Positions 1 to 64,000 of a stretch of DNA of 64,000 nt are shown here, piece after piece; positions within the stretch are counted from its first letter, which is position 1; each line of letters opens with the position of its first letter. The stretch covers positions 1,588,239 to 1,652,238 of the forward strand of contig OY762064.1 of NCBI GenBank assembly GCA_963665145.1, written 5' to 3'. The notes under the pieces are model-generated. The model had not been told where the DNA came from. It worked only from the letters and a program-made list of their open reading frames with translations, and did no database searches. Origin of the DNA: Gammaproteobacteria bacterium (GTDB lineage: Bacteria; Pseudomonadota; Gammaproteobacteria; Steroidobacterales; Foliamicaceae). The translations under genes were made by a program, and so were the position numbers.

Positions 1-616
1 GGCCGAACGGCGCGCGGAACTTGAGGCGTTCGCGAAGGCCGGCATGTCTGCGCCGTCCGCGGAATTGCCGGCGGGCGCCCCGAGTGGCGGTTACACGCGA
101 GTCCGGCTGGCCGGGCGTTACGCGACTGACCGGCAGGTCCTGTTGGACAACATGACGCATGAGGGACTCCGGGGATATCACGTGCTCACACCTCTTTACA
201 CGGAAAGCGGCGTGGTCCTGGTCAACCGGGGCTTTGTTGCGGCCGGCATGGACCGCTCGAAATTGCCGGAAGTCGCCATTGGCGAGGACCACCGGGAAGT
301 CAGCGGCCTGACGGCTCCGCTGTTTCGTCCCGGCCTTCGGCTGGAAGAGCCGTTGACAGGCGATTCATGGCCCCGCAGGATGATCTACCCCACCGCCGGC
401 CAGCTTCGCGAACTGATCGATCGCCGGCTTGCCGATCAACAGGTGTTGCTGGCCGACTCGGAGCCGGACGGCTTCATCCGCGCGTGGGTTCCGTACGGAC
501 TCACGCCGGAGCGGCACCTGGCCTATGCCGTGCAGTGGTACGGCCTTGCAGCAGCGGCGATCGGTATCTGGCTGGCCGTCACCATCAAACGCAGGAGAGC
601 GCGCAATGCGGTCTAA
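1..616 (+). CDS. SURF1-family cytochrome oxidase assembly protein, 5'-partial (frame stays open to window edge)
   Basis: ORF 44..616 has no in-frame stop back to nt 2. Motifs GYHVLTPL and VLVNRGFV plus a C-terminal TM helix (YGLAAAAIGIWLAV) are typical of SURF1/Shy1. Confidence 0.7.
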   Translation, partial: AERRAELEAFAKAGMSAPSAELPAGAPSGGYTRVRLAGRYATDRQVLLDNMTHEGLRGYHVLTPLYTESGVVLVNRGFVAAGMDRSKLPEVAIGEDHREVSGLTAPLFRPGLRLEEPLTGDSWPRRMIYPTAGQLRELIDRRLADQQVLLADSEPDGFIRAWVPYGLTPERHLAYAVQWYGLAAAAIGIWLAVTIKRRRARNAV

Positions 617-1181
617 GACGAAACAATTGCAGATCATTGCCGTAGCGGCGCTGTTCCTGGTGCCGGTGCTGATTGCCTGGTTCCTGTATTCGGGCTCGGC
701 CGGCACCCGGTTCGGCCAGGACGCCCACGGGCTGCTGGTTGACCCGCCGGTCGAACTCGGCGAAATGACCCTGCCGGCCGGAGGGGACGCAGGGCCCGAG
801 GCTCAGCTGACCGGCCGCTGGTCCTTCCTGTACCTTCAGCAGGGAACTTGCGAGCAAGCCTGCGAGGAGGCGCTGATCCGAATGCGCCAGGTCCGGCTGG
901 CGCTCGGCAAGGACGCGGACCGGGTGCAGCGCGTGTTCCTGCCGCTGGAAAACGACGCGGGTCGCGACAGGCTGACGGGGGCGTTTCCGGGTATGGCGTT
1001 CGTGCCGCAAGATTCACCGGGCCGGGCGGCGCTTCAGCAACGTATCGGACCCCGGCAGCCCGGGGAGATCCTGTTGGTGGATCCGCTCGGAAACCTGATC
1101 CTGAGCTACCCGCCGGGGCTGGACCCCGACGGCCTGTTCCGGGACGCAAAGCACCTGCTGAGACTGTCGAAGATCGGCTGA
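606..1181 (+). CDS. membrane-anchored hypothetical protein with CxxxC motif (thioredoxin/SCO-like?), follows SURF1
   Basis: Internal ATG at 606 of ORF 429..1181 gives MRSKTKQLQIIAVAALFLVPVLIAWFLY (an N-terminal TM anchor). A CEQAC motif is present. The start overlaps the SURF1 3' end by 11 nt. Confidence 0.5.
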   Translation: MRSKTKQLQIIAVAALFLVPVLIAWFLYSGSAGTRFGQDAHGLLVDPPVELGEMTLPAGGDAGPEAQLTGRWSFLYLQQGTCEQACEEALIRMRQVRLALGKDADRVQRVFLPLENDAGRDRLTGAFPGMAFVPQDSPGRAALQQRIGPRQPGEILLVDPLGNLILSYPPGLDPDGLFRDAKHLLRLSKIG

Positions 1182-1227
1182 CGCCAGTCGTTTCGCCTCA
1201 GCGGCACCAGGCCCGAGCCCGGCACTC

Positions 1228-3378
1228 ATGGATGCAAGCCATATTCTTGACCCTCTGAATACCGCTCAACGCGAGGCGGTCACGGCGGGCGAGCAGCCGG
1301 TGCTGGTGCTGGCCGGCGCCGGCAGCGGCAAGACCCGGGTGCTGGTGCATCGCGCCGCCTGGCTGGTCAGCGCGCACGGCGCATCGCCCTGGAACCTGTT
1401 CGCCGTGACCTTCACGAACAAGGCCGCCAACGAAATGCGCATGCGCATCGAGGCGCTTCTGCAGACACCGACCCGGCAGCTGTGGATCGGTACGTTCCAC
1501 GGCCTTGCGCACCGGCTGCTCAGACGGCACTACGGCGAGGCGGGCCTGCGCCAGGATTTCCAGATTCTCGACTCGACGGATCAGCTGCGACTGATCAAGC
1601 GGCTGCTGAAGGACGAACGGGTGGACGAACAGATGATTGCGCCCCAGTCGCTGCAGTACTTCATTTCCGGCGCCAAGGAAGCCGGGCTGCGCCCGGAGCA
1701 GGTGCCCGCCGGTTCGGCGCCCTACGGCGAGGAACGAAAGCAGCTCTACGAGCTCTATCAGCAACGCTGCGAAGCTTACGGGCTGGTGGACTTCGGCGAG
1801 CTGCTGGTGCGCTCGGCGTCACTATGGCAAGACAACCCGCAACTGCTGGCACGCTACCGTGAGCGCTTTCGCTGGCTGCTGGTGGACGAGTTTCAGGACA
1901 CCAACGGCATCCAGTACAGCTGGCTGAAGCAATTGGGCGGGACCACCGGCATACCGTTCGCCGTAGGCGATGACGACCAGTCCATCTACCGCTGGCGCGG
2001 CGCGCAGGTCGAGAACATCCGCCGCTACACGCGTGATTTCAAGGATGTGCGCATGGTCCGCCTGGAGCGCAACTACCGGTCCACGGCAACCATCCTCAAG
2101 GCCGCCAACGCGGTGATTGCAAACAACGCTTCGCGGTTCAGCAAGAAACTGTGGACCAGGGGCGACGAGGGTACGCCCGTGCGCCTTTTTGCCGCGTACA
2201 ACGAATGGGACGAGGCCAACCACATCGTGTCCCGTGTCCGCTCGCATTCCGGCGATTCCTTGAGCGAACTGGCGGTGCTCTACCGTTCCAACGTGCAGTC
2301 GCGGGTGTTTGAGGAAGCGCTGGTCGGCGCCGGCATCCCCTACCGGGTTTACGGCGGACTGCGCTTCTTCGAGCGGGCCGAGATCAAGAACGCACTGGCC
2401 TACCTTCGGCTGGTCGCCAACCGCGGCGACGACCCTTCCTTCGAGCGGGTGGTGAACAACCCGCCGCGCCGTATCGGCGAGGCCACCCTGCGCAGCGTCC
2501 GCGGCCATGCGAGGCGCAACAGCCTGACGATGTGGGATGCCGCCGGGCATGCCGAAAAGTACCTGAACGCCCGAGCCGCCGGTGCGCTCTGCGGCTTTCT
2601 CACCCTGATCGATTCTCTGGCGTCGCAGGTTGCGGACCTGGAGCTGGCCGAACAGGTAACTCGGGTGGTGCGCGGCAGCGGGCTGCCGGAACGCCTGGCG
2701 GCTTCCGGCAGCGAAACGGACCGGATGCGCGCCGACAATCTGGATGAGCTGGTCAACGCGGCGCAGATGATCGCAGATTCCATGCAGGAACAGCCGCTTT
2801 CGCCACTCAACGCCTTCCTGGCCCACGCGGCGCTGGAGAGCGGCGAGGACCGTGGCGGCGACAGCGAGGACGCCGTGCAACTGATGACCATGCACGCCGC
2901 CAAGGGGCTGGAATTCCCGGTGGTGTTCCTGACCGGAATGGAAGAAGGGCTGTTCCCCCACAGCCGCTCCATGCAGAACGAGGACGAGCTGGAAGAGGAA
3001 CGAAGGCTTTGCTACGTGGGAATCACCCGGGCCATGAAGGAGCTCCACCTGAGTTACGCGGAAGTCCGGCGGCTCAGGGGCCAGGAGCACCGCAACCGGC
3101 CTTCGCGCTTTCTTTCGGAAATCCCGGTGGAGTTGCTTGAGGAAGTGCGCCCGTCCCCCAACATCTCGCTTCCCGTGCGCATGGGCGGAGCGTCACAGGC
3201 GGACTCAAGTCCGGAGGCGGGACCGGGATTGGGTCAGCGCGTTACACATCCAAAATTCGGCGACGGGGTCGTGCTGAACCGGGAAGGCACAGGCGAACAT
3301 GCCCGCGTACAGGTGAACTTCGAGAAGCACGGACCAAAATGGCTTGTTGTGGCCTATGCACGCCTGGAATTGATATAG
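1228..3378 (+). CDS. uvrD: DNA helicase II UvrD
   Basis: 716 aa. Walker A is AGAGSGKTRV. UvrD/Rep/PcrA motifs are present throughout. The C-terminus KFGDGVV..VNFEKHGPKWLVVAYARLELI matches the characteristic UvrD tail. Confidence 0.9.
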   Translation: MDASHILDPLNTAQREAVTAGEQPVLVLAGAGSGKTRVLVHRAAWLVSAHGASPWNLFAVTFTNKAANEMRMRIEALLQTPTRQLWIGTFHGLAHRLLRRHYGEAGLRQDFQILDSTDQLRLIKRLLKDERVDEQMIAPQSLQYFISGAKEAGLRPEQVPAGSAPYGEERKQLYELYQQRCEAYGLVDFGELLVRSASLWQDNPQLLARYRERFRWLLVDEFQDTNGIQYSWLKQLGGTTGIPFAVGDDDQSIYRWRGAQVENIRRYTRDFKDVRMVRLERNYRSTATILKAANAVIANNASRFSKKLWTRGDEGTPVRLFAAYNEWDEANHIVSRVRSHSGDSLSELAVLYRSNVQSRVFEEALVGAGIPYRVYGGLRFFERAEIKNALAYLRLVANRGDDPSFERVVNNPPRRIGEATLRSVRGHARRNSLTMWDAAGHAEKYLNARAAGALCGFLTLIDSLASQVADLELAEQVTRVVRGSGLPERLAASGSETDRMRADNLDELVNAAQMIADSMQEQPLSPLNAFLAHAALESGEDRGGDSEDAVQLMTMHAAKGLEFPVVFLTGMEEGLFPHSRSMQNEDELEEERRLCYVGITRAMKELHLSYAEVRRLRGQEHRNRPSRFLSEIPVELLEEVRPSPNISLPVRMGGASQADSSPEAGPGLGQRVTHPKFGDGVVLNREGTGEHARVQVNFEKHGPKWLVVAYARLELI

Positions 3379-3424
3379 TGCGACCTGGTGTCGGATCACG
3401 ACACTGGCCGATGCGCTTGAACTA

Positions 3425-4807
3425 ATGAAAATTCTGATCCTCGGGGCCGGCGTCGTGGGCTCCACGACTGCCGAGCGTCTGTCCCGCGAGCCCGAAAACG
3501 AGATCACTGTGGTGGATCTCGACTCCAATATCCTGCGGGCCATTCACGAAAGAATGGATGTTCGCACCGTGGCCGGCCACGCTTCGCATCCCGCGGTGCT
3601 GGACCACGCCGGCGCCGGCGACGCGGACCTGATAGCGGCGCTCACCGGCAACGACGAGGTCAACATGGTGGCCTGCCAGGTCGTGCATTCACGCTACGGC
3701 GAACACGAACCGGGCGCCCGGACCCGCACCAAGATCTGCCGTCTGAGCTACACCCAGTACACCAGCGTGGATGCGCTGTTCGGGCCCGAGGGCCTGCCCG
3801 TCGAGGTGGTCATTGCTCCGGAAGACCTGATCACACGTTACGTGGAACAGGTCATTCGCTATCCCGGAGCGTTTCAGGTGCTTGAGTTCTCCGACGGCCG
3901 CGCACTCTTGCTGGGCGCGCGCGCCCAGACCGGATCATGGCTGGTGGGACGAACCCCGGCGGCACTTGCCGATCGCAAGATCACCGGCCGGATCGCGGCG
4001 GTTTACCGGGGCGGACGGCCCCGAACGGTCGACGGGCAAACCGTCATTGAAGACGGCGACGAGGTGTTCTTCATTGCCGGTGGCGAACACGTCAGGAAAC
4101 TGCTCGAAGCGCTAAGGCCCGAACAGCAGGAAGTGCGCAACGTCATGATCGCCGGAGGCGGCAACATCGGGCTGAAGGTGGCGGAGTCCCTGCAGAATCG
4201 CTTCCAGGTCAAGCTGATCGAGCGCTCCGCCAAGCGGGCCCAGCAAGTCGCCGAGCGGCTCAGCCGCGTCATCGTGCTGCACGGCGATGCCACCCACGAG
4301 GAGCTCCTGATCGAGGAGAACATCGAACGCATGGATGCATTCGTGGCGCTGATGAACGCCGACGAGGCCAACCTGCTCGCCGCCGGCCTGGCCAAGCGGG
4401 CCGGCTGCAAGCGCGTGATGGCGCTGGCCAACCGGCCAGCCTACGCCTCGCTGGCCGGGCAGATGGGGATCGACGTTCCGATCTCGCCCGACCAGATCAC
4501 GATCAGCGAGCTGCTTCGGCATATCCGCCACGGCGACGTCGTCAAGGTGCACTCGCTGCGCTTCGGCAGGGCCGAAGCCATCGAGGGCGTGGCCCATACC
4601 AGCGCCGGACGGAGAGCGCTGGTCGGGCGCGCGGTGGGCGAGATCAATCTGCCGCACGGCACATCGATCAGCGCGATCGTGCGCTCCGGCGAAGTGCTGG
4701 CGTTCAACCGGGACACGACGGTGCGTGATGACGACCACGTGATCCTGTTCATGACCAACCCGCGGGCCAAGGCCCAGGTCGAACAACTGTTCGAGAACGG
4801 CGCCTGA
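3425..4807 (+). CDS. trkA: Trk potassium uptake system NAD-binding subunit TrkA
   Basis: 460 aa. It has two Rossmann repeats (MKILILGAGVVG.. and NVMIAGGGNIGLKVA..) with RCK_C-like segments, giving the length and architecture of TrkA. Confidence 0.9.
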   Translation: MKILILGAGVVGSTTAERLSREPENEITVVDLDSNILRAIHERMDVRTVAGHASHPAVLDHAGAGDADLIAALTGNDEVNMVACQVVHSRYGEHEPGARTRTKICRLSYTQYTSVDALFGPEGLPVEVVIAPEDLITRYVEQVIRYPGAFQVLEFSDGRALLLGARAQTGSWLVGRTPAALADRKITGRIAAVYRGGRPRTVDGQTVIEDGDEVFFIAGGEHVRKLLEALRPEQQEVRNVMIAGGGNIGLKVAESLQNRFQVKLIERSAKRAQQVAERLSRVIVLHGDATHEELLIEENIERMDAFVALMNADEANLLAAGLAKRAGCKRVMALANRPAYASLAGQMGIDVPISPDQITISELLRHIRHGDVVKVHSLRFGRAEAIEGVAHTSAGRRALVGRAVGEINLPHGTSISAIVRSGEVLAFNRDTTVRDDDHVILFMTNPRAKAQVEQLFENGA

Positions 4808-4826
4808 AGCGGCACAGGGCACGGCC

Positions 4827-6278
4827 ATGCAATTTGCGCTAGTCGGCAGCGTTCTGGGGCGTCTGCTGATGCTGTTCAGCGTCACCATGCTGACCCCGGT
4901 TCCGGTAGACCTGTACTTCGGTGACGGGAGCTGGTCGGCGTTCGCGCTCAGTTTCGGAGCGGCCCTGACGGCCGGGTTCCTGATCTGGCTGCCGTTCCGC
5001 CGCACCGAAGGCGAGTTGAAACTGCGCGACGGCTTCCTGATCGTGGCCTTGTTCTGGGTGGTGCTGGGAAGCTTCGGCGCTGCGCCGCTGCATTTCGGCA
5101 CCGATCCGGAACTGTCGTTTACCGACGCCATGTTCGAGGCCATATCGGGGCTGACGACCACCGGCGCCACCGTCTTGACGGGACTGGACGAAATGCCCAG
5201 GGCAGTCCTCTACTACCGCCAACAGCTGCAATGGCTGGGGGGCCTGGGAATCGTCGTGCTGGCGGTGGCGGTGCTTCCCATGCTGGGAGTGGGCGGAATG
5301 CAGCTTTACCGCGCGGAGACTCCGGGACCGATGAAGGACAATCGGCTGACCCCGCGCATCAAGGAGACCGCCAAGGCGCTGTGGTACATCTATTGCGCAC
5401 TGACCGCGGCCTGCGGACTGGCCTATTTCCTGGCGGGCATGGACGTTTTCGACGCCGTTTCGCACGCCTTCTCCACCGTCGCCATCGGCGGTTTTTCGAC
5501 CCACGACGCCAGCTTCGCCCATTTCCCGCAGACCGGAATCCGGCTGATCGCGGTGGTTTTCATGTTTCTCGCCGGGATCAATTTCTCGCTGCACTTCGTC
5601 GCCTTCAACCGCCGGACCCTCGCAGGTTATTTAAGAGACGCGGAATTCCGCGCCTATGGCCTTACCCTGCTGGCGCTGTGCGTGATCGTCGTGGGCGGCC
5701 TGCTGGCCTGGGGCTGGTACAAGGACCCCCAGCTCGCGCTGATCGACGGCCTGTTCCAGTCCGTTTCCATCATGACGACTACGGGTTTCACTACCGCCGA
5801 CTTCTCGCTGTGGCCCGGCCTTATCCCGATGTTGCTGATCCTGTCCGCATTCATGGGCGGCTGCGCGGGGTCCACGGCCGGCGGCATGAAGTGTGTGCGC
5901 GTGCTGTTGCTGGTAAAGCAGGGCATACGGGAAGTGCGCCGGCTGGTGCATCCGAGCGCCGAGATACCGGTGACGCTGGGCGACACGCCGATCTCCACGC
6001 GCGTTGTTGATTCCGTGTGGGGCTTCTTTGCTGTTTACGTGGCCGTGTTCATCGTGATCCTGATCATTCTGGAAGCCGTGGGGCTCGATTCGCTGACCGC
6101 TTTCTCCGCGGTGGCGGCCACCCTCAACAACCTGGGACCGGGACTGGGCGAGGTTGCCTCGGGATACGGCGGTCTCGGTGTTACCGCCAAATGGGCCTGT
6201 ATCGTGGCCATGCTGCTGGGCCGCCTGGAGATCTTTACCTTCCTGGTGCTGTTGTCGCCGACCTTCTGGCGCCCCTGA
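4827..6278 (+). CDS. trkH: Trk potassium uptake system membrane subunit TrkH
   Basis: 483 aa polytopic membrane protein with repeated pore-loop motifs (SGLTTTGATV, TTTGFTT, NNLGPGLG), directly downstream of trkA. Confidence 0.85.
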   Translation: MQFALVGSVLGRLLMLFSVTMLTPVPVDLYFGDGSWSAFALSFGAALTAGFLIWLPFRRTEGELKLRDGFLIVALFWVVLGSFGAAPLHFGTDPELSFTDAMFEAISGLTTTGATVLTGLDEMPRAVLYYRQQLQWLGGLGIVVLAVAVLPMLGVGGMQLYRAETPGPMKDNRLTPRIKETAKALWYIYCALTAACGLAYFLAGMDVFDAVSHAFSTVAIGGFSTHDASFAHFPQTGIRLIAVVFMFLAGINFSLHFVAFNRRTLAGYLRDAEFRAYGLTLLALCVIVVGGLLAWGWYKDPQLALIDGLFQSVSIMTTTGFTTADFSLWPGLIPMLLILSAFMGGCAGSTAGGMKCVRVLLLVKQGIREVRRLVHPSAEIPVTLGDTPISTRVVDSVWGFFAVYVAVFIVILIILEAVGLDSLTAFSAVAATLNNLGPGLGEVASGYGGLGVTAKWACIVAMLLGRLEIFTFLVLLSPTFWRP

Positions 6279-6326
6279 CCGAGAGCATGGCCGGCAAACA
6301 AGATTGGAGCGAGGGGTGTTAATCGA

Positions 6327-6878
6327 ATGCTAAGGCTGGCCGCCTGGGTGGAAGGCCTGATTGTTCGAATCGGCCGGGCGGTCGCCTGGCTGGTCTTCAT
6401 CATGGCCGTCGTGACCTGCCTGGTGGCATTGCTGCGCTACGGCCTCAGCCTGGGCTGGATCTGGCTCCAGGAAACCATCACCTGGATGCACGCCGCGGTG
6501 TTCCTGCTGGCGGCGGGCTACACGCTGGCCCGCGACGGGCATGTGCGGGTGGACATCTTCTACCGGGGCATGAGCCCGAGACGCCAGGCGCTGGTCAACC
6601 TCTTCGGTTGCCTGATCTTCCTGTTGCCCCTTTCCGCAGGCCTGGTGGCGGTAAGTCTCGACTATGTGGAGACCTCGTGGCGGATACACGAGTCCTCGCG
6701 CGAAGCCGGCGGACTGGTCTATCCCTTCCCTTCGCTGCTGAAGACGCTGATCCCGGTAACGGGCGGGCTCCTCGGTCTGCAGGCGCTGGTCATCTCGGTA
6801 CGCTCCGCGGCCCTGCTTCTGGGCGTGAAAGACGCGCAAGGGGATACCACCGACAGTATTCCGGGGGCGGGAATCTAG
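6327..6878 (+). CDS. dctQ: TRAP transporter small permease (DctQ-type)
   Basis: 183 aa with four predicted TM helices. It lies immediately upstream (3-nt gap) of a DctM-type large permease. Confidence 0.75.
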   Translation: MLRLAAWVEGLIVRIGRAVAWLVFIMAVVTCLVALLRYGLSLGWIWLQETITWMHAAVFLLAAGYTLARDGHVRVDIFYRGMSPRRQALVNLFGCLIFLLPLSAGLVAVSLDYVETSWRIHESSREAGGLVYPFPSLLKTLIPVTGGLLGLQALVISVRSAALLLGVKDAQGDTTDSIPGAGI

Positions 6879-6881
6879 GCG

Positions 6882-8264
6882 ATGTACTGGCCGGCCTTCG
6901 CAATGTTCGCCTGCGTGGTGCTCCTGCTGCTGGCGGGCTTCCCGGTGGCCTTCACACTCGGCGGAACGGCATTGCTGTTCGCCCTGGGGGGCGCCCTGGC
7001 CGGCGTGTTCGACGTGTCGTTTCTGGGCACCATGCCCAACCGGCTGTTCGGGATCATGAGCAATGAGACCCTGGTGGCCGTTCCACTGTTCGTGTTCATG
7101 GGCGTGACCCTTGAGCGGGCCCACATCGCCGAGGACCTGCTGGACGCCTTGAGCCGCATGTTCGGCGGACTGCGCGGCGGATTGGGCATCGCCGTCATCA
7201 TCGTGGGCATGCTGCTGGCGGCCAGCACCGGCATCGTGGGGGCCACGGTCATCACCATGGGGCTGCTGGCGCTGCCCACCATGCTGAAGCGCGGCTACGA
7301 CCCGGCGGTGGCCACGGGCGTAATCAACGCTTCGGGCACGCTGGGCCAGATCATTCCCCCGTCGATCGTGCTGGTGCTGCTGGGCGACGTGCTTTCCTCC
7401 GCCTACCAGGAGGCCCAACTTGCCCAGGGCGTATTCGCCCCGCGGACCGTATCCGTAGGCGACCTGTTCATGGGCGCGCTCCTGCCGGGCCTGATGCTGG
7501 TCGGCTTGTACGCGGCCTGGATATTGACCCTGGCCGTGTTTCGTCCAGCATCCGTCCCCGCTCGCCAGGGCGCCGGTGAGAGTGGACAAGCGCCGGTGCG
7601 CCCGGTCCAGTTTCTGATGGCGCTCGCGCCGCCGCTGCTTCTGATCGCAGCGGTGCTCGGGTCGATCATACTGGGGCTGGCCACCCCCACCGAAGCTGCC
7701 GGCGTGGGCGCGGTCGGCGCAATGCTCCTGGCGTTTGCGCGTCGCGAACTGAACTTCAGGCGCATCGGCGAGATCTCCCGCACCACGGCGCGGGTCAGCA
7801 GCATGGTGTTCCTGATCCTGGTGGGCGCCTCGCTGTTCTCGCTGGTCTTTCGCGGCTACGGCGGTGACGAGGTGGTGCGCGAGTTCCTGATGTCCTTGCC
7901 CGGCGGAGTGTTCGGAGCGGTGGTGCTGGTCATGCTGCTGATGTTCCTGCTCGGGTTCGTGCTCGACTTCATCGAGATCACCTTCGTCGTGGTGCCGATC
8001 GTCGGGCCGGTGCTTTTGGCCATGGGTCTGGATCCCGTATGGCTGGGCGTGATGATCGCCATCAACCTGCAGACGTCCTTCCTTACGCCGCCGTTCGGTT
8101 TTGCGCTGTTCTACCTTCGCGGCGTGGCTCCGCCGGAGGTGCCCACGAGCGCGATCTACCGTGGCGTCATTCCGTTCATTGCCGTACAGATCGTGGCGCT
8201 TGCGCTGCTGGCGCTTTTCCCCGAGATCGCGACCTGGCTGCCCAAGGCGTTGTACGGAGGGTAA
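6882..8264 (+). CDS. dctM: TRAP transporter large permease (DctM-type)
   Basis: 460 aa polytopic membrane protein, DctM-like over its whole length (e.g. FVFMG...LERA, GTLGQIIPPSIVLV, LQTSFLTPPFGFALFYLRG). Confidence 0.85.
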   Translation: MYWPAFAMFACVVLLLLAGFPVAFTLGGTALLFALGGALAGVFDVSFLGTMPNRLFGIMSNETLVAVPLFVFMGVTLERAHIAEDLLDALSRMFGGLRGGLGIAVIIVGMLLAASTGIVGATVITMGLLALPTMLKRGYDPAVATGVINASGTLGQIIPPSIVLVLLGDVLSSAYQEAQLAQGVFAPRTVSVGDLFMGALLPGLMLVGLYAAWILTLAVFRPASVPARQGAGESGQAPVRPVQFLMALAPPLLLIAAVLGSIILGLATPTEAAGVGAVGAMLLAFARRELNFRRIGEISRTTARVSSMVFLILVGASLFSLVFRGYGGDEVVREFLMSLPGGVFGAVVLVMLLMFLLGFVLDFIEITFVVVPIVGPVLLAMGLDPVWLGVMIAINLQTSFLTPPFGFALFYLRGVAPPEVPTSAIYRGVIPFIAVQIVALALLALFPEIATWLPKALYGG

Positions 8265-8358
8265 GCCTCACGCGCTCCGTGTCGCCGCCGTGCGGTTGTA
8301 ATGCATGCAGAAACGCATTACTATTTCCACAAAATACCGAATAAAGTAAGGATGAGTC

Positions 8359-8616
8359 ATGGAGACGGCAAAAATCACCAGCAAGGGGCAAATTACGATT
8401 CCGAAAGCGGTCAGGTCGCGAATGGCCGTGGGCGCCGGCGACCGGCTGGCGTTCGAGTTTGATGGTAAGGGAGTCTTGCGCGTGTCGCCCCTGCGGGGCA
8501 CACAAGCCCCATTGCGGGGATTCCTCGCAGAGCACGTTGCAGGCAAGCAAGTCGGCGATGGCGGCATTCGGAGTGCCTTGCGCCTGCGAGCCGCCCGAAA
8601 GCACAAGCGGAAGTGA
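8359..8616 (+). CDS. vapB: AbrB/SpoVT-family antitoxin (VapB-like)
   Basis: 85 aa. KITSKGQITIPKAVRSRM is the AbrB/SpoVT swapped-hairpin signature. The 3' end overlaps the downstream PIN gene by 4 nt. Confidence 0.75.
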   Translation: METAKITSKGQITIPKAVRSRMAVGAGDRLAFEFDGKGVLRVSPLRGTQAPLRGFLAEHVAGKQVGDGGIRSALRLRAARKHKRK

Positions 8617-9011
8617 TTGCATTCGACACCAATCTTTTGCTGCGCCTGCTGTTGAACGACCACCCGGAGCAAGCGCGCAAAGCCGAGGAGCTTCTGCAAC
8701 GGACTGTGGCGGCAGCCGAGCGCGTTCTTTTGACGGACATTGTGTTGTGTGAGTTGGAGTGGGTGCTGGAAACGGTCTATAACTTTCGCAGAATCGAGAT
8801 CGTACGAACTCTGCGCCGGCTGCTTGCGGCCGACGAATTCGCATTCATGAATCGCGCCGCTGTGGCCGCCTCGATTGCGCAATACGCAAGCGGCAAGGCG
8901 GATTTTTCCGACTACCTGATTGGCGAGACCGCCTCGGCAGCCGGCTCGGTCACAACCTACACATTTGACCGCGAACTGGCGCGCAGCCCGGGTTTCAGCC
9001 GCACCGGCTGA
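8613..9011 (+). CDS. vapC: PIN-domain toxin (VapC-like)
   Basis: 132 aa. The N-terminal FDTNLLLRLL carries the first acidic PIN residue. Size and coupling to an AbrB antitoxin fit VapC. Confidence 0.8.
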   Translation: MIAFDTNLLLRLLLNDHPEQARKAEELLQRTVAAAERVLLTDIVLCELEWVLETVYNFRRIEIVRTLRRLLAADEFAFMNRAAVAASIAQYASGKADFSDYLIGETASAAGSVTTYTFDRELARSPGFSRTG

Positions 9012-9261
9012 GCGTCGCTACGCTCCCTTCACGGGGAGCGCGCAACCCCCGTCAGGGTAAACTCCAAACTGGACACTTCCATTTGTCCGGAACAGGCCCC
9101 AGGGACTTTTGATAGCCCACTGGTTGAATAGGATCATTTTAGGCTGAACCGCTCCCTCGCGCTGAAACGATTTGAGCAATAAAGGACGGCTGGGCTGGCG
9201 AACAAGGATGTGCTTATCAGCGTCCTTCAGCATGAGGGACCGAATCAGGCAGACATGCGGA

Positions 9262-9852
9262 TCAGGTCTTCCGTTTCAGCTCGAGAGTAATCGAGTTCTC
9301 ATCGGTTAACTCGCCATCGGTCGCGCTGCCCCAGCGGGTCGTAAGGCGATCCTCCCCGCGAAAAATGTACTCCCCGTGGCGCACCTCGCCATGAAAGATG
9401 TGTTCCGCCGTGTGGTCGTCATCAGGCAAAGGCTTGCCGGCAGCGCCTTCAAAGCTGAGATACAGGAAGTTCTCATCGTCGGTTAACCGCACCTGCGCTC
9501 GCGGCTGGTTGGCGGTTTCGCAGTAGTGCGTCAGGATCACCCGTTCGCCCTCGACCTGGTACATGTTGATCGATTCGTGGCCATCCGGGTTATCGGGAAA
9601 CACCCCCTCCATTACCATCGAGGCCCCGCCTGAGGGCGTGACCCGGAATCGGGAGACAATCACGCCGGTTTCCGCTCCGTTCTCATCCAGAAGCGCCCAA
9701 TCGCCTTCAAGCCTGGAAAGCCAGGCCATGATGTCCTTGGGCTGCCCTTCCCGAACGGCCGGTTTGTCGGCTGAGCCTTCCGCGCCCCCAGCCGCCGGGC
9801 CGAAGAAGAGGCCTGCGGCCACCAACGCCGCTCCAGCAATTGTATTTCTCAC
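9262..9852 (-). CDS. secreted hypothetical protein, last gene of the MacAB-type operon
   Basis: 196 aa with an N-terminal signal-like segment MRNTIAGAALVAAGLFFGPAAGGAEG. It lies 27 nt downstream of macB on the same strand. I could not name a family. Confidence 0.5.
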   Translation of the reverse strand: MRNTIAGAALVAAGLFFGPAAGGAEGSADKPAVREGQPKDIMAWLSRLEGDWALLDENGAETGVIVSRFRVTPSGGASMVMEGVFPDNPDGHESINMYQVEGERVILTHYCETANQPRAQVRLTDDENFLYLSFEGAAGKPLPDDDHTAEHIFHGEVRHGEYIFRGEDRLTTRWGSATDGELTDENSITLELKRKT

Positions 9853-9879
9853 TGCAATTCTCCTGTACGGTTATGTGAA

Positions 9880-11820
9880 CTAGTGCGCTGCCAGCGCCCT
9901 CACCGGGGGCATATCCGCCGCGCGCTGCGCGGGCGCAGACCCGAACACGAGCCCGGTCAATGTCGCGCATGACAAGCCAGTGAGCAGAATCGGGGTAGTA
10001 AACGCCACCAAAGTGACCCCGAAACTGTTGATTACGCTCCCCAGTCCAACCAGCAGCAGCAGGCCCGCAGCGCCGCCTAGAACGCATACGACGACCGCCT
10101 CGCAAACGAATTGCAGCCGAATGTCCATCGGACGCGCCCCGGTTGCCATGCGCAGACCGATTTCGCGCGTGCGCTCCGCAACCGATGCCAGCATGATGTT
10201 CATGACGCCGATGCCGGCAACCACCAGCGAAATTCCGCCAATACCTCCAAGAAGCAAGGTAAGAATCCTCCGGATGTTGTTTTCCACATCCCTGACCTCT
10301 GCCTGATTGATGATCTGAAACGCCGCATTACCATGCCGCTGCCTGAGCAGCGCCTCAATGGCCTCCTGCGCCGTTCTAACCTGATCCCCTTCGGACACCA
10401 TGACCCCAATCATGTCCAGGTTATCTCGGCGGAACAGGCGTGCCGCGCCGGTCATCAGCGGCACGTAAACGGACCGCGCCCGAAGATCGAAAGCGGCAAA
10501 GCGGGCTTCACTGCGCTTCAGCACTCCGATCACCTGATAGGGCACATCGTTGAGGAGGATGTGCTCTCCCACCGGGTTCACGTGCTGGTCAAACAGATTG
10601 TCGGCCAGCAGTCCTCCAAGAATGACTACGGGCGCGTATCGCTCGCTATGCTTCTTGCCGAAGAATACGCCCTGCCTTAAAGCAAGTCCGCGATCCTTCA
10701 TGGCTCGGCCGGTGGTCGCGGTGACTTGAGCAGACTCGGTCCTTGCGCCCGCAATCAGTGTTGCGCCGCCGCTCATTTCCGGCGTTACGGAAACCAGATT
10801 GGGAATCCGCCTGCGAATCGCCTCGGCGTCATCCAGAGTCAGGAGTGTGCGTTGTTCACCGAGTGCCGGCAGCACGGTTATGCTTGCTCCGCCCAATTGA
10901 CTGATGGCATCCAAGATTTCCCGCCGCACGCCTTCGGCCAGACCCAGCATGGCGGTGACCGAGAACACGCCGATTACTATACCCAGCAGCGTAAGCGAGG
11001 TGCGGAACTTGTTGTGGCGCAGGGAACGCAAGGCCGTGCGCACATTTTCCGCGAGAGGCAAGACGGGCGCCTGCGTGCGGGGCGGGGAAATCTCAGGCTC
11101 GGGGGCAGTTGAGATTCGGGACCGCGAGACGGAACCCGTATCAGCCATGATGCGGCCATCCAGCAACTCAATGCGCCGTTCCGCGTGGCGGGCGATTGAC
11201 GGATCGTGACTAACGACAATGATTGTTCGCCCTCGTTCGGACAGCGCGGCCAACTGCGCCATGATTTCGCTGCCGCTACGGGAGTCCACCGAACCCGTCG
11301 GCTCGTCCGCCAGCAACACCCCCCCGCCGTTCATAAGCGCTCTTGCGATAGCCACCCGCTGTTGCTCCCCGCCGGATAACTCGCTGGGATAGTGGCCAAC
11401 GCGATGCGACAGGCCCAGGCCAGCGAGCAATTCCTCGGCTCGCGCCCACCGAAGGCGCTTGCGCAGACCGGCATAAATTGCCGGCATCTCCACATTTTCC
11501 TGCGCCGTCGCCATTGGCAGGAGGTTGTAGGTCTGAAAAACAAATCCGAACTCCTCGCGGCGCAGGCGTGCCCGGACATTGGGATTGGACTCGTGAACTA
11601 GCTGGTCGGCGTAGTAATACTCGCCGCGGCTTGGCCGGTCGAGGCATCCGATGATATTCATCAGCGTTGTCTTCCCCGAGCCTGACGGCCCCATGATTGC
11701 TACGAACTCGCCCGCATGGATGTCCAGCGTCACGTCTCCAAGCGCTTTGATTCTGGTACTGCCAGACCTGTACTGCTGGGTGATGTCCCGCAGTGCAATG
11801 AGCGGCCGGTTGCCCATCAT
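9880..11820 (-). CDS. macB: MacB-type ABC transporter, fused ATPase-permease
   Basis: 646 aa. The N-terminal ABC domain has GPSGSGKTT, LSGGEQQRVAIARAL and LLADEPTG. The C-terminal part is an FtsX-like four-TM permease domain. Confidence 0.85.
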   Translation of the reverse strand: MMGNRPLIALRDITQQYRSGSTRIKALGDVTLDIHAGEFVAIMGPSGSGKTTLMNIIGCLDRPSRGEYYYADQLVHESNPNVRARLRREEFGFVFQTYNLLPMATAQENVEMPAIYAGLRKRLRWARAEELLAGLGLSHRVGHYPSELSGGEQQRVAIARALMNGGGVLLADEPTGSVDSRSGSEIMAQLAALSERGRTIIVVSHDPSIARHAERRIELLDGRIMADTGSVSRSRISTAPEPEISPPRTQAPVLPLAENVRTALRSLRHNKFRTSLTLLGIVIGVFSVTAMLGLAEGVRREILDAISQLGGASITVLPALGEQRTLLTLDDAEAIRRRIPNLVSVTPEMSGGATLIAGARTESAQVTATTGRAMKDRGLALRQGVFFGKKHSERYAPVVILGGLLADNLFDQHVNPVGEHILLNDVPYQVIGVLKRSEARFAAFDLRARSVYVPLMTGAARLFRRDNLDMIGVMVSEGDQVRTAQEAIEALLRQRHGNAAFQIINQAEVRDVENNIRRILTLLLGGIGGISLVVAGIGVMNIMLASVAERTREIGLRMATGARPMDIRLQFVCEAVVVCVLGGAAGLLLLVGLGSVINSFGVTLVAFTTPILLTGLSCATLTGLVFGSAPAQRAADMPPVRALAAH

Positions 11821-12959
11821 TCGTCCAAAAAAGCCGGAAGCTCTGGAGCCGACGGTTCCAGAATGCCGGCCACCACTGTCTCGCCCTCGGCCAGACCCGC
11901 CAGCACTTCGGCCTCCACCTCATTGCGTGCACCTACACGCACGGTGCGCTCCGTCAACTCTCCACTTTGATCCACGACGCGGACCGTGGCTTCGCGCTCA
12001 TCCGAGAAATTCAATGCGCCCAAGGTCACTTTCAATACGTCCGTCGCCAACCGGTCCACAAAGAACACCTTGGCCGTCATTCCCGGCAATAGCTCTCCAT
12101 CCGGATTTTCCACCGCCATAAACGCGTTAAACTGCGCCAGACCGTAAACTCCGCTCGGCCCTGTCGGAATCGGGGAGATTTTCTCCAGATGACCCGGCCA
12201 ACGGCGCTCGCCATCGGCGGGAATGGTGAAATAGGCTTCCATGCCTAAAGACAATCGGCGCATGTCCGCTTCGGACACCTTGGCGCTGACCCTGATCGTG
12301 CTCAGGTCCCCAATGCGAAGAATCACCGGCGCCAATTGGGCCGCATTGAGAGCCTGCCCTTCCTGGGCGTAGATGCTCACGACGGTTCCCCCTGAAGGCG
12401 CCACAATGTGCGTAAACTCTAAGTAGGCTCTCGCTTCCTCAAGGCTCGACCGAGCCTGTTCGATCTGCAGAAGATGGTGTTCCAGGTTGGTCTCGGTCTG
12501 GGCAAGGCCGACGACGGCGCGATCATAGTCTACTTCGGTAGTGGCCCGCGCCTGCATCAGGCGTTTCTGGCGCTCCAGTTCAGCTCGTGACAACGCGAGG
12601 CTCGCCTCGAGCGAACGAGTTTTAACTTGAAGCGATTGCAAGTTGGCTTCCGCGGAATCAGCCCTGGCTCGCTGAATCGAATCATCAATCTCGGCCAGCA
12701 AGTCGCCTGCCGAAATGATGTCTCCGAGTTGGACATACAGCTTTTCCAGTTGGCCCGATACCTGAGCCCCGATATCAATCAGATTACCCGCCTCCAGCGT
12801 GGCGGATGCGGCGATGGTGCGGTCTATGTCGCCTCGCGTGATCCTTGCGGTAAGCGGAGACGGCGGCTTGATATCTTCCGGCCAAAGAAACCATGTGGCC
12901 AGCACCGCCACGATGGCCAGCACCGCCACTTTTCGCCAGCGCTTCTGCAGCCAACTCAC
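11817..12959 (-). CDS. macA: HlyD/MacA-type periplasmic adaptor (membrane fusion protein)
   Basis: 380 aa with an N-terminal TM anchor, a long coiled-coil hairpin and beta-barrel regions. It overlaps the macB start by 4 nt (ATGA). Confidence 0.8.
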   Translation of the reverse strand: MSWLQKRWRKVAVLAIVAVLATWFLWPEDIKPPSPLTARITRGDIDRTIAASATLEAGNLIDIGAQVSGQLEKLYVQLGDIISAGDLLAEIDDSIQRARADSAEANLQSLQVKTRSLEASLALSRAELERQKRLMQARATTEVDYDRAVVGLAQTETNLEHHLLQIEQARSSLEEARAYLEFTHIVAPSGGTVVSIYAQEGQALNAAQLAPVILRIGDLSTIRVSAKVSEADMRRLSLGMEAYFTIPADGERRWPGHLEKISPIPTGPSGVYGLAQFNAFMAVENPDGELLPGMTAKVFFVDRLATDVLKVTLGALNFSDEREATVRVVDQSGELTERTVRVGARNEVEAEVLAGLAEGETVVAGILEPSAPELPAFLDE

Positions 12960-13005
12960 GGATATCAGGTTCCCTGCTCACGAATGCCCATCAGCATCCG
13001 CCAGA

Positions 13006-13275
13006 TCAGTCTCCGGCATTGTGCGATTGTTTCCAGCGCTTTCGGTAGCGGCGGCCCACAGTAAGCCACGCAAGCGTGGCGCCTCCAGCCAGAGATATTG
13101 CTTCGCTAAGTGGCTGATACCTCCCACTGCTTAAATCCTCCAGAGTAAGATTGCCGGCGGCCACCTGCAACGCCATCCCGATCCCTACAAGCAGGCCGGT
13201 AAGAACGTAGCCCAAACCTCCCACAAGCAAGAACAATACGCCGCAGCTAAACCACTCAGTTACCGACAATCTCAC
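13006..13275 (-). CDS. small hydrophobic membrane protein (hypothetical)
   Basis: 89 aa with Gly/Leu-rich TM segments and a basic C-terminus. It sits between the Cys-rich ORF and macA on the same strand. Confidence 0.35.
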   Translation of the reverse strand: MRLSVTEWFSCGVLFLLVGGLGYVLTGLLVGIGMALQVAAGNLTLEDLSSGRYQPLSEAISLAGGATLAWLTVGRRYRKRWKQSHNAGD

Positions 13276-13287
13276 GACCAGGCAAAC

Positions 13288-13572
13288 TCAAGGGCAATTA
13301 ATACAGGGGCCAATAATCGGCAATACCTTGAAGGAACCCACCAGGCCAAGAAGGCAAGCCGCAAGAGCTGCCTGCCAAGGCATTGGTATCGCAGTCCCCG
13401 TACAGTTCGGCCCTGTATAGGCTGTTACCCAAAATGCTAACGAGGCAGTGTCCGTGTCGACAGAGCAACCCGCACAATCGGCCGCCTGCGTGGTGGAGGC
13501 TGATCCCACTTCTCCAGCCCCGCCATCAGCTGCATTCAGAGGCGGCGTTAACAACATTGTGCAGACGCACAA
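13288..13572 (-). CDS. small Cys-rich secreted/anchored protein (hypothetical); true start uncertain
   Basis: Multiple Cys in the predicted mature part (CAGC, NC, CINC and others) and a hydrophobic C-terminal segment. A convincing signal peptide (..SRVVAGISLLCVCTMLLTPPLNA/AD) appears only if translation starts upstream of the annotated TTG. Confidence 0.35.
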   Translation of the reverse strand: MCVCTMLLTPPLNAADGGAGEVGSASTTQAADCAGCSVDTDTASLAFWVTAYTGPNCTGTAIPMPWQAALAACLLGLVGSFKVLPIIGPCINCP

Positions 13573-13834
13573 AAGGCTAATACCAGCAACTACTCTTGAA
13601 AGAATGGTTCTATTCTCCTTTCCAGACCGATGTGATTATAAGTCGCACGCGAGTTGGTGAAGTGGCAGAACCCGTCAGAGGTGTTTGCGCTGTGGGGTAT
13701 TTCGGTTGGTTTTGCATGGCGCGGGGATTTCCCCGCGGATGGAAGGCGGACCGGGCTTTGCTGGGTTTGGATAAGGCCTTTATTGAGGTCTGCCGGGTTC
13801 TTGGGCCGGCAACTACGGGCGAGGAAGCGGTTGT

Positions 13835-14236
13835 GTGACGGGCCGTGGCGGCCGTGAGGCGAAAGCACTCTCCGGCGGCCCGGCGGATGAGCATGGGCAA
13901 GTCGTATCTTGCGGGGGGTTGAGCCGGGAACTGCACCAGGCGCGGACGGCCTATCGGCACACCCGGGAACCGGCGCGGTGCTTTAGCAACTTCCGCTATC
14001 GCACCCGCAAGAGCTGGTCGAGGTCCCGGCGGGTGGTGCGCAAGGCCTGGCTGTCGTTCTCCGAGTCCTACCCCTACGCCAACACCTTCGCCCGGATCCT
14101 GGCCAATCTGCGCACTCATCCGCCCGAAATACCCCACCCGGGCGCAAACGAACATAACTCCAGGCCGCCTGACCCGTTCGCAACCGAGAAAATACCGATT
14201 ACAACCTCACACAGGGCCGTTCAGGGCAATCGGTGA
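13835..14236 (+). pseudogene. IS1380-like transposase relic (internally deleted)
   Basis: The translated fragment FSNFRYRTRKSWSRSRRVV followed directly by SESYPYANTFARILANLR resembles a mid-region and a C-terminal block of IS1380-family transposases joined together. There is no intact ORF. Confidence 0.4.
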
Positions 14237-14247
14237 CGGATGCCGGC

Positions 14248-15147
14248 CTACACCACCGCCCTGGAGCGGAATCGCCACATGGCAAGCAGCAGGTAAATCA
14301 CGGTCAGGTCCAGGGCATAGACCGTGAGGATTCCGACTTCTCCCCATCCCAGCAAGGTTCCGCTGGCGGCGAATTGCTCGGACACATCGTATGGCCCGTA
14401 GGAAGGAAGCAGGAAGGTCAGGTAGTAGAAGGGATTCTCGGGCCGCAGAAAAAACGTCAACCAGTCGGCCTGGATGAAAAACGCCAGAACGCCCGCAAAC
14501 GCCGGGTGCATGATCGTGGAGAGCACAAGCGCCAGCGAGCCGTAGATCAGACACTGGCAGAACAACAGCCATGGCGCGTAGCGGATCGCAGGCACGCTGT
14601 CGAGCTGATGCATCTGCGTAAATATCACCATCGTAATCCCGATCAACACCGAGTAAGCCAACAGGACCGCCATGGCGCCGGAATACTTCCCCAGCAGGAA
14701 TTGCCACCGCGCAACCGGTTTGGACAGGACCATCGTGATTGCGCCGCTGCGCACGTCGGTGGAAACCGCCGTAGCGCCAATGAACAAGGCTACCAAAACG
14801 CCGCCGAAGGTCGTGAAGCCATAAAAAACGCTGAGCAATTGAGTTCCTATGCCCTGCATGCTCCGACGCATGTCCTCGCGCTGCTCTTCGTCCATGTCGG
14901 CTTGCGCCTGCTCCATCGCCTCCCGAATCGCCTGGGCGTCCGGTGAATCCTTGATTATTTCCTGATCCGCCGACTCGACCGCAGGTGCGCTCTGCGAGAC
15001 CTGATTCATCGCTTTGCTCGTTTGCGTCAGGGAGAATGAGAGGATCACCGTAACAATCAGCAGAACCAGCATCAGCGCCAGTAGCAGGCGCCGATGCAGC
15101 AGCGCCCTGATGTTGTCCGCGGCGATCAGGAATACGTTTCTCACGCC
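14248..15147 (-). CDS. ABC-2 type transporter permease
   Basis: A GTG at 15147 is preceded by GGAG and overlaps the ATPase stop (GTGA). The roughly 300-aa polytopic membrane protein begins VRNVFLIAADNIRALL, typical of the ABC-2 family. Confidence 0.7.
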   Translation of the reverse strand, partial: GVRNVFLIAADNIRALLHRRLLLALMLVLLIVTVILSFSLTQTSKAMNQVSQSAPAVESADQEIIKDSPDAQAIREAMEQAQADMDEEQREDMRRSMQGIGTQLLSVFYGFTTFGGVLVALFIGATAVSTDVRSGAITMVLSKPVARWQFLLGKYSGAMAVLLAYSVLIGITMVIFTQMHQLDSVPAIRYAPWLLFCQCLIYGSLALVLSTIMHPAFAGVLAFFIQADWLTFFLRPENPFYYLTFLLPSYGPYDVSEQFAASGTLLGWGEVGILTVYALDLTVIYLLLAMWRFRSRAVV

Positions 15148-15869
15148 GACCTGCTCCTGCCAATGGTGTCGAAAAAGAGATCTTCCAGCATCCGGGTAGT
15201 TACCTCGCCCCACTCTCCAAGGTTTTCCAGGCGCTTCAGCTCGCCCTCGTGCAGGATGGCCACGCGGTCGCATACGGAACCCACTTCCGAGAGGATGTGC
15301 GATGAAATGAACACGGATTTACCCTGCTGCTTGAGCTTGAGAACAATGTCGCGGAAATCGCGCCGGCCCACGGGGTCGAGATTGGAGGTCGGCTCATCCA
15401 GGATCAGCAGTTCCGGGTCGTTGACCAGAGTCTGGGCCAGACCCAGGCGCTGCACCATGCCCTTGGAGTACTTGGAAATCTTGCGGTCGGCGGCATCCTG
15501 CAGGCTCACGAGTTCGAGCAATTCCTCGGCCCGCTCCTTACGGTCCGCTGCCGCGACACCGGCGAGTCCGGCGTAGAACTCCAGCAGGCGCCGGCCGGTG
15601 TAATAGGTGTGCAGGTTGACGCTCTCCGGCAGGTAACCCAGGCGCGCTCGATGATCGGTGCCGGCGACCGGCTGATCGAACAGGAACGCGCTACCCCCAT
15701 CCGGGCGGATGAAATTCAGCAGCAGTTGAATGGTGGTGGACTTGCCAGCGCCGTTCGGCCCGATAAAGCCGAATACCTCCGCCGCGTCGACCTGAAGATC
15801 CAGGCCCTGCAAGGCCACGGTACCGCCCTTGTAGGTCTTGGCCAGGTTCGCGGTGCGGATGACGCTCAT
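15141..15869 (-). CDS. ABC transporter ATP-binding protein
   Basis: Start at the internal ATG 15869 (MSVIRTANLAKTY..). Walker A GPNGAGKST, signature YSKGMVQRLGLAQTL and Walker B LLILDEPT are present. Confidence 0.85.
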   Translation of the reverse strand: MSVIRTANLAKTYKGGTVALQGLDLQVDAAEVFGFIGPNGAGKSTTIQLLLNFIRPDGGSAFLFDQPVAGTDHRARLGYLPESVNLHTYYTGRRLLEFYAGLAGVAAADRKERAEELLELVSLQDAADRKISKYSKGMVQRLGLAQTLVNDPELLILDEPTSNLDPVGRRDFRDIVLKLKQQGKSVFISSHILSEVGSVCDRVAILHEGELKRLENLGEWGEVTTRMLEDLFFDTIGRSRSA

Positions 15870-15873
15870 ACGC

Positions 15874-16539
15874 CTAGGATTGCTCGTCTGGAGCAAAGAT
15901 CGATTCCTCGAACGGGACGAAGAACGCTTCATTGTCCTGCGTCAGGTCTTCCAGCAAGGCCTGCAGCCGCTTGTTTCGCTGCTCGGCAAGCCCGCGGAAG
16001 GGGGGATAGCCCACCTCGATGTGCTCCACACGGCCGTCCATTCCGACGATGACCAATTGCGGGATCCCCCGCACTCCGTAGGCGCCGCTGATTTCTTCGT
16101 CTTCATCCATGACCACCCGCACGGCAAACTCCATGTCGTCAACAAAATCGCGAACGAGGTCCGGGTTTTCGCCCACGTTGACGGCCAGGATCGTTGCTCC
16201 GCGCTCATCGAAACGGTCGTTCAGGTCCTCCAGCGCAGGCATGCTCTGAATACACGGCCCGCACCAGGTCGCCCAGAAATCCAGTACTACGACTTCGCGA
16301 TCACGAAAATCCGACAGCGTTACTTGCGAACCATTGAGGTCAATCGCGCTAAAGTCCGGAATCTCTTCGCCCACCGTCAGGTTTCCCGATTGCTCCACCG
16401 TTCCGCCACCGGTCAATTCGGCCATCGGAGCCATCTTCACCTTGACTTCGTAGTGGACCCAGACGGTGATCGCCGCGAACAGGACTCCCGCCACAATCCA
16501 GATGATCCGTCGCCTGCCCACGCCGTATACGGTCCCCAC
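15874..16539 (-). CDS. TlpA/ResA-like thiol:disulfide oxidoreductase (redoxin), membrane anchored
   Basis: 221 aa with an N-terminal TM helix, the WATWCGPC active site and the RGIPQLVIV cis-Pro region. Confidence 0.8.
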   Translation of the reverse strand: MGTVYGVGRRRIIWIVAGVLFAAITVWVHYEVKVKMAPMAELTGGGTVEQSGNLTVGEEIPDFSAIDLNGSQVTLSDFRDREVVVLDFWATWCGPCIQSMPALEDLNDRFDERGATILAVNVGENPDLVRDFVDDMEFAVRVVMDEDEEISGAYGVRGIPQLVIVGMDGRVEHIEVGYPPFRGLAEQRNKRLQALLEDLTQDNEAFFVPFEESIFAPDEQS

Positions 16540-16576
16540 TAGAATAGGCGGCTCATTCTACACAGCGGGGGCGCAC

Positions 16577-18019
16577 ATGAAACCGATTCGCCGCACCTGG
16601 AAGGTCACGTCCATTGCGGTCGTCACGCTGGCGCTCCTGGCGCCGGCGGCCATGCCGGCTGAACCCGGACCGTCGACTCTGGTCGATGCCCGAAACGACG
16701 AGGCCGTTGCCCTGGCCATGGATCTGTTCGAGTATGCCGAACTCGGCTATCTCGAGACCCGAAGCACCGAACGGCTCGCAGGCTATCTTGAGAGCAGCGG
16801 CTTCACCGTCGAGCGCGGTGTGGCCGGCATCCCCACCGCGTTCGTTGCCGATTGGGGGCACGGCGGCCCGGTGATCGGTATTCTTGCTGAATTCGATGCC
16901 TTGCCCGGACTGTCGCAGGCGGCGGTGCCGCATCGCGAGCCCGTCGCTTCCGATGAACCGGGACACGCCTGCGGTCACCACCTTTTCGGCAGCGCTTCGG
17001 CCACGGCGGCCACGGCAATCGCGGCCTGGCTTGCGAGCACGGGGACTTCCGGGACCGTGCGGGTCTATGGCACGCCGGCGGAAGAGGGCGGATCCGGCAA
17101 GGTGTATCTCACGCGGGCCGGACTGTTTGACGACGTGGACATCGTGCTGCACTGGCATCCGTCCGACCGCAACGTCGCCGGCCCGGAGAGCAGCAACGGC
17201 AACAAGTCCGGACGCTTCCGGTTTCACGGAATCGCAGCGCACGCCGCGTCATCGCCCGAACGGGGGCGTTCCGCGCTGGACGGCGTGGAGGCGATGAACT
17301 ACATGACCAACCTGATGCGCGAACACATGCCCTCCACGGCCCGGCTGCACTACGTGATCACCGACGGCGGCCAGGCGCCGAACATCGTTCCGGAGACCGC
17401 CGAGGTCTATTACTACGTTCGACATCCCCAGCCTGAAATGGTGGTCGAGTTGTTTGAGCGGGTCGTGGCCGCGGCCGAGGGCGCCGCTCTCGGGACCGGC
17501 ACCCGGATGGAATACGAGGTGATGCACGGCAACTTCCCGCTGTTGCGCAACGACGTCCTGGCCGAGGTGTTCCATGGCCACCTGGAACGCCTGGGTGGCG
17601 TCGAATACGACGAAGCGGAAATGGCATTCGCGACCACTCTGAGAGAGTCACTGTTTGGTGATCTTCGTCCGCTCGAGACCAGAAACGAGATCGAGCCCTT
17701 CGAGTTCCGCCAGAGAATGGGCTCCACGGACGTCGGCGACGTAAGCTGGATCGTGCCCACGGCGGGATTCGGCACGGCGACCTGGGTGCCCGGCACGCCG
17801 GCCCACAGTTGGCAGGCGGTCGCGGCCGGCGGCATGAGCATTGGCCACAAGGGCATGATGCTGGCGGCCAAGGTGCTCGCCGAGACCGCCCGCGACCTTT
17901 ACACGGATGCCGAACTCATCGCCAGGGCCAAAGCGGAATTCGAGGACCGGCGCGGTCCGGACTTTGTATACCGGCCCCTGCTCGGCAACCGCGAGCCGCC
18001 TCTCGACTACCGCAAGTAG
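16577..18019 (+). CDS. M20-family amidohydrolase (AbgB/hippurate-hydrolase-like), secreted
   Basis: ATG at 16577 (MKPIRRTWKVTSIAVVTLALLAPAAMPA is a signal peptide). Motifs include HACGHH and GTPAEEGGSGK. Confidence 0.8.
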   Translation: MKPIRRTWKVTSIAVVTLALLAPAAMPAEPGPSTLVDARNDEAVALAMDLFEYAELGYLETRSTERLAGYLESSGFTVERGVAGIPTAFVADWGHGGPVIGILAEFDALPGLSQAAVPHREPVASDEPGHACGHHLFGSASATAATAIAAWLASTGTSGTVRVYGTPAEEGGSGKVYLTRAGLFDDVDIVLHWHPSDRNVAGPESSNGNKSGRFRFHGIAAHAASSPERGRSALDGVEAMNYMTNLMREHMPSTARLHYVITDGGQAPNIVPETAEVYYYVRHPQPEMVVELFERVVAAAEGAALGTGTRMEYEVMHGNFPLLRNDVLAEVFHGHLERLGGVEYDEAEMAFATTLRESLFGDLRPLETRNEIEPFEFRQRMGSTDVGDVSWIVPTAGFGTATWVPGTPAHSWQAVAAGGMSIGHKGMMLAAKVLAETARDLYTDAELIARAKAEFEDRRGPDFVYRPLLGNREPPLDYRK

Positions 18020-18089
18020 ATTCCCAACGCACGGTGTTGCCTTTCGAGCGCAACCACATCGACCTCCAATTTCGGATGATCGCAGATTC

Positions 18090-18368
18090 TCACTCTTGCA
18101 CTCCGGAACCGGGGTCGCGTTCCAGACGGTCATGCGTTTCCGGCGGCTGGCCTCCTTTTCGTTTGAGCAGGCGCTGCGCGGCATCAATATCTGCGCTCGA
18201 GCCGTGCGTCGCAAAGAACTCGGCGGTCTTCATCGCTGAAATTTTCTCGGCCACGGCCGTATTCACGAATTGATTGATGCTGGTGCCTTCCTCCCTGCAC
18301 ATGTTGGCCACGGCTTTTTTCAAGGACCTCGGCAGCCGCAAGGGATATGTACTGATTTGTTTCTTCAT
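18090..18368 (-). CDS. ribbon-helix-helix (Arc/CopG/HicB-C-like) antitoxin
   Basis: Internal ATG at 18368 gives MKKQISTYPLRLPRSLKKAVANMCREEGTSINQFVNTAVAEKI, a classic RHH pattern. It overlaps the upstream PIN gene by 4 nt. Confidence 0.65.
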   Translation of the reverse strand: MKKQISTYPLRLPRSLKKAVANMCREEGTSINQFVNTAVAEKISAMKTAEFFATHGSSADIDAAQRLLKRKGGQPPETHDRLERDPGSGVQE

Positions 18369-18796
18369 ATCGAAATGCTCCTCAATGCCTCCTGGGGCGA
18401 CAACATTGCAACTCCGAAACGCTTGGGGACCTCCCCGAAATCCCGCCTGTTGAAAGTTACCAGGCCATGGGCATTGCCATTGATTGCCGCTTCCAGCACC
18501 ATCTCGTCGGCCGGATCGCGCAGCTGAGGACGCCAGAGAAACCGCGCCTCCACCGGTTCCGCGACACTGCACAGCGCTGAGATAACGGTCTCAATTTCCG
18601 CCTCGCTCAATCCTGAAACGATCCGCTGAGCCGGTTCCCGGCATACCGATTCGTATTCCAGCGCGAGAGCAACGGACAACAACAGCGTGAAGTCCCGCCG
18701 CAATGCTCGCTCAAGCAGCATTGCCGAGGCGCCTGCCGGACTGCGCAGACCTGCAACAATCACATTGGTATCCAGAAGCACACTTACAACTTGCAA
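18365..18796 (-). CDS. PIN-domain toxin (TA-system PIN family); start codon uncertain (TTG 18796 or GTG 18781)
   Basis: VLLDTNVIVAGL at the N-terminus, about 140 aa. It is coupled to an RHH gene located downstream rather than upstream. Confidence 0.75.
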   Translation of the reverse strand: MQVVSVLLDTNVIVAGLRSPAGASAMLLERALRRDFTLLLSVALALEYESVCREPAQRIVSGLSEAEIETVISALCSVAEPVEARFLWRPQLRDPADEMVLEAAINGNAHGLVTFNRRDFGEVPKRFGVAMLSPQEALRSISI

Positions 18797-19033
18797 CTCC
18801 CTGCCACCGATACTCTGACGTGCGCTCTACTCGTATAACCTATTGTAATAGTTCTTTTATTCCCTGTTTCCCCATTGCTCGCCCCCTTGCATAGACGCCA
18901 CAATTGCGCTCTAATACGCCCTGAATTCACCCCGGCCGCTTTCGAATCGCTTACGGTCATTTGGCGCTGCCGAACCCGCTCCCGGATCGAACGCGGCCCC
19001 CGACCCCCGGTTTTCGGCTCAACGAACCACGCC

Positions 19034-20206
19034 ATGCCCCAACGCCAGTACCGAGCCCTCACCAAGCGTATCGTGGACCGCCTTGCCGTCGACGGCAAGG
19101 ACGCGGTCTTCTGGGACCGGGAGCTGCCGGGCTACGGGGTCCGGGTCTATCCGTCAGGCGTCAAAGTATACGTGGTGCAAACCCGGTGCAACGGCAAGTC
19201 CAGGCGCGTGACGGTCGGCCGCCATGGCGAGATCGCGCCCGACCAGGCCCGCAAGGAGGCCGTGAAGATCATCGCGCGCATCAAGGCCGGATTGTCTCCG
19301 GTCGAGGCCGAACCGGCACCCCCGCCGACGGTCGCCGACCTCGCCGGGCGTTACCGGCGCGAGTACGTCGCAATGCACTGCAAGCCGAACACGGTGAAGC
19401 ACTACGGCCTGATGCTGGCCAAGCACATCGTGCCGGGCCTTGGGGAGTTCGAGGTGGCGGAGGTGGAGCGCAAGGACATCCTCAGGTTCCAGTTCGAGCT
19501 GAGCGACATGCCCACGGTCGCGAACCGGTGCGTGGACATCATGGTCAAGATGTTCTACTTGGCCGAACTCTGGGAGATGCGCCCGCCCGGCCGCAACCCC
19601 TGCAAGTCGGTGCGGCGCTACAAAGTGGCGCGGCACAAGGAGCGGTTCCTGACGCCGAAGGAACTGGCGCGGCTCGGCCGGGTGCTTGAGACCGCGCCCG
19701 CGGAGCGTCTGGCTTCCCGGCACTCTGCAGCGGCCATCCGGCTTTTGATCCTGACCGGGTGCCGGAGGAACGAGATCATGGGGCTGGCCTGGGACGATCT
19801 CGACTTCGAGGCCGGCGAGATGCGGCTGAGGGATAGCAAGACCGGCGGACGGGTGGTCCCGATGCCGCCGCCCGCTGCGGAGGTGCTGGCCGACCTGCCG
19901 GGGGTCGAGGACAATCCGTGGGTGTTTCCGGGGCGCAGGAAGGGCGCCCATCAGGTCAACATCAACGACTCCTGGGACCGCGTGCGCAAGCGCGCCCGCC
20001 TTGACGGGGTGCGGCTTCACGATCTGCGCCACACGTTCGCCTCCCGCGCGCTCGCGATCGGCGAGGGTTTGCCAATGATCGGCGCATTGCTCGGGCACCG
20101 CAAGATCGAGACGACCGCGCGCTACGCGCATCTGGCCCGCGAATCCATCCAGGCGTCCACCGCCAAGGTCGCCGACAGCATCGGTGCGGACATCCTGGCG
20201 GACTGA
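19034..20206 (+). CDS. tyrosine integrase 1 (P4-type with N-terminal arm-binding/DUF4102-like domain)
   Basis: ATG 19034. The N-terminus reads DAVFWDRELPGYGVRVYPSGVKVYVVQTR. The catalytic set is intact (LTGCRRNE, HDLRHTFAS, LGHRKIETTARYAHL). Confidence 0.9.
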   Translation: MPQRQYRALTKRIVDRLAVDGKDAVFWDRELPGYGVRVYPSGVKVYVVQTRCNGKSRRVTVGRHGEIAPDQARKEAVKIIARIKAGLSPVEAEPAPPPTVADLAGRYRREYVAMHCKPNTVKHYGLMLAKHIVPGLGEFEVAEVERKDILRFQFELSDMPTVANRCVDIMVKMFYLAELWEMRPPGRNPCKSVRRYKVARHKERFLTPKELARLGRVLETAPAERLASRHSAAAIRLLILTGCRRNEIMGLAWDDLDFEAGEMRLRDSKTGGRVVPMPPPAAEVLADLPGVEDNPWVFPGRRKGAHQVNINDSWDRVRKRARLDGVRLHDLRHTFASRALAIGEGLPMIGALLGHRKIETTARYAHLARESIQASTAKVADSIGADILAD

Positions 20207-20209
20207 CTC

Positions 20210-21415
20210 ATGGCGAAGCTCGCACGCAGGTCCATTTCCAGACGCACGGTGGAGTCGCTGCCGGTCGGCGAGCGCGAGGCGGTCTACTGGGATTCGGCGC
20301 TCTCGGGGTTCGGAGTGAGGGTTTACCCCTCAGGTTCGAAGGTCTACCTGGTTCAGACCCGCGCGGGCGGCACATCCCGGCGGCTGGCCGTGGGACGGCA
20401 CGGACTGATTACGGCGGAGCAGGCGCGGCGCAAGGCGGCCCAGCTCATCGCGGACATCAAGGCCGGCAACCAGCCCGACCTGCACAACGGAGCCGGGCGG
20501 GTGGACGCCGGGCCCAGGCTGACCGAGGTTGCGGAGCGGTTCATGACCGAGCATGTCGCGGTGCGCTGCAAACCCACCACGGCCCGGCATTGCCGAAACA
20601 TCCTCGACCGTCACCTGCTGCCGGCGCTGGGCGGCGTTCGCCTTGGAGCCATCGGGCGCGAGCGCGTGGCGTCGCTGCACTACAGCCTGCACAAGACGCC
20701 CGTCATGGCGAACAAGGTGGTGGACCTGCTCTCGCGGCTGTTCAACATGGCCGAGCTTTGGGGGATCGCGCCCGAGGGCGGCAATCCCTGCCGCTTCGTG
20801 CGCAAGTACAAGGAGCGCCCGCGGGAGCGCTTCCTCACCGACGAGGAGTTCCAGCGCCTCGGCCGTGTGCTGGGCGAAGTCGAGGCCGAGGGCAAGGTGC
20901 ATTCCAGTGCGGTCGCGGCGTTACGGCTGCTGATGCTGACCGGGTGCCGCAAGAGCGAGATCCTGACGCTGCGCTGGGAGGACGTGGATCTGGAGGCCGG
21001 GGAGCTTCGGCTGCCGGATGCCAAGACGGGCGCGCGGTCGGTGGCGATATCCCCGTCGGCGCGCCGCGTGCTCGCGGGGTTGCGGCGCCTGCCGGACAAT
21101 CCCTGGGTCATTACCGGCACCAGGCCCGGCCGGCATTTCCGCAATCTCAACAGCACCTGGCTCGTAATCCGGGACCGCGCGAAGCTGAACGACGTGCGCA
21201 TTCACGATCTGAGGCACAGCTTCGCGTCGCGCGCCCTGGCGCTGGGTGAGAGCCTGCCGATGATCGGCAAGCTGCTCGGACACCGAAAAGTGCAGACCAC
21301 GGCGCGTTACGCGCACCTGGCGCGGGACTCGGTGAAGGCGTCGGCGGCGCGCGTGGCCGAGAGCCTGCGGGCGGATCTCGCCGGCCGGACCGATACCGCG
21401 CCTTCCGGCCCATAA
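20210..21415 (+). CDS. tyrosine integrase 2 (paralogue of integrase 1, 3 nt downstream)
   Basis: 401 aa with the same architecture: AVYWDSALSGFGVRVYPSGSKVYLVQTR, LTGCRKSE, HDLRHSFAS, LGHRKVQTTARYAHL. Confidence 0.9.
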   Translation: MAKLARRSISRRTVESLPVGEREAVYWDSALSGFGVRVYPSGSKVYLVQTRAGGTSRRLAVGRHGLITAEQARRKAAQLIADIKAGNQPDLHNGAGRVDAGPRLTEVAERFMTEHVAVRCKPTTARHCRNILDRHLLPALGGVRLGAIGRERVASLHYSLHKTPVMANKVVDLLSRLFNMAELWGIAPEGGNPCRFVRKYKERPRERFLTDEEFQRLGRVLGEVEAEGKVHSSAVAALRLLMLTGCRKSEILTLRWEDVDLEAGELRLPDAKTGARSVAISPSARRVLAGLRRLPDNPWVITGTRPGRHFRNLNSTWLVIRDRAKLNDVRIHDLRHSFASRALALGESLPMIGKLLGHRKVQTTARYAHLARDSVKASAARVAESLRADLAGRTDTAPSGP

Positions 21416-21685
21416 GCGCCGCCGCCGAACGGCGATTCCAACGCGGTCCCCTGGCCACCGCAAGCCCACACGCATTACGCTTGACGTAAGCCTCCTGCGC
21501 CGCTGACGAGCGGCGCTTCGCCGGCCCGCAATCCCCGCACGCCGAGGCGGCGCTCATGGGCGATTTTCGCCGCCTGCCGGCCTTGCGCCACGGAGAGCAG
21601 AGTCTGGCCGGGAGCCGGGCGGCGTGCGGCGCTCCGGGAGAGGGGCGCAGCCGCCGTTCCCTTTCACCGGACCCGGAGGAGCACC

Positions 21686-22012
21686 ATGCAGGCGGCACTC
21701 GCACCGCGCGGCGACGCGCGCACCTATCTCACTCACTTTGTCGGCGACGGCCTGGAAGACGACCGGTACGTCGTGGAGACGTACCGATCCCTCGCCAATG
21801 GCGAGATTATTCCCGTCCATGCCGACGGTTCCAGGCCCAGGGGCCGACGCAAGGCGCTGGGCCGGATCCTGCCCTTGAAGGCCGTGGAGAAGCTGCGCCC
21901 GGCGCGCGACGAGATCATCATCGCGACCGGGGTGACGTTGCGCAATTGTGGGCTACAAAGGTGGGGTTGGCGCGCCCTGTCAATTTTCGTCGAGCGGCGC
22001 CAGAAGGGCTGA
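21686..22012 (+). CDS. conserved hypothetical protein (108 aa), module gene 1
   Basis: It has a paralogue at 47062..47388 of identical length, with the shared blocks MQAxLAPRGDARTxLTHFVG and LKAVEKLRPARDEIIIATG. GGAG lies upstream. Confidence 0.55.
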   Translation: MQAALAPRGDARTYLTHFVGDGLEDDRYVVETYRSLANGEIIPVHADGSRPRGRRKALGRILPLKAVEKLRPARDEIIIATGVTLRNCGLQRWGWRALSIFVERRQKG

Positions 22013-22096
22013 CGCACGCGCCCTGGGACGTCCTGCCGTCGCAGGGACGGCCGTACATCTCCCCGACCGATCGGTACTGCAATTGGAGGCGCCATC

Positions 22097-23107
22097 ATGC
22101 CCATCAGCGATCCCGATATCCGCAAGGCGAGCGACCGCGAGCGGTTCCGGAGGCGGATCGAACAGCGCAAGGCGCTGGGATTGTGTCCCCGCTGTGGAGT
22201 CCGGCCTCCGGCTTCCGGGCTGAGCCTGTGCGATCCCTGTTCCGAAAAGCGCAGGGCCTCGGAGCGGGCCCGCGACGCCCGGAGGCGGGCCGCCGGCATC
22301 CAGCGCCCCCGCAACGTCGCCGCCGAACGGGCGAGAGACCGGCAGCGGACCGCCGAGCGGATCGCGCGGGGGGTCTGCACGAAGTGCGGCGCCTGCCGGC
22401 CCGAGCCCGGCCGCCGGCTGTGCGAGGCGTGTTCAGAAAAGCGCCGCGAGTACGACCGCACCCGATACGCCGAAGCTCGCGACCGGGGGGAACTCTACGG
22501 CGGCAAGAACCCTGAGGCCAAACGCAAGGCCGGGCGGGCCGCCAGCGCCCGGCGCCGTCGTAACCGGATCGCCGCCGGGCGCTGCACGCGCTGCGGACAG
22601 GGGTCCGCGCCGGAGGGGAGCACAGTCTGCGTATCTTGTCTCGAAGCCCGCCGGGTCGCGGAGCGGGAACGATACCGCGCCCGCCGCGCCAAGGGCCTTT
22701 GCGTGATCTGCGGGCAGACGGCCTTTGCGGGCGAGGCCCGCTGCGGGGTCTGCGCTACCGTCGAGCGCGAGCGGCGCGACAGGAGCACCAAGAACGCCCG
22801 CAGCCGGCAGCGGTATTGGGAACGGCGGGCCGCCCACCGCTGCACGGACTGCAACCAGCCGAGCTTCGGGGCATCGAGGTGTCCAGAGTGCGCGAAGCGC
22901 TCGTACGAGCGCTCCGATCACGTGCGCGGGATGCCGGTGTATCCGCCGAGCTTCGCCGTGATCCTCGTCGAGACCGAGGAGTGTCTGGCGACTTTCGACG
23001 ACGAGATGGACGCGGCCGCGTTCATCGCGTTCGAGAACCTGTCCAGGCACGAGGTTGAGGTGGTCCGCGACGCCCACCCGCTTGCGACCCTCGTCGGCTG
23101 GGAATGA
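22097..23107 (+). CDS. five-fold tandem zinc-ribbon (CxxC-N-CxxC) repeat protein, module gene 2
   Basis: 336 aa. The five units are CPRCG..CDPC, CTKCG..CEAC, CTRCG..CVSC, CVICG..CGVC and CTDCN..CPEC, each followed by an Arg-rich helix. A paralogue lies at 47474..48490. Confidence 0.6.
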   Translation: MPISDPDIRKASDRERFRRRIEQRKALGLCPRCGVRPPASGLSLCDPCSEKRRASERARDARRRAAGIQRPRNVAAERARDRQRTAERIARGVCTKCGACRPEPGRRLCEACSEKRREYDRTRYAEARDRGELYGGKNPEAKRKAGRAASARRRRNRIAAGRCTRCGQGSAPEGSTVCVSCLEARRVAERERYRARRAKGLCVICGQTAFAGEARCGVCATVERERRDRSTKNARSRQRYWERRAAHRCTDCNQPSFGASRCPECAKRSYERSDHVRGMPVYPPSFAVILVETEECLATFDDEMDAAAFIAFENLSRHEVEVVRDAHPLATLVGWE

Positions 23108-23236
23108 CGCGGCCGGCCCGGCACAGTCCGCGCCGCCGTGCGCGGTTTAAGACGTCTGGCCGTCCCGCCGCCCGCAGCGGTCGCCTTGCTCCACGCGGAT
23201 ACGGATGGCCGACCAGCCGGGTGCAGGCGCAGGAAC

Positions 23237-23437
23237 ATGCCGATGATGTTCGATACTCTGCCGGCCGAGGTCGATTTTGTGTGGGTCGCCAAGTCCCTGC
23301 CCGGGGGCGTACTGCATCGCATCGCCACCGCTGCCGAGGGCCTGGACTGTTCCATCCGCGCCGCGATGATCGCGGTGATCCTCAGCAATGCGCTATGCCT
23401 CGGCGACCGCCTGGGCTTCAGGCTCGGCCAATGCTGA
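23237..23437 (+). CDS. possible small protein (66 aa) present only in module copy 1
   Basis: Internal ATG of ORF 23138..23437. Third-position GC bias looks coding. It lies in a roughly 490-bp segment absent from copy 2. No family was recognised. Confidence 0.3.
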   Translation: MPMMFDTLPAEVDFVWVAKSLPGGVLHRIATAAEGLDCSIRAAMIAVILSNALCLGDRLGFRLGQC

Positions 23438-23640
23438 GACGCCGGGGTGGTGCTGGCCGCCCGGGGGCGGCACCAGCCTGGGCGGTGACCGTTGCCGCGA
23501 ACGGAATCGCCGGCGGCCGGCTGACCCGTAGCGTCTCCTACCTGCCGCTGGCGTTGCCGCCGCATTTCCTTCTCCGCGCGGCGCGGGCAATCCCGCCCTC
23601 GGTCCCACGCCGCCACTGTCCCCGGAGGGCGAGTTTCGCG

Positions 23641-23679
23641 CGTGCCGGGCGAACGCCCGGAAGAGGAGAGGGAGAAGGG
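23641..23679 (+). promoter_or_regulatory. conserved leader element A (GC hairpin CCGGGCGAACGCCCGG + polypurine AGAGGAGAGGGAGAAGGG)
   Basis: The same element recurs at 48537-48575 and in part at 49465-49495. Each copy ends 37-39 nt before the ATG of a small ORF. Confidence 0.35.
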
Positions 23680-23718
23680 CTCCCCCCGTCCCGGGCGCGA
23701 TCACCAAAGGAGACTTGC

Positions 23719-23895
23719 ATGTACGCACCCGACACCGACTACGACCCCATCCCCGCAGACACCGGGCAATTGCTGAGCGACCTCGGCATTGACATCAACG
23801 CCGTGCGCGAGACCCTCGCCGACGACGTGGCGCGGTACTGTCCCGACCGCGAGGTCGCCGAGACCGGGAGTTGGAGGGAAGCCAGAGAAGGATGA
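23719..23895 (+). CDS. conserved small protein (58 aa), module gene 3
   Basis: AAAGGAGA lies before the ATG at 23719. The paralogue at 48613..48789 shares PDTDYDPIPAxTGQLLxDLGIDxNAVRETLADD...SWREAREG. Confidence 0.5.
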   Translation: MYAPDTDYDPIPADTGQLLSDLGIDINAVRETLADDVARYCPDREVAETGSWREAREG

Positions 23896-23975
23896 ACGGA
23901 CGAGGGGCCGGAGAGAGACTCCGGTTCCCGGCCGTTCGCATACCCATCACATCAATTAGCAGAAGGAGAATCAAC

Positions 23976-24437
23976 ATGAGCTTTGGACTCAACCGCGCAG
24001 AAGTCATCGGCCGCCTCGGCGCCGACGTAACCGTCAATCACCTGACCTCGGGGGGCCGTGTCGCAAATCTCAGCATCGCCACCGACGAGAGCTACCTCGA
24101 TCGCACTTCCGGCGAGCGCGTCGACCGCACCGAGTGGCACCGTGCCGTGACGTTCCAACCTGGGCTGGTGGACATGCTGGTCAAGAACGCCAGGAAGGGC
24201 CGGCTGGTCTATGTCGCGGGCAAGATGCAGACCCGTCGCTGGCGCAAGGAGGGAGAAGACTCCGACCGGTTCTCGACCGAGATCCTGCTGGTCCCCGGTT
24301 CCCGGATCCAGTTCCTGGATCGGCCGGGTACCGTCAACGGCAACGGCGCGCAGGCCGCGCCCGAGGCGGCGGCTACAGATTCGGCCGGGACGGACGGCGG
24401 CGACGCCGATCCGAACATGAACCAGATCCCGTTTTGA
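23976..24437 (+). CDS. ssb: single-stranded DNA-binding protein
   Basis: GAAGGAGA lies before the ATG at 23976. OB-fold signature: NRAEVIGRLGADV..., TEWHRAVTF, QTRRWRKEGEDSDRFSTEI. It has a Gly/Ala-rich tail ending in the acidic tip ..DPNMNQIPF. Confidence 0.85.
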   Translation: MSFGLNRAEVIGRLGADVTVNHLTSGGRVANLSIATDESYLDRTSGERVDRTEWHRAVTFQPGLVDMLVKNARKGRLVYVAGKMQTRRWRKEGEDSDRFSTEILLVPGSRIQFLDRPGTVNGNGAQAAPEAAATDSAGTDGGDADPNMNQIPF

Positions 24438-24463
24438 GGCTGCGCCTCTCCCGTCCCCGGAAA

Positions 24464-24496
24464 GGGCTGGTGTTTCGTCACCAGCCCTTTTCTTTT
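24464..24496 (+). terminator. Rho-independent terminator after ssb copy 1
   Basis: GGGCTGGTG-tttcgt-CACCAGCCC is a perfect 9-bp stem followed by TTTTCTTTT. Confidence 0.75.
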
Positions 24497-24791
24497 GTAG
24501 CGGAACAGGAGTCCTTCCACTCCGGAACTGCAAGTGCCCCTCGCCAGCGCGGTGCCAGCGGAACCGGCCAGGGGAGGCTGTGCCCAGCCCAAACAATAGC
24601 TCCTCCCGTCTCATGCCCATCGTCCCACACGGGCTCACTGCGCCAACCCCTTACGGGGTCCTCCACTTCGTTGCGGCCGCTTCGCGGTGACTCCGTTGCG
24701 CGCGCGTGAACCAATAGGCATAAGCCGGGATGCGCTTCCGGCGATAAGGGCCAATCGGCTTAACTCTCAACTTCATCAAGGAGACACTCTG

Positions 24792-25718
24792 ATGTTCGAT
24801 ATCGATTCCATGCACACCCAACAAGCACAATCCCCCACCGCAGTGATCTGCGAGAACGCGGCGCTCTACGGAGTCACGCCCGAACGCGATGAGTTCGACC
24901 CCAGGGACATCTGGGACCGCGACGAGGCCGTAACGGCGATCGGCGAAGCGTTCCGCATCCTCGCAGAGAACGTCACACCGGACGGCGTCCAGCTCGCCGA
25001 CGAACGAGAACACCTGCTCTGGGGGTTCGTGAACACCCTCAACGCCCAGGTGAGAAGACTCGACCGCCGCATCGATAAACTCACGCCCAAAATGCGCGAC
25101 CTGCAGAACGCGCAGGACGGCTCCGAAGTCAAGGCCCGCGAACTCGAACTCACCACCGACCGCGCACGCCACCTCGGCGACCGCCGCGACGCGTTCGAGA
25201 CCCTGCGGGATACAGTGGCCGAACAGTACCGCAACGCGACCGGCAGCACCTGGCGTCCGCGGCGCGGCAGCCACACCAGCCAGACCCGCAAGCTCACCTC
25301 GGCGGCGATCGACGCCCGCGACTTCCAGCGCGCACGCAAGGACCGCGAGATGCAGGCGCACCTGCCCGAGGGCACCCTGATCGCCGTCACCGGCGGCAAG
25401 CACCTCAAGGACTGCAACGCCGTCGCCCGCAGCCTGGAGAAGGTCCGCGCCAAGTACAACGACATGGTGCTGGTGCATGGCGGCGGCCCCGGCGTCGAGA
25501 AGATCGCTGCTCAGTGGGCCGAACGCAACGAAGTGCACCAGATCGTGTGCAAGCCGGACTGGAACCGTCACGGACGGGCCGCACCGTTCCGCCGCAACGA
25601 CGAGCTGCTGAATCTCCTGCCGAAGGGCGTCATTGCTTTCCCCGGCAGTGGGATTACCGACAACCTCATCGACAAGGCCGAGTCATTGGGCATCCCGGTG
25701 ATGCGGGCCGCTGCGTAG
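24792..25718 (+). CDS. fusion protein: N-terminal helical/coiled-coil domain + C-terminal DUF2493 (SLOG/YspA-like) domain, module gene 5
   Basis: ATG 24792. The C-terminal 110 aa (LVHGGGPGVEKIAAQWAERNEVHQIVCKPDWNRHGRAAPFRRNDELL..VIAFPGSGITDNLIDKA) match my memory of DUF2493 proteins of ICEs. A paralogue lies at 50049..50966. Confidence 0.7.
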   Translation: MFDIDSMHTQQAQSPTAVICENAALYGVTPERDEFDPRDIWDRDEAVTAIGEAFRILAENVTPDGVQLADEREHLLWGFVNTLNAQVRRLDRRIDKLTPKMRDLQNAQDGSEVKARELELTTDRARHLGDRRDAFETLRDTVAEQYRNATGSTWRPRRGSHTSQTRKLTSAAIDARDFQRARKDREMQAHLPEGTLIAVTGGKHLKDCNAVARSLEKVRAKYNDMVLVHGGGPGVEKIAAQWAERNEVHQIVCKPDWNRHGRAAPFRRNDELLNLLPKGVIAFPGSGITDNLIDKAESLGIPVMRAAA

Positions 25719-26513
25719 CAGCCAGCGCGGCAACGGGTCGCGTCGTTCCACCGGCGCGGCCCGTTCCGTTCCTTCGACACGAACCGCTACGGTGGCGCGA
25801 TCAACGCCGCGCCGACGACCTGCAATGCCCGCTGCGCGTGGCCCTGCACTTGCGCCATCAGTTCGTGCCGTGCCCGCCGTCACCGCGTCGGCCTCGCTCG
25901 TCCTCGCCGGCTGCGCCGGCATCGGCCATCGCCTCGGCGCATTGCCGATGCGCTTCGTGCGGATGCCGGCGCCGGCTTCGCCGTGCACCGGATCGCGCAC
26001 GTTCCTCCGCACAGGTGCGGACGGCAGTGACGGTCCCGGTGCGCACCGGCCTGTGCACCTCGCCATGCACTCGTGTCCGGCCAAGTGCACACGCCATCGC
26101 TGCCTGGCCGTGCACCGCCTTCGGCGTCACGGCCAGCGAGACTGAGACGGCCAGTGCGGCCGGCCCGCCGTTCTCGCCAGCCCGCAACGCGGAATCCGCC
26201 GCAGATATCCTGAAAGTGTCTGGTAATACGCGGTGAGCGGGACGTACTACACCGTACTACGCCCCGGTTCTCCAGAGAACCGCCGATGCTCCCAGAGCAT
26301 CATTGCCGCCTTGCCCGCGCTGGAGACGCCACGTCCGCTTCCTGGATTGAAACCCGGATCCGAGCGCCGGTTCGCGGCCCGAAGCCCAAATAGGCTCCGC
26401 CCTATCCCGACTGCTCAAGCGCCGCTTGGGCTAAACCGTTGAGTCACAACGGCTTCCCATTTCCATCGGTTGAACTTCTCCCTTGAATCCCCTCTCGACG
26501 GCGGAGCCGGATC

Positions 26514-26531
26514 ACCGTCACACCCCACGCA
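26514..26531 (+). repeat. 18-bp exact direct repeat ACCGTCACACCCCACGCA (left copy)
   Basis: The identical 18-mer occurs at 51680-51697. The flanks diverge on both sides apart from a short CGGAG 4-5 nt upstream. Confidence 0.9.
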
Positions 26532-26721
26532 CCGATGGTGCAGTGAGCGAGACCCCACGGGCCTGCGCTCTTCGGAAGATTTCCGTTATATGTCAGCAGG
26601 ATAGACCGAGTTCGGCCTATCGCCGCGATCCGCCGCGCGGGGCGCGTTGCCTGTTCAAAGCCGCCGTTTTGTTCCCTTGAGACGAACGGCGCCCGAGGAA
26701 ACAGACAACGGAGACACGCTC

Positions 26722-27861
26722 ATGCACATTCAAGCCACTATCAACGAGCGGACGCTTCGCCGTACATTCCGGGAGAAAAAACCCGGACGGTACGGCCTGA
26801 TCGTCATCGACCGGGACCTGCCCGCCTTCGGTTTCACGGTCGCAAAGAACGGAACAAAGACCTTCTTCGTCCGAGCTCCACGCCCGGTCGGCGCACCGAA
26901 AACCATCCTCGGCACGGCCGACGACATAACCGCCGCCGAGGCCCGCGAGATGGCCGTCGCCACCATCGCGCCCGCCAAGGCCGAGCGCGAGACCGGCCCG
27001 CGGTTCGCCGACTTCGTCGACGAGTTCATGCGCCGCCAGGCGCGGCTCTGGAAGCCGTCCACCCGCCAGTGCAACCGCCACCTGCTCGACCGCTACCTCC
27101 TGCCGTTCTTCGGCGCGATGCCTGTCGCAAAGATCGGCCGCGCCGATGTGCGCCGCTGGTTCGATTCCCTGAGCGCCACGCCCGCCAGCGCCAACCGGGC
27201 CCTGCCGGTGCTGTCGGTGATGATGCGCCAGGCGGAACTGTGGGATTTCCGGCCCCAGGGCTCCAATCCCTGCCGCAACATGCACCGCTACAAGACCGCG
27301 CCGCGCGAGCGGTTCCTTTCGGTCGAGGAACTCAAGCGCCTCGGGTTCGTGCTCGACCATGCCGATGACAGTCAGGCAGCCGCCGCGATCCGGCTGCTGC
27401 TGTTCACCGGCGCGCGGTTGTCGGAAATCACGGCGCTGCGGTGGGACTGGATACGCGGCACTCGCGCGGTGCTCCCGGACTCCAAGACCGGGCCGAAAGC
27501 GATCCAGCTTCCGCCGCCCGCCAGGGCGGTGCTGAACGCTCTGCCGCGTGACAGTGAATATGTGTTCCCGAATCCGGCGGGCGACGCTCCCATGAAGAAC
27601 CTCGGGTACCGCTGGTTGAAGCTGCGCGATCTCACCGGACTGGACGATGTGCGCATCCACGACTGCCGGCATACGTTCGCCTCCCACGCCGTCATGAGCG
27701 GCCTCGACCTCTATACCGTCGGAAGGCTGCTGGGTCACGCCGACATCGCCTCGACCGAGCGTTACGCCCATCTGGCCGACGAGCACATCCGCGCCGCGGC
27801 GGGGCGCATCTCCGGCATCGTCCACGGGGCCATGACCGGCAGCGCCAAGGAGGGAAAATGA
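26722..27861 (+). CDS. tyrosine integrase 3
   Basis: ATG 26722 after AACGGAGA. Motifs: LFTGARLSE, HDCRHTFASH, LGHADIASTERYAHL. Confidence 0.9.
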   Translation: MHIQATINERTLRRTFREKKPGRYGLIVIDRDLPAFGFTVAKNGTKTFFVRAPRPVGAPKTILGTADDITAAEAREMAVATIAPAKAERETGPRFADFVDEFMRRQARLWKPSTRQCNRHLLDRYLLPFFGAMPVAKIGRADVRRWFDSLSATPASANRALPVLSVMMRQAELWDFRPQGSNPCRNMHRYKTAPRERFLSVEELKRLGFVLDHADDSQAAAAIRLLLFTGARLSEITALRWDWIRGTRAVLPDSKTGPKAIQLPPPARAVLNALPRDSEYVFPNPAGDAPMKNLGYRWLKLRDLTGLDDVRIHDCRHTFASHAVMSGLDLYTVGRLLGHADIASTERYAHLADEHIRAAAGRISGIVHGAMTGSAKEGK

Positions 27862-29297
27862 TGAGCGGCGGCAAGCACCGCTTCCGGTTGACCGTGAAGG
27901 CCATCGCTGCCGCGAAGCCGGGGGCGATGGAACGCACCCTGTGGGACACCCAGCTGGCGCACTTCGGGGTTCGGGTGCAACCCTCCGGGGTCAAGTCCTA
28001 CATCATCCAGACCCGCGTTAACGGGCGCATGCGCAAGATCACGCTCGGGCGGTTCCCTGAACTGTCGCTGGACGCGGCACGGCGCGAGGGCGCGGCCGTG
28101 CTCGCCCGCCTGTGGAGCGGCGAGGACGTGAAGCCGGCGCGGAAGAACAGGGCGCCGCTGTTCCGGGATTTCGCCAAGCGCTACCGTGAACGGCGGCGGC
28201 ACCGTTGGAAGCCGTCCTCGCTCGAAACCCACGACATCTACATGCGCAACCGGCTGATGCCGGCCTTTGGCCGGATGCGGCTCGACGCCATCGACCATGC
28301 GCGCGTTTCCGCCTGGTTCGATGCCGCCAGTGTGGACAAGCCCGGCGCGGCCAACCGCGCCTTCGAAATCCTGCGCGCGATGCTGAAGACGGCCCGCCAG
28401 TGGGGAGACATCGGAGAACACGTCCCCGACGCCTGCGCCAATATCGTCAAAAACCCGAGAAGGCACGTCGCGCGTTTTCTGAACCGCGGGGAACTCGAAC
28501 GGCTCGGTGCCGTCCTGGACGCGCACCAGGCCGAACAGCCGTGGCGGGTCGCCGCGGTCCGGCTGCTGACGCTCACCGGCGCGCGCCTGTCGGAGATCCT
28601 CAACCTCAAGTGGGAGGAGGTCGGCGAGTTGGATGCCGACGGCGCCAGCGCCCGTCTCGAAGACTCCAAGACCGGGCCGCGCACGGTCTGGCTCGGGCCG
28701 GAGGCGGCCAACGTGCTCGCCGCCCTGCCGCGGGCGGAAGAGGCCGCGCGGGTGTTCCCGGGAAATCTCACGCCGGGCCGGTTCTACAGGTTCTGGGTCG
28801 GCATCCGGGAGGAAGCCGGGCTGGCCGGGCTGCGGATCCACGACTGCCGCCACACCTGGGCCTCGCAGGGCGTCATGAACGGCGTCGGGCTGACCACCGT
28901 CGGGCGGCTGCTCGGACACCGCCAGCGCGAAACCACGGCAATCTATGCGCACCTCGACGATGCCGCGCTTTACGACGCCGCCGCGCAGGTCGCGAACGTC
29001 ATGGCCCGTGTAATGGATTTCAAGGAGACGGCACCTGAATTGCCTCACGATGAAGAACAAAACGGTGAGAAACGCGATCAATCACTCCTTTTGAATTCAC
29101 GGGAGAGGCCAGCCGATTCTCCGAATCTCTCTAAGACGAAGAGCGAACTCGGAACGTCCTGCAGGAAGGGCGAAGACATCACCGAAGAGCTTCTCCGACA
29201 ACGGAAGTTCGAGCAGTTGGTGCGACCAACCGGAGCCGAACCCCCTGCAACAGGCGCGCCCGGCAACCAACGTCCCGCGCCGCTCGATTGGCTGTGA
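27858..29297 (+). CDS. tyrosine integrase 4 (overlaps integrase 3 by 4 nt) with a roughly 90-aa low-complexity C-terminal extension
   Basis: 479 aa. Motifs: LWDTQLAHFGVRVQPSGVKSYIIQTR, LTGARLSE, HDCRHTWAS, LGHRQRETTAIYAHL. The tail after about residue 390 has no integrase similarity. Confidence 0.85.
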   Translation: MMSGGKHRFRLTVKAIAAAKPGAMERTLWDTQLAHFGVRVQPSGVKSYIIQTRVNGRMRKITLGRFPELSLDAARREGAAVLARLWSGEDVKPARKNRAPLFRDFAKRYRERRRHRWKPSSLETHDIYMRNRLMPAFGRMRLDAIDHARVSAWFDAASVDKPGAANRAFEILRAMLKTARQWGDIGEHVPDACANIVKNPRRHVARFLNRGELERLGAVLDAHQAEQPWRVAAVRLLTLTGARLSEILNLKWEEVGELDADGASARLEDSKTGPRTVWLGPEAANVLAALPRAEEAARVFPGNLTPGRFYRFWVGIREEAGLAGLRIHDCRHTWASQGVMNGVGLTTVGRLLGHRQRETTAIYAHLDDAALYDAAAQVANVMARVMDFKETAPELPHDEEQNGEKRDQSLLLNSRERPADSPNLSKTKSELGTSCRKGEDITEELLRQRKFEQLVRPTGAEPPATGAPGNQRPAPLDWL

Positions 29298-29420
29298 CTG
29301 GGCCCATAGGCTTCACTGCCCCGGAACCGTTGACGGGAAAGCTGTCGCCATGGCCTATTTCAAGCGAACACGCGTCGGATCTGGGCTACCAGCCCCTGAA
29401 CTCAATCGAGCGGAATCGGC

Positions 29421-30608
29421 TCAGGTCGATCGCATCCGCTCGGCCCTCGACAGTTTCTGCAACACGCCTTTGATCCGACCCACCGCTTCATCGATGTCGT
29501 CATCGCTTGTGGCGAAGCCGAGACTAAAGCGGATGGAGGATTCAGCCTCGTCACAACTCAGGCCGATTGCTCTCAGGACATGCGAAGGTTCCGGTATGCC
29601 CGACGTGCAGGCCGAACCGGTCGAGGCTGCGACATGCGGCTGCAAAGCGACCAGTATGTCGTGGGCCGCGAATCCCACGAACCCGATATTCGCGTTGCCG
29701 GGATGTCGGGATTGCCCCTCCGGGCCATTCATAGTGATCGGCCAAGCAAGTCGCCTCAGACCGGTAACGAACCTGTCTCTCTTGCGGCGCAACTTCTTAC
29801 GCCGATTTTCGGCGGTCGCGTCCGTAAACATGTCTGCGGCTACGCCCATGCCAACGCAAAGCGGGATGGGCACCGTGCCCGAGCGCAAACCGTTCTGCTG
29901 GCCGCCGCCGTAGATCAGCGGTTCGATCCGGTCTTGAAGTTCCCGTGCAATATAAGCGGCTCCTATTCCCTTCGGCCCGTACATCTTGTGTGCTGAAATA
30001 CTGAGAATATCGACGTATTCGGCGAATGAACTCAGCTCAATTGCGACCGGTGCTTGTGCCGCGTCGCAGTGAAATGCGGCACCGTAGTTCCTTGCGACCT
30101 TTGATAGACGCTTGATATCCTCAATCGTTCCGATTTCGTTATTCACGGCCATGATCGATACAAGAAGAACATCGTCATCCAACGATTCTTCAAGCGTTGA
30201 CGCTTCGATAAAACCCTTCGAGTCAACTGGCAGGAGTTCGACTTTCAAGCCTAGCCGTTCTTCAATCGCGCGCCCCGCGGCCAGGACGCATTTATGCTCG
30301 GCGGCGCTGACCAGCACACGCCGGCGCATGCCGCCGCGCGCGCGGCGCGCGAGCCCCAGCAAGGCGAGGTTGTTCGCTTCGGTCGCCCCCGAAGTGAAGA
30401 TGATTTCATCGGCGTCCGCACCGATCAAGCGTGCGACTCGGGCGGCGGCCTCGTCCACGGCGCGCAATGTTTCCCATCCGAGGGCGTGATCGACGGAATG
30501 CGGATTGCCGAACGATTCAGTGAAATACGGCGTCATTTCGGCAAGAACACGCGAATCTAACGGCGTGGTCGCCTGATGGTCGAGATATATGGTGTCTCTA
30601 ATTCTCAT
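29421..30608 (-). CDS. sspA: cysteine desulfurase (IscS/NifS/DndA class), SspA-type
   Basis: 395 aa. The PLP-lysine region is LSISAHKMYGPKGIGA and the active-site Cys loop is GSACTSG. It is divergently placed next to sspB-like genes. Confidence 0.8.
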   Translation of the reverse strand: MRIRDTIYLDHQATTPLDSRVLAEMTPYFTESFGNPHSVDHALGWETLRAVDEAAARVARLIGADADEIIFTSGATEANNLALLGLARRARGGMRRRVLVSAAEHKCVLAAGRAIEERLGLKVELLPVDSKGFIEASTLEESLDDDVLLVSIMAVNNEIGTIEDIKRLSKVARNYGAAFHCDAAQAPVAIELSSFAEYVDILSISAHKMYGPKGIGAAYIARELQDRIEPLIYGGGQQNGLRSGTVPIPLCVGMGVAADMFTDATAENRRKKLRRKRDRFVTGLRRLAWPITMNGPEGQSRHPGNANIGFVGFAAHDILVALQPHVAASTGSACTSGIPEPSHVLRAIGLSCDEAESSIRFSLGFATSDDDIDEAVGRIKGVLQKLSRAERMRST

Positions 30609-30695
30609 TTAGCCTCAATAGCATAGACGCTGAAATCCCTGAGCTTACCCTCCTGCCGGCATCGGCGTGTTTCTGGGGCACGCCTCCAGGTCCAA

Positions 30696-30725
30696 TTGAC
30701 CATAGCACGCCATTCGGGCTACAGT
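30696..30725 (+). promoter_or_regulatory. possible sigma70-type promoter for sspBCD (TTGACC-18 nt-TACAGT)
   Basis: These hexamers were read directly in the 152-bp divergent sspA/sspB intergenic region. The spacer is one nt longer than optimal. Confidence 0.25.
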
Positions 30726-30760
30726 CGAGCTGGAGGCATCATCCAGTAGCCGAGGCACCA

Positions 30761-31723
30761 ATGGCGCGCGGACCACTTTTTCAAGACACCTACAGCCCGC
30801 AGTTTTCGGGCCATGAAACCTTCCCGCTTCGTTACGGGTGGCTGAAAAAGTCGTATGACCGTGTTGCAGAGACCGAACACGAAGAAGAGAACAGGACTCT
30901 GTGTTGGGATGATGACGCCATTGCGCGATTCGGCGTCGGCAAGAACATGGTCGCCTCAATGCGCCATTGGGCGAAGGCGGCGAGCATCATAGAAGAACCG
31001 GCGATCAATGCCGTCAGAACGACTGAACTCGGACGAAAGTTAGTGAGCAACAATGCCGGGTTCGATCCGTATATGGAGCATCCCGCGACCCTGTGGCTGA
31101 TACATTGGCAATTGGCAGCCTATCCCAAAAAGACGACATGGTTCTGGGCGTTCAGTCACTTCCCGGCAATTACGTTCGAGCGGGACCATTTCGTGAAAAA
31201 GCTCGACTGGCTTGCGAAAGATCGCAATTGGTCGCGGGTGGCGACCACGACCATTAGAAACGATGTTGCGTGCTTTATCCGCACCTATGTTGCGCGTGCA
31301 CCATCGGGGAGAACCGGCCATGATGATGCGCTAGAATCGCCCCTCACCGAGTTGGGCCTAATAAAGCCAGTCGGAAAGAAAGACATATTCCGCTTTGTGC
31401 GCGGCCCGAAATCCACCTTGGGCGACGGCGTGTTCGCCTACGCCCTGACCGATTTCTGGTCGCGGTATTCTCCTGATGCGGCGACGCTCGCTTTCGAGGC
31501 CATCGCGCATGCGCCTGGCGCGCCGGGTCGTGTGTTTTGCCTGGATGAAAACGATGTTGCTGACCGGCTCGCTGCTCTCGACGACGCGACGGGCGGCGCA
31601 CTGCAATGGTCCGAGACCGCGGGGTTGAAGCAGGTCGTCCGCAACGTCAAAATCGACGGCGACACCAGATTCAAATGGCTGCCTATGGATTACGGCAGCG
31701 CCGCCCAAAGGGAGGCTGCGTAA
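30761..31723 (+). CDS. sspB: DUF4007-family protein, SspB-type
   Basis: 320 aa. The N-terminal FSGHETFPLRYGWLKKSYD is the block I associate with DUF4007/SspB. Its stop overlaps the next ATG (TAATG). Confidence 0.75.
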   Translation: MARGPLFQDTYSPQFSGHETFPLRYGWLKKSYDRVAETEHEEENRTLCWDDDAIARFGVGKNMVASMRHWAKAASIIEEPAINAVRTTELGRKLVSNNAGFDPYMEHPATLWLIHWQLAAYPKKTTWFWAFSHFPAITFERDHFVKKLDWLAKDRNWSRVATTTIRNDVACFIRTYVARAPSGRTGHDDALESPLTELGLIKPVGKKDIFRFVRGPKSTLGDGVFAYALTDFWSRYSPDAATLAFEAIAHAPGAPGRVFCLDENDVADRLAALDDATGGALQWSETAGLKQVVRNVKIDGDTRFKWLPMDYGSAAQREAA

Positions 31724-34700
31724 TGCCATTGAACAAACATGTCCGCATAGCACGCCGCTTTTTGAGGTCGATCCGGATTGACACCGATCTTGGAGAGACC
31801 TCGGCTCTTGAAGGATTTATATGCCCGCAATCTTCAGCCGACGTACTCGCGACGATGGCGCGGCATGTAGCTGAGACCGGACAAGGCGCGTTCACATGGA
31901 CCGGCCCTTACGGCAGCGGCAAGTCGAGCCTTGTCGTCGCGCTCGCGGCATTGCTGAATGGGAATGCCGGATTGCAGGGGCAGGCGGGGAAGCTGTTCGG
32001 CCGCAAGCTGACTGGTGACATTCACAGGGCGATGCCGACCGGCAGGAAGGGATGGCGCGTCGTTCCCGTGGTCGGCCGCCGCGACAACCCCGTGGCGGTC
32101 ATCGGCGAGGCCGTGCATAAATCCGGGATCCTGTCGCGCCGGCCGCACGGCGGCTGGTCCGAGCAAGAACTGATCGACACGCTGGTCGATGCGGCGGCGG
32201 AAAAATCGAAGACGCATGGCGGGCTCGTACTGTTCATTGACGAAATGGGCAAGTTTCTGGAAGCCGCCGCGCAGGACGGCTCTGACATCTACGTTCTTCA
32301 ACAGCTCGCCGAAACGGCCTCGCGCAGCGGTGGGCGGTTGCTGATCGTCGGCATCCTGCACCAGGCATTCGAGGAATACGCCCATCGGCTCTCCCATGAG
32401 AAGCGCGACGAATGGGCGAAGATTCAGGGGCGGTTCATCGACCTGGTCGTCAACACCGCCGGTGAAGAACAGATTGAGTTGATCTCCCGCGCCATCGAGA
32501 GCGATCCCTGTCCACGGAAATTCCACCGGCTTGCCGCGACGGTCGCAAATTTCGCCCGGCGCGATCGCGTCGGCGACGCGCAACGGCTCGCGTCGATGCT
32601 TGAGGCTTGCTGGCCCTTGCATCCCGTCGTAGCCTGCCTTCTCGGGCCGATATCGAGACGGCGCTTCGGCCAGAACCAGCGCAGTATCTTCGGGTTTCTG
32701 AATTCGTCGGAGCCCCACGGGTTTCGAGACTTTCTGAACACTGCCGGTGACGATGCGCTCTACGGGCCGGATCGGCTCTGGGATTACCTGCGGGCGAATC
32801 TCGAACCTTCGATTCTCGCGTCGCCTGACGGGCACCGTTGGGCGCTGGCGGCCGAGCCGCTGGAGCGCTGTGAGGCCATCGGCGGCAACGAACTCCATAT
32901 CAGCCTGCTCAAGACCATCGCGGTCATCGACCTGTTCAAGGAGCGCTCCGGCCTCGTCGCGCGGTTCGACCTGCTGCGAAGCTGCTTTCCGAGAGAGACT
33001 GTCACGACGCTGGAAAATACTCTTTCCGACCTCGACACTTGGTCGTTCACGACGTTCAAGAAGTTCCTCGACGCGCATGCCATCTTCGCCGGAAGCGATT
33101 TCGATATCGACCGGGCCGTGCGTGGCGCGCTCGACGACATTGACGAGATCGATTTTGCGGAGCTGAAACACCTGGCGGGGTTGCAGCCGATTCTCGCTAA
33201 GCGCCACTACCATAACACCGGCGCTTTGCGTTGGTTCGATGTCAACATCGTGCCTGTCAGCGAGCTGGAGCGCGTCGCGGCCGGATTCGCGTCTGAGAAC
33301 GGCGCAATCGGTCAGTTTCTTCTCGCAATCCCGACGGATGGGGAGAGCCAGCAGCTTGCGGAAAAGCTGTGCCGCAAGGCAGCACGGCACAGCGACGCGT
33401 GGGATATCGTTGTCGGCATCTCCAAACGGTCGTGGGCCATCGTGCCGCTGGCGCGTGAACTTTTTGCCCTCGACAGCGTCGGCAACGACCACCCCGAACT
33501 GGCCGGGGACAGTGTCGCGCGACGCGAAGTGTCCGCCCGGCTGGCGACGCTGCAAGCTTTGCTTGAATCCGAGTTTCACAAGGCCTTCGACAACGCCCTG
33601 TGGTTCCGCAAGAATCACCAGCCCAAACACCTGCGGCAAGCGGACCTGAACAGCGTTGCGTCCGAACTTGCAGACAAGCGCTACGATGCGTGCCCGCGCC
33701 TGCACAACGAACTTCTTAACCGGCACAAGCCGTCCAGCAACGCCATTGCCGCGCAGAACACCCTGCTGCGGAACATGGTGCTGAACGAAGGGACGGACCG
33801 GCTCGGCATCAAGCGGTTCCCGGCGGAAGGCGGGCTGTTCGCGTCGATACTTGAAAAGACAGGCCTTTATGCGAATCCCGGTAACGGGTGGCGTTTCGTC
33901 TCTCCCACCGAGGACGACGACGATCCGTGCCGTCTCGCCCCTGTGTGGCAAAAGGCGCTCGACCTTTTGAAACGGAATGCAGACCGCACCGTCGCAGTCT
34001 CGGAAATCTTCGATGAGTGGCGCAAACCACCCTATGGCGTCAAAGACGGGTTGATGCCGATTCTCGCCGTCGCGTTCATTTTGTCGCAACGCGACAAACT
34101 CGCCGTCTATCGCGAGGGAATATTCCAGGCGCGGTTCGACGATGTTGATGTCGATTATCTTGCGAAGGATGCTGGCGCGATCCAGTTGCGCTGGATGAAC
34201 CTGACCGATGTTTCTCGCCGCCTGTTGTCCGATATGGCGAAAGTCGTGCGCGCGCTCGACAGCGAAAACAAACTCGTGCACTTGGAGCCGCTTGATGTCG
34301 CGCGCGGCCTTGTCGCAATTTTCGACCGACTGCCGCAATGGACCCGGCGGACGATGCGCTTGTCCGCCAATGCGGTTCATGTCCGCGATATCTTCAATCG
34401 AGCGAATGATCCGAACAAGTTCCTATTCGACGATATTCCGGCGACGCTCGGCGAAGACCTTTCATCCGCTAAGGGCGAGGACCTTGGCCACGTGGTCGCG
34501 AGCGTTCGCGGCGGGCTTGAGGAGCTGGTGCATGCCTATCCGGAGATGCTGAACCGTTTGCGCGACATCATGCTCGCGGAATTGCAGGTTCCGAACGCTT
34601 CGCCGGAATCGCTCGCGGAGTTGCGCGACCGGGCCGAAAACATAAGGCAACTTGCCGGAGATTTTCGGCTGGATGCGTTTATCGTCCGGCTGTCCGCCTT

Positions 34701-35115
34701 CGACGGGACCGACGAGAGCTTCGAGGGGATTGCCAGTCTCGCCACCAACAAACCGCCGCGCGACTGGGTCGATCCCGACCTTGACCGCGCCGCGATCGAG
34801 CTTGCCGACCTGGCGCAGAAGTTCACACGTGCCGAGACCTATGCGCGCGTCAAGGGGCGTCCGGAGAAGCGGCAGGCAATGGCCGTGGTGATCGGCATGG
34901 ACGGCCGACCCGCGCCGCTCCTGGAGGAATTCGACATAGCCGACTCGGACCGCGCCGCCGTGAACGAGTTGATCGAACGCGTCGCCTCAGCCCTCAACGA
35001 ATCCGACACGACTCGCCGCAGCATCATCCTCGCCGCGCTGGCGGAACTCAGCACGCGATACATGCATGCGCCGGAACGGACCAAAAAGAACCGGGAAGAA
35101 AGAGCCGCATCTTGA
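31723..35115 (+). CDS. sspC: large P-loop ATPase, SspC-type
   Basis: ATG at 31723 (MPLNKHVRIARRF..), about 1130 aa. Walker A is TGPYGSGKSS and Walker B is LVLFIDEMGKF. The position between the DUF4007 and PAPS-reductase genes matches ssp clusters. Confidence 0.7.
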   Translation: MPLNKHVRIARRFLRSIRIDTDLGETSALEGFICPQSSADVLATMARHVAETGQGAFTWTGPYGSGKSSLVVALAALLNGNAGLQGQAGKLFGRKLTGDIHRAMPTGRKGWRVVPVVGRRDNPVAVIGEAVHKSGILSRRPHGGWSEQELIDTLVDAAAEKSKTHGGLVLFIDEMGKFLEAAAQDGSDIYVLQQLAETASRSGGRLLIVGILHQAFEEYAHRLSHEKRDEWAKIQGRFIDLVVNTAGEEQIELISRAIESDPCPRKFHRLAATVANFARRDRVGDAQRLASMLEACWPLHPVVACLLGPISRRRFGQNQRSIFGFLNSSEPHGFRDFLNTAGDDALYGPDRLWDYLRANLEPSILASPDGHRWALAAEPLERCEAIGGNELHISLLKTIAVIDLFKERSGLVARFDLLRSCFPRETVTTLENTLSDLDTWSFTTFKKFLDAHAIFAGSDFDIDRAVRGALDDIDEIDFAELKHLAGLQPILAKRHYHNTGALRWFDVNIVPVSELERVAAGFASENGAIGQFLLAIPTDGESQQLAEKLCRKAARHSDAWDIVVGISKRSWAIVPLARELFALDSVGNDHPELAGDSVARREVSARLATLQALLESEFHKAFDNALWFRKNHQPKHLRQADLNSVASELADKRYDACPRLHNELLNRHKPSSNAIAAQNTLLRNMVLNEGTDRLGIKRFPAEGGLFASILEKTGLYANPGNGWRFVSPTEDDDDPCRLAPVWQKALDLLKRNADRTVAVSEIFDEWRKPPYGVKDGLMPILAVAFILSQRDKLAVYREGIFQARFDDVDVDYLAKDAGAIQLRWMNLTDVSRRLLSDMAKVVRALDSENKLVHLEPLDVARGLVAIFDRLPQWTRRTMRLSANAVHVRDIFNRANDPNKFLFDDIPATLGEDLSSAKGEDLGHVVASVRGGLEELVHAYPEMLNRLRDIMLAELQVPNASPESLAELRDRAENIRQLAGDFRLDAFIVRLSAFDGTDESFEGIASLATNKPPRDWVDPDLDRAAIELADLAQKFTRAETYARVKGRPEKRQAMAVVIGMDGRPAPLLEEFDIADSDRAAVNELIERVASALNESDTTRRSIILAALAELSTRYMHAPERTKKNREERAAS

Positions 35116-35951
35116 AAGCCGAAAACGTGAAACATGTTCTGGGGCTCTCTGGCGGCCGCGACAGCGCGGCTCTTGCCGTCTATATGCGGCAACATCACCC
35201 AGAGATGGAGATAGAGTATTTCTTTACGGACACCGGCAAGGAACTGCCTGAGGTCTATGAATTCCTCGGGCGTCTTGAAGGATTTCTCGGGCAGGAAATC
35301 CGCAAACTGAATCCCGACCGCGACTTCGACTTCTGGCTCAAGCAGTACAATAATTTCCTACCCTCGCCCCAAGCGCGCTGGTGCACACGGCAGCTCAAGC
35401 TCCGCCCGTTCGAACTCTGGCTGCGTCCGATGCTCGAAGACGGCATAACTGTCTACAGCTATGTCGCGATCCGCAGCGATGAGGCATACAGGGCGGGCTA
35501 TGCCTCGAAACACGACAACCTAGTCATCAAGCTGCCATTCAAGGATACGGGCATAGACAAGCCCGGTGTTCTCGAAATTCTCGACGGCGCGGGCCTTGGC
35601 CTGCCCAAATACTACGAATGGCGCACGCGTAGCGGTTGCACGTTCTGTTTTTTCCAGCAGAAGATCGAATGGGTGCGGCTCAGAGAGCGGCACCCAGAAG
35701 CGTTCGAGGAAGCCAAGGCGTACGAGAAGGATGCCGTGGAACATGGTTCGCCGTTCACTTGGAGCCAGGGAGAATCGCTGGAAGAGTTGGAGCAGTCCGA
35801 GCGGATCGCGCAGATTAGGGCCGATCACGCGGACCGTCTAGCGCGCATGCGCGCAAAGGTTCAGTCGAATCCCCTGAGACCGGACAGCGAGCCTCTGGAT
35901 ATTGATGATCTTTACGGTCAGGCGAAGAGTTGCCTGGCATGTCACAAATGA
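35112..35951 (+). CDS. sspD: PAPS-reductase/ATP-pyrophosphatase family protein, SspD-type (DndC-like)
   Basis: 279 aa with the PP-loop LGLSGGRDSAA and the Cys clusters CTFCFF and CLACHK. The TTG start overlaps the sspC stop by 4 nt; an alternative GTG lies a few codons downstream. Confidence 0.8.
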   Translation: MKAENVKHVLGLSGGRDSAALAVYMRQHHPEMEIEYFFTDTGKELPEVYEFLGRLEGFLGQEIRKLNPDRDFDFWLKQYNNFLPSPQARWCTRQLKLRPFELWLRPMLEDGITVYSYVAIRSDEAYRAGYASKHDNLVIKLPFKDTGIDKPGVLEILDGAGLGLPKYYEWRTRSGCTFCFFQQKIEWVRLRERHPEAFEEAKAYEKDAVEHGSPFTWSQGESLEELEQSERIAQIRADHADRLARMRAKVQSNPLRPDSEPLDIDDLYGQAKSCLACHK

Positions 35952-35993
35952 CCGCAGCCGAGTCGAAGAATGATTGCAACGAGGGCATAAGAA

Positions 35994-36521
35994 TTGAGTT
36001 TCGATCTGCTCAGAGATTTTGCGAATGAAGCGAACCGGGAAATCGGCGCCTTCCAGCTCCGCTTCATCTTGTCGCCCGACAAGATGCGGCGGGACAACTA
36101 CGATTTTCAAGAACTGAACTGGGACTCCATTCACTTCGGCGACGACGCTGAAATCGAGAAAATTCCAGCCGACAAACGGGGCGTCTATGCGCTCACCATT
36201 TGTCATCCGAGCAAGGTTCTGCCGCCGCACGGATATGTCATTTACATCGGTATCGCCGGGCGACGATCGGATCGACCGCTTCGAGAGAGATACAAAGATT
36301 ATCTGAACGAAAGGCGTATCCAGAAAAAACGACAGCCTCTGGCCTATGCGATCGGAAATTGGCAGCACGTACTTCGGTTTTACTTCGCGCCCGTCGATGA
36401 CGGGTTTTCATCCGAAGACCTCGAAAATCTGGAAGAACAAATGAACACGGCGCTTATACCGCCTTACTCTTTCGGCGACCTAGAGGCTGACACCAAGCGC
36501 AAAAGGAAGGCGTTTCCCTGA
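35994..36521 (+). CDS. hypothetical protein with GIY-YIG-like motif pair
   Basis: 175 aa from a TTG start (alternative internal ATG at residue 31). The stretch KRGVYAL...GYVIYIGIAG...LRERYKDYL resembles GIY/YIG/Arg spacing but with a longer insert. Its stop overlaps the next ATG (TGATG). Confidence 0.45.
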   Translation: MSFDLLRDFANEANREIGAFQLRFILSPDKMRRDNYDFQELNWDSIHFGDDAEIEKIPADKRGVYALTICHPSKVLPPHGYVIYIGIAGRRSDRPLRERYKDYLNERRIQKKRQPLAYAIGNWQHVLRFYFAPVDDGFSSEDLENLEEQMNTALIPPYSFGDLEADTKRKRKAFP

Positions 36522-37792
36522 TGGCAGAAAAAAAGAAATCGCTTGATCCGATAGTGTTGCCCGCTCTTCGCGGAATCATGGGCGACTGGATATATTACAC
36601 ATGCCTGATGGATATCGGCGAACTGAGTAAAAGGGTGCGCTATGCCAAAGAAGTGCATAGTAACAAGCTGCTTTCCGACATGATACAGCGCAAGCTCAGG
36701 AGTGGGCGCGCCGCCCAGATTGCACAGTATCTCGAAGACCAGCCTGAAAGACTCTTCAACGCTTTGGTCGTCGCAACCTACGACGGGCAGCCGAACTGGC
36801 ATGCATTGAACGACGTGAAGAGCAGGACCAAGGACGGTGAGTTGGAAGGCCTGGACGACGACACGATTGCATCGGTCGGCTTCCTGACGCTCCGGGGAAA
36901 TGAAAAGCTGTTCGCTCTCGACGGGCAACACAGGCTCGCGGGAATCAAGAAGGCCATTCACGGCGGCATCAACCAGGACCCCTATGACGAGGTCTCGGTG
37001 ATTTTCGTCGGACACCGGGATACGAGTAAAGGGCTTGAGCGCACGCGCCGCCTCTTCACAACGTTAAACAAGACTGCAAGACCCGTCACGAAGGGCGAGA
37101 TCATCGCGCTCGACGAAGACGATGTCATGGCGATTTGCGCGAGGCGACTTATCGAGCAGACCAAACTTTTCGAGGGCAAAAGGATAGCGTTTGTGGCAAG
37201 CAACAACATACCGACCGCGAATACGACCGCCTTGACCACGATTGCCAATCTCTACGATGTCCTCACGATATTGTTTACCAACGCGCAATCCGACCTGAAT
37301 AAGCAGAAGGCCGATTTGCAGCGGGTACGTCCCGATGACGAGACGCTGGACAAATATTTCAAGTTCGCGGAAACCTATTTCCTTCAACTCAGAAAGAATT
37401 TCAAAGCGCTAGACGAATTTTTTGGCGCGAAAAACACCGACCCGGTGGTCAAGAAGTATCGCGGCAGCCACGGGGGACATGTGCTCTTCCGTCCGATCGG
37501 ACTGGAAATCATGACCCGTGTGATCGCCCGCTTCACAAAGGATATGAGCCTAGGGCGGGCCGTCAATCTTGCGGCCAAGCTGCCTGACAGCCTGAATGAA
37601 GAGCCGTTTCAGTGGCTTATGTGGGAGCCGAACAAGAAGATCATGCTCAATGGCCACAAGGTGACAATTCGTGAAGTTCTTTTGTACATGGTCGGAAAGA
37701 ATGCAAGAAACTACACCAAAGCGACATTGCTGGAGAGGTATCAAAGAGAAACCGGCGACCAAACGGCGGAACTCCCGGACACAATCTGGTGA
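36521..37792 (+). CDS. DGQHR-domain protein (DndB-like/ParB-like fold)
   Basis: 423 aa with a literal DGQHRLAGIKKAI motif in the FALDGQHR context and DndB-like length. Confidence 0.8.
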   Translation: MAEKKKSLDPIVLPALRGIMGDWIYYTCLMDIGELSKRVRYAKEVHSNKLLSDMIQRKLRSGRAAQIAQYLEDQPERLFNALVVATYDGQPNWHALNDVKSRTKDGELEGLDDDTIASVGFLTLRGNEKLFALDGQHRLAGIKKAIHGGINQDPYDEVSVIFVGHRDTSKGLERTRRLFTTLNKTARPVTKGEIIALDEDDVMAICARRLIEQTKLFEGKRIAFVASNNIPTANTTALTTIANLYDVLTILFTNAQSDLNKQKADLQRVRPDDETLDKYFKFAETYFLQLRKNFKALDEFFGAKNTDPVVKKYRGSHGGHVLFRPIGLEIMTRVIARFTKDMSLGRAVNLAAKLPDSLNEEPFQWLMWEPNKKIMLNGHKVTIREVLLYMVGKNARNYTKATLLERYQRETGDQTAELPDTIW

Positions 37793-37881
37793 ATACGTAT
37801 GCCGCCAAGCGGACGGGCGAGAATGCATACGAACGACTTGAATAGGAAAGGTCAGGTTCTTGCGCCCGCCATGAATGAACC

Positions 37882-39540
37882 ATGACCAGATCGACCGACA
37901 CGCCGGACGCCGCACCGGGCATCGCCCTTCAAACCTTGCTGCGCAACGCCAAGGCAAAGGCATTGCGGGAGGTAATCGGTCCGTCGATCGTGGATACGCT
38001 CCTGGGGCTCGACCCGGAACTGGATTCCGGCACCCGGCTCGGAGAGCTTGCTGCCAGCCTCCTCGAACCCTCCGAAGCATTGCGCGACCCGGAGATGCGC
38101 GACCGCATCATCCGCATGTTGCCATTACCGAAGGCGCGCGAACTGGGCGGGCACTTCGGCGTTATGGACGGTCGTACGCTCTACGATGATCTCAGCGTCG
38201 CCGCCGCAGAACCCGCGGGGCTGGCTGTAATGTACTCTTTCTTCGGAGTGGTGCGAGACGTTCGCGCGCCGGCGCACACGTCCCCGAATGCCATGACGGC
38301 GGCTGCCGGTTACGCGCTGTTCGATCACCAGCGTGCCGCTGCCGAGCGTGTCATGCACGCGCTGACCGACACGACGCGCAAGGTCATTCTTCATATGCCC
38401 ACCGGTGCAGGCAAGACCCGCACGGCAATGCACATCGTGGCCGAACATCTGCGCCGGAGCGAACCGACCGTCGTCTGCTGGCTGGCCCAGAATGCGGAAC
38501 TTCTCGACCAGGCCGCCGACGAGTTTGAGAACGCATGGCGTTTCCTCGGAAACCGGGAAACCGGACTCATCCGCTTCTGGGGACACAGGAGACCGGATGT
38601 TCTCGACATGCAGGACGGTGTGATCATTTCCGGCCTCGCCAAGATGTCCGCGCTCGACAACCGCGACCCCGCAACCCTGCTGCGTTTGGCGGACCGCGTC
38701 TCGTTGACGATAATCGACGAGGCCCATCAGGCCATTGCGCCGACCTACGCGGCGATCCTCACCGCCCTCTACAGCAAACGTCCGCGCAACGCTTTGCTGG
38801 GGCTGACGGCGACGCCCGGAAGAAGCTGGTCGGATATCGGCGAGGACCGCAAGCTCTCGGACTATTTCAACGGCCGTAAGGTCACGCTCGAAGTCGAGGG
38901 GTACGACGACCCGGTGACCTTCCTGATCGACCAGAATTATCTTGCACGGCCGATCTTCCGCACCCTCAATTCCGATGCGGGTCTCAAGCTGAGCGAGAAC
39001 GATGTAAATGCGCTCTCGACCGCAATCGACGTGCCGGAGCAGATTCTGGAACGTCTGGGTACCGACACGCAGCGCAACCTGAAAATTCTGTCCGCCGTCG
39101 AAGACCTGATGACGCGGCACCGTCGAGTCATCGCATTCGCGCCCTCTGTAGAAAATGCGCGCATGCTTACGGCAATCTTGTCCATACGCGGACACGAAGC
39201 ATTCGTCGTGACGGGTCAAAGCAATGCGGCAGAACGCGATAGAATAATTAAGCGTTTCAAAAGTAAAGATAATCGCGCAATGGTGGTTGTAAACTACGGT
39301 GTTTTGACCACCGGATTCGACGCGCCCGCGACGAGCGCCGCCGTAATCGCGCGACCGACACGATCACTTGTTCTTTACAGCCAGATGGTCGGCAGGGCGA
39401 CACGCGGAACACGTGCCGGTGGAAATGACGAGGCCGAGATTGTAACAGTTGTCGATCCGCACTTGCCCGGCTTTGGCAACGTTGCCGACGCATTCAAGAA
39501 CTGGGAGGACGTTTGGGATGAGCCTGACAGATGCTGCTGA
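37882..39540 (+). CDS. superfamily-2 DEAH-box helicase
   Basis: 552 aa. Motif I is HMPTGAGKTRTA, II is IIDEAHQA, III is LTATPGR and VI is QMVGRATRG. It has a roughly 170-aa N-terminal extension of unknown type. Confidence 0.85.
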   Translation: MTRSTDTPDAAPGIALQTLLRNAKAKALREVIGPSIVDTLLGLDPELDSGTRLGELAASLLEPSEALRDPEMRDRIIRMLPLPKARELGGHFGVMDGRTLYDDLSVAAAEPAGLAVMYSFFGVVRDVRAPAHTSPNAMTAAAGYALFDHQRAAAERVMHALTDTTRKVILHMPTGAGKTRTAMHIVAEHLRRSEPTVVCWLAQNAELLDQAADEFENAWRFLGNRETGLIRFWGHRRPDVLDMQDGVIISGLAKMSALDNRDPATLLRLADRVSLTIIDEAHQAIAPTYAAILTALYSKRPRNALLGLTATPGRSWSDIGEDRKLSDYFNGRKVTLEVEGYDDPVTFLIDQNYLARPIFRTLNSDAGLKLSENDVNALSTAIDVPEQILERLGTDTQRNLKILSAVEDLMTRHRRVIAFAPSVENARMLTAILSIRGHEAFVVTGQSNAAERDRIIKRFKSKDNRAMVVVNYGVLTTGFDAPATSAAVIARPTRSLVLYSQMVGRATRGTRAGGNDEAEIVTVVDPHLPGFGNVADAFKNWEDVWDEPDRCC

Positions 39541-41353
39541 GTCGCAAAGGCTCGACGGAGAAATCATTCCGCCCGAACTGGCCGTGAAGGCCATGCGCGA
39601 CAGCGGCTACAAAAACACCGCACACGCTCTCGCCGAACTGATCGACAATTCCGTCCAGGCGAACGCAAGCCATGTCGAGGTGATCTGCCTTGAAGAGTAT
39701 CGGAAGGTCAACGAACGCGCCAGCCGCAGGATTCAGGCAATCGGCACCCTCGACAATGGCGACGGTATGACGCCTGAGACGCTGCGTCTCGCCCTTCAGT
39801 TCGGGAACGGCACGCATCTGACGGACCGGAAGGGTATCGGCCGTTTCGGCATGGGGCTACCAAACTCGTCGATATCGCAGTGCCGCCGGGTCGAAGTCTG
39901 GACATGGCAAAACGGCCCCGACAACGCCATGTACTCCTATCTCGATGTAGATGAAATTGAAGGTCGGCGGCTGTATGCGGTTCCGACTCCCGCGCACAAA
40001 CCGATGCCCGATGAATGGCGCGCTTGTTCCGACAACGTCGACACGACCGGCACGCTCGTTCTCTGGACAAACTTCGACGATCATCGCCTGAGCTGGCGCG
40101 GCGCGCCGGCGACGCTGCGCCATACGGAATCGCTTGTCGGGCGCATGTACAGGAAGTTCATCGACAACGGTCGCCTGTCCATCCGACTCTTGGCATTGCT
40201 CGAAGACAAGGATGAACCGACCTTCGACGAATCGGTGCGCGTCAACGACCCGCTCTACCTGATGCGGAATTCATTGACCCCGGTCCCGTTCGACATCGAT
40301 CCGATGTTTCAGCCCTGGGGCGACGCGGACGAGGTGTTCTCTATCGATTACGACGGTGCAAAGCACGATGTCGTGGTCCGCATGAGCTGGGCGCGGGAAG
40401 AGACCGTGCCGGATGACAGAAGCGACCGCGGCTCAAAACCTTACGGAAAGCACGCTGCCAAGAATATCGGCCTTTCCATCGTCCGAGAGGGCCGCGAGCT
40501 AGACCTCGATCCTGCCTGGACCAACAGCTACGATCCGACCGAACGATGGTGGGGCGTCGAGGTCGAGTTTCCCTCGACGCTCGACGAGGTGTTCGGCGTT
40601 ACGAACACCAAACAAAGCGCCACGGTCTTCTCGCATATGGCCCAGTTCGATTGGAAGGCCGAGGCCAATTCCGGCGAATCGCGGTCGGAGTTTCAGGAGC
40701 GCATACAGGGCGAGGGCGATCCGCGTGCGATTCTGCTGCCCATCGTCGATCACATACGCGACCAGATTCAGGAGGTGCGCAGGCGCCTCAAGAAACAGAA
40801 TGTCGGACGCCGGACGAAAGAAGACCGGCATGACAAGCCTGACGTTTCCGACCTAGCCACGACAAAATTTCGCGAACGCGCTGACCAGGGACACGAGACG
40901 GAGTCGGACCACGAAGAGTTCACGGAAGAGGACCGCGACAATCTCGAGAAGGATCTCACCGAGGACAAACAATACCGGCAGGATGTCGCCCATGAAATCG
41001 CCCAAGCGACATTCACGCGCAAGCGTAAGGTCCTGTTTCTTGAAAAGGCGATGGAAGGCTACGCCTTCTTCAATGTTGAGCACAAACAGGGTGGAGTGAC
41101 CCAGGTTGTTTTCAACAGCGATCACCCCTTTTACGACCAGCTCATAGAATCGCTTCGGCCCCAGATCGGCGAAGAAACCGACGCCGAGTTGATGGAGCGG
41201 ATACACACGGCGGCCGACACGCTAGAATTGTTGTTTGCTGCCTGGGCGCGCTACGAGATGGAGGAATTGCGCCACAAGAACCGGCTGTTCGAGATGCGGC
41301 AGGAATGGGGAAAGATGGCGCGCTTCTTCCTCACGGAAGAGGACGACGAATGA
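39518..41353 (+). CDS. GHKL-superfamily ATPase (HATPase_c_3/MORC-like)
   Basis: ATG 39518 after GGGAGGA, overlapping the helicase 3' end by 23 nt. Bergerat-fold boxes are ELIDNSVQA (N), LDNGDGM (G1) and GRFGMGL (G2). The C-terminal region is acidic and helical. Confidence 0.8.
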   Translation: MSLTDAAESQRLDGEIIPPELAVKAMRDSGYKNTAHALAELIDNSVQANASHVEVICLEEYRKVNERASRRIQAIGTLDNGDGMTPETLRLALQFGNGTHLTDRKGIGRFGMGLPNSSISQCRRVEVWTWQNGPDNAMYSYLDVDEIEGRRLYAVPTPAHKPMPDEWRACSDNVDTTGTLVLWTNFDDHRLSWRGAPATLRHTESLVGRMYRKFIDNGRLSIRLLALLEDKDEPTFDESVRVNDPLYLMRNSLTPVPFDIDPMFQPWGDADEVFSIDYDGAKHDVVVRMSWAREETVPDDRSDRGSKPYGKHAAKNIGLSIVREGRELDLDPAWTNSYDPTERWWGVEVEFPSTLDEVFGVTNTKQSATVFSHMAQFDWKAEANSGESRSEFQERIQGEGDPRAILLPIVDHIRDQIQEVRRRLKKQNVGRRTKEDRHDKPDVSDLATTKFRERADQGHETESDHEEFTEEDRDNLEKDLTEDKQYRQDVAHEIAQATFTRKRKVLFLEKAMEGYAFFNVEHKQGGVTQVVFNSDHPFYDQLIESLRPQIGEETDAELMERIHTAADTLELLFAAWARYEMEELRHKNRLFEMRQEWGKMARFFLTEEDDE

Positions 41354-41354
41354 T

Positions 41355-42302
41355 ATGGCAGTTGTCCCTCCCGGCGACGGTATTCTCGAACTGCTCAGGG
41401 CCGCAAACGACCGGGTGATCATAGCAGCGCCGTACATCAAATCCCCGACGCTGCGCCGGTTGCTAAACGTCATTCCCGAGGCGGTGTCGGAGTGCATCTG
41501 CGTCACGCGCTGGCTTCCCGAAGATATCGCCTCCGGCGTCTGTGATCTCGAAATCCTCGACGATCTCACCCACGCGCGGGGCGGACGGCTTCTAGTGCAT
41601 CCACATCTGCATGCAAAATACTACTCTAACGGACACCAGACGCTTGTCGGCTCGGCCAACCTGACGGCGCGCGGCCTTGGTTGGCACAAACTATCCAATG
41701 TCGAAATATTGGTCGCACTTCCGGCCGATTTTGGAGGGCTCGTTGAATGGGAACAATCGCTGCTGGGTTCGGGTGTAGAGGGCACAGTTCAGTTGCGTGA
41801 CCAGATTCGCCGGCAATCGAAACTGCTGAAACAGGCCGGGGCTCTTCGCGGCGTTCCGGAAGTTGAAGAGAAAACCTTCGATCAAGAAGATCCCTCACTG
41901 TGGATACCACAGTGTCCGGCCCCGGAACGTCTCTGGGAAGTCTATCGCGGGCATGGCGCCGATACGATGGTGAGCAGTGCGTTCGAAGCGGCACAGGAAG
42001 ACCTTGCGGTATTGTCTTCTCCGCCGGGACTTACGCGTGATTTGTTCACGGCCTATGTAGCCGGAATATTGAAACAGATGCCATTGCTCACCGAGATAGA
42101 CAAACTGGCAGCAGTCGGTTTGACGGACGCGAAAGCACACGAGTTTTTGGCCGATCGACTAGGAAGTACGGATCACGAAATCGAATATGGCCAGGTCTGG
42201 CGCGTCGTCAAACAGTGGCTTGTTCACTTCTTCCCCGAAACCTATCGGCTCGAAACTGGCCAGGAAGTTCTAGTCAAAGGTCGTGAACTGCCGCGCCACT
42301 GA
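41355..42302 (+). CDS. PLD-superfamily (single HKD, Nuc/NgoFVII-like) putative nuclease
   Basis: ATG 41355, one nt after the GHKL stop. The HKD-type motif is HPHLHAKYYSNGHQTLVGSANLTARG. About 315 aa with a C-terminal region of unknown fold. Confidence 0.75.
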   Translation: MAVVPPGDGILELLRAANDRVIIAAPYIKSPTLRRLLNVIPEAVSECICVTRWLPEDIASGVCDLEILDDLTHARGGRLLVHPHLHAKYYSNGHQTLVGSANLTARGLGWHKLSNVEILVALPADFGGLVEWEQSLLGSGVEGTVQLRDQIRRQSKLLKQAGALRGVPEVEEKTFDQEDPSLWIPQCPAPERLWEVYRGHGADTMVSSAFEAAQEDLAVLSSPPGLTRDLFTAYVAGILKQMPLLTEIDKLAAVGLTDAKAHEFLADRLGSTDHEIEYGQVWRVVKQWLVHFFPETYRLETGQEVLVKGRELPRH

Positions 42303-42324
42303 CAGGAGCGTTTCTTTTCCTGTC
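42301..42324 (+). terminator. weak hairpin after the PLD gene (GACAGGA-10 nt-TCCTGTC)
   Basis: A 7-bp stem read directly from the sequence. The U-tract is weak and interrupted. Confidence 0.3.
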
Positions 42325-42821
42325 CATGAAAACATGATTTTGGTGCTTTGGACGAGTCTGGTCATGCTGTCGTGAACTGAATCCCGCTTGCCGCGGGTGT
42401 CGGCGACTTAGCATCGATCGGTCGTGCATGCGACTACTTACGGCCCCCATTTTCATGGCCGCACAATTCGGAAATCAGGCTCCACGTTGCATCAAGCTCT
42501 GTCTAACTTTGCGCTATTCACGATTGAATCCAACCACGGGTTTGAAGAAATCTGGCCGGGGTTGCGGCAGCACAACATTGAAAAGCCGCAGCGTAGTTAC
42601 GTTGAGCTCACGCAACATGTGAAGGCAACGCGTAAAGACTGAATCAGGAAAGAAGAGGAAACGCTTGACGTGACTAGGCAGCATGCGCCGCGATCGTTCC
42701 GGCCAGTTTGTCTGTCCTTGTGCTTGGCTCAGCGACAAAGGCAGCCCGGGATTTAAGTTACGCGAGGGTGCCTAAGTAAGCAAACTGACTGCTTCACCAG
42801 CCTCAATAGGATTCAAAATCG

Positions 42822-43904
42822 ATGAACAACCCCTATAGTCCCGAACAGAAAAAGTGGCTTAATGATCTTCAGGAACATTACCGATCCGTGACCAACGGCA
42901 TCTGCATGGCAACTATCCGGCTTGGTGGCGAAAGTTCCACGGAGCCATGCGAAGGTCCAATTGGACGCCGTCACGCAATCGCGAAGAGGCACCTGAAACT
43001 GATTGCGGAATGCAATGCCCAAATTCGAGCCATTAGGGAGACTGGGACATTTGCGAAATGGCCGGAGCGGGAAGATGATCTTCGACTTGTGCCTATCAGT
43101 CGGTTCAGCGCGGGCCGGTGGTCCTGCCAGAGGCACGACGAGAGGTTCGGGGGCATCGACGCACAAGAGATTGATCTCTCGGAACCCGAGAATTTGTTTA
43201 AGGCGGTCTACCGTGTAGTCCTACGCCAAAACCATCTAATGCTGGCCCGCTGGAATGCGTTTTTCGGCATGACCCAAACCGCGGAAGGATGGAATCTTTT
43301 CAAGGAAACAGCATTCGAGAGGACGTTAAGCGACGAAGAAGCGACCAAGGCGGAAGCCGCATGGAGGGATGAAACACACGCGGTCATGAGGAAGATGCGC
43401 GATCTTGAACGGCGATTGAGGCTACAAGATTGGAACTCCCTTGAATTCCGCGCGCTCCTGGTGGCATCCAATCCCAAAGCGGCGGGATGGGGTTGTCTCA
43501 TGATGAAGTTTGACTTGAGCGGTTTGCGCGCCGATGATCCACGAAGACATTGGGACCACCATATCGAATTAGGCTACATTATTGTGATTCCTCAACAAGA
43601 GGGACATGCCATCATCACCGCCTGTGAGCCAGAAACTCAATTTCGCGTACCAGAGATCGTAAAAATTCACAGATTTATGCCGGTGCGCACGAACCCCAAC
43701 GAACCGCACACGGCTGAAGCACTTTTGAAGCGCGGGCTTTCGCAAAGGATCTGGGAACTCAACGAAATTGGCATGTGCGAATCACTCTATCAATCCTGGT
43801 CGGATGCAGAACGAAACGAAGTTAAGGCCTGGATGAAGAAAAGGGGATCGCGCCAACCCACGCTGTTGAAACAGGCTTTGAATTCTCTTCCTAGTTTTCT
43901 CTGA
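42822..43904 (+). CDS. orphan hypothetical protein (360 aa), visibly lower GC
   Basis: A clean ORF preceded by a roughly 520-bp AT-richer spacer. His/Cys-containing N-terminal blocks (GRRHAIAKRHLKLI, WSCQRHDERFGGID). I could not assign a family. Confidence 0.5.
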   Translation: MNNPYSPEQKKWLNDLQEHYRSVTNGICMATIRLGGESSTEPCEGPIGRRHAIAKRHLKLIAECNAQIRAIRETGTFAKWPEREDDLRLVPISRFSAGRWSCQRHDERFGGIDAQEIDLSEPENLFKAVYRVVLRQNHLMLARWNAFFGMTQTAEGWNLFKETAFERTLSDEEATKAEAAWRDETHAVMRKMRDLERRLRLQDWNSLEFRALLVASNPKAAGWGCLMMKFDLSGLRADDPRRHWDHHIELGYIIVIPQQEGHAIITACEPETQFRVPEIVKIHRFMPVRTNPNEPHTAEALLKRGLSQRIWELNEIGMCESLYQSWSDAERNEVKAWMKKRGSRQPTLLKQALNSLPSFL

Positions 43905-44030
43905 CCTAATCGCGCGAGAAATTTTGTTCGCCAACTTCGCGCAGAACCCCATGCACCGCCCAAGGACGCGCTGGAAATCCTCCGCTACTTGGGGCAGCCA
44001 TTACATGACTGTGCACTTGTCCATCACAGC

Positions 44031-45623
44031 CTACGGTGCAACCTTCTCGAAGAGATTCGCCTGTTCCTCATCGCGCGGCAAATCCACCTCGGGCATCAGC
44101 TTCGCGACCGCTTCGGCCGGTACATTCCCGAGCTCCTTCGGCTCCAGCTTGTGTAATCCACCGCCGTAAACACGTCCCTCCCCAAGCATCGCCTTAGGAC
44201 AAATCTGATTCAGAATCTTCCACATTTGCCGTCTCAGTTCCGGCCGAGCTACCAGAGCCTGATGTAGCGGCCTCGATGGGTATAGCATCAAGTACACGTT
44301 CGCCGCTGTTGCCCGTGAATTATTCAATATGAAGCGGAAAGATCGCCCATTCTTCTTGTCGCTTCGGCCGAGATAGGTGCAGACGAAAGGTGCCGGGGGC
44401 CGGTTTTCCTGCATGTACCAGCGCTTTCGATGGCGACAGATGTAGCGATCTGCAATTCCCTCTTGCTTACCCTCCTCTAAATACGCCCACAAATTCGGAA
44501 AGCGATTCTTGATTTCCTCTTCGGCCCACGGTGGATCTAGCAGAAACAATCGGCGCTCCAGCACCGGATTACCGCTCCGATCACCCTTGACTTCATCCTC
44601 TGTCAAATAGCGTGGACTCGGCAGGATCGGTTTGAAGGCTTCCATCGGAAGTCCGCGGCGAGCAATCTCCTGCGACGACAGGATGAAGTAACGGTTATTG
44701 CCAGTAGCCAAACCCCGCTTGATCTTGAAGAAGTCGCCGAGTACTGGCCCATTGTTTTTCTCGTGCCTTTCCTTCGCCGGATAGCGTGTCCATTTTGGAT
44801 CGTGGCGCAATGTCTGCGCTGGTATTAGCCGCTCCAGCTTCGGTCGTTCCAACGTGCCACCATAGCTGAATCGCACTTGGTGATCTTCTTTCGGAGCCTG
44901 GTTGCGGAACCAGACTACTGCGGACGACACAAGTGCGTCACCGAACTGCACATCGTTGGGGTCGAAGCGATGAATGTGGAGAAGCGTCACCCTGTTCAGC
45001 AGGTAGTGCTTCACGGCGACACCGTAATTCACGTCCATGAACTCGCTCGGGATCAACCACCCCGCCAATCCGCCTTCCGCCATCCACGGGTGGCTCAAAC
45101 CCAAAAAATAGCAGTAGAGCCCTGCAAGCCCGTTGATCTCCACGCCGCAGGAATTCAGCGTCTCTTGCCTCAACCGTTTCTTCTCGACATTGACAATATG
45201 GTGATGCCGAACATAGGGCGGATTACAGATGACAAGGTTGAACCTGTCCCCAGCCTTCGGCACCTCAGACCGGGTAAAGTCCATTAGGCGGAGATCAAGC
45301 CCGGTGTTCCCCCATAGTCTTGCCGCTGGCCGACCGTAATGCGGGTCGATTTCGTAGCCCACGGCAGAGCGAATACAAGTCTGTGGAAACACGCTCAGCA
45401 ATGCGGAATAGAACGAGCCCGTTCCAAAGGCCGGGTCCATAAACCTTATGTCCTCGTTCGCTCCGAGTTGCCTCTGCGCATATCGCTGTATATCCGCAGC
45501 CAGCCCGGACGGTGTCGCAAATTGACCCATACGGTTGCGCATCTGTACGTCTCGACCTGTGTCCAGATCACGTTGCAATGCGATCCGCCGAGCTTCCAAG
45601 TCTGTAACTGTTGCCCTATTCAC
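44031..45623 (-). CDS. N6-adenine DNA methyltransferase (gamma class, Eco57I/TaqI-like catalytic domain + target-recognition domain)
   Basis: 530 aa. Motif I is FMDPAFGTGSF and motif IV is VICNPPYVRHH. Confidence 0.85.
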   Translation of the reverse strand: MNRATVTDLEARRIALQRDLDTGRDVQMRNRMGQFATPSGLAADIQRYAQRQLGANEDIRFMDPAFGTGSFYSALLSVFPQTCIRSAVGYEIDPHYGRPAARLWGNTGLDLRLMDFTRSEVPKAGDRFNLVICNPPYVRHHHIVNVEKKRLRQETLNSCGVEINGLAGLYCYFLGLSHPWMAEGGLAGWLIPSEFMDVNYGVAVKHYLLNRVTLLHIHRFDPNDVQFGDALVSSAVVWFRNQAPKEDHQVRFSYGGTLERPKLERLIPAQTLRHDPKWTRYPAKERHEKNNGPVLGDFFKIKRGLATGNNRYFILSSQEIARRGLPMEAFKPILPSPRYLTEDEVKGDRSGNPVLERRLFLLDPPWAEEEIKNRFPNLWAYLEEGKQEGIADRYICRHRKRWYMQENRPPAPFVCTYLGRSDKKNGRSFRFILNNSRATAANVYLMLYPSRPLHQALVARPELRRQMWKILNQICPKAMLGEGRVYGGGLHKLEPKELGNVPAEAVAKLMPEVDLPRDEEQANLFEKVAP

Positions 45624-46586
45624 CTACAATCCAAACTCCGCGAAATCGTGGATGCGGTGCTCCCAAACCCAGTCGATACCTTCCGCCGCCTCGTAACCGA
45701 GATAGCCGCTGTCGAAATACCCGCACAGGAATAATACGAAGCGCACATTGTTACCGTAGGTTCGGCGCAACTGGCTCATTTTCGCCGCTTCTTCCTTGCG
45801 TCTCTTGTTGACGTTTGTGAAGTCTCCTGCCGATTTTGCCTCGATAAGCAACGGCAGCTCACCAACCTTGGCGGTCTTGGCCATAACGACCGCGTCCACA
45901 GGGATATTGATGTTCTTGTCCGTTCCTTCCTGGGCGACGGGTACGTTGAGACGAAACGAGTATGTCCCAGGCTTCATCTCATCAAACTTCGTGCCTTCGC
46001 CGGAAGGAAGGTTCGTATACCCCAATGTCGCCAGCCATTCGCCAATGGCTTCGAGCTGACGCTTCTCCTGAGCATTGCGGATGATGGGATTCGCAACGGC
46101 TCCGCACAAACGATCAGCCACGATCGTCGCAGCTCTATACAGCTCCTTTTCGGACGGTTCGTTGCGGCGCTCCAACCACACGAAGACATCGGGATCGGCC
46201 ATCGTCTCGATTATCTTCCCCATCTTTTCTAAGTCTATGTCCAGTTTGTTCCTCGGCATCCGTGGCGGCATCCTGTCGTACTTCTCCATCGACTTGACCA
46301 AGTTCCCCGAGACCCCGGCAAGACCAATCAGCCGGTCTACGGCCAACGGCGGACAAGTGGACATCCGCAAGGTAGGCAACACCGAGGGTTTCGTCTTTAG
46401 CAGTTCTGGCCCTACGTTGGTCAGGTTCTTGGTCGCCTTCAGCGTCGCCTCGACATCCTCTGTGGTCTTTACTCGCGTCGCCCGGTATGCCTCCGGTGCA
46501 AATCGCATGAACCAGTCGTTGTACATATCCACCGACAGCGCAATGTCTTCCTTCCACCGATCCGGTTTATCCCTGTTGGCAGCCAT
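45624..46586 (-). CDS. type II restriction endonuclease, XamI-like
   Basis: About 320 aa, abutting the methyltransferase gene with no gap. The N-terminal block KPDRWKEDIALSVDMYNDWFMRFAPEAY resembles what I recall of the XamI (RE_XamI) family; this assignment is from memory only. Start is ATG 46586 or GTG 46589. Confidence 0.6.
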   Translation of the reverse strand: MAANRDKPDRWKEDIALSVDMYNDWFMRFAPEAYRATRVKTTEDVEATLKATKNLTNVGPELLKTKPSVLPTLRMSTCPPLAVDRLIGLAGVSGNLVKSMEKYDRMPPRMPRNKLDIDLEKMGKIIETMADPDVFVWLERRNEPSEKELYRAATIVADRLCGAVANPIIRNAQEKRQLEAIGEWLATLGYTNLPSGEGTKFDEMKPGTYSFRLNVPVAQEGTDKNINIPVDAVVMAKTAKVGELPLLIEAKSAGDFTNVNKRRKEEAAKMSQLRRTYGNNVRFVLFLCGYFDSGYLGYEAAEGIDWVWEHRIHDFAEFGL

Positions 46587-46774
46587 CACTTGCGCTTCTT
46601 TGTCTGCACGTCCCGACTAGCCTGCCGGCAAAGATCCCAAACTTCCACGAATAGGCCGTTCAGCCGCACGTTCCGCATTGCTGCTTCTTTATTGAAATCA
46701 ACGGCCGTCTGCCTAGTTAGCCGGATTCCAATTACCTGTGTCGATTGGCCCTTTTTCCATCCGACTGCTCACTA
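46586..46774 (-). CDS. possible small ribbon-helix-helix controller-like ORF upstream of the restriction gene; no canonical start for the full domain
   Basis: The minus-frame translation ..QVIGIRLTRQTAVDFNKEAAMRNVRLNGLFVEVWDLCRQ.. has an RHH beta-strand and helix pattern, and its stop overlaps the REase ATG by 1 nt. The only ATG (46678) would give 30 aa. Confidence 0.25.
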
Positions 46775-47061
46775 TCGTTCTTGGTGTAGGCATTGTTTGT
46801 CGACAAGTCGAAAGATGTCAAGCGTTTTCGGTGGACTCGTTCGAACACATTGCCAATCCACACAACCTACTGCCACCGGTGATTATTTTCTTACGCTAAT
46901 CCGATCATCCGCAAGGCCGTCACGTCCCCTGCCGTAAATGCCGCCTTTTCGTCCCCTGCACAGCCCGAAGAGAGCGAGTCCGGCCGGTAGCGGGGCGGCG
47001 GGCGGCGCTCCGGGGGGCGCTGCCGCCGTTCCCTTTCCCCTGACACAAGGAGCACGGCACG

Positions 47062-47388
47062 ATGCAGGCGACACTCGCACCGCGCGGCGACGCGCGCACT
47101 TTTCTCACCCATTTCGTCGGCAGCGGTCTTGTTGACGACCGCTATGTCATCCAGCGGTACCGGTCCCAGGCGGACGGCGACATTGTTCCTGTCGACGCCA
47201 ATGGCGCCAGACCGAAGGGCCGGCACCGACCCCGCCCAACCATCGCCTCGCTGAAGGCGGTCGAAAAGCTGCGCCCGGCCCGCGACGAGATCATCATCGC
47301 GACGGGGATCAAGCTGCGCAATTGTGGAGTACAGATCTGGGGCTGGAGAAGTCTGGGTCTTTTCGTCGAGCGCCGCCAGAAGGGCTGA
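47062..47388 (+). CDS. conserved hypothetical protein (108 aa), module gene 1 copy 2
   Basis: Paralogue of 21686..22012 with the same length. Confidence 0.55.
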   Translation: MQATLAPRGDARTFLTHFVGSGLVDDRYVIQRYRSQADGDIVPVDANGARPKGRHRPRPTIASLKAVEKLRPARDEIIIATGIKLRNCGVQIWGWRSLGLFVERRQKG

Positions 47389-47473
47389 CCGGCACGCACC
47401 TGGGACGTGCCGCCGGCCCGCTGCCGGGGGGGCGTCCTGCCGTCCCGACTTCCACAGCTTCCGGAGACGCCAT

Positions 47474-48490
47474 ATGCCCTACAAGGATCCTGAGCGCCGG
47501 GCGCGCGACCGCGAGCGGATCGCACAGCGCACTGCCGAGCGTCTCGCCGCCGGCCTTTGTCCCAAGTGTGGTCAACGCCCACCCCAACCCGGGCGGCGTA
47601 ACTGCGCGCCCTGTGCCGAGAGGGCCCGTGCCGCCGGCCGTGCACGGGATGCACGATTGCGCGCCGCCGGCCAACCGCGGCGGAACAGGGAGCGGGCTCG
47701 CGCGTACGAGCGGGGGCGGGTCCGCCGGCAGGCCGCCGACCGTATCGCCCGGGGCGTCTGCACCAAGTGCGGGACAGAGCGTGCCGAGTCCGGCCTCCGC
47801 CTTTGCGCGCCCTGTGCTGAGAAACGCCGCGCATGGGACCGGGCCCGATACCGGGCGGGCAAAGCCGCCGGCGCGCTTTATGGCGGAGCCAATGTCGATG
47901 CAAAGCGCCGCATCGCCCGCATCGCCAGCGCGAAACGCCGCAACGCGCGCGTCGAAGCCGGCCTGTGCCGACGCTGCGGCCGCCAGCCTCCCGTCGAAGG
48001 CGGCGCCACCTGCGCGCCGTGCCGGGAGACCCGGCAGGCGGCGGAGCGCGCACTGTACGCATCCCGGAAGGCCGCCGGCCTTTGCACCCGCTGCGGGGGA
48101 CCGACAACCGACAGCGTTCCCCAGTGCGCGCCCTGCATCGTGCTCGAAGCCGAGCGCCGCCGGCCCGAGCACAAGAACGCCCGGAGCCGGCAACGGTACT
48201 GGGAACGGAGGGCGGCCAGCCGCTGCACGGACTGCAATGCGCCGAGCTTTGGAGCCTCGCGATGCCCCACGTGCGCCGAACGCTCGTACGAGCGCTCCGA
48301 CTTCTTCCGCGGCATCCCCGTGTGGGATCCCAGTTATACGGTGATCGAACTTGCCACGGGGGAGACTCACGGCCCGTTCGATTCCGAAGCCGAAGCCGTC
48401 GCCGAGCTGGCCTTCGCCGGCCTTTCGTTCGACGAGGTCGAGATCGTCAACGACGCGCCGGTCACGGCGCGGCTGACCGGCTGGGCCTGA
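47474..48490 (+). CDS. five-fold tandem zinc-ribbon repeat protein, copy 2
   Basis: ATG 47474 (MPYKDPERRARDRERIAQR..). The five CxxC..CxxC units are CPKCG/CAPC, CTKCG/CAPC, CRRCG/CAPC, CTRCG/CAPC and CTDCN/CPTC. Confidence 0.6.
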   Translation: MPYKDPERRARDRERIAQRTAERLAAGLCPKCGQRPPQPGRRNCAPCAERARAAGRARDARLRAAGQPRRNRERARAYERGRVRRQAADRIARGVCTKCGTERAESGLRLCAPCAEKRRAWDRARYRAGKAAGALYGGANVDAKRRIARIASAKRRNARVEAGLCRRCGRQPPVEGGATCAPCRETRQAAERALYASRKAAGLCTRCGGPTTDSVPQCAPCIVLEAERRRPEHKNARSRQRYWERRAASRCTDCNAPSFGASRCPTCAERSYERSDFFRGIPVWDPSYTVIELATGETHGPFDSEAEAVAELAFAGLSFDEVEIVNDAPVTARLTGWA

Positions 48491-48536
48491 GCGGTCCTCA
48501 TTCGTCGGGCGGGGGGTCCTGAGTTCGAGGATAGCG

Positions 48537-48575
48537 CGTGCCGGGCGAACGCCCGGGAGAGGAGAGGGAGAAGGG
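48537..48575 (+). promoter_or_regulatory. conserved leader element B (hairpin + polypurine tract)
   Basis: Near-identical to 23641-23679. It ends 37 nt before ATG 48613. Confidence 0.35.
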
Positions 48576-48612
48576 CTCCCCGTCCCGGGCGGACCCACGA
48601 AGGAGGTATCCC

Positions 48613-48789
48613 ATGTTCACACCCGACACCGACTACGACCCCATCCCCGCAGCCACCGGCCAATTGCTGAACGACCTCGGCATTGACGTAAACGCCGTGC
48701 GAGAGACTCTCGCCGACGACCGGGCCCGGCGCTGTCCCGAACACGAGGTCCGGGAAATCGAGAGTTGGAGGGAAGCAAGAGAAGGATGA
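48613..48789 (+). CDS. conserved small protein (58 aa), copy 2
   Basis: GAAGGAGG lies before the ATG. Paralogue of 23719..23895. Confidence 0.5.
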   Translation: MFTPDTDYDPIPAATGQLLNDLGIDVNAVRETLADDRARRCPEHEVREIESWREAREG

Positions 48790-48870
48790 GCGGACGAGGG
48801 TCCGGAGAGAGACTCCGGTTCCCGGCCGTTCGCCCACCCATCGTCATTACGTAGCAGAAGGAGAATCAAC

Positions 48871-49329
48871 ATGAGTTTTGGATTGAATCGCGCGGAAGTC
48901 ATCGGCCGCCTTGGCGCTGACGTCACGGTCAACCACCTGGTATCGGGGGGCCGTGTGGCCAACCTCAGCATCGCCACCGACGAGTCGTACATCGACAAAG
49001 GCGGCGAGCGCGTCGACAAGACCGAGTGGCACCGCATCGTTACCTTCCAGCCCGGGCTGGTGGACATGCTGGTCAAGAACGCGAGGAAGGGCCGGCTAGT
49101 CTACGTCGCGGGCAAGCTGCAGACGCGGCGCTGGCGCAAGGACGGCGAGGACGCCGACCGATTCTCGACCGAGATCCTCCTGGCGCCCGGTTCGCGGGTC
49201 CAGTTCCTGGACCGACCGAACGGCAATAGTGCGGCGACCGAAGCCGGCGAGCCGGCCAACGGTTCCGCCATGCCGGCGGACGCCACGGCGCAGGCGGACG
49301 GCAGGCAGGGCGATCAGATCCCCTTCTGA
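48871..49329 (+). CDS. ssb: single-stranded DNA-binding protein, copy 2
   Basis: 152 aa. The OB-fold region is nearly identical by eye to copy 1, and the C-terminal tip is ..GDQIPF. Confidence 0.85.
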   Translation: MSFGLNRAEVIGRLGADVTVNHLVSGGRVANLSIATDESYIDKGGERVDKTEWHRIVTFQPGLVDMLVKNARKGRLVYVAGKLQTRRWRKDGEDADRFSTEILLAPGSRVQFLDRPNGNSAATEAGEPANGSAMPADATAQADGRQGDQIPF

Positions 49330-49352
49330 TCTCGCTTCCGCTTACGCCCGAA

Positions 49353-49385
49353 GGGGGCCGGTGCTTCGTCGCCGGTCCCCTTTTT
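49353..49385 (+). terminator. Rho-independent terminator after ssb copy 2
   Basis: GGGGGCCGGTG-cttcgt-CGCCGGTCCCC is an 11-bp stem with two G-U pairs, followed by TTTTT. Confidence 0.7.
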
Positions 49386-49464
49386 CATGCAGGCGGCTTC
49401 GAGCCCGCACCGCACCGTTCGGGATTCGCAACCGTCTATGCGGGGGAGGAGGAGAGTAGCTCGG

Positions 49465-49495
49465 CCACGGCGAACCGCGCGGAGAGGAGAGGGAG
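49465..49495 (+). promoter_or_regulatory. conserved leader element C (partial hairpin + AGAGGAGAGGGAG)
   Basis: A third copy of the polypurine leader. It ends 37 nt before ATG 49533. Confidence 0.3.
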
Positions 49496-49532
49496 TACCG
49501 CCGCGCCCGCATCGGACCACCGGGAGAAACCC

Positions 49533-49760
49533 ATGAGCGACGTCACCTTCAAGCGGGCCGGCCCGCACGAATCCCGCATCTACACAGACGGCGACTGCAT
49601 CGGCGACATCTATCGCATGGACGACATCCTCCGCCCGGGTGTGCATGTCTACGTCATTCACTTGTTCGAGGACTGGCGGGGACCGAAGCGCGTCCACGAC
49701 CGGCGGCGCATCCGCGAGGTGGCCCAGCACCTGCTCGATACGCACCCGTTCTACGGGTAA
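49533..49760 (+). CDS. small hypothetical protein (75 aa) present only in module copy 2
   Basis: It is preceded by the same leader element as the 58-aa genes. No family was recognised. Confidence 0.4.
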   Translation: MSDVTFKRAGPHESRIYTDGDCIGDIYRMDDILRPGVHVYVIHLFEDWRGPKRVHDRRRIREVAQHLLDTHPFYG

Positions 49761-50048
49761 CCGGAGTGGAATAAAGCGTTGCGTTCCAGATCGGCAGCGC
49801 CAGCCTGCTGCGCACTGGGTTTGCGGGAAGAGAACGGGGTCGTGAAACCAAAAAGCTCCTCCCGACATAGGCCCATTGTCACACACGTGCTCACTGCGCC
49901 AACCCCTTCGGGGTCCTCCACTGTGTTCCGGCCGCTTCGCGGTGACTCCGCTGCGCGCGCGTGAGACAACAAACCTATGTCGGGAAACGCTCTTCCGGCA
50001 ATGCGGGCCATCGGGCCCAACTCTCAACTTCGTTAAGGAGACACTCTA

Positions 50049-50966
50049 ATGTTCAATTACGACACCCATCAAGCCATCTCCCCCACCGCCGTCATCTGCG
50101 AGAACGCCGCGCTCTACGGCGCAAAGCCCGAACGAGGCGAGCACGACCCCAGGGCCATCTGGGACCGCGACGGCGCCATAGACGCTGCGACGCAGGCGTT
50201 CGCGATCCTGGCCGAGGGCATCGCCCCCGACGGGGTGCAGCTGGCCGACGAACGAGAGAGCCTGCTCTGGGGCATCGTCAACGCCTTCGACGCCCAGGTG
50301 AGAAGGCTCGACCGCAGCGTCGATAAGCTCATCCCCCAACTGCGCGACCTCGAACGCGCCCAGGACGGCACCGAGATCAACGCCCGAGAGTTGGAACTGC
50401 GCACCGAGCGCGCGCAACACCTCGGGGACCGGCGCGACGCCTTCGAGGCAATGCGCGACGCGCTGGCCGAGCAGTACCGCGACAACACGGGCAGCACCTG
50501 GCGCCCGCGGCGCGGCAGCCACGTCAGCCACACCGGCAAGCTGACCTCCGCGGCGATCGACGCCCGCGACTTCCGCCGCGCGAAGAAGGACCGCGAGATG
50601 AACGCGCACCTGCCCGACGGCACGCTGGTCGCCATCACCGGCGGCAAGACCGTCACGGACTGCGACGCCGTCAACCGCAGCCTCGACCGCGTCCGCGCCA
50701 AGTACCGTGACATGGTGCTGGTGCACGGCGGCGGACCCGGCGTGGAGAAGATCGCCGCGCAGTGGGCCGAACGCAACGAAGTGCACCAGGTCGTGTGCAA
50801 GCCGGACTGGAACCGTCACGGACGGGCCGCACCGTTCCGCCGCAACGACGAGCTGCTCAATCTCCTGCCCAAGGGCGTCATCGCCTTCCCCGGCTCAGGC
50901 ATCACCGACAACCTCATCGACAAGGCCACCTCACTCGGCATCCCCGTCCAGAAGATCGCGGCGTAG
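50049..50966 (+). CDS. N-terminal helical domain + DUF2493 (SLOG-like) fusion, copy 2
   Basis: 305 aa. Paralogue of 24792..25718 with a near-identical C-terminal domain. Confidence 0.7.
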   Translation: MFNYDTHQAISPTAVICENAALYGAKPERGEHDPRAIWDRDGAIDAATQAFAILAEGIAPDGVQLADERESLLWGIVNAFDAQVRRLDRSVDKLIPQLRDLERAQDGTEINARELELRTERAQHLGDRRDAFEAMRDALAEQYRDNTGSTWRPRRGSHVSHTGKLTSAAIDARDFRRAKKDREMNAHLPDGTLVAITGGKTVTDCDAVNRSLDRVRAKYRDMVLVHGGGPGVEKIAAQWAERNEVHQVVCKPDWNRHGRAAPFRRNDELLNLLPKGVIAFPGSGITDNLIDKATSLGIPVQKIAA

Positions 50967-51679
50967 TCCGCGACCCGCCAACGGGCCGCGCCGACCCGCT
51001 TGGCGCGGCCCGTTCCTCGATCCCGTCACAATCCAGCAGGGCGGCGCCACGCCTCACGGGTCCATGCACTTCGCACATCACCTGTGACGGCTTCGCCGTT
51101 CACCTCCATCCGCAGTGCCATCCGCACTGGTGCCGCAAATGGTGTCGATCGTCCCGCGGACGCTGCCGCCGCCGCGTCCGCCCGTGGGCTTCGCACGACG
51201 GCCGGCACCTCCGTCGGCATTGCCTACTTCGGCCCGTGCAACCGCAATCGCGTCCTCGCGGCTGACGCCGCGGTAACGTGTGTGTCATAGACCTCTGCGC
51301 GTGCGGTAACAGGTGAACGCCGATATCTTCCCCAGCAACACCACCGCTGTCCACGTTCCCTGCTGCGCTGAGGGAACATGTGCAACGCGTCCACTGGGTG
51401 TGCGGAACATGTGAGACGAATCTTCTGCGCTGAGGGAACAATCCGGGTCCGCGCCCGCAACCGGTGCGCCCTGTGTGATGCACAGCACCGCGCCCTTCCG
51501 TTGCGCGCCCCGTTCTGTTACCTTGGCCCGCGAACGGCAACGCGGAACGTGCTCGATGATCGCGGTCCGGTCGTCTCGCTCAATCGCCGCGGCGGCTCCA
51601 AATCCTTGATTTGCCGGCGTTTCAGGCGGTGGTGGTGTGCAGGGCTCCTTTGCCCAATTTCGACTCCATTCGGAGTTTT

Positions 51680-51697
51680 ACCGTCACACCCCACGCA
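51680..51697 (+). repeat. 18-bp exact direct repeat ACCGTCACACCCCACGCA (right copy)
   Basis: Identical to 26514-26531. Confidence 0.9.
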
Positions 51698-51788
51698 GTT
51701 CCTCTGCGGTGTGTGCCAAGCGCGCGCCTGTCCCGCAGTCCTGTGCGATCTCAGCGATATGGAACGCCTCGGCGTTGATGGGCCGAGT

Positions 51789-51905
51789 GTATGCTCTGAG
51801 CATACGCGGGGATTTCCTCTGTGTTCCAAGGACTTGCGGAATGACGTATGCTGACAGCATACGTTTCCTTTAAGGGCCGATCCTATGTGTATGCTCATGG
51901 CATAC
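51789..51905. promoter_or_regulatory. three palindromic GTATGC-N5-GCATAC sites (operator array or oriT-like) upstream of the MobC-like gene
   Basis: The sites are 51789-51805 GTATGCTCTGAGCATAC, 51844-51864 ACGTATGCTGACAGCATACGT (a perfect 21-bp palindrome) and 51889-51905 GTATGCTCATGGCATAC. Confidence 0.55.
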
Positions 51906-52000
51906 CCATAAATGGGTCCTGCAAAGACAGTTCAAGCCGTCAGCTGCGATGATCGCGGCCGCGTTCAGCCCTGCGAGTGCACCACTTTGGAGGCAAGTCC

Positions 52001-52390
52001 ATGAACGAAAACGAGTCCGAAAATGCAAAGTCCGACCAGATTCCAGCCGGAAAACAGCCCCAACCGCGAGTGCCCCGCTCCATCCGGTTCTCCGATTCCG
52101 AGTGGGCTTGTATCGAAAAGGAAGCCAAGGCCCGCGGAATGACCGCTGCGGAGTTTGTGCGCCACGCCGCGGTCAGCCTCACCGCTGGCACGCTCAGTCA
52201 GAATCCTCCACAGCTCCCGCCGGAAATCGTCGCCCAGGTCGAGCGTATCTATCGCGGCGTCTATCTGATCTCCACGCTCAAACGCGACGAAATGATCCGC
52301 GCGGGACGGCAGGACGAATGCGACCAGATCACAAAGAACGCCCGGGATTCGCAGGATTCAATCCGGAATGCGGCTTCGGCGCAAAGTTGA
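52001..52390 (+). CDS. ribbon-helix-helix protein, MobC-like (relaxosome accessory / regulator)
   Basis: GGAGG lies before ATG 52001. RSIRFSDSEWACIEKEAKARGMTAAEFVRHAAV fits the MobC/RHH_1 pattern. Confidence 0.55.
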   Translation: MNENESENAKSDQIPAGKQPQPRVPRSIRFSDSEWACIEKEAKARGMTAAEFVRHAAVSLTAGTLSQNPPQLPPEIVAQVERIYRGVYLISTLKRDEMIRAGRQDECDQITKNARDSQDSIRNAASAQS

Positions 52391-52439
52391 TTACCGGTGG
52401 ACAGCATAGCGTAGTGGCGCCCCGACGCCCGGCGACTCC

Positions 52440-52655
52440 TCAGCTATCAGCCCGCTCATAAGGTCCCAGCAAGCGTTCGCCCTCAAAGTGAATGACATGA
52501 GTGGGCGCATCCGCGCACCAAATTTCCTTCTCCCGGGAGATGTCCACGAGATATCGATCCATCACTCCGCAATCTTGAAGGGCTGTGACGTAGACCAGAC
52601 CTGGTGGCGCCTCAGAGAACAAGTTGGCCAGCTCGTTGTGGCGTTTTGCGTCCAC
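52440..52655 (-). CDS. hypothetical small protein (71 aa)
   Basis: An ORF with no recognisable family in a moderate-GC region. Confidence 0.25.
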   Translation of the reverse strand: MDAKRHNELANLFSEAPPGLVYVTALQDCGVMDRYLVDISREKEIWCADAPTHVIHFEGERLLGPYERADS

Positions 52656-52906
52656 CGGCCCGTTCCCTGACCTCCAACAAATAACGCTTCGCTTTGTTCA
52701 TAGCCCGGAAGTGCCCACCAAACCGGGGCACTCCAACTCGTACAAAAACTCTCCACAAGACTCTTGACATGACCGTATGCCCAACTCAAAATATGGCCAC
52801 ATTCGCCCCTTGGCAGTACGTCGCGCCCCCAGCCTGCCGCTTCGGATTTTGGTTGGTGATCATGGTTGTGGCCGATCCCTTGGGGCTTTTTTCTTGACTT
52901 GCCTAT

Positions 52907-54098
52907 CTAGCAGCCTGTTGAAAAAGTCGGATTGACGGATAATACGGTAACGGACGGTTGAGGGTTGTTGAGATGCGTGGTGCGGTTGATTCTCAGGTGG
53001 CGATGTTCAGCTATGTGGACTTGGAGTCGCGGATTTCGGCCCGGCATCCGATTCGTTTGATTCGTCGGATTGTGGATGAGGCTTTGAGGGAGATGGAGCC
53101 GGCTTTTGCGCGGATGTATGCGGATCGAGGCCGGCCTTCGATTCCGCCGGAGCATTTGCTTCGCGCGCTGCTGTTGCAGGTTTTGTATACGGTTCGCTCC
53201 GAGCGTTTGCTGATGGAGCGGATTGATCATGATTTGCTGTTCCGCTGGTTTGTGGGCTTGGGGATGGACGATCCGGTATGGGACCACTCGACCTTTTCGA
53301 AGAACCGGGACCGGATGCTGGGTTTTGGATTGGACGGTCTTTTGTTTGAGGCGGTGAAGAGGCAAGGGCATGCCAAGCGGCTGCTGTCGCGGGATCATTT
53401 CAGCGTGGATGGGACGCTGATCGAAGCGTGCGCGTCGATGAAGTCGTTTCGGCCGAAGGACGAAGCGGACGGGGATGGCGGGGACTTTCATGGGCACAAG
53501 CGGCGTAACGCCACGCATGCTTCGGTCACGGACCCGGAGGCGCGGCTGTATCGCAAGGGCCAAGGCAAGGAGGCCAAGCTAAGTTTCATGGGTCATGTGC
53601 TCACGGAGAACCGCAGTGGTTTGATTGTGGGCGCGGCGGTGACGAAGGCGGGGGGGCGCGAGGAATGGAAGGCGGCGCTGGCGTTGTTGTCCAAGCAGCC
53701 TCGACGTTCGCATCGCACGGTGGGGGCGGACAAGGGCTACGATGTGGATGCATTTGTCACACCCTGCCGCGAGCTGGGGGTCACGCCGCATGTGGCAGCG
53801 CGGCGCTCGGGGGGCGGATTGACGGCCGAACGACGCGTCACGCCGGTTACCGGGTGAGCCAGCGCAAGCGCAAGCAGGTGGAGGAGCCGTTCGGCTGGAT
53901 GAAGACCTACGGCTTGCTCGGCAAGCTGCGCCACCGCGGGCTGGCGGAACTCGGCGATATGTTCATCGAGCGCCCGACGGGTGGATGGAAAAGCGGTGGA
54001 CACACCCAATGGCGAAATCTCTCGACGGCACGGCTGTCGCTCCGTTCCCAACAGCATCACAACTCGACCAAAATCAGCGTTTTTCAACAGGCTGCTAG
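52907..54098 (+). mobile_element. IS5-family insertion sequence with 19-bp perfect terminal inverted repeats
   Basis: IRL is 52907-52925 CTAGCAGCCTGTTGAAAAA and IRR is 54080-54098 TTTTTCAACAGGCTGCTAG. It encloses a DUF772 + DDE transposase reading frame. Confidence 0.8.
52973..54060 (+). pseudogene. IS5-family transposase, frameshifted at a G6 run (53809-53814) and degenerate at the 3' end
   Basis: Frame A reads MRGAVDSQVAMFSYVDLESRI...HVAARRSGG. It continues in another frame as ..IDGRTTRHAGYRVSQRKRKQVEEPFGWMKT. The expected C-terminal block is not recovered in one frame. Confidence 0.7.
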
Positions 54099-54143
54099 GT
54101 GTTGGTACCCGCCTGTGGAGACCTCCCTCGATGTCAGACTTTC

Positions 54144-54450
54144 CTACGCTGAAAAATCGCGGCCCCCGCGTAGCGTTACCATCGGCGGCGCAAACGCATG
54201 CACCGCCATCGCATCGATTTCTCCCGGCCCCGGTATCTTCATCAGGCACCGCGGCTCCACTTGGTCACTCACAACGGATCGTATCCGCTTGTCGAGTTCG
54301 GCGATCCGGTCGACCGGCAATCCCGTAGCGGGCACCACCCGTTCAGGGAGCGTGGCCGCGTTCTCGGTGAACACCCGCCACAGTCGCTTGATGATGGCTG
54401 GGTCGCCTCCACTATCGCCGCCGCGTCGAGCGCATCGCTCTTCTGCCGGT
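54144..54450 (-). pseudogene. IS110-family transposase internal fragment
   Basis: The translation ..LMKIPGPGEIDAMAVHAFAPPMVTLRGGRDFSA is the helix-hairpin-helix block of IS110-family transposases. It abuts the IS5 right end, and no N- or C-terminal parts are present. Confidence 0.5.
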
Positions 54451-54578
54451 TCATCGACCTGCGCTCGTCGCCAAGCGCGCGGGACCTGGAATGCACTACG
54501 GGCGAATGGAATTGCCACTTTGAATGTCTGTCCCTGCGAACATATTTCACAATCCTGTCTCAATTCCGGGGTTACGAC

Positions 54579-55628
54579 ATGAAGATCGAGACTATCGCAG
54601 TAGCCGTTCCGTCGCGCCGAATATCCAACAAGGACGTGTTGGACAGAATCGGTTCCGAGAGCACGCTTTTGTCCACGTCCCAAATGACGGCAGTCAAGCG
54701 AAAGGTAAAGCGCATGCTTGAAATATCTGGATCAAAATATCGCTTCGTGCGAGATCTGACAGAGCACGAACAGGCGCATACGCTCATCTGTTCGGCTAGC
54801 GAGCAGAGCATGCAAGTTACGGAAGTGTCGCCATCAGAGATCGATGTGTTGATATATTGCGGAGTCGGACGGGGGCTTCTAGAGCCGGCTAATGCTTATG
54901 TTTACTCGGCAGAGTTCGCCATGTCTTGTCAGTGTTTTGACGTAGCCGATGGCTGTATGAGTTGGGTCCGAAGCGCCCAGGTGGCGTGGGGGTTGTTTCA
55001 GAGCGACGACGACGTGAATCGCGTGCTGGTGGTGAACGGCGAGTTCAACGCCTTCGAGCACGGATATCCTGACAATTTCAACATAGAGGAGCCAGGACAG
55101 CTTGATTACAAATTCCCGACCTATACTATAGGAGAGGCGGCTACAGCCACAATATTTTCTCGTTCGAACAGGGACTGGAGATTCCACTTCAGGACCATTC
55201 CGGAGTCTGTCGACTTGTGCAGTATCCCGTTACCTCGCTATGAGCAATTTGTGGGTCTGCGGCATCAAAAGATTGGCGTTGCCGGCACCTTGAACTTCGC
55301 GGCTTTCGGGTCAACGATGTTTGAAATCGCGGACAAAGCACTAGTCGAACTGGTCAATTACACTCTTCCAGGGGAGAGGGATGTCGATATCTTTTTCCCT
55401 CATGCAGCGTCAAGTAACTTCTACAAGCGCTTGCGTAAGAACCTCAACGTGAATCCGGCTTTGATATACACCGACGTATACCCGCGCTATGGCAACATTG
55501 TTTCTGCAACCATTCCTATGGCGATAAAGTGTGCAGTTGATGAAGGCAGGATGAGTCAGGGTGATATGGTGTGCCTTGCCCCCGCGAGTGCCGGTATGGT
55601 AGTGGCAACGTGTCTGTTCGAGTTCTAG
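54579..55628 (+). CDS. 3-oxoacyl-ACP synthase III (FabH-like KASIII)
   Basis: ATG 54579 (MKIETIAVAVPSRRISNKDV). Active-site Cys context is DVADGCMSW, the His region is FFPHAASSN and the Asn region is YGNIVSATIP. About 349 aa, visibly lower GC. Confidence 0.8.
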   Translation: MKIETIAVAVPSRRISNKDVLDRIGSESTLLSTSQMTAVKRKVKRMLEISGSKYRFVRDLTEHEQAHTLICSASEQSMQVTEVSPSEIDVLIYCGVGRGLLEPANAYVYSAEFAMSCQCFDVADGCMSWVRSAQVAWGLFQSDDDVNRVLVVNGEFNAFEHGYPDNFNIEEPGQLDYKFPTYTIGEAATATIFSRSNRDWRFHFRTIPESVDLCSIPLPRYEQFVGLRHQKIGVAGTLNFAAFGSTMFEIADKALVELVNYTLPGERDVDIFFPHAASSNFYKRLRKNLNVNPALIYTDVYPRYGNIVSATIPMAIKCAVDEGRMSQGDMVCLAPASAGMVVATCLFEF

Positions 55629-55992
55629 CAGCCCGTGGCAGAAATGACTTCTGATCGGATTCTGGTTGTTCCGGGGCGCGGGCGTTGGAGTGCGGTGCGC
55701 AACGACGAGAATTCGGGACTGTAAGTGGGCCACGGAAGGGTTTACCGCTCTGTCGCGTAAGGAACATGTGTAGGGCCTGACGTCCCCCCGGCATTTCGCG
55801 TATATAAAGGTCGTGCCCGGTGCGAGGCCGAAAGTTTCGTTGGTGTCAATGCACCCCGACTGTAAGTGTGGCCCGGACCGTGATCGGCTTGGAGTCCCTG
55901 ACGGCGCGGCTTGCCGCGACCTCGTATGTAAGAGTGAATTTCCAGCTGCGGTCCACCGGGCACGACCGGAGTGGATTGTCGGAGGTGAAAAG

Positions 55993-56100
55993 ATGGGACG
56001 CAAGAGGCAGCAGGCGATGCAGTTGGTGCATCCGAACTACGCAGGTATCGATGTTGGGAAGAGCTCGCACTACGTGGCAGTGGCCGAGACGGCGGCGGAG
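55993..56100 (+). pseudogene. IS110-family transposase N-terminal fragment
   Basis: MGRKRQQAMQLVHPNYAGIDVGKSSHYVAVAE matches the N-terminal DEDD block and then loses similarity. Confidence 0.35.
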
Positions 56101-56498
56101 CGTCTACAGCGACAAATGGAATGGACGCCTCCCGCACTGATGTTCGACGTCCGAGGGCCGCCCCGGACCGGTTGACGTGGAAATCGTAGATTACCACTAG
56201 ACATATATGGTCCGCCCCGTGTTTGCGGCAGGTGGGCTGGTGTGATGGTCAAGATGGGGTGGGTTGCTGACATATATCCGGCCTCTGGTATGGGAATCAT
56301 CGACTCCCGGGCCCTGATGGGATCCGCACACGCCAGCCTCAACATTATGGCGGTCTCGAAGACCCATGCCTAGCACAGGCTCTTGGCGTGCCGGTCTGAC
56401 CCGTTTCACCATCACTCTTGCTGCACTGCGCGCAACCGTGGGCAGACTTCGCTGCCTCAGAAAAAGGGTTGGGCGTACCGTCATCGCGCATCGTCTCC

Positions 56499-57500
56499 TC
56501 AGGCGGCCGGAGCCCGAGGTTCGGCTACAAAGTCCGCTTCCTTGGCCAGGATGGCCCAGGCGGTACGGGCGTTCTTGTTGGCCAGCGCCACGCCCGCGAC
56601 GTTGCGCCCGCGGCGCTGCTCCAACTCGCTGGCCCACTTCCGGCGCCGATCCTGGTGCTTTCCGGCACACCGAAGCACCGAGCGCGCACCGTGGATGAGC
56701 AGTTGTCGCAGATACTTGTCGCCGGTGGTGCGCTGGCGAGGAACCAGACCCAAAAAGGCCGATAGCTCGCGCCCGTTCTGAAAATGTGACCCGTCGCCCA
56801 CCGCCGCCACCAGCGCCGTGGAGGTCATCGGGCCAATGCCGGGAATCTGCTGAAAGCGACGGCAGGCCGACACTTGCCGACTGACCGCCTCAATCTGCGT
56901 ATCGAACGCCTTCACCCGTTCATCCAGGCGCCTCAGTTCATCGGCCAAGTCCGAGATCAGCGCACGGCCTTCCGCCGGCAACTCATTGTCCGCGTCCTCC
57001 AAGACCTCACCGAGCCGCTTGAGCATGGGGCTGAGCCCCTTCGGCAACGCCACTCCATACTCCAGCAAGAACCCATGAATCTGGTTGCCGTGTGCAGTGC
57101 GATCCTTGACCGTCAACTGCCGCGCCCGGTGCAACTGCTGAAGATGCTGCGAAGCTACCGGCTTAACGCCCACAAAACGCATCGAAGGACGACCCGCGGC
57201 CTCCACAATCGCATCGGCGTCGTTGACGTCGTTCTTGTTCGACTTGACATACGGCAAGACAAACTAGGGACTCATCAGCCGAGCCGTATGTCCGCGTCCT
57301 TGCGCAAAACGGCCCCAGTGGTGCGCGCTGCCGCAGGCCTCCAGCGCCACCTCGCAAGGAACCGGCAGCTTGGCCAGATACGAACGCAGTCCCGCCCGAC
57401 CCAAGCGCTTGCGCTCCACGACGCGGTCAGAGGCATCCACCGCCGTGACGTGAAACACCCGCTTGCCCAAATCAATCCCCACTCGTGTAATCTTGTCCAT
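56499..57500 (-). pseudogene. IS110-family transposase with an in-frame TAG (57264-57266)
   Basis: MDKITRVGIDLGKRVFHV...RLMSP*FVLPYVKSNKNDVNDADAI... The two track ORFs are one gene split by a single stop where family members have Gln. Confidence 0.8.
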
Positions 57501-57652
57501 GGCCCGCTCCTTTTCAGCGAAATGAAAACACTTCATTCTGGCCTTCGAGGCCGTCGAAAGGGGGCGGACCATCCCATTATTATGGCCTTTCGCCGCGTTG
57601 TTGCGTGAGTAGGAAGTGGCGGGAGGCCATAATGTCTAGGTAGAGGCGGAAC

Positions 57653-57844
57653 ATGCGCGAACCCATTCATCCTAGCGAGACGTTGCGCGAGGATCTCGAT
57701 GCGCTCGGCAGGAGCGAGGCGCCGGCGAACCACATCACTGAGATTCTCAATGGACCGATGGCTCATGTCAGCGCATGCGCCGCCCCGTTCATGATTCGCG
57801 CGGCATGTTGGCATAGTGATGACTCGATTCTGGACGTTCCCTAA
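57653..57844 (+). pseudogene. degenerate HigA-like antitoxin remnant
   Basis: IHPSETLREDLDALG...ITEILNG resembles the N-terminus of HigA-type HTH antitoxins, but the HTH is not conserved. Confidence 0.25.
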
Positions 57845-57916
57845 CGGAATTCCGTAACCAACGGAAATATAGGAATAAATTCGCTGTAGGATCACTCATA
57901 CAACTGAATCCGCAAG

Positions 57917-58693
57917 GTGTATCGGCACATTGAGCGCTGGCGCAACCAGGCGATCGAGGGCGAGTGTTGCTATGTGTATTTGGACGGCATGGCGTTAAAG
58001 CGCAGCTGGGGCGGTGAGATCAAGAACGTATCGATCCTGGCGGCGATCGGCGTGGATGAGGGCGGCTACCGGCGGGTCCTGGGCGTTGCCGAGGGTCACA
58101 AGGAGGACAAGGCCGGCTGGCTTCAGTTTCTCAAGCACCTGAAGAAGCGCGGCTTGTCCGGGGTTCGTCTGATCGTTTCGGATGCCTGCCTGGGTTTGGC
58201 TGAGGCCGCCGCGGAAGTCTTTCCGGATGCCGACTGGCAGCGCTGCGTGGTGCATTTCTACCGCAAGGTGTTCTCGCATGTACCGCGAAGAAAGGTCCGC
58301 CAGGTGGCCGCCATGCTGAAGGCGATCCATGCCCAGGAGAGCCGTTCAGCGGCCAGGGTCAAAGCCCAGGACATCATTGACATGCTCAAGGCGATGAAGC
58401 TCTCCCAAGCTGCGGAGCTCGTCGCCAAAGCAATCGAGGAGACGTTGACGTATTACGCCTTCCCCTCCCAGCATTGGATCAAGTTGAAAACCATCAATCC
58501 GATGGAACGATTGTTACGCGAGGCGCGCCGGCGAACCAAGGTGGTCGGCACCTTCCCGGACGGGCAATCGGCGCTGATACTGGTGGCCGCGAGGCTACGT
58601 CACGTCTCAACGACCCAATGGGGCTCGCGCAAATACATGAATGTCGTGTTGCTCAAGGAGATGGACAAGGAAGTCGTCTTCGCGGCAGCCTGA
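57917..58693 (+). pseudogene. IS256-family (Mutator-type) transposase, 5'-truncated
   Basis: WRNQAIEGECCYVYLDGMALKRSWGGE...RCVVHFYRKV...NPMERLLREARRRTKVVGTFPD covers only the C-terminal two-thirds or so. Confidence 0.75.
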
Positions 58694-58905
58694 AGAAGTG
58701 ACCGGGACCACCGCTAAATCGGAAAGTGCGAGAGATTCTTGACACTTCCCCAACAGGATGGACCGGCAATACAAGTTCGCCAATCCGAGGTGCGCAATCC
58801 TGAGCCGAAACAAATGCGAAAGTTATGGTCGAATAAAACAGAGAATACGCCGCCGAGTTGTTCCCGGAAATCAACAAGCGCGCATACAGGCGGGTTGGCC
58901 AGTCA

Positions 58906-60423
58906 TCAAACCTCAATGTACTTCGAGAAATCCTTGAGCATTGAAAAGAACGCCGAGTGATCCGTGATAACCCGAGGCATCTTGTATTGATCACCAATAG
59001 TTCCCTTTTGCGCCATCCAACTGAGGAATGCCCCACGGCGCACCAAGCGCACTTCGGGCACCAACAATCCGATCTTGTCGCCTCTATGAATCCGGTAATC
59101 TAGGTTGAGTTGCAAGAGGATCGAATCTATGCAGCTTGCCAACCGCATTGCGTCCGCTTTGTCTGCCGTGCTAACCAAATACACGTGACGACCTCGGCCT
59201 TGATATTGGGCATCTAGGATGGGGCCCACAGCGTACTCTTCGATCGTGACGGATTGCTCTGTTGCGGCGGACCTCACAGCTTTATCGATTTCTTCGGCTG
59301 ACAAATGCTCGCCGAATACGGACAGAGTCTGCGATGTCCGTCCGGTAACAAGTAGTCTGGGCGGCTCACGGTCGATGAACCGTACTATGTCACCCAATAT
59401 ATATGCAAAGAGTCCTGCGCACGTTGTAAGCACGATCGCATAATCTTGGCCAACTTCCACATCCTCGATCCAGTGACGAGTCGGATGTTTTTTGCCCAGC
59501 TCGTTCACTGGGATGAATTCATAGAAAATGTCGCCGCTCAGATTCAGACGCATACCATTCCCCGATCCTACATCTTCGATGGCGATAAAGCCTTCAGAAG
59601 CCGTGTAGAGCTCCAGCCGCTTAGCCCCCGTCTCAATGAGAAAGTCCTTGAATCGCGCATCGTAAATGTCCCACGCCATACCGCTGTGAATCAGAAGCTC
59701 CAGATGTGGGAACGGTTTTCGATCGTCACAGATCTTGTACATCTGTTCCAACAACACGATCATCCAATTCGGCAATCCTCCCCAAACAGTGATCGGTTCG
59801 CTGAAGCAACCGTCTATAACGCGGTCGATCCTCTTGCTCCATTGCTGTAGACTCGTGATTTCGTCAGACGGCCATGCAAACGGGTTGGTCCAAAGTTTGC
59901 GGGTCTTCGCAGAAAGACCGGACATCTTGCCGCTAGAAATACCTGGAGCAAGTCTCGTTAGCGAGGTCGTAGCGCCCATTAGAAACACCTTGCCGGATAG
60001 CAACCGGGACTCGGGCTCGTTGATTGTATGAAAAACAAGGGCGTCCAAGGCAGCACGTCTATTGCTGGCCAACAATCTTTCCGTCACCGGCAGGTACTTC
60101 GTGGATCCAGTGGTAGTTCCTGACGATTCGGCAAACAGCTTTGTCAAACCTGGGCTTGTGATGTTCAGATGTCTAGGGAACGGTGCCGCCCACCAACTGT
60201 GCCAGAAGTCCTCATACGTGGCGACGGGCACGGCCTCCTGGAAGTCCCTGATCGTGCGGATGGACCTGAATCCATGCGCTCGCCCGAAATCCGTATCGGC
60301 GGACCACTGCAGCAATCGTAGCAGTGTATCCCGTTGCGCCTCGCAGGGCCGCGTGTTTCGTAGCTGGCGTATGCGGCGACGCGCATACAGTCTGAGAGCC
60401 TGGCTCATATATGTCATCGGCAC
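58906..60423 (-). CDS. GH3-family (auxin-responsive-promoter family) adenylating enzyme homologue
   Basis: 505 aa. The N-terminal region ..FGRAHGFRSIRTIRDFQEAVPVATYEDF.. and overall length resemble bacterial GH3 (PF03321) proteins as I recall them. Lower GC. Confidence 0.7.
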   Translation of the reverse strand: MPMTYMSQALRLYARRRIRQLRNTRPCEAQRDTLLRLLQWSADTDFGRAHGFRSIRTIRDFQEAVPVATYEDFWHSWWAAPFPRHLNITSPGLTKLFAESSGTTTGSTKYLPVTERLLASNRRAALDALVFHTINEPESRLLSGKVFLMGATTSLTRLAPGISSGKMSGLSAKTRKLWTNPFAWPSDEITSLQQWSKRIDRVIDGCFSEPITVWGGLPNWMIVLLEQMYKICDDRKPFPHLELLIHSGMAWDIYDARFKDFLIETGAKRLELYTASEGFIAIEDVGSGNGMRLNLSGDIFYEFIPVNELGKKHPTRHWIEDVEVGQDYAIVLTTCAGLFAYILGDIVRFIDREPPRLLVTGRTSQTLSVFGEHLSAEEIDKAVRSAATEQSVTIEEYAVGPILDAQYQGRGRHVYLVSTADKADAMRLASCIDSILLQLNLDYRIHRGDKIGLLVPEVRLVRRGAFLSWMAQKGTIGDQYKMPRVITDHSAFFSMLKDFSKYIEV

Positions 60424-60955
60424 CCCCTTTCACTTCTCGCCCGATAATTACGGGCGTAGATTGACGTTAGCTGTGAGTATCGCGTCCCAACTTGCGTGTC
60501 ACGTCGAACTAAGGATGGGAACTCAGAATAGGAAGGTCACATCCGCGGGGCGCGAAATTTCAAATGCAGCTGGTTCTTGCATGAAAGTAAGCCTACATCA
60601 AATCCCTGACTACTGTCCGGGAAAGAGGTGGACCCCATGCGTTGCACAACTTGGCAGCAAGAATAAGGTGTGGTCGGGTTGTTGTAGATGAATGCTGCCG
60701 ATGATACGCGCGAGTTCGGATATGCGCACTCAGCGCTGCTGCGCAGATTTGCTTTGTGCCGCTTAAGCCGAGGAGTGAACGGTCGCGCGGAACCCGTGAG
60801 CCGCCGGTCATTGATGGCCGGAAGCGTGCTTCCAGCCATGCCGAACCCGGTAGCCGCGGGTTGGGTCGCGTCACCTGAAGGGCCGTAGCGCAGCGAAGGA
60901 GCCGCGTAGCGGCTTGACGCGGCGCGAGCCGTGGCGATAAGGCTGGTCGCGTTCA

Positions 60956-61044
60956 TCACGCAGCTTGCCTCAGCAGCGGCTGCGCATAGGTCTCAAACGG
61001 GGTCCGCCCACCAGGCTCGAATGAGGACGCTCCCGGTTGTATAA
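60956..61044 (-). pseudogene. 3'-terminal relic of an rve-type (IS3/IS481-like) integrase
   Basis: The minus-strand translation contains LYNRERPHSSL, then after a frame change GGRTPFETYAQ. Nothing upstream is retained. Confidence 0.3.
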
Positions 61045-61074
61045 CTCGACTCTCGAACACCGACAGTACCGGTG

Positions 61075-61708
61075 AGCGCAGGGTTCTCTACGAGTTCCAC
61101 CCCTGGGCGGGTCGGGATGTCAGCATAGATCAAGTGGTTGCCAGAGGTGGCGTTTCCGTAGCCCGCTGTCGGCTGCCCGGCAACTCGCCTGGTCTTCCGC
61201 TGGAGTTGCCATTGTGCATGTTCGATCGGCTGGCTTGCTCGGCGGTTCGTAGACAGGAGCGTGCGCAAGTCGATTGGATCGCGCTCCAAGCATTGCAGGA
61301 TCTTTTGTCCCAGGTGGTCCGCGACGATGGGGGTGATAGTGACTTCCCCCCGGCGGCTTGTGATCAGCGTTCAGACTTGCGGTCTGGTGACCGAAGTCAA
61401 GGAGCCGATCATGTACCCATCCCGCCCGAAGTCCATCCAGTTCGTTCTGTTCGATCCTCCGGACCGCAGCCGCCCGCTGAACACGCCGCAATGGCGGAGT
61501 CTGCCGCCGCGAACGCGCCGGCGGGCGATTGTCCTGATGGCCCGGTTGTTTCTGGAACATTGCCGGGCCGATGCCGGCGAAGCCGGAGCGGGGGCCAGCG
61601 AGGCGCGCCGGAGCCAGGAGAGCGGTGATGTCTGACAAGCTCCAACGCCATCATCTGCAACGCAAGGCGATCCTGTATATTCGCCAGTTGTCCGTTCATC
61701 AGGTCCTG
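61075..61708 (+). pseudogene. remnant of a serine-recombinase-type element (two small upstream ORFs plus the first ~27 codons of a large serine recombinase)
   Basis: MSDKLQRHHLQRKAILYIRQLSVHQV (ATG 61628) is the typical N-terminus of large serine recombinases and ends abruptly near 61705. The upstream frames (..YEFHPWAGRDV.., MYPSRPKSIQFVLFDPP..) lack clear starts. Confidence 0.35.
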
Positions 61709-63381
61709 CCGATGTGCGGCGCCTTTCGCGTACCCCGTCCACGCATCTGCCGGTAGAGGATCGTGCTGCGCGTGAATCGCGCCATGACGAGACTCACTAC
61801 TTCCGGGCAGTCGAAACCCGTATCCAGCATGTTCACGCTGACGAGTATCTTCGGAAAGTCCTCATCCTTGAAGCGTTTGACGATAGCACCCGCGTCGGGC
61901 GCTGGGCCGCCGCCGACATCGCTCACTACGAAATCCGCGTAGCGCACGGTAGGGTGCGGCTTCAGGTCTGCGAAATGCTGGTCGAACATTTCCGCCAACG
62001 TCTCGGCGTGCCGCCGTGTCACAGCGAAGACGATGGTCTTTCCCCAGGCGGGCCAGCGCCTACCGCCGTCCCTGCCCATGAAGCCCTTTTCGTGTGCGTC
62101 GCGAAACTCCCGGACCAGGGCGCGATTACGCTCAGGTATCGTGAATTTGCGCTCCAGGGCGCGCGGATCCACCGTGATCGAATCCGAGTCGGAGAACAGT
62201 ACCTGGAACTCTTCTCGCGTTTGCCTGTCCATCGTGGTCCAGTCGAGTTCGTCGCGGCGGACCGCAAAGCCGTCTTCGGCGGCGGTTTTCACCGTCATCG
62301 CCTTGTAGATGCGGTAGGGCACCAAGTGGCCCTCCTCGACTGCCTGTCGCAACAGATATTGGAAGGTCGGCTCGGCTAGTTCGAAGAACCGCAGCGTATC
62401 GCGCACGAAAAGGCCGTCCTCCGGATCGGGGAGCTGATCCGCGTCGATCGTACAGGGCGTGGCCGTCAGCCCGAGCTGAATGCCGTCGAAGTGCCGCAGC
62501 ACACCGCTCCATTTGCCGTAGATCGAGCGATGGCATTCGTCGGTGATGACTAGATCGAAGTATCCCGGGGAAAGATCGCGGTATTCCGCAATCATGGTTT
62601 GCAGCGTCGCTATCGTGATGCGCTTGGCGCGGTCGAAGCCGCGGCCGGGCCGTAGAACGTGGCAGGGATAATCACGGAGATGATCGGTAAAGGCGTCCTC
62701 GGCCTGCCGCGCCAATGCAATCCGGTCGACAAGGAACAGGACGCGGGTGACGATGCCCGCCTCGAACAATCGCTTGATGAAAGCCGCAGCCGTACGCGTC
62801 TTGCCGGTTCCCGTGGCCATTTCGACCAGCAGCTTGCGCCGTCCGTTCGAGACTTCGGCGGACAGCGCCTCGATACACTCAATCTGATAGTCGCGATCGA
62901 CGATCTCCCGGTCGATTACGACCGTCGACAGGTCGCGGCGGATCCGGCGCGCGGCGATCCGTCGTTCGAGGTCGTCCTGAGCATAAGAGCCCGCGATCTT
63001 GCGCGCGTGGGCGTCAGTCTCGCGATCGAGGAATCGCACTTCCTCTCCGTTCGACAAGAAGACGAACGGCACGCCGAGCTGTTCGGCGTAGTGCCGTCCT
63101 TGGTCTTGTGCTGTTATCGGATCGGCGCTCGCGCGCTTGGCCTCCAGCGCTGCCATGGGCCGGCCCTGGCGGTCGCAGGGCACATAGTCGGCCTGCGTGC
63201 CGTCGGGCAACGCGTGCTCGAACAGGACGCTTGAACCATCGGTCAGGTTCCAGCCAGCGTCCTTTAGCAGAGCATCAATCTTGACGCGCGCGAAGGCTTC
63301 GGTCGTGCCGCTCATCCAATCGTCCAGGGATTGACGAGCTTGATACAAATGAAGTATTTCGTTTTCAATTCCCATAAACAA
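61699..63381 (-). CDS. HsdR-like helicase/nuclease (type I R-subunit N-terminal PD-(D/E)xK domain + ResIII SF2 helicase), apparently 3'-truncated
   Basis: 560 aa. The nuclease block is ADYV..AALEAKRAS. Motif I is MATGTGKTRTA, II is VITDECHRS, III is LTATP and VI is QMRGRGTR. The ORF ends 10 codons after motif VI at the junction with the recombinase relic. Confidence 0.7.
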   Translation of the reverse strand: MFMGIENEILHLYQARQSLDDWMSGTTEAFARVKIDALLKDAGWNLTDGSSVLFEHALPDGTQADYVPCDRQGRPMAALEAKRASADPITAQDQGRHYAEQLGVPFVFLSNGEEVRFLDRETDAHARKIAGSYAQDDLERRIAARRIRRDLSTVVIDREIVDRDYQIECIEALSAEVSNGRRKLLVEMATGTGKTRTAAAFIKRLFEAGIVTRVLFLVDRIALARQAEDAFTDHLRDYPCHVLRPGRGFDRAKRITIATLQTMIAEYRDLSPGYFDLVITDECHRSIYGKWSGVLRHFDGIQLGLTATPCTIDADQLPDPEDGLFVRDTLRFFELAEPTFQYLLRQAVEEGHLVPYRIYKAMTVKTAAEDGFAVRRDELDWTTMDRQTREEFQVLFSDSDSITVDPRALERKFTIPERNRALVREFRDAHEKGFMGRDGGRRWPAWGKTIVFAVTRRHAETLAEMFDQHFADLKPHPTVRYADFVVSDVGGGPAPDAGAIVKRFKDEDFPKILVSVNMLDTGFDCPEVVSLVMARFTRSTILYRQMRGRGTRKAPHIGRT

Positions 63382-63512
63382 CTGTTTTAAAGTTTCTTTA
63401 ATTCTCGCCGGAAAATGCCGTAAGCATTTCGGAAGCGGTTTGGGGTGAACAGTTGTGCCCTGCTGCGTACTTCTGTCGTGGTAAATGTTTCTCCAGCCGT
63501 GCGATCATTGAG

Positions 63513-64000
63513 CTAGCAGCCTGTCGGACTTAGGGGCTGTATTTTCTTACAATGGGTTCGGTCCAAGCGATGGGGTAATCGAGATGCCGAAGTTTGTGGA
63601 GCGGGATTCGAGCCAAGCCTACCTTTTGCCTCCGGACCTTCGCGAGTGGGTTGCGTCGGACGACTTGGCGCATTTTGTTCTGGAGGCGGTGGAGCGGGTT
63701 CCGATGGAATCGTTCAAGGTGAACGAGCGGGGGACCGGTTCGGCGCAGTATCACCCCCGGATGATGCTGGCGCTTTTGATTTACTGCTATGCGCACGGGA
63801 TATTCGGTTCGCGTCGGATCGAGCGGGCGACGTATCGGGACATCGGCGTTCGGTATGTGACAGCGAACTGTCATCCGGATCATGACACGATCTGCACGTT
63901 TCGGCGGGAGAACTTCGAGGCGGTGGGGGAGGCGTTTTTGCGGGTATTGCTGATGGCGCGGGAGTTGCAGTTGCTGAAGGTGGGCACGGTGAGCGTGGAC
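63513..64000 (+). mobile_element. left end of an IS1182/IS5-superfamily element (continues beyond the window)
   Basis: The terminal sequence CTAGCAGCCTGT resembles the IS5-family IR at 52907. It is followed by a transposase ORF. Confidence 0.6.
63584..64000 (+). CDS. IS1182-family transposase, 3'-partial (open to window end)
   Basis: My own translation from ATG 63584 is MPKFVERDSSQAYLLPPDLREWVASDDLAHFVLEAVERV...YHPRMMLALLIYCYAHGIFGSRRIE.., the typical IS1182 N-terminus. It is absent from the ORF track because no stop is reached. Confidence 0.75.
   Translation, partial: MPKFVERDSSQAYLLPPDLREWVASDDLAHFVLEAVERVPMESFKVNERGTGSAQYHPRMMLALLIYCYAHGIFGSRRIERATYRDIGVRYVTANCHPDHDTICTFRRENFEAVGEAFLRVLLMARELQLLKVGTVSVD

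Follow-up and report, generated by a model that had tools for sequence, protein, structure and literature searches.

Does the block of defence genes that separates a pair of integrase genes from a conserved gene module in this gammaproteobacterial genome represent the cargo slot of a mobile element, and is the neighbouring unit the same element with the slot empty? A preliminary description of the window, that is, the whole stretch of 64,000 nucleotides analysed here, proposed that both are the case and gave the slot a size of 17.5 kb. We will show that a slot is indeed present, with a size and edges that have to be revised, and we consider it probable that the block forms the cargo bay, with variable contents, of a 25,166-bp site-specific integrative element, which sits beside an older related unit. 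The order of this element is core, short head, two tyrosine-recombinase genes, variable cargo, four-gene module, non-coding tail of ~700 bp, hairpin and core.

Both units have two tandem tyrosine-integrase genes, followed by gene A, the zinc-ribbon gene B, an SSB gene and a DUF2493/YAcAr gene (Y), all on the plus strand. The integrases of unit 1 are IntA1 (19034-20206, with an alternative ORF start at 18875; Pfam Phage_integrase at 1e-25 and Arm-DNA-bind_3) and IntB1 (20210-21415; Pfam), whose conserved R, H-x-x-R/H and Y motifs are seen in the repeat families D7 and D10. Those of unit 2 are IntA2 (26647-27861, with a probable ATG at 26719; Pfam) and IntB2 (27858-29297). The integrase ends at 21415 and 29297 had thus been placed correctly, and according to Pfam all four proteins combine Phage_integrase with arm-binding and SAM-like domains. 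Module 1 (21563-25718) comprises a pre-A leader, A (21686-22012), B (22097-23107), SSB (~23976-24437), a hairpin (~24590-24745) and Y (24792-25718), and module 2 (46946-50966) a pre-A leader, A (47062-47388), B (47474-48490), SSB (48871-49329), a hairpin (~49850-49998) and Y (50049-50966). By blastn the two are colinear (21593-25767 against 46970-51016), the alignment consisting of three blocks that have identities of 68-85% and E values from 1e-122 to 0, and the protein identities are 72% for A, 55% for B, 74% for SSB and 78% for Y. The idea that the units are versions of one element holds for the module and fails for the integrase pairs, which are non-orthologous: IntA1 and IntB1 are 50% identical to each other, and either of them is only 37-38% identical to IntA2 or IntB2.

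The homology of the modules had been said to start at ~21480 and ~46880. In a global alignment it is instead detected from about 21563 and 46946, and blastn/tblastx place its start at 21587-21594 in unit 1 and 46963-46970 in unit 2. To the left of 21563/46946, the units are no more similar than shuffles (local alignment score 8; mean of the shuffles, 9.4). The two positions lie 123 and 116 bp 5' of the gene A ATG, and the equivalence of the break-points, which the preliminary description had set as one test of its proposal, is thereby borne out. Since the homology begins at 21563, the 'empty' slot of unit 1 is a spacer of 147 bp (21416-21562), and not a gap of ~65 bp as reported; it shows no similarity to 46590-46958 above shuffled controls.

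On the left side, the break in unit 2 is located at ~29030, within the reading frame of IntB2 and not at its stop codon. IntB2 is conserved up to this point only and continues as a low-GC, non-conserved C-terminal tail, and the tails of IntB2-type proteins are unrelated between loci. Because conservation of this type ends at about residue 388-400 and the GC content drops at 29000-29050, we define the variable block as 29030-46945, bounded by breaks in both homology and GC. The slot accordingly measures 17.9 kb, or 17.6 kb if counted from the stop codon (29298-46945). The lower GC content described for the block is confirmed (0.52-0.64, compared to 0.65-0.72 in the flanks), as is its minimum, which had been placed at 42.3-46.8 kb and is found at 42-47 kb (0.52-0.555).

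The cargo named in the preliminary description does lie between IntB2 and the module. It starts with an SspABCD phosphorothioation system, all four components of which are present: SspA (29421-30608, minus strand; PADLOC 1e-128), SspB (30761-31723; 2e-108), SspC (31606-35115; E=0) and SspD (35112-35951; 5e-136). Next come five co-directional genes (35994-42302, plus; Pfam, PADLOC), encoding a 175-aa product, a DndB-like protein, an SF2 helicase, a GHKL ATPase and a PLD-like nuclease. In PADLOC, the SspE, SspF, SspG and SspH models have no match in these five genes, which match only the DndB, PbeA (weakly), MzaB and DrmC/ZacB models. They are a candidate restriction partner of Ssp, and this non-canonical set may be a new phosphorothioate-dependent restriction module. 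They are followed by an orphan 360-aa gene (42822-43904, plus), without a Pfam, PADLOC or NCBIfam match, and by a type II restriction-modification (R-M) pair on the minus strand, in which an Eco57I-like N6-adenine methylase (44031-45623; Pfam Eco57I 3e-11) adjoins a XamI-family endonuclease (45624-46589; Pfam RE_XamI 2.5e-120).

A cargo hotspot between integrase pair and module, as had been suggested, is supported by the equivalent break-points and by the related loci, where variable DNA does occupy this interval. It should be pointed out that these loci are module regions reaching 10 kb to either side, and that most slots are therefore seen in part. Across about 65 related loci, the homology edge 5' of gene A stays fixed, and nearly every locus has different DNA to the left of it; about 40 related loci show the same right edge, located 85-125 bp 5' of gene A. 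The ORFs upstream are almost never shared, 341 of them falling into 310 clusters. The distance from integrase to gene A in the relatives is 0.26, 2.9, 4.1, 7.0, 7.4, 7.9, 8.9, 9.0 or ~14.1 kb (overall range of the integrase-to-module distance, 0.26-17.8 kb), and in about 40 loci the upstream 10 kb are free of integrase genes; in L065 and L068, host genes adjoin the module and the integrase is absent. The GC content of the module exceeds that of the upstream 8 kb in all 45 loci compared (mean 0.718 vs 0.620; Wilcoxon p = 5e-9).

The cargo in the relatives is rich in defence genes and consists for the most part of defence systems. It includes R-M genes (a type ISP-like Mrr-helicase-methylase fusion, type IIG and type I R-M matches, and a C5 methylase) as well as a GHKL-SduA_C protein, PbeA, AriA, MADS, HEC-01, NsnB, AbiE and HigBA, where the PADLOC family matches are single proteins and not called systems. 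Ankyrin, autotransporter lipase and FN3/Ig proteins are present too. Smaller variable spots are also found at other positions: the B-SSB gap contains 2.7-6.5 kb of extra DNA in eight loci, the extra DNA of the SSB-Y gap is largely made up of IS elements plus a group II intron, and further variable DNA lies to the right of the 18-bp core.

A different explanation would be that two distinct elements share a swappable module, such that the slot is no more than a recombination seam between an integration module and an establishment module, and the cargo belongs to the IntA2/IntB2 lineage and not to a common bay. The integrase pairs are, after all, much more divergent (~37% identity) than the modules (55-78%), the rare 'empty' state is found in unit 1 and L020 only, both of IntB1 type, and the cargo of IntA2/B2-type elements measures 4.1 kb or more in every case. 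However, relatives of the IntA1/B1 type vary at this position too, with 7.4 kb including ankyrin and lipase genes in L049 and 2.9 kb in L028, and the right edge is identical for both integrase types. We therefore regard the two-element explanation as rather unlikely, and the variable bay of a single element as the better description.

We now turn our attention to the boundaries of this element. Unit 2 (26532-51697, 25,166 bp) is a discrete insertion, delimited by exact copies of an 18-bp sequence, and these boundaries are well supported. The left copy of the core, ACCGTCACACCCCACGCA, is found at 26514-26531 (attL) and the right copy at 51680-51697 (attR), both on the plus strand, and none of 100 shuffles gave two core matches. 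Homology to the tail is lost exactly at 51697/51698 in ten related loci, while in six the alignment begins at 51680-51684. In L037, a unit-1-like tail, the core and the sequence on the NikA side (see below) are contiguous, which corresponds to an unoccupied site. The head upstream of IntA2 (26532-26718, plus strand), which begins with CCGATGGTGCAGTGAGCGAGACC and has candidate arm-type sites at 26669-26686, follows the core also in L012, L039, L023 and L031; it starts directly after ...ACGCA in the window and seven loci, and it has motifs in common with the tail. In this non-coding tail (50967-51679, plus), CTGCGCTGAGGGAACA is repeated at 51363 and 51425, and a hairpin with a T-run is located at 51661-51679. 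The corresponding tail of unit 1 (25719-26513, plus) ends in a short hairpin (26496-26509) and is homologous to L037 15904-16712 up to the core. In L012, the same gene order is inserted precisely into a cas gene: when the flanks are joined, a single reading frame is restored, and one Cas_GSU0054 match spans the junction (33.4 bits, cut-off 21). Unit 2 thus has what is expected of an integrative element, namely an integrase gene at one end, attL/attR repeats and an unoccupied site in a relative.

These boundaries also bear on the option that the block is a resident chromosomal defence island lying between two insertions, with IntA2/IntB2 as the right end of the module-1 element. Integrase pairs are often found just 3' of the module tail (L023, L031, L033 and L047), and in L064 the R-M block that is also part of the present cargo lies outside an attL-like junction, as this option would have it. 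The 18-bp repeat, on the other hand, encloses integrases, cargo, module and tail together, a unit made of module 1 plus integrase pair 2 has no flanking repeat, and both the unoccupied site of L037 and the precise insertion of the same gene order in L012 speak against it. Of the explanations considered, the resident island is the one to which we give the least credence.

On the target side of the core lies a NikA-like ribbon-helix-helix gene (51977-52390, plus strand; Pfam NikA-like 1e-6), preceded by three GTATGC-N5-GCATAC palindromes, and NikA-like homologues follow the core in 15 loci. A tRNA or ncRNA as target was rejected, as ARAGORN finds no tRNA and no Rfam family occurs within the window. 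The presence of the NikA-like gene raises the question of whether hairpin and core could be an origin of transfer, i.e. the nick site of a relaxase, with the tandem arising in some other way. A covarying inverted repeat located 2-5 nt before a conserved sequence, the NikA-like gene on one side of the core, and a leading-region-like SSB/DUF2493 module transcribed towards it would all agree with this. However, in the loci examined the NikA-like gene is never followed by a relaxase, but by PIN, AbiE, SNF2 helicase or IS elements. In addition, the homology breaks exactly at the core, the core is duplicated around segments that contain integrases, one of which is an integrase-only unit of 2.95 kb in L047, and the flanks in L012 restore a gene. 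We judge it very unlikely that the core is an oriT, and none was identified elsewhere in the element. Genes for a relaxase, a coupling protein or type IV secretion are absent from the ORFs of 18.9-52.4 kb and from the region downstream of the core in relatives, and the identification of the element as an ICE, which would have its own set of these, was therefore rejected. As regards mobilisation in trans, only the NikA-like gene is seen, outside the repeat and with no relaxase found beside it, and one degenerate locus, L071, has a MobA_MobL gene 8 kb upstream.

For unit 1, no bounding repeat was detected by the repeat searches, which also gave no copy of the core beyond the two already described, and among 62 loci there is no homologue of the unit 1 head. 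For these reasons, it is possible that unit 1 has been truncated or has a different target, and that it is not a genuine 'empty' sibling of unit 2.

The integrative element thus delimited suggests the following scenario. The older related unit extends over about 18.9-26.5 kb, and unit 2 would have inserted itself into the core that ends it; there would therefore be two copies in tandem. IntA2 and IntB2 may act jointly on the core, using the arm-type sites in head and tail. Orthologues of IntA2 with 69-82% identity are found in L012, L019, L039, L023 and L031, IntA2-like and IntB2-like orthologues are kept as a pair in at least six loci, and two integrases per unit are seen in the window and in nine relatives. 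An integron was rejected as a model, since the scores obtained with the NCBIfam integron-integrase models (23-48 bits) are far below the cut-offs (265-435); the cargo, consisting of multi-gene operons on both strands, also contradicts a cassette structure.

The turnover of cargo could take place by two routes. One would be homologous exchange between the conserved flanks, i.e. the 3' end of the integrase gene and the pre-A leader; the other would be nested or tandem integration of relatives, after which the copies of integrase and module that had become redundant would decay. Another option considered was that the right edge of the slot has an att-like site of its own, as hinted at by core-like strings at 21456-21473 and 46916-46933. 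A core-like motif is found there in 2 of 65 loci, compared to 3 of 65 controls, and a dedicated insertion site inside the slot is thus not supported. Among the cargo genes of the window, only XamI has a tblastn homologue in the 71 fetched loci, namely in L064, where positions 1-2061 match the whole R-M block with 95% nucleotide identity (blastn). Accretion is supported by the arrangement in L064, where the block is joined at ...AACGCA to a head and to an IntA2 copy cut before the catalytic Tyr. Another 6.6 kb with different genes come next, whereas only 67 bp are found at this place in the window.

What the module does may be approached through its plasmid homologues. Plasmid leading regions have SSB genes and hairpin single-stranded-DNA promoters as hallmarks (PMC11541004). 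The module resembles them in that it has an SSB gene and a DUF2493 gene with homologues in conjugative alphaproteobacterial plasmids, its genes all point the same way, one gene is preceded by a long hairpin with its higher stability on the template strand, and a HigBA pair is nearby in some relatives. DUF2493 homologues occur on 742 plasmids, 467 of them conjugative, and in pVL1_1 one is located beside toprim, Sno and ParB genes near traA. The conserved hairpin 5' of Y has a stability of -54.6 kcal/mol on the template strand, compared to -33.8 kcal/mol on the other, and nine compensatory pairs, and a similar hairpin is found in pVL1_1 (z = -4.1). When 29 heterogeneous sequences upstream of Y were folded to a consensus, no structure resulted; one appears only in a subgroup of eight, and the conserved block upstream of SSB folds no better than shuffles (z = -0.6). 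The module differs from leading regions in the absence of an identified oriT or relaxase and in genes A and B, for which no plasmid homologues were found; its hairpin holds weak promoter hexamers, and the promoter function is a prediction here. Gene A has no Pfam or NCBIfam match, its AlphaFold model is poor (pLDDT 62.5), and Foldseek against the PDB gives nothing below E = 0.97. On the basis of these likenesses, the SSB/DUF2493 module might serve establishment after entry of single-stranded DNA into a new cell.

The element family occurs in metagenome-assembled genomes (MAGs) of several bacterial phyla, many from sponge-associated lineages. Backbone proteins are 54-90% identical across chromosome-scale MAGs labelled as Alpha- and Gammaproteobacteria, Acidobacteriota (Bryobacterales, Vicinamibacteria) and Binatia, and the same identities are found on short contigs binned as Rhodothermales and Poribacteria, which makes the family a candidate for cross-phylum gene flow in sponge holobionts. 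Literature searches on recombinases in sponges, on DUF2493 and on tandem integrases returned no description of the element, and the family looks undescribed, while cargo hotspots as such are a known kind of feature. A more far-reaching joint reading, which we put forward tentatively and hold to be somewhat doubtful, is that of an undescribed double-integrase family that moves among at least four or five phyla in sponge and coral microbiomes, with up to 5-6 copies per genome. It would home to the 18-bp core of its relatives, such that tandem arrays form and cargo grows by nesting and decay, and it would carry a plasmid-like module for single-strand entry with template-strand hairpin promoters. 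If this is true, the family would be one of the main carriers by which sponge symbionts exchange defence systems and eukaryotic-like proteins. Cargo hotspots of mobile elements are the most efficient places to find new anti-phage systems. The present bay is sharply defined, by the leader ~120 bp before gene A on the right and the 3' end of the integrase gene on the left; its contents almost never repeat, and its host genomes are very poorly explored for defence.

Several known systems can be compared with this element. Adjacent recombinase genes are known from the Tn554 family (TnpA/TnpB), recombinase-in-trio elements, GInt islands and XerC/XerD. The present genes are likewise co-directional, overlapping or abutting, and conserved as a pair; the difference is that there are two integrases and not three, both with P4-type arm-binding domains. 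Assignment to recombinase-in-trio or GInt, which have three tandem recombinases, was rejected on account of the two per unit, and a XerC/XerD-dif element (IMEX) was rejected on account of XerC/XerD equivalog scores of 47-75 bits against NCBIfam cut-offs of about 330.

Defence-gene hotspots are known from P4-like satellites, P2 prophages and hotspot 5 of SXT/R391 ICEs. Common to them and to the present bay are a conserved flanking backbone, a constant position in which elements that are otherwise alike exchange one unrelated defence system for another, and a cargo GC content below that of the backbone. In contrast to them, the present element is without phage, satellite or conjugation genes, its backbone consists of two tandem tyrosine integrases with A, B, SSB and DUF2493, and its hosts are uncultured MAG lineages, many named for sponges. 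A P4-like phage satellite was rejected, as a scan of IMG/VR gave no gene A match and there are no primase, psu, sid or delta-type Pfam matches.

Tandem accretion at a shared att site, finally, is known from ICESt3 with CIMEs in Streptococcus and from SXT/R391 arrays. There, as proposed here, a newcomer enters the att site regenerated by a resident relative, leading to head-to-tail arrays, and decay of a partner leaves cis-mobilisable remnants and captured genes, to which L064 and L047 may be compared. The differences are that the target here is neither a tRNA gene nor a host gene but the core at the end of the family's own tail, by the NikA-like gene, and that the partners carry non-orthologous integrase pairs.

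Open reading frames were called with codon-position GC and then scanned against Pfam, PADLOC and NCBIfam. In this GC-rich region (backbone GC ca 0.65-0.72), the calls and domain matches reveal two co-directional units, each consisting of a pair of integrases and a module of gene A, gene B, an SSB gene and Y, which encodes a DUF2493/YAcAr protein. In unit 1, IntA1 (19034-20206) and IntB1 (20210-21415) are followed by gene A (21686-22012, 108 aa), gene B (22097-23107), SSB (~23976-24437) and Y (24792-25718). The corresponding genes of unit 2 are IntA2 (26647-27861), IntB2 (27858-29297), gene A (47062-47388), gene B (47474-48490), SSB (48871-49329) and Y (50049-50966), with twelve cargo genes between IntB2 and gene A. 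Both copies of gene B encode five or six tandem zinc-ribbon-like CxxC...CxxC repeats and a conserved C-terminal domain of ~90 aa, and have no match in Pfam or NCBIfam.

The preliminary description regarded the two units as the empty and the loaded version of the same element. The modules are indeed homologous, with three blastn blocks (21593-25767 against 46970-51016, 68-85% identity) and protein identities of 72% for A, 55% for B, 74% for SSB and 78% for Y. The integrases, on the other hand, are only 37-38% identical between the units; IntA1 and IntB1 share 50% identity with each other and IntA2 and IntB2 37.5%, and the catalytic Arg, His and Tyr motifs are kept in all four (repeat families D7 and D10). 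The units are thus not two states of one element, and what they share is the module only.

Global alignment places the onset of similarity at 21563 in unit 1 and 46946 in unit 2, to the left of which the units resemble each other no more than shuffled sequence. These break-points are equivalent, as had been proposed: they precede the ATG of gene A by 123 and 116 bp. The original estimates, ~21480 and ~46880, were 65-85 bp too far to the left, and the spacer in unit 1 is 147 bp long instead of ~65 bp. The left edge of the cargo, previously set at the integrase stop (29297), also has to be moved: integrases of the IntB2 type are conserved only to about residue 390, with a different tail in each, and GC collapses at 29000-29050, to recover at 46900-46950. 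The variable block therefore spans ~29030-46945, against the 147-bp spacer in unit 1. The last ~80 codons of IntB2 (29030-29297) have a low GC content and show no relationship to the ends of its orthologues, the frame running into variable DNA.

We now turn to the boundaries of unit 2. An exact 18-nt direct repeat, ACCGTCACACCCCACGCA, is found at 26514-26531 and 51680-51697 (no shuffle out of 100 gave two matches), and the window contains no tRNA or Rfam family. Scanning a genome collection for gene A yielded 62 loci, more than 30 of which carry a version of this core 400-900 bp after Y, preceded by a short hairpin with a covarying stem. Homology to the tail of unit 2 ends exactly at 51697/8 in ten loci, and six others begin to align at 51680-51684. 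The core is followed either by the integrase head (...GATGCAnnGAGCGAGACC) and the integrase pair, or by a conserved region leading to a NikA-like gene. In locus L037, a tail like that of unit 1 runs through the core directly into the NikA side, which would be the site as expected without unit 2. In locus L012, a minimal ...ACGCA junction on one side and a full core on the other enclose an element whose genes have the same order; when the flanks are joined, one reading frame is recovered, with a single Cas_GSU0054 match across the junction. The repeat, the homology breaks and these two loci together indicate that unit 2 (26532-51697, 25,166 bp) is, as judged from sequence, a separate integrative element that inserted into the core with which unit 1 ends. 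For unit 1 itself, no bounding repeat was found. The L012 element (~345-14331) lies precisely inside a CRISPR-associated Cas_GSU0054 (Csb2-like) gene.

The motifs CTGCGCTGAGGGAACA and TGAGACGAA recur in tail and head and may be the arm-type sites recognised by the integrases' arm-binding domains. Three GTATGC-N5-GCATAC palindromes (51789-51805, 51846-51862 and 51889-51905), upstream of the NikA-like ribbon-helix-helix gene (51977-52390), are probably its operators. Further right, 52958-63381 is a mixture of transposase genes or fragments (IS5, IS110 and Mutator types), a gene resembling KAS III, a member of the GH3 family and an HsdR-like helicase (61699-63381); the segment 61022-61709 has 92% identity with locus L064. 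The left side of unit 1 is abutted by a minus-strand PIN-domain (VapC-like) gene in the 18090-18796 region, and the overlapping ORF upstream of it (18090-18572), which has no Pfam match, could be an antitoxin.

The cargo of unit 2 comprises SspA on the minus strand with SspBCD beside it (PADLOC E-values 1e-108 to 0), five plus-strand genes (35994-42302), an orphan 360-aa gene and, on the minus strand, an Eco57I-like methylase with a XamI endonuclease. The five genes encode an unknown 175-aa protein, a DndB-like protein, an SF2 helicase with weak similarity to PbeA, a GHKL ATPase and a PLD-like nuclease; no PADLOC model named SspE or SspFGH matched them, and they may form a different phosphorothioate-dependent restriction module.

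The proposal of a cargo hotspot between integrase pair and module is borne out by the relatives, which vary there in both content and distance. The A-B-SSB-Y order is retained in ~40 loci, and nucleotide homology to the window starts 85-125 bp before gene A in ~40 of them. Where an integrase is seen upstream, its distance to gene A is 0.26 kb in L020, 2.9 kb in L028, 4.1 kb in L039, 7.0 kb in L012, 7.4 kb in L049, 7.9 kb in L019, 8.9 kb in L025, 9.0 kb in L017/L051 and ~14.1 kb from L023 into L022 on the same contig, and in ~40 loci the 10 kb upstream contain no integrase. Recurrence is almost nil, with 341 upstream ORFs falling into 310 clusters, and tblastn with the twelve cargo genes finds only XamI among 71 fetched loci, in L064, which by blastn carries the whole R-M block. 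Among what relatives carry are a C5 methylase, an Mrr-helicase-methylase fusion of type ISP-like character, a GHKL-SduA_C protein and proteins of the ankyrin and autotransporter-lipase kinds, and the gene tables of further contigs list type I R-M, HEPN, IS21, HigBA and AbiE. With PADLOC, 117 representative upstream proteins matched 474 model families, including type IIG and type I R-M, PbeA, AriA, MADS, HEC-01 and NsnB. Module GC exceeds that of the upstream 8 kb in all 45 of 45 loci. A toxin-antitoxin pair on the minus strand, HigB-like and HTH_3, directly precedes gene A (by ~200-800 bp) in L068-L072 according to their Pfam gene tables; a conserved block in the corresponding place suggests the pair also in L002, L006, L012, L017, L030, L037, L038, L040, L043 and L051, and it is absent from both window units.

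This bay is the main hotspot, not the sole one. The B-SSB gap, 380-500 bp in most loci, reaches 2.7-6.5 kb in eight, the additional sequence coding for FN3/He_PIG proteins, a DUF4011 helicase-REase and an IrrE-like protein. Between SSB and Y, most expansions are due to IS110, IS3 and IS66 elements or a group II intron, and one locus has a toprim gene there; PIN, AbiE and SNF2-NOV_C genes occur to the right of the NikA-like gene in relatives. The FN3/He_PIG proteins (L015, L018, L013 and L023) reach 1410 aa, and the slot of L049 encodes an 891-aa ankyrin-repeat protein and an autotransporter lipase. Such eukaryotic-like proteins and autotransporter lipases are typical of sponge symbionts.

As to how cargo arrives, L064 is the closest relative (gene A 90% identical). 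At ...AACGCA, its methylase-XamI block, with 95% nucleotide identity to that of the window, adjoins a head and an IntA2 copy that breaks off ahead of the catalytic tyrosine, and three other genes separate this copy from the leader preceding gene A; 7.8 kb there correspond to 67 bp in the window. In L047 (17202-20167), an integrase pair stands alone between two cores 2.95 kb apart, with neither cargo nor module; it is either a minimal unit of integrases alone or what a deletion has left. The two loci look like steps in a process of nested or tandem integration with subsequent decay. Alternatively, homologous recombination between the conserved flanks could exchange the cargo. Since a core-like motif at the slot edge is not general among the loci, we consider the two routes equally possible.

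All 62 gene A loci come from metagenome-assembled genomes. Among contigs of Mb scale the labels are Alpha- and Gammaproteobacteria (including Candidatus Poriferihabitaceae), Bryobacterales, Vicinamibacteria and Binatia, and short ones, for which mis-binning is possible, are assigned to Rhodothermales and Poribacteria; some genomes carry 5-6 copies. Taxon and isolate names suggest a sponge or coral origin for most samples. In a set of 5.8 billion proteins, the gene A family amounts to only 233 clusters, with no Pfam domain and no name beyond 'hypothetical protein', and IMG/VR holds no relative. Cargo hotspots on integrative elements that form tandem arrays are a well-known concept; a literature search found no description of this family, which, like its distribution, appears to be new and of moderate interest.

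Finally, the module can be compared with plasmids. No plasmid homologues of genes A and B were found, and neither a relaxase nor an oriT was detected. Homologues of Y occur in 742 plasmids, mostly conjugative alphaproteobacterial ones, and in pVL1_1 the neighbours of the homologue are toprim, Sno and ParB genes, with traA not far away. A ~150-nt hairpin upstream of Y (49850-49998 and 24590-24745; 8700-9000 in L001) is conserved with compensatory changes, and a comparable one precedes the homologue in pVL1_1. The window hairpin has a markedly higher stability on the minus (template) strand, with single-stranded DNA energies of -45.0 kcal/mol (z = -3.8) against -37.9 kcal/mol (z = -2.8) for the plus strand, and alignment folds of -54.6 and -33.8 kcal/mol, respectively; many G-U pairs appear on the minus strand only. 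This hairpin is reminiscent of the single-strand promoters known from leading regions of plasmids (PMC11541004); it may be a Frpo/ssi-like single-strand promoter or priming site, and the analogy suggests that the element would enter the cell as single-stranded DNA.

Follow-up and report, generated by a model that had tools for sequence, protein, structure and literature searches.

A candidate F-type origin of transfer with three palindromic sites upstream of a NikA-like RHH gene on an apparently relaxase-less genomic island

Three copies of the palindrome GTATGC-N5-GCATAC lie between an F-type nic core and the gene of a small RHH protein in the analysed window, a 64-kb stretch of DNA from a gammaproteobacterium. 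These palindromes are likely to be the sites of RHH dimers within an F-type (MOBF) oriT, where they would act as accessory sites of the relaxosome and, probably, also as an operator for autoregulation. The best-supported reading is a MOBF-type oriT with RHH accessory and operator sites on a relaxase-less genomic island, which combines a conventional mechanism with an undescribed family. The initial annotation, made from the sequence of the window, had proposed cooperative binding of a dimeric RHH protein for autoregulation or in a relaxosome or oriT-accessory region, and possibly an oriT mobilised in trans; the nic core, the conservation of the sites and the linkage to MobF relaxase and coupling protein (T4CP) genes in relatives point in the same direction. 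From these sequence comparisons, we infer binding by the RHH protein, autoregulation, nicking and probable mobilisation in trans. The features of the window are listed in Table 1.

Table 1. Features of the oriT region, the leading modules and the second oriT core, with positions in the 64-kb window
Feature	Position	Strand	Remark
Further integrase pair	18875-20206 and 20210-21415		before copy 1
Paralogous leading module copy 1	21600-25718		before second oriT core
Copy 1, Cys-rich gene	22097-23107		
Copy 1, SSB gene	~23976-24437		
Copy 1, YspA gene	~24790-25718		
Second, truncated oriT core: nic 13-mer	26519-26531	-	
Inverted repeat of second core, GCACC-GAT-GGTGC	26529-26541		
Two overlapping P4-type integrase genes	26722-27861 and 27858-29297		after second oriT core
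Leading-region module copy 2	46976-50966	+	syntenic in most related loci
Cys-rich zinc-ribbon-repeat protein	47324-48490	+	
Small ORF of leading module	48538-48789	+	
SSB	48871-49329	+	Pfam
Second small ORF of leading module	49533-49760	+	
YspA/SLOG-domain protein	50049-50966	+	Pfam YAcAr
Hairpin GACTCC-ATTC-GGAGT, then T run	51662-51679	+	just before nic
Putative nic core 5'-TGCGTGGGGTGT^G-3'	51685-51697	-	predicted cleavage between 51686 and 51685
Plus-strand form of nic block, CACACCCCACGCA	51685-51697		near-invariant in upstream-region alignment
Minus-strand nic-region oligonucleotides, predicted relaxase substrates			5'-CTGCGTGGGGTGTGACGG-3'; 5'-CACCGCAGAGGAACTGCGTGGGGTGTGACGGTAA-3'
Inverted repeat CGCAG-TTCCT-CTGCG	51694-51708		abuts nic core, 5' side on T strand
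Conserved GC box CCAAGCGCGCGCCTG	51716-51730		near-invariant in alignments A2 and A5
Conserved block AACGCCTCGGCGTTGATGGGCCGAG	51763-51787		directly 5' of site 1; many near-invariant columns in alignment A2
Palindrome site 1, GTATGC-TCTGA-GCATAC = GTATGCTCTGAGCATAC	51789-51805	no strand	
Perfect 21-bp palindrome ACGTATGCTGACAGCATACGT	51844-51864		encloses site 2
Palindrome site 2, GTATGC-TGACA-GCATAC = GTATGCTGACAGCATAC	51846-51862		core of the perfect 21-bp palindrome
Palindrome site 3, GTATGC-TCATG-GCATAC = GTATGCTCATGGCATAC	51889-51905		
NikA-like RHH protein gene, 129 aa	52001-52390	+	Pfam PF21983

The three sites and the perfect 21-bp palindrome are located exactly where the initial annotation had placed them, and the distance of 95 nt between the end of site 3 and the ATG at 52001 was reproduced. 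A zero-mismatch search of the window returned these three copies and no others, and allowing up to two mismatches added a single, unrelated match. Since no perfect site occurred across 100 dinucleotide-preserving shuffles of the window, a chance origin of the palindromes was rejected. The centre-to-centre spacing is 57 bp between sites 1 and 2 and 43 bp between sites 2 and 3, corresponding to about 5.4 and 4.1 helical turns, which places sites 2 and 3 on the same face of the helix. A sigma-70 scan of the region recognised no consensus promoter, and therefore an overlap of the sites with a promoter is not demonstrable. The TATGCT half-site conforms to TAnnnT, the pattern of -10 elements, and 17 nt upstream of site 2 there is TTCCAA; a -10 element at this half-site, with TTCCAA upstream of it, is only a suggestion. 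The conserved block 5' of site 1 could be a -35-like element (TTGATG) or a site for another factor.

Relatives were collected in a scan of species-representative genomes (MAG assemblies), which yielded 42 loci encoding an RHH homologue. Their assemblies are labelled as Candidatus Foliamicus, Pseudomonadales, Alphaproteobacteria, Rhodobacteraceae, Acidobacteria, Poribacteria, Binatia and Rhodothermales, where labels on short contigs may be binning errors and long chromosome-level records are safer. Two or three RHH loci in one genome are frequent. The initial annotation had made its reading depend on the conservation of the sites in related elements, and this comparison turned out favourably, with perfect GTATGC-N5-GCATAC sites at fixed positions in 25 of the 42 loci, always 5' of the RHH gene and on the same strand. 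Counted from the RHH ATG, the nic block is at about -316, site 1 at -212, site 2 at -155/-156 and site 3 at -112/-113, and this geometry persists where the RHH proteins share only 50-65% identity. Site 2 is the best conserved of the three and site 1 is more variable. The latter is swapped for a different palindrome in L004, L006, L008, L010 and L026; in L008, the replacement is again a perfect palindrome, GTGTTACGACGTAACAC, with both halves altered. In L003 and in L018/L019, site 1 has been lost through a deletion of 57 bp, which is exactly one interval from site 1 to site 2. The arms of the sites are conserved while the 5-nt centre is free to vary, which is the signature of a sequence-specific dimer site and not of a structure.

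The half-site also varies together with the protein. Among loci whose RHH protein carries an RS(I/V)RF or HS(I/V)RF beta-strand, 32 of 33 have GTATGC-N5-GCATAC with at most one mismatch, and this type is found in none of the eight loci with RAIRF, RTIRF or RTVRF. At the corresponding positions, the latter loci have GTATAC-N7-ATATAC or GTATGC-N7-ACATAC (L023, L028), or GAATGTC-N4-GACATTC (L033, L036). Residue 27 is expected, by analogy with other RHH structures, to occupy an alternating position of the beta-strand that faces the major groove. This co-variation is what direct recognition by the RHH protein predicts and is suggestive, as it comprises only two or three clades.

The initial annotation had advised looking for a nic consensus near the palindromes, and an F-type 13-mer with an inverted repeat is present at 51685-51708, with the nic core about 100 bp upstream of site 1. 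The 13-mer TGCGTGGGGTGTG on the minus strand (51697-51685) is identical to the F nic region over 13 nt. The latter has been given as 5'-...TTTGCGTGGGGTGT^GGTGC and, more fully, as 5'-CTTGTTTTTGCGTGGGGTGT^GGTGCTTT-3' (PMC2504302), and it was confirmed in the F plasmid record. In the window, the 13-mer occurs twice, compared to 0.11 expected occurrences, and a 12-mer of it recurs at the equivalent position in 29 of 43 loci. The inverted repeat is common to all 27 family copies examined, in the register of the F repeat GCAAAAA/TTTTTGC, and its arms come in four variants (GCAG/CTGC, GCACC/GGTGC, GCAT(C)/(G)ATGC and GCGCT/AGCGC), all of them complementary. The usual build of a MOBF oriT is an invariant single-stranded core beside a co-varying hairpin. 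The hairpin just before nic is probably the terminator of the leading-gene operon, as judged from its sequence, and other loci have a hairpin of different sequence at the same position. A scan of metagenomes with the 14-mer TGCGTGGGGTGTGA gave matches that were mostly due to chance; homology to the module, an integrase or the RHH gene was seen in only 5 of 120 loci, and one of these five, L079, resembles a chance match.

The genes on the 3' side of nic form a leading region arranged as in F, with the module genes on the plus strand and nic on the minus strand. Since all leading genes are on the plus strand, the putative T strand (minus) would be their template, as with ssb and psiB of F. The spacer between the YspA gene and nic, folded as T-strand DNA, was unremarkable (z = -1.4). 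The leading plus-strand genes of the F plasmid (NC_002483.1) include ssb and psiB, and those of the window encode the Cys-rich protein, SSB and the YspA/SLOG protein. In both, nic is on the minus strand and the accessory gene, traM or the RHH gene, on the plus strand. The distance from the last T before nic to the ATG of the accessory gene is 322 nt for traM and 315 nt for the RHH gene, and the accessory proteins have 127 aa (TraM) and 129 aa. The TraM sites of F are located between nic and traM. With this shared layout, the three palindromes hold the position of the TraM sites. In F, the three sites, named sbmC, sbmB and sbmA, are part of the same oriT fragment as nic (PMC2504302).

A tblastn search with F TraI and TraD found neither a TraI/TrwC-type relaxase nor a coupling protein in the 64-kb window, in agreement with the initial annotation, which had reported no relaxase gene there. 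The window also has no T4SS gene, and the nearest relatives are without relaxase, coupling protein and T4SS within 10 kb. Other relatives are linked to such genes. Downstream of the RHH gene, L018/L019 have the convergently oriented gene of a 1008-aa MobF/TrwC relaxase (Pfam TrwC, 1.2e-85; NCBIfam MobF, 290 bits against a cutoff of 100), which in L018 is colinear with R388 TrwC at 35% identity over 944 aa. These loci also encode a TrwB/TraD-type coupling protein, whose gene in L018 is, like the relaxase gene, oriented towards the RHH gene. The nic core of this relaxase-linked locus is slightly different (GCGCCGGGTGT^G). L024 combines the full leading module and the exact nic core with a TrwC-helicase gene within 6 kb, L031 has a TrwC-type gene within 6 kb, and L020 contains fragments only. 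The MobF relaxase and coupling protein genes beside the RHH gene in some relatives indicate a physical link between the family and MOBF transfer genes.

Directly downstream of the RHH gene, most loci carry variable defence cargo, which includes SNF2, SIR2, DEAD/MZB helicases, a DISARM-like set and an OLD nuclease; a restriction-enzyme fragment or a transposase is also found among the genes 3' of the RHH gene. In the window, the RHH gene is followed by the remnant of a BsuBI/PstI endonuclease, shared with the closest relative L046, and by an IS5-family element, and defence systems are clustered around the oriT. The right boundary of the island was not found within the window. A copy without a relaxase gene is consistent with mobilisation in trans, and a distal relaxase gene past the end of the window is possible. 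Given that relaxase, coupling protein and T4SS genes are missing from the 64 kb, the copy in the window could also be an inactive relic.

The start codon of the RHH gene at 52001 is backed by the alignment of homologues and by GGAGG at 51989-51993. The initial annotation had described the gene as MobC-like RHH; the gene fits this description in kind, although the family it matched is NikA-like (PF21983). The Pfam match covers residues 26-58 with 29.1 bits (E=1.1e-6), which exceeds the gathering threshold of 27 by the small margin of 2 bits. The only sequence match of the family profile in the PDB is R64 NikA (2ba3, E=0.004). A total of 257 homologues are detectable, nearly all of them unnamed, and many have a precomputed PF21983 annotation. 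The protein is predicted to consist of a disordered N-terminus (residues 1-22), the beta-strand PRSIRFS (25-31), the RHH helices 32-44 and 49-62, and a C-terminal helical hairpin (74-128, with helices 74-100 and 104-128). The AF2 model has an overall pLDDT of 76, with 83-90 for the RHH helices, and the C-terminal hairpin is confidently modelled. The beta-strand is unformed in this monomer model, which is expected for an RHH monomer, so the strand receives no support from the model. The protein probably oligomerises via its C-terminal hairpin. A Foldseek search of the model against the PDB returned nothing significant; the top match was NikA (probability 0.84, E=0.35), and neither TraM nor TrwA was matched. 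DNA and protein searches of 72,556 plasmids with the region and the RHH protein returned no match.

Taken as an F-type oriT, the region would function as follows. On the minus strand, a relaxase of the MobF/TrwC family would recognise the single-stranded core 5'-GCGTGGGGTGT^G together with the inverted repeat, and would nick this strand between 51686 and 51685. The minus strand would then be transferred 5' to 3', and therefore the YspA, SSB and Cys-rich genes would reach the recipient first, as a leading region. The RHH protein would fill sites 1-3 between nic and its own gene, thereby shaping the relaxosome, and would repress its own promoter. A comparable role as relaxosome component and repressor is played by TraM at sbmA-C in F, by TrwA in R388 and by NikA in R64. 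Since there is no relaxase or coupling protein in the window, this copy would need a helper element and would thereby count as an oriT-only island.

Alternatively, the sites could be a transcriptional operator only, with the RHH protein acting as an autorepressor or as a repressor of the downstream cargo, similar to an orphan antitoxin, and with the nearness of nic being incidental. RHH proteins commonly autoregulate via palindromic operators, this one has weak, sub-threshold matches to the RelB antitoxin and DUF6290, and its gene is mostly followed by variable defence cargo and not by transfer genes, with no relaxase in the window. However, the distances from nic to the sites and to the ATG are constant within a few bp in distant relatives, which argues for one nucleoprotein unit. 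Furthermore, the downstream genes include no conserved toxin partner, relaxosome proteins give the best matches among families and in the PDB, and relaxase and T4CP genes adjoin the RHH gene in some members. For the antitoxin of a type II toxin-antitoxin system, a conserved toxin gene would be expected; the genes 3' of the RHH gene vary among the loci and include none, and this identity was rejected. Overall, a purely operator function is considered unlikely, and it overlaps with the preferred explanation since relaxosome RHH proteins autoregulate too.

The second oriT core of the window has no GC box, palindromes or RHH gene, so that the palindromes go with the RHH gene, both being missing there. 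It is preceded by copy 1 of the leading module, whose proteins are 53-78% identical to those of copy 2. The homology of copy 2 to copy 1 begins at 46976, and the homology between the two oriT copies ends right after the inverted repeat. The GC box is the left edge of the part missing from oriT copy 1 and is absent beyond the copy-1 inverted repeat. The same junction between a truncated oriT core and an integrase gene is found on the metagenome contig L112. L108 has an independent junction leading from YspA via nic and inverted repeat to an unrelated integrase, and L042 has the complementary breakpoint, as its homology begins at the GC box. These recurring junctions in the window, L112, L108 and L042 mark the spot just past the inverted repeat as a recurrent joint between island units. 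Integrase targeting or relaxase-mediated events from nic to nic could be the mechanism. No convincing att repeats emerged when the ends of the integrase-bearing units were compared for direct repeats by short-word BLAST, and a tRNA integration target was ruled out for the window, which contains no tRNA genes.

The two nic sites of the window are directly repeated, the complete one, with the RHH sites, at 51686 and the bare core at 26520. The unit of 25 kb between them contains two integrases, SspABCD, a further DndB/helicase/PLD cluster, a restriction-modification pair and a leading module. This permits a more speculative reading, to which we assign a low probability, in which relaxase-less defence islands are arrayed in tandem in the window, each closed by an F-type nic and inverted repeat, with the oriT cores as joints for the assembly and exchange of such islands. 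Transfer by a helper MobF relaxase could start at the complete oriT and stop at the bare core, and the defence island would be exported as a self-contained circle, which would then integrate. Alternatively, the integrases might target the position just past the oriT inverted repeat of resident elements. If the tandem-array reading were true, such island joints might span several bacterial classes and possibly phyla, according to the MAG labels.

The junctions also raise the question of whether the P4-type tyrosine integrases of the island, which have an Arm-DNA-binding domain, use the palindromes as arm-type or accessory sites, with an attachment site beside the oriT core. This is very improbable. 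The break in homology right after the inverted repeat, the complementary breakpoint in L042 and the integrase genes after truncated oriT cores in the window, L112 and L108 show that recombination does occur beside the oriT region. Nevertheless, the palindromes accompany the RHH gene in loci without an integrase within 6-10 kb and are missing exactly where integrase genes adjoin, arm-type sites are normally non-palindromic direct or inverted copies, and the half-site changes together with the RHH beta-strand. A function of the palindromes as hairpins of the transferred single strand or of RNA, acting as a priming signal, single-strand promoter or terminator, is equally hard to credit: although every site could form a hairpin of 6-10 bp, a terminator scan flagged a weak stem at 51794-51811, and single-strand structures are used in the leading regions of conjugative plasmids, the stems are short, the arm sequence is conserved around a freely varying centre, the sites are on the last-transferred side of nic, and no T run follows sites 2 and 3.

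Compared with known systems, the region under its preferred reading as an F-type oriT with RHH sites is most similar to F (MOBF12), which shares the identical 13-mer TGCGTGGGGTGTG of the nic core, the abutting inverted repeat in the same register, and the placement of three sites between nic and the gene of their small two-domain DNA-binding protein. The resemblance to TraM is one of position: an alignment of the 70-sequence RHH family profile with TraM (hhalign) gave a probability of 0.2%, and there was no Pfam TraM match, so membership in the TraM family was rejected. Further differences are that the palindromes are unrelated in sequence to the sbm sites, that no tra operon, traJ or traY follows the RHH gene of the window, and that the relaxase of the relatives has the size and architecture of TrwC (~1000 aa), whereas F TraI has 1756 aa. 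The host differs as well, with chromosomal islands of uncultured marine bacteria here and an enterobacterial plasmid for F.

R64 NikA (PF21983; 2BA3) is likewise a small RHH protein encoded beside its oriT. It binds a repeat near nic, and in R64 the nikA gene is directly followed by the relaxase gene nikB and nic is of the MOBP type. In contrast, the window has an F-type nic, with MobF as the partner relaxase in relatives; its RHH protein carries an additional C-terminal helical hairpin and a disordered N-terminus, and there are three sites instead of one. TrwA of R388 (MOBF11) is the RHH accessory protein of a MobF/TrwC system, an RHH tetramer that binds oriT and represses trwABC. It consists of an N-terminal RHH and a C-terminal oligomerisation region, a plan that is also suggested by the AF2 model of the window protein. 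The alignment of the two is weak and covers the RHH strand and the first helix (31% over 32 aa, probability 3%). In addition, the nic core of R388 differs from the F-type core, and trwA, trwB and trwC are co-directional, whereas the relaxase and T4CP genes of L018 converge on the RHH gene.

The island is also similar to mobilisable genomic islands that are carried along by helper conjugative elements and to oriT-only genomic islands (iOriTs), in which defence genes concentrate near oriT according to a survey of six nosocomial species (bioRxiv 10.64898/2026.01.13.699239). It is an integrated island with integrase genes and a candidate oriT, and the window contains no relaxase or mating-pair genes. 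Compared to the islands of that survey, the present family retains the leading-region module in full and an accessory RHH protein of its own, and the MAGs in which it occurs are assigned to Candidatus Foliamicus, Pseudomonadales, Alphaproteobacteria and others. The literature searched contained no description of the family, its host range, the pairing of an F-identical nic core with a NikA-like protein, or the association with defence islands.

The analysis turns an anonymous intergenic repeat into a candidate transfer origin with a predicted nick, transferred strand, leading region, accessory protein and three sites. The F-type nic core occurs far beyond enterobacterial plasmids and is accompanied here by a NikA-like, not a TraM-like, accessory protein. 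The family comprises hundreds of RHH homologues, and a genome often has several of them; the labels of the MAGs concerned span different classes and phyla. It is set in dense defence islands and could explain the movement of defence systems among uncultured marine symbionts.

The leading module preceding the complete oriT copy (copy 2) has a paralogue in the window, copy 1, at whose end the F-type nic 13-mer recurs (26519-26531) together with an inverted repeat (26529-26541). The GC box, the palindromes and the ribbon-helix-helix (RHH) gene are all absent at this bare core (26519-26541), and the homology between the two copies ends directly past the inverted repeat. Of the large genes in the leading module, the one for the Cys-rich protein (47324-48490 in copy 2 and 22097-23107 in copy 1) always comes first. 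This protein is conserved, has a length of 336-388 aa with repeated CxxC...CxxC zinc-ribbon-like units, and is without a match in Pfam or NCBIfam.

Loci differ in the length of the spacer that separates nic from the YspA gene (about 230 to 800 bp), and in two related loci (L043 and L047) it was assigned an ORF by gene callers. This spacer opens with a conserved, GC-rich hairpin resembling a terminator (50983-51011) and contains a repeated motif, CTGCGCTGAGGGAACA, at 51360 and 51422, as well as further repeats that are variants of GGAACATGTG and GGTAACGTGTG; the repeated motifs are common to the window and the related loci L016 and L007. Beyond nic, two more strongly conserved blocks, CCAAGCGCGCGCCTG and AACGCCTCGGCGTTGATGGGCCGAG, lie between the inverted repeat and site 1, the first palindrome.

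Several related loci show variant arrangements. Two tandem RHH genes are found in L030 (5432-6378), and the metagenome contig L075 (1576-2355) encodes a more distant RHH homologue with 39% identity, which is oriented toward the nic core and not away from it. A MobF relaxase and a coupling protein are linked directly to the copy in L018, which has a variant nic core (5742-5753; T strand GCGCCGGGTGT^GAG); the SSB/YspA module is absent within 6 kb upstream of this copy. In L046, the closest relative, the YspA gene is separated from the oriT/RHH region by the insertion of an IS66 transposase and a DruA-like gene (6720-9501). The restriction endonuclease remnant downstream of the RHH gene is also present in L046, and in the window it is adjoined by an IS5-family element (both within 52440-54098).

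Features of the window and their positions
Feature	Position	Strand	Remark
P4-type tyrosine integrase gene pairs (two)	18875-21415 and 26722-29297		Arm-DNA-bind_3 + Phage_integrase
Paralogous leading module and oriT core, copy 1	21600-26541
Cys-rich gene, copy 1	22097-23107
SSB gene, copy 1	~23976-24437		small ORF between Cys-rich gene and SSB
YspA gene, copy 1	~24790-25718
SspA	29421-30608	minus
SspB, SspC, SspD	30761-35951
DndB-like protein with PbeA-like helicase, MzaB-like HATPase, PLD protein	36521-42302
Eco57I-like methylase	44031-45623	minus
XamI endonuclease	45624-46589	minus
YspA-to-nic spacer	50967-51660
Conserved block CCAAGCGCGCGCCTG	51716-51730
Conserved block AACGCCTCGGCGTTGATGGGCCGAG	51763-51787
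BsuBI/PstI-type restriction endonuclease remnant	52440-52655	minus
IS5-family element, ends	52907-52925 / 54080-54098		19-bp inverted repeats at both ends

A dense defence island (29421-46589), running from SspA to the XamI endonuclease, is situated between the two oriT cores. Each of the two nic-core-terminated units in the window has one integrase pair on its left side, the genes within a pair being adjacent or overlapping; neither att repeats nor a tRNA gene were found in the window. The junction of nic and inverted repeat with a following integrase is seen again in two metagenome contigs, with an orthologue in L112 and an unrelated integrase in L108. The block CCAAGCGCGCGCCTG marks a recurrent breakpoint that separates island units.
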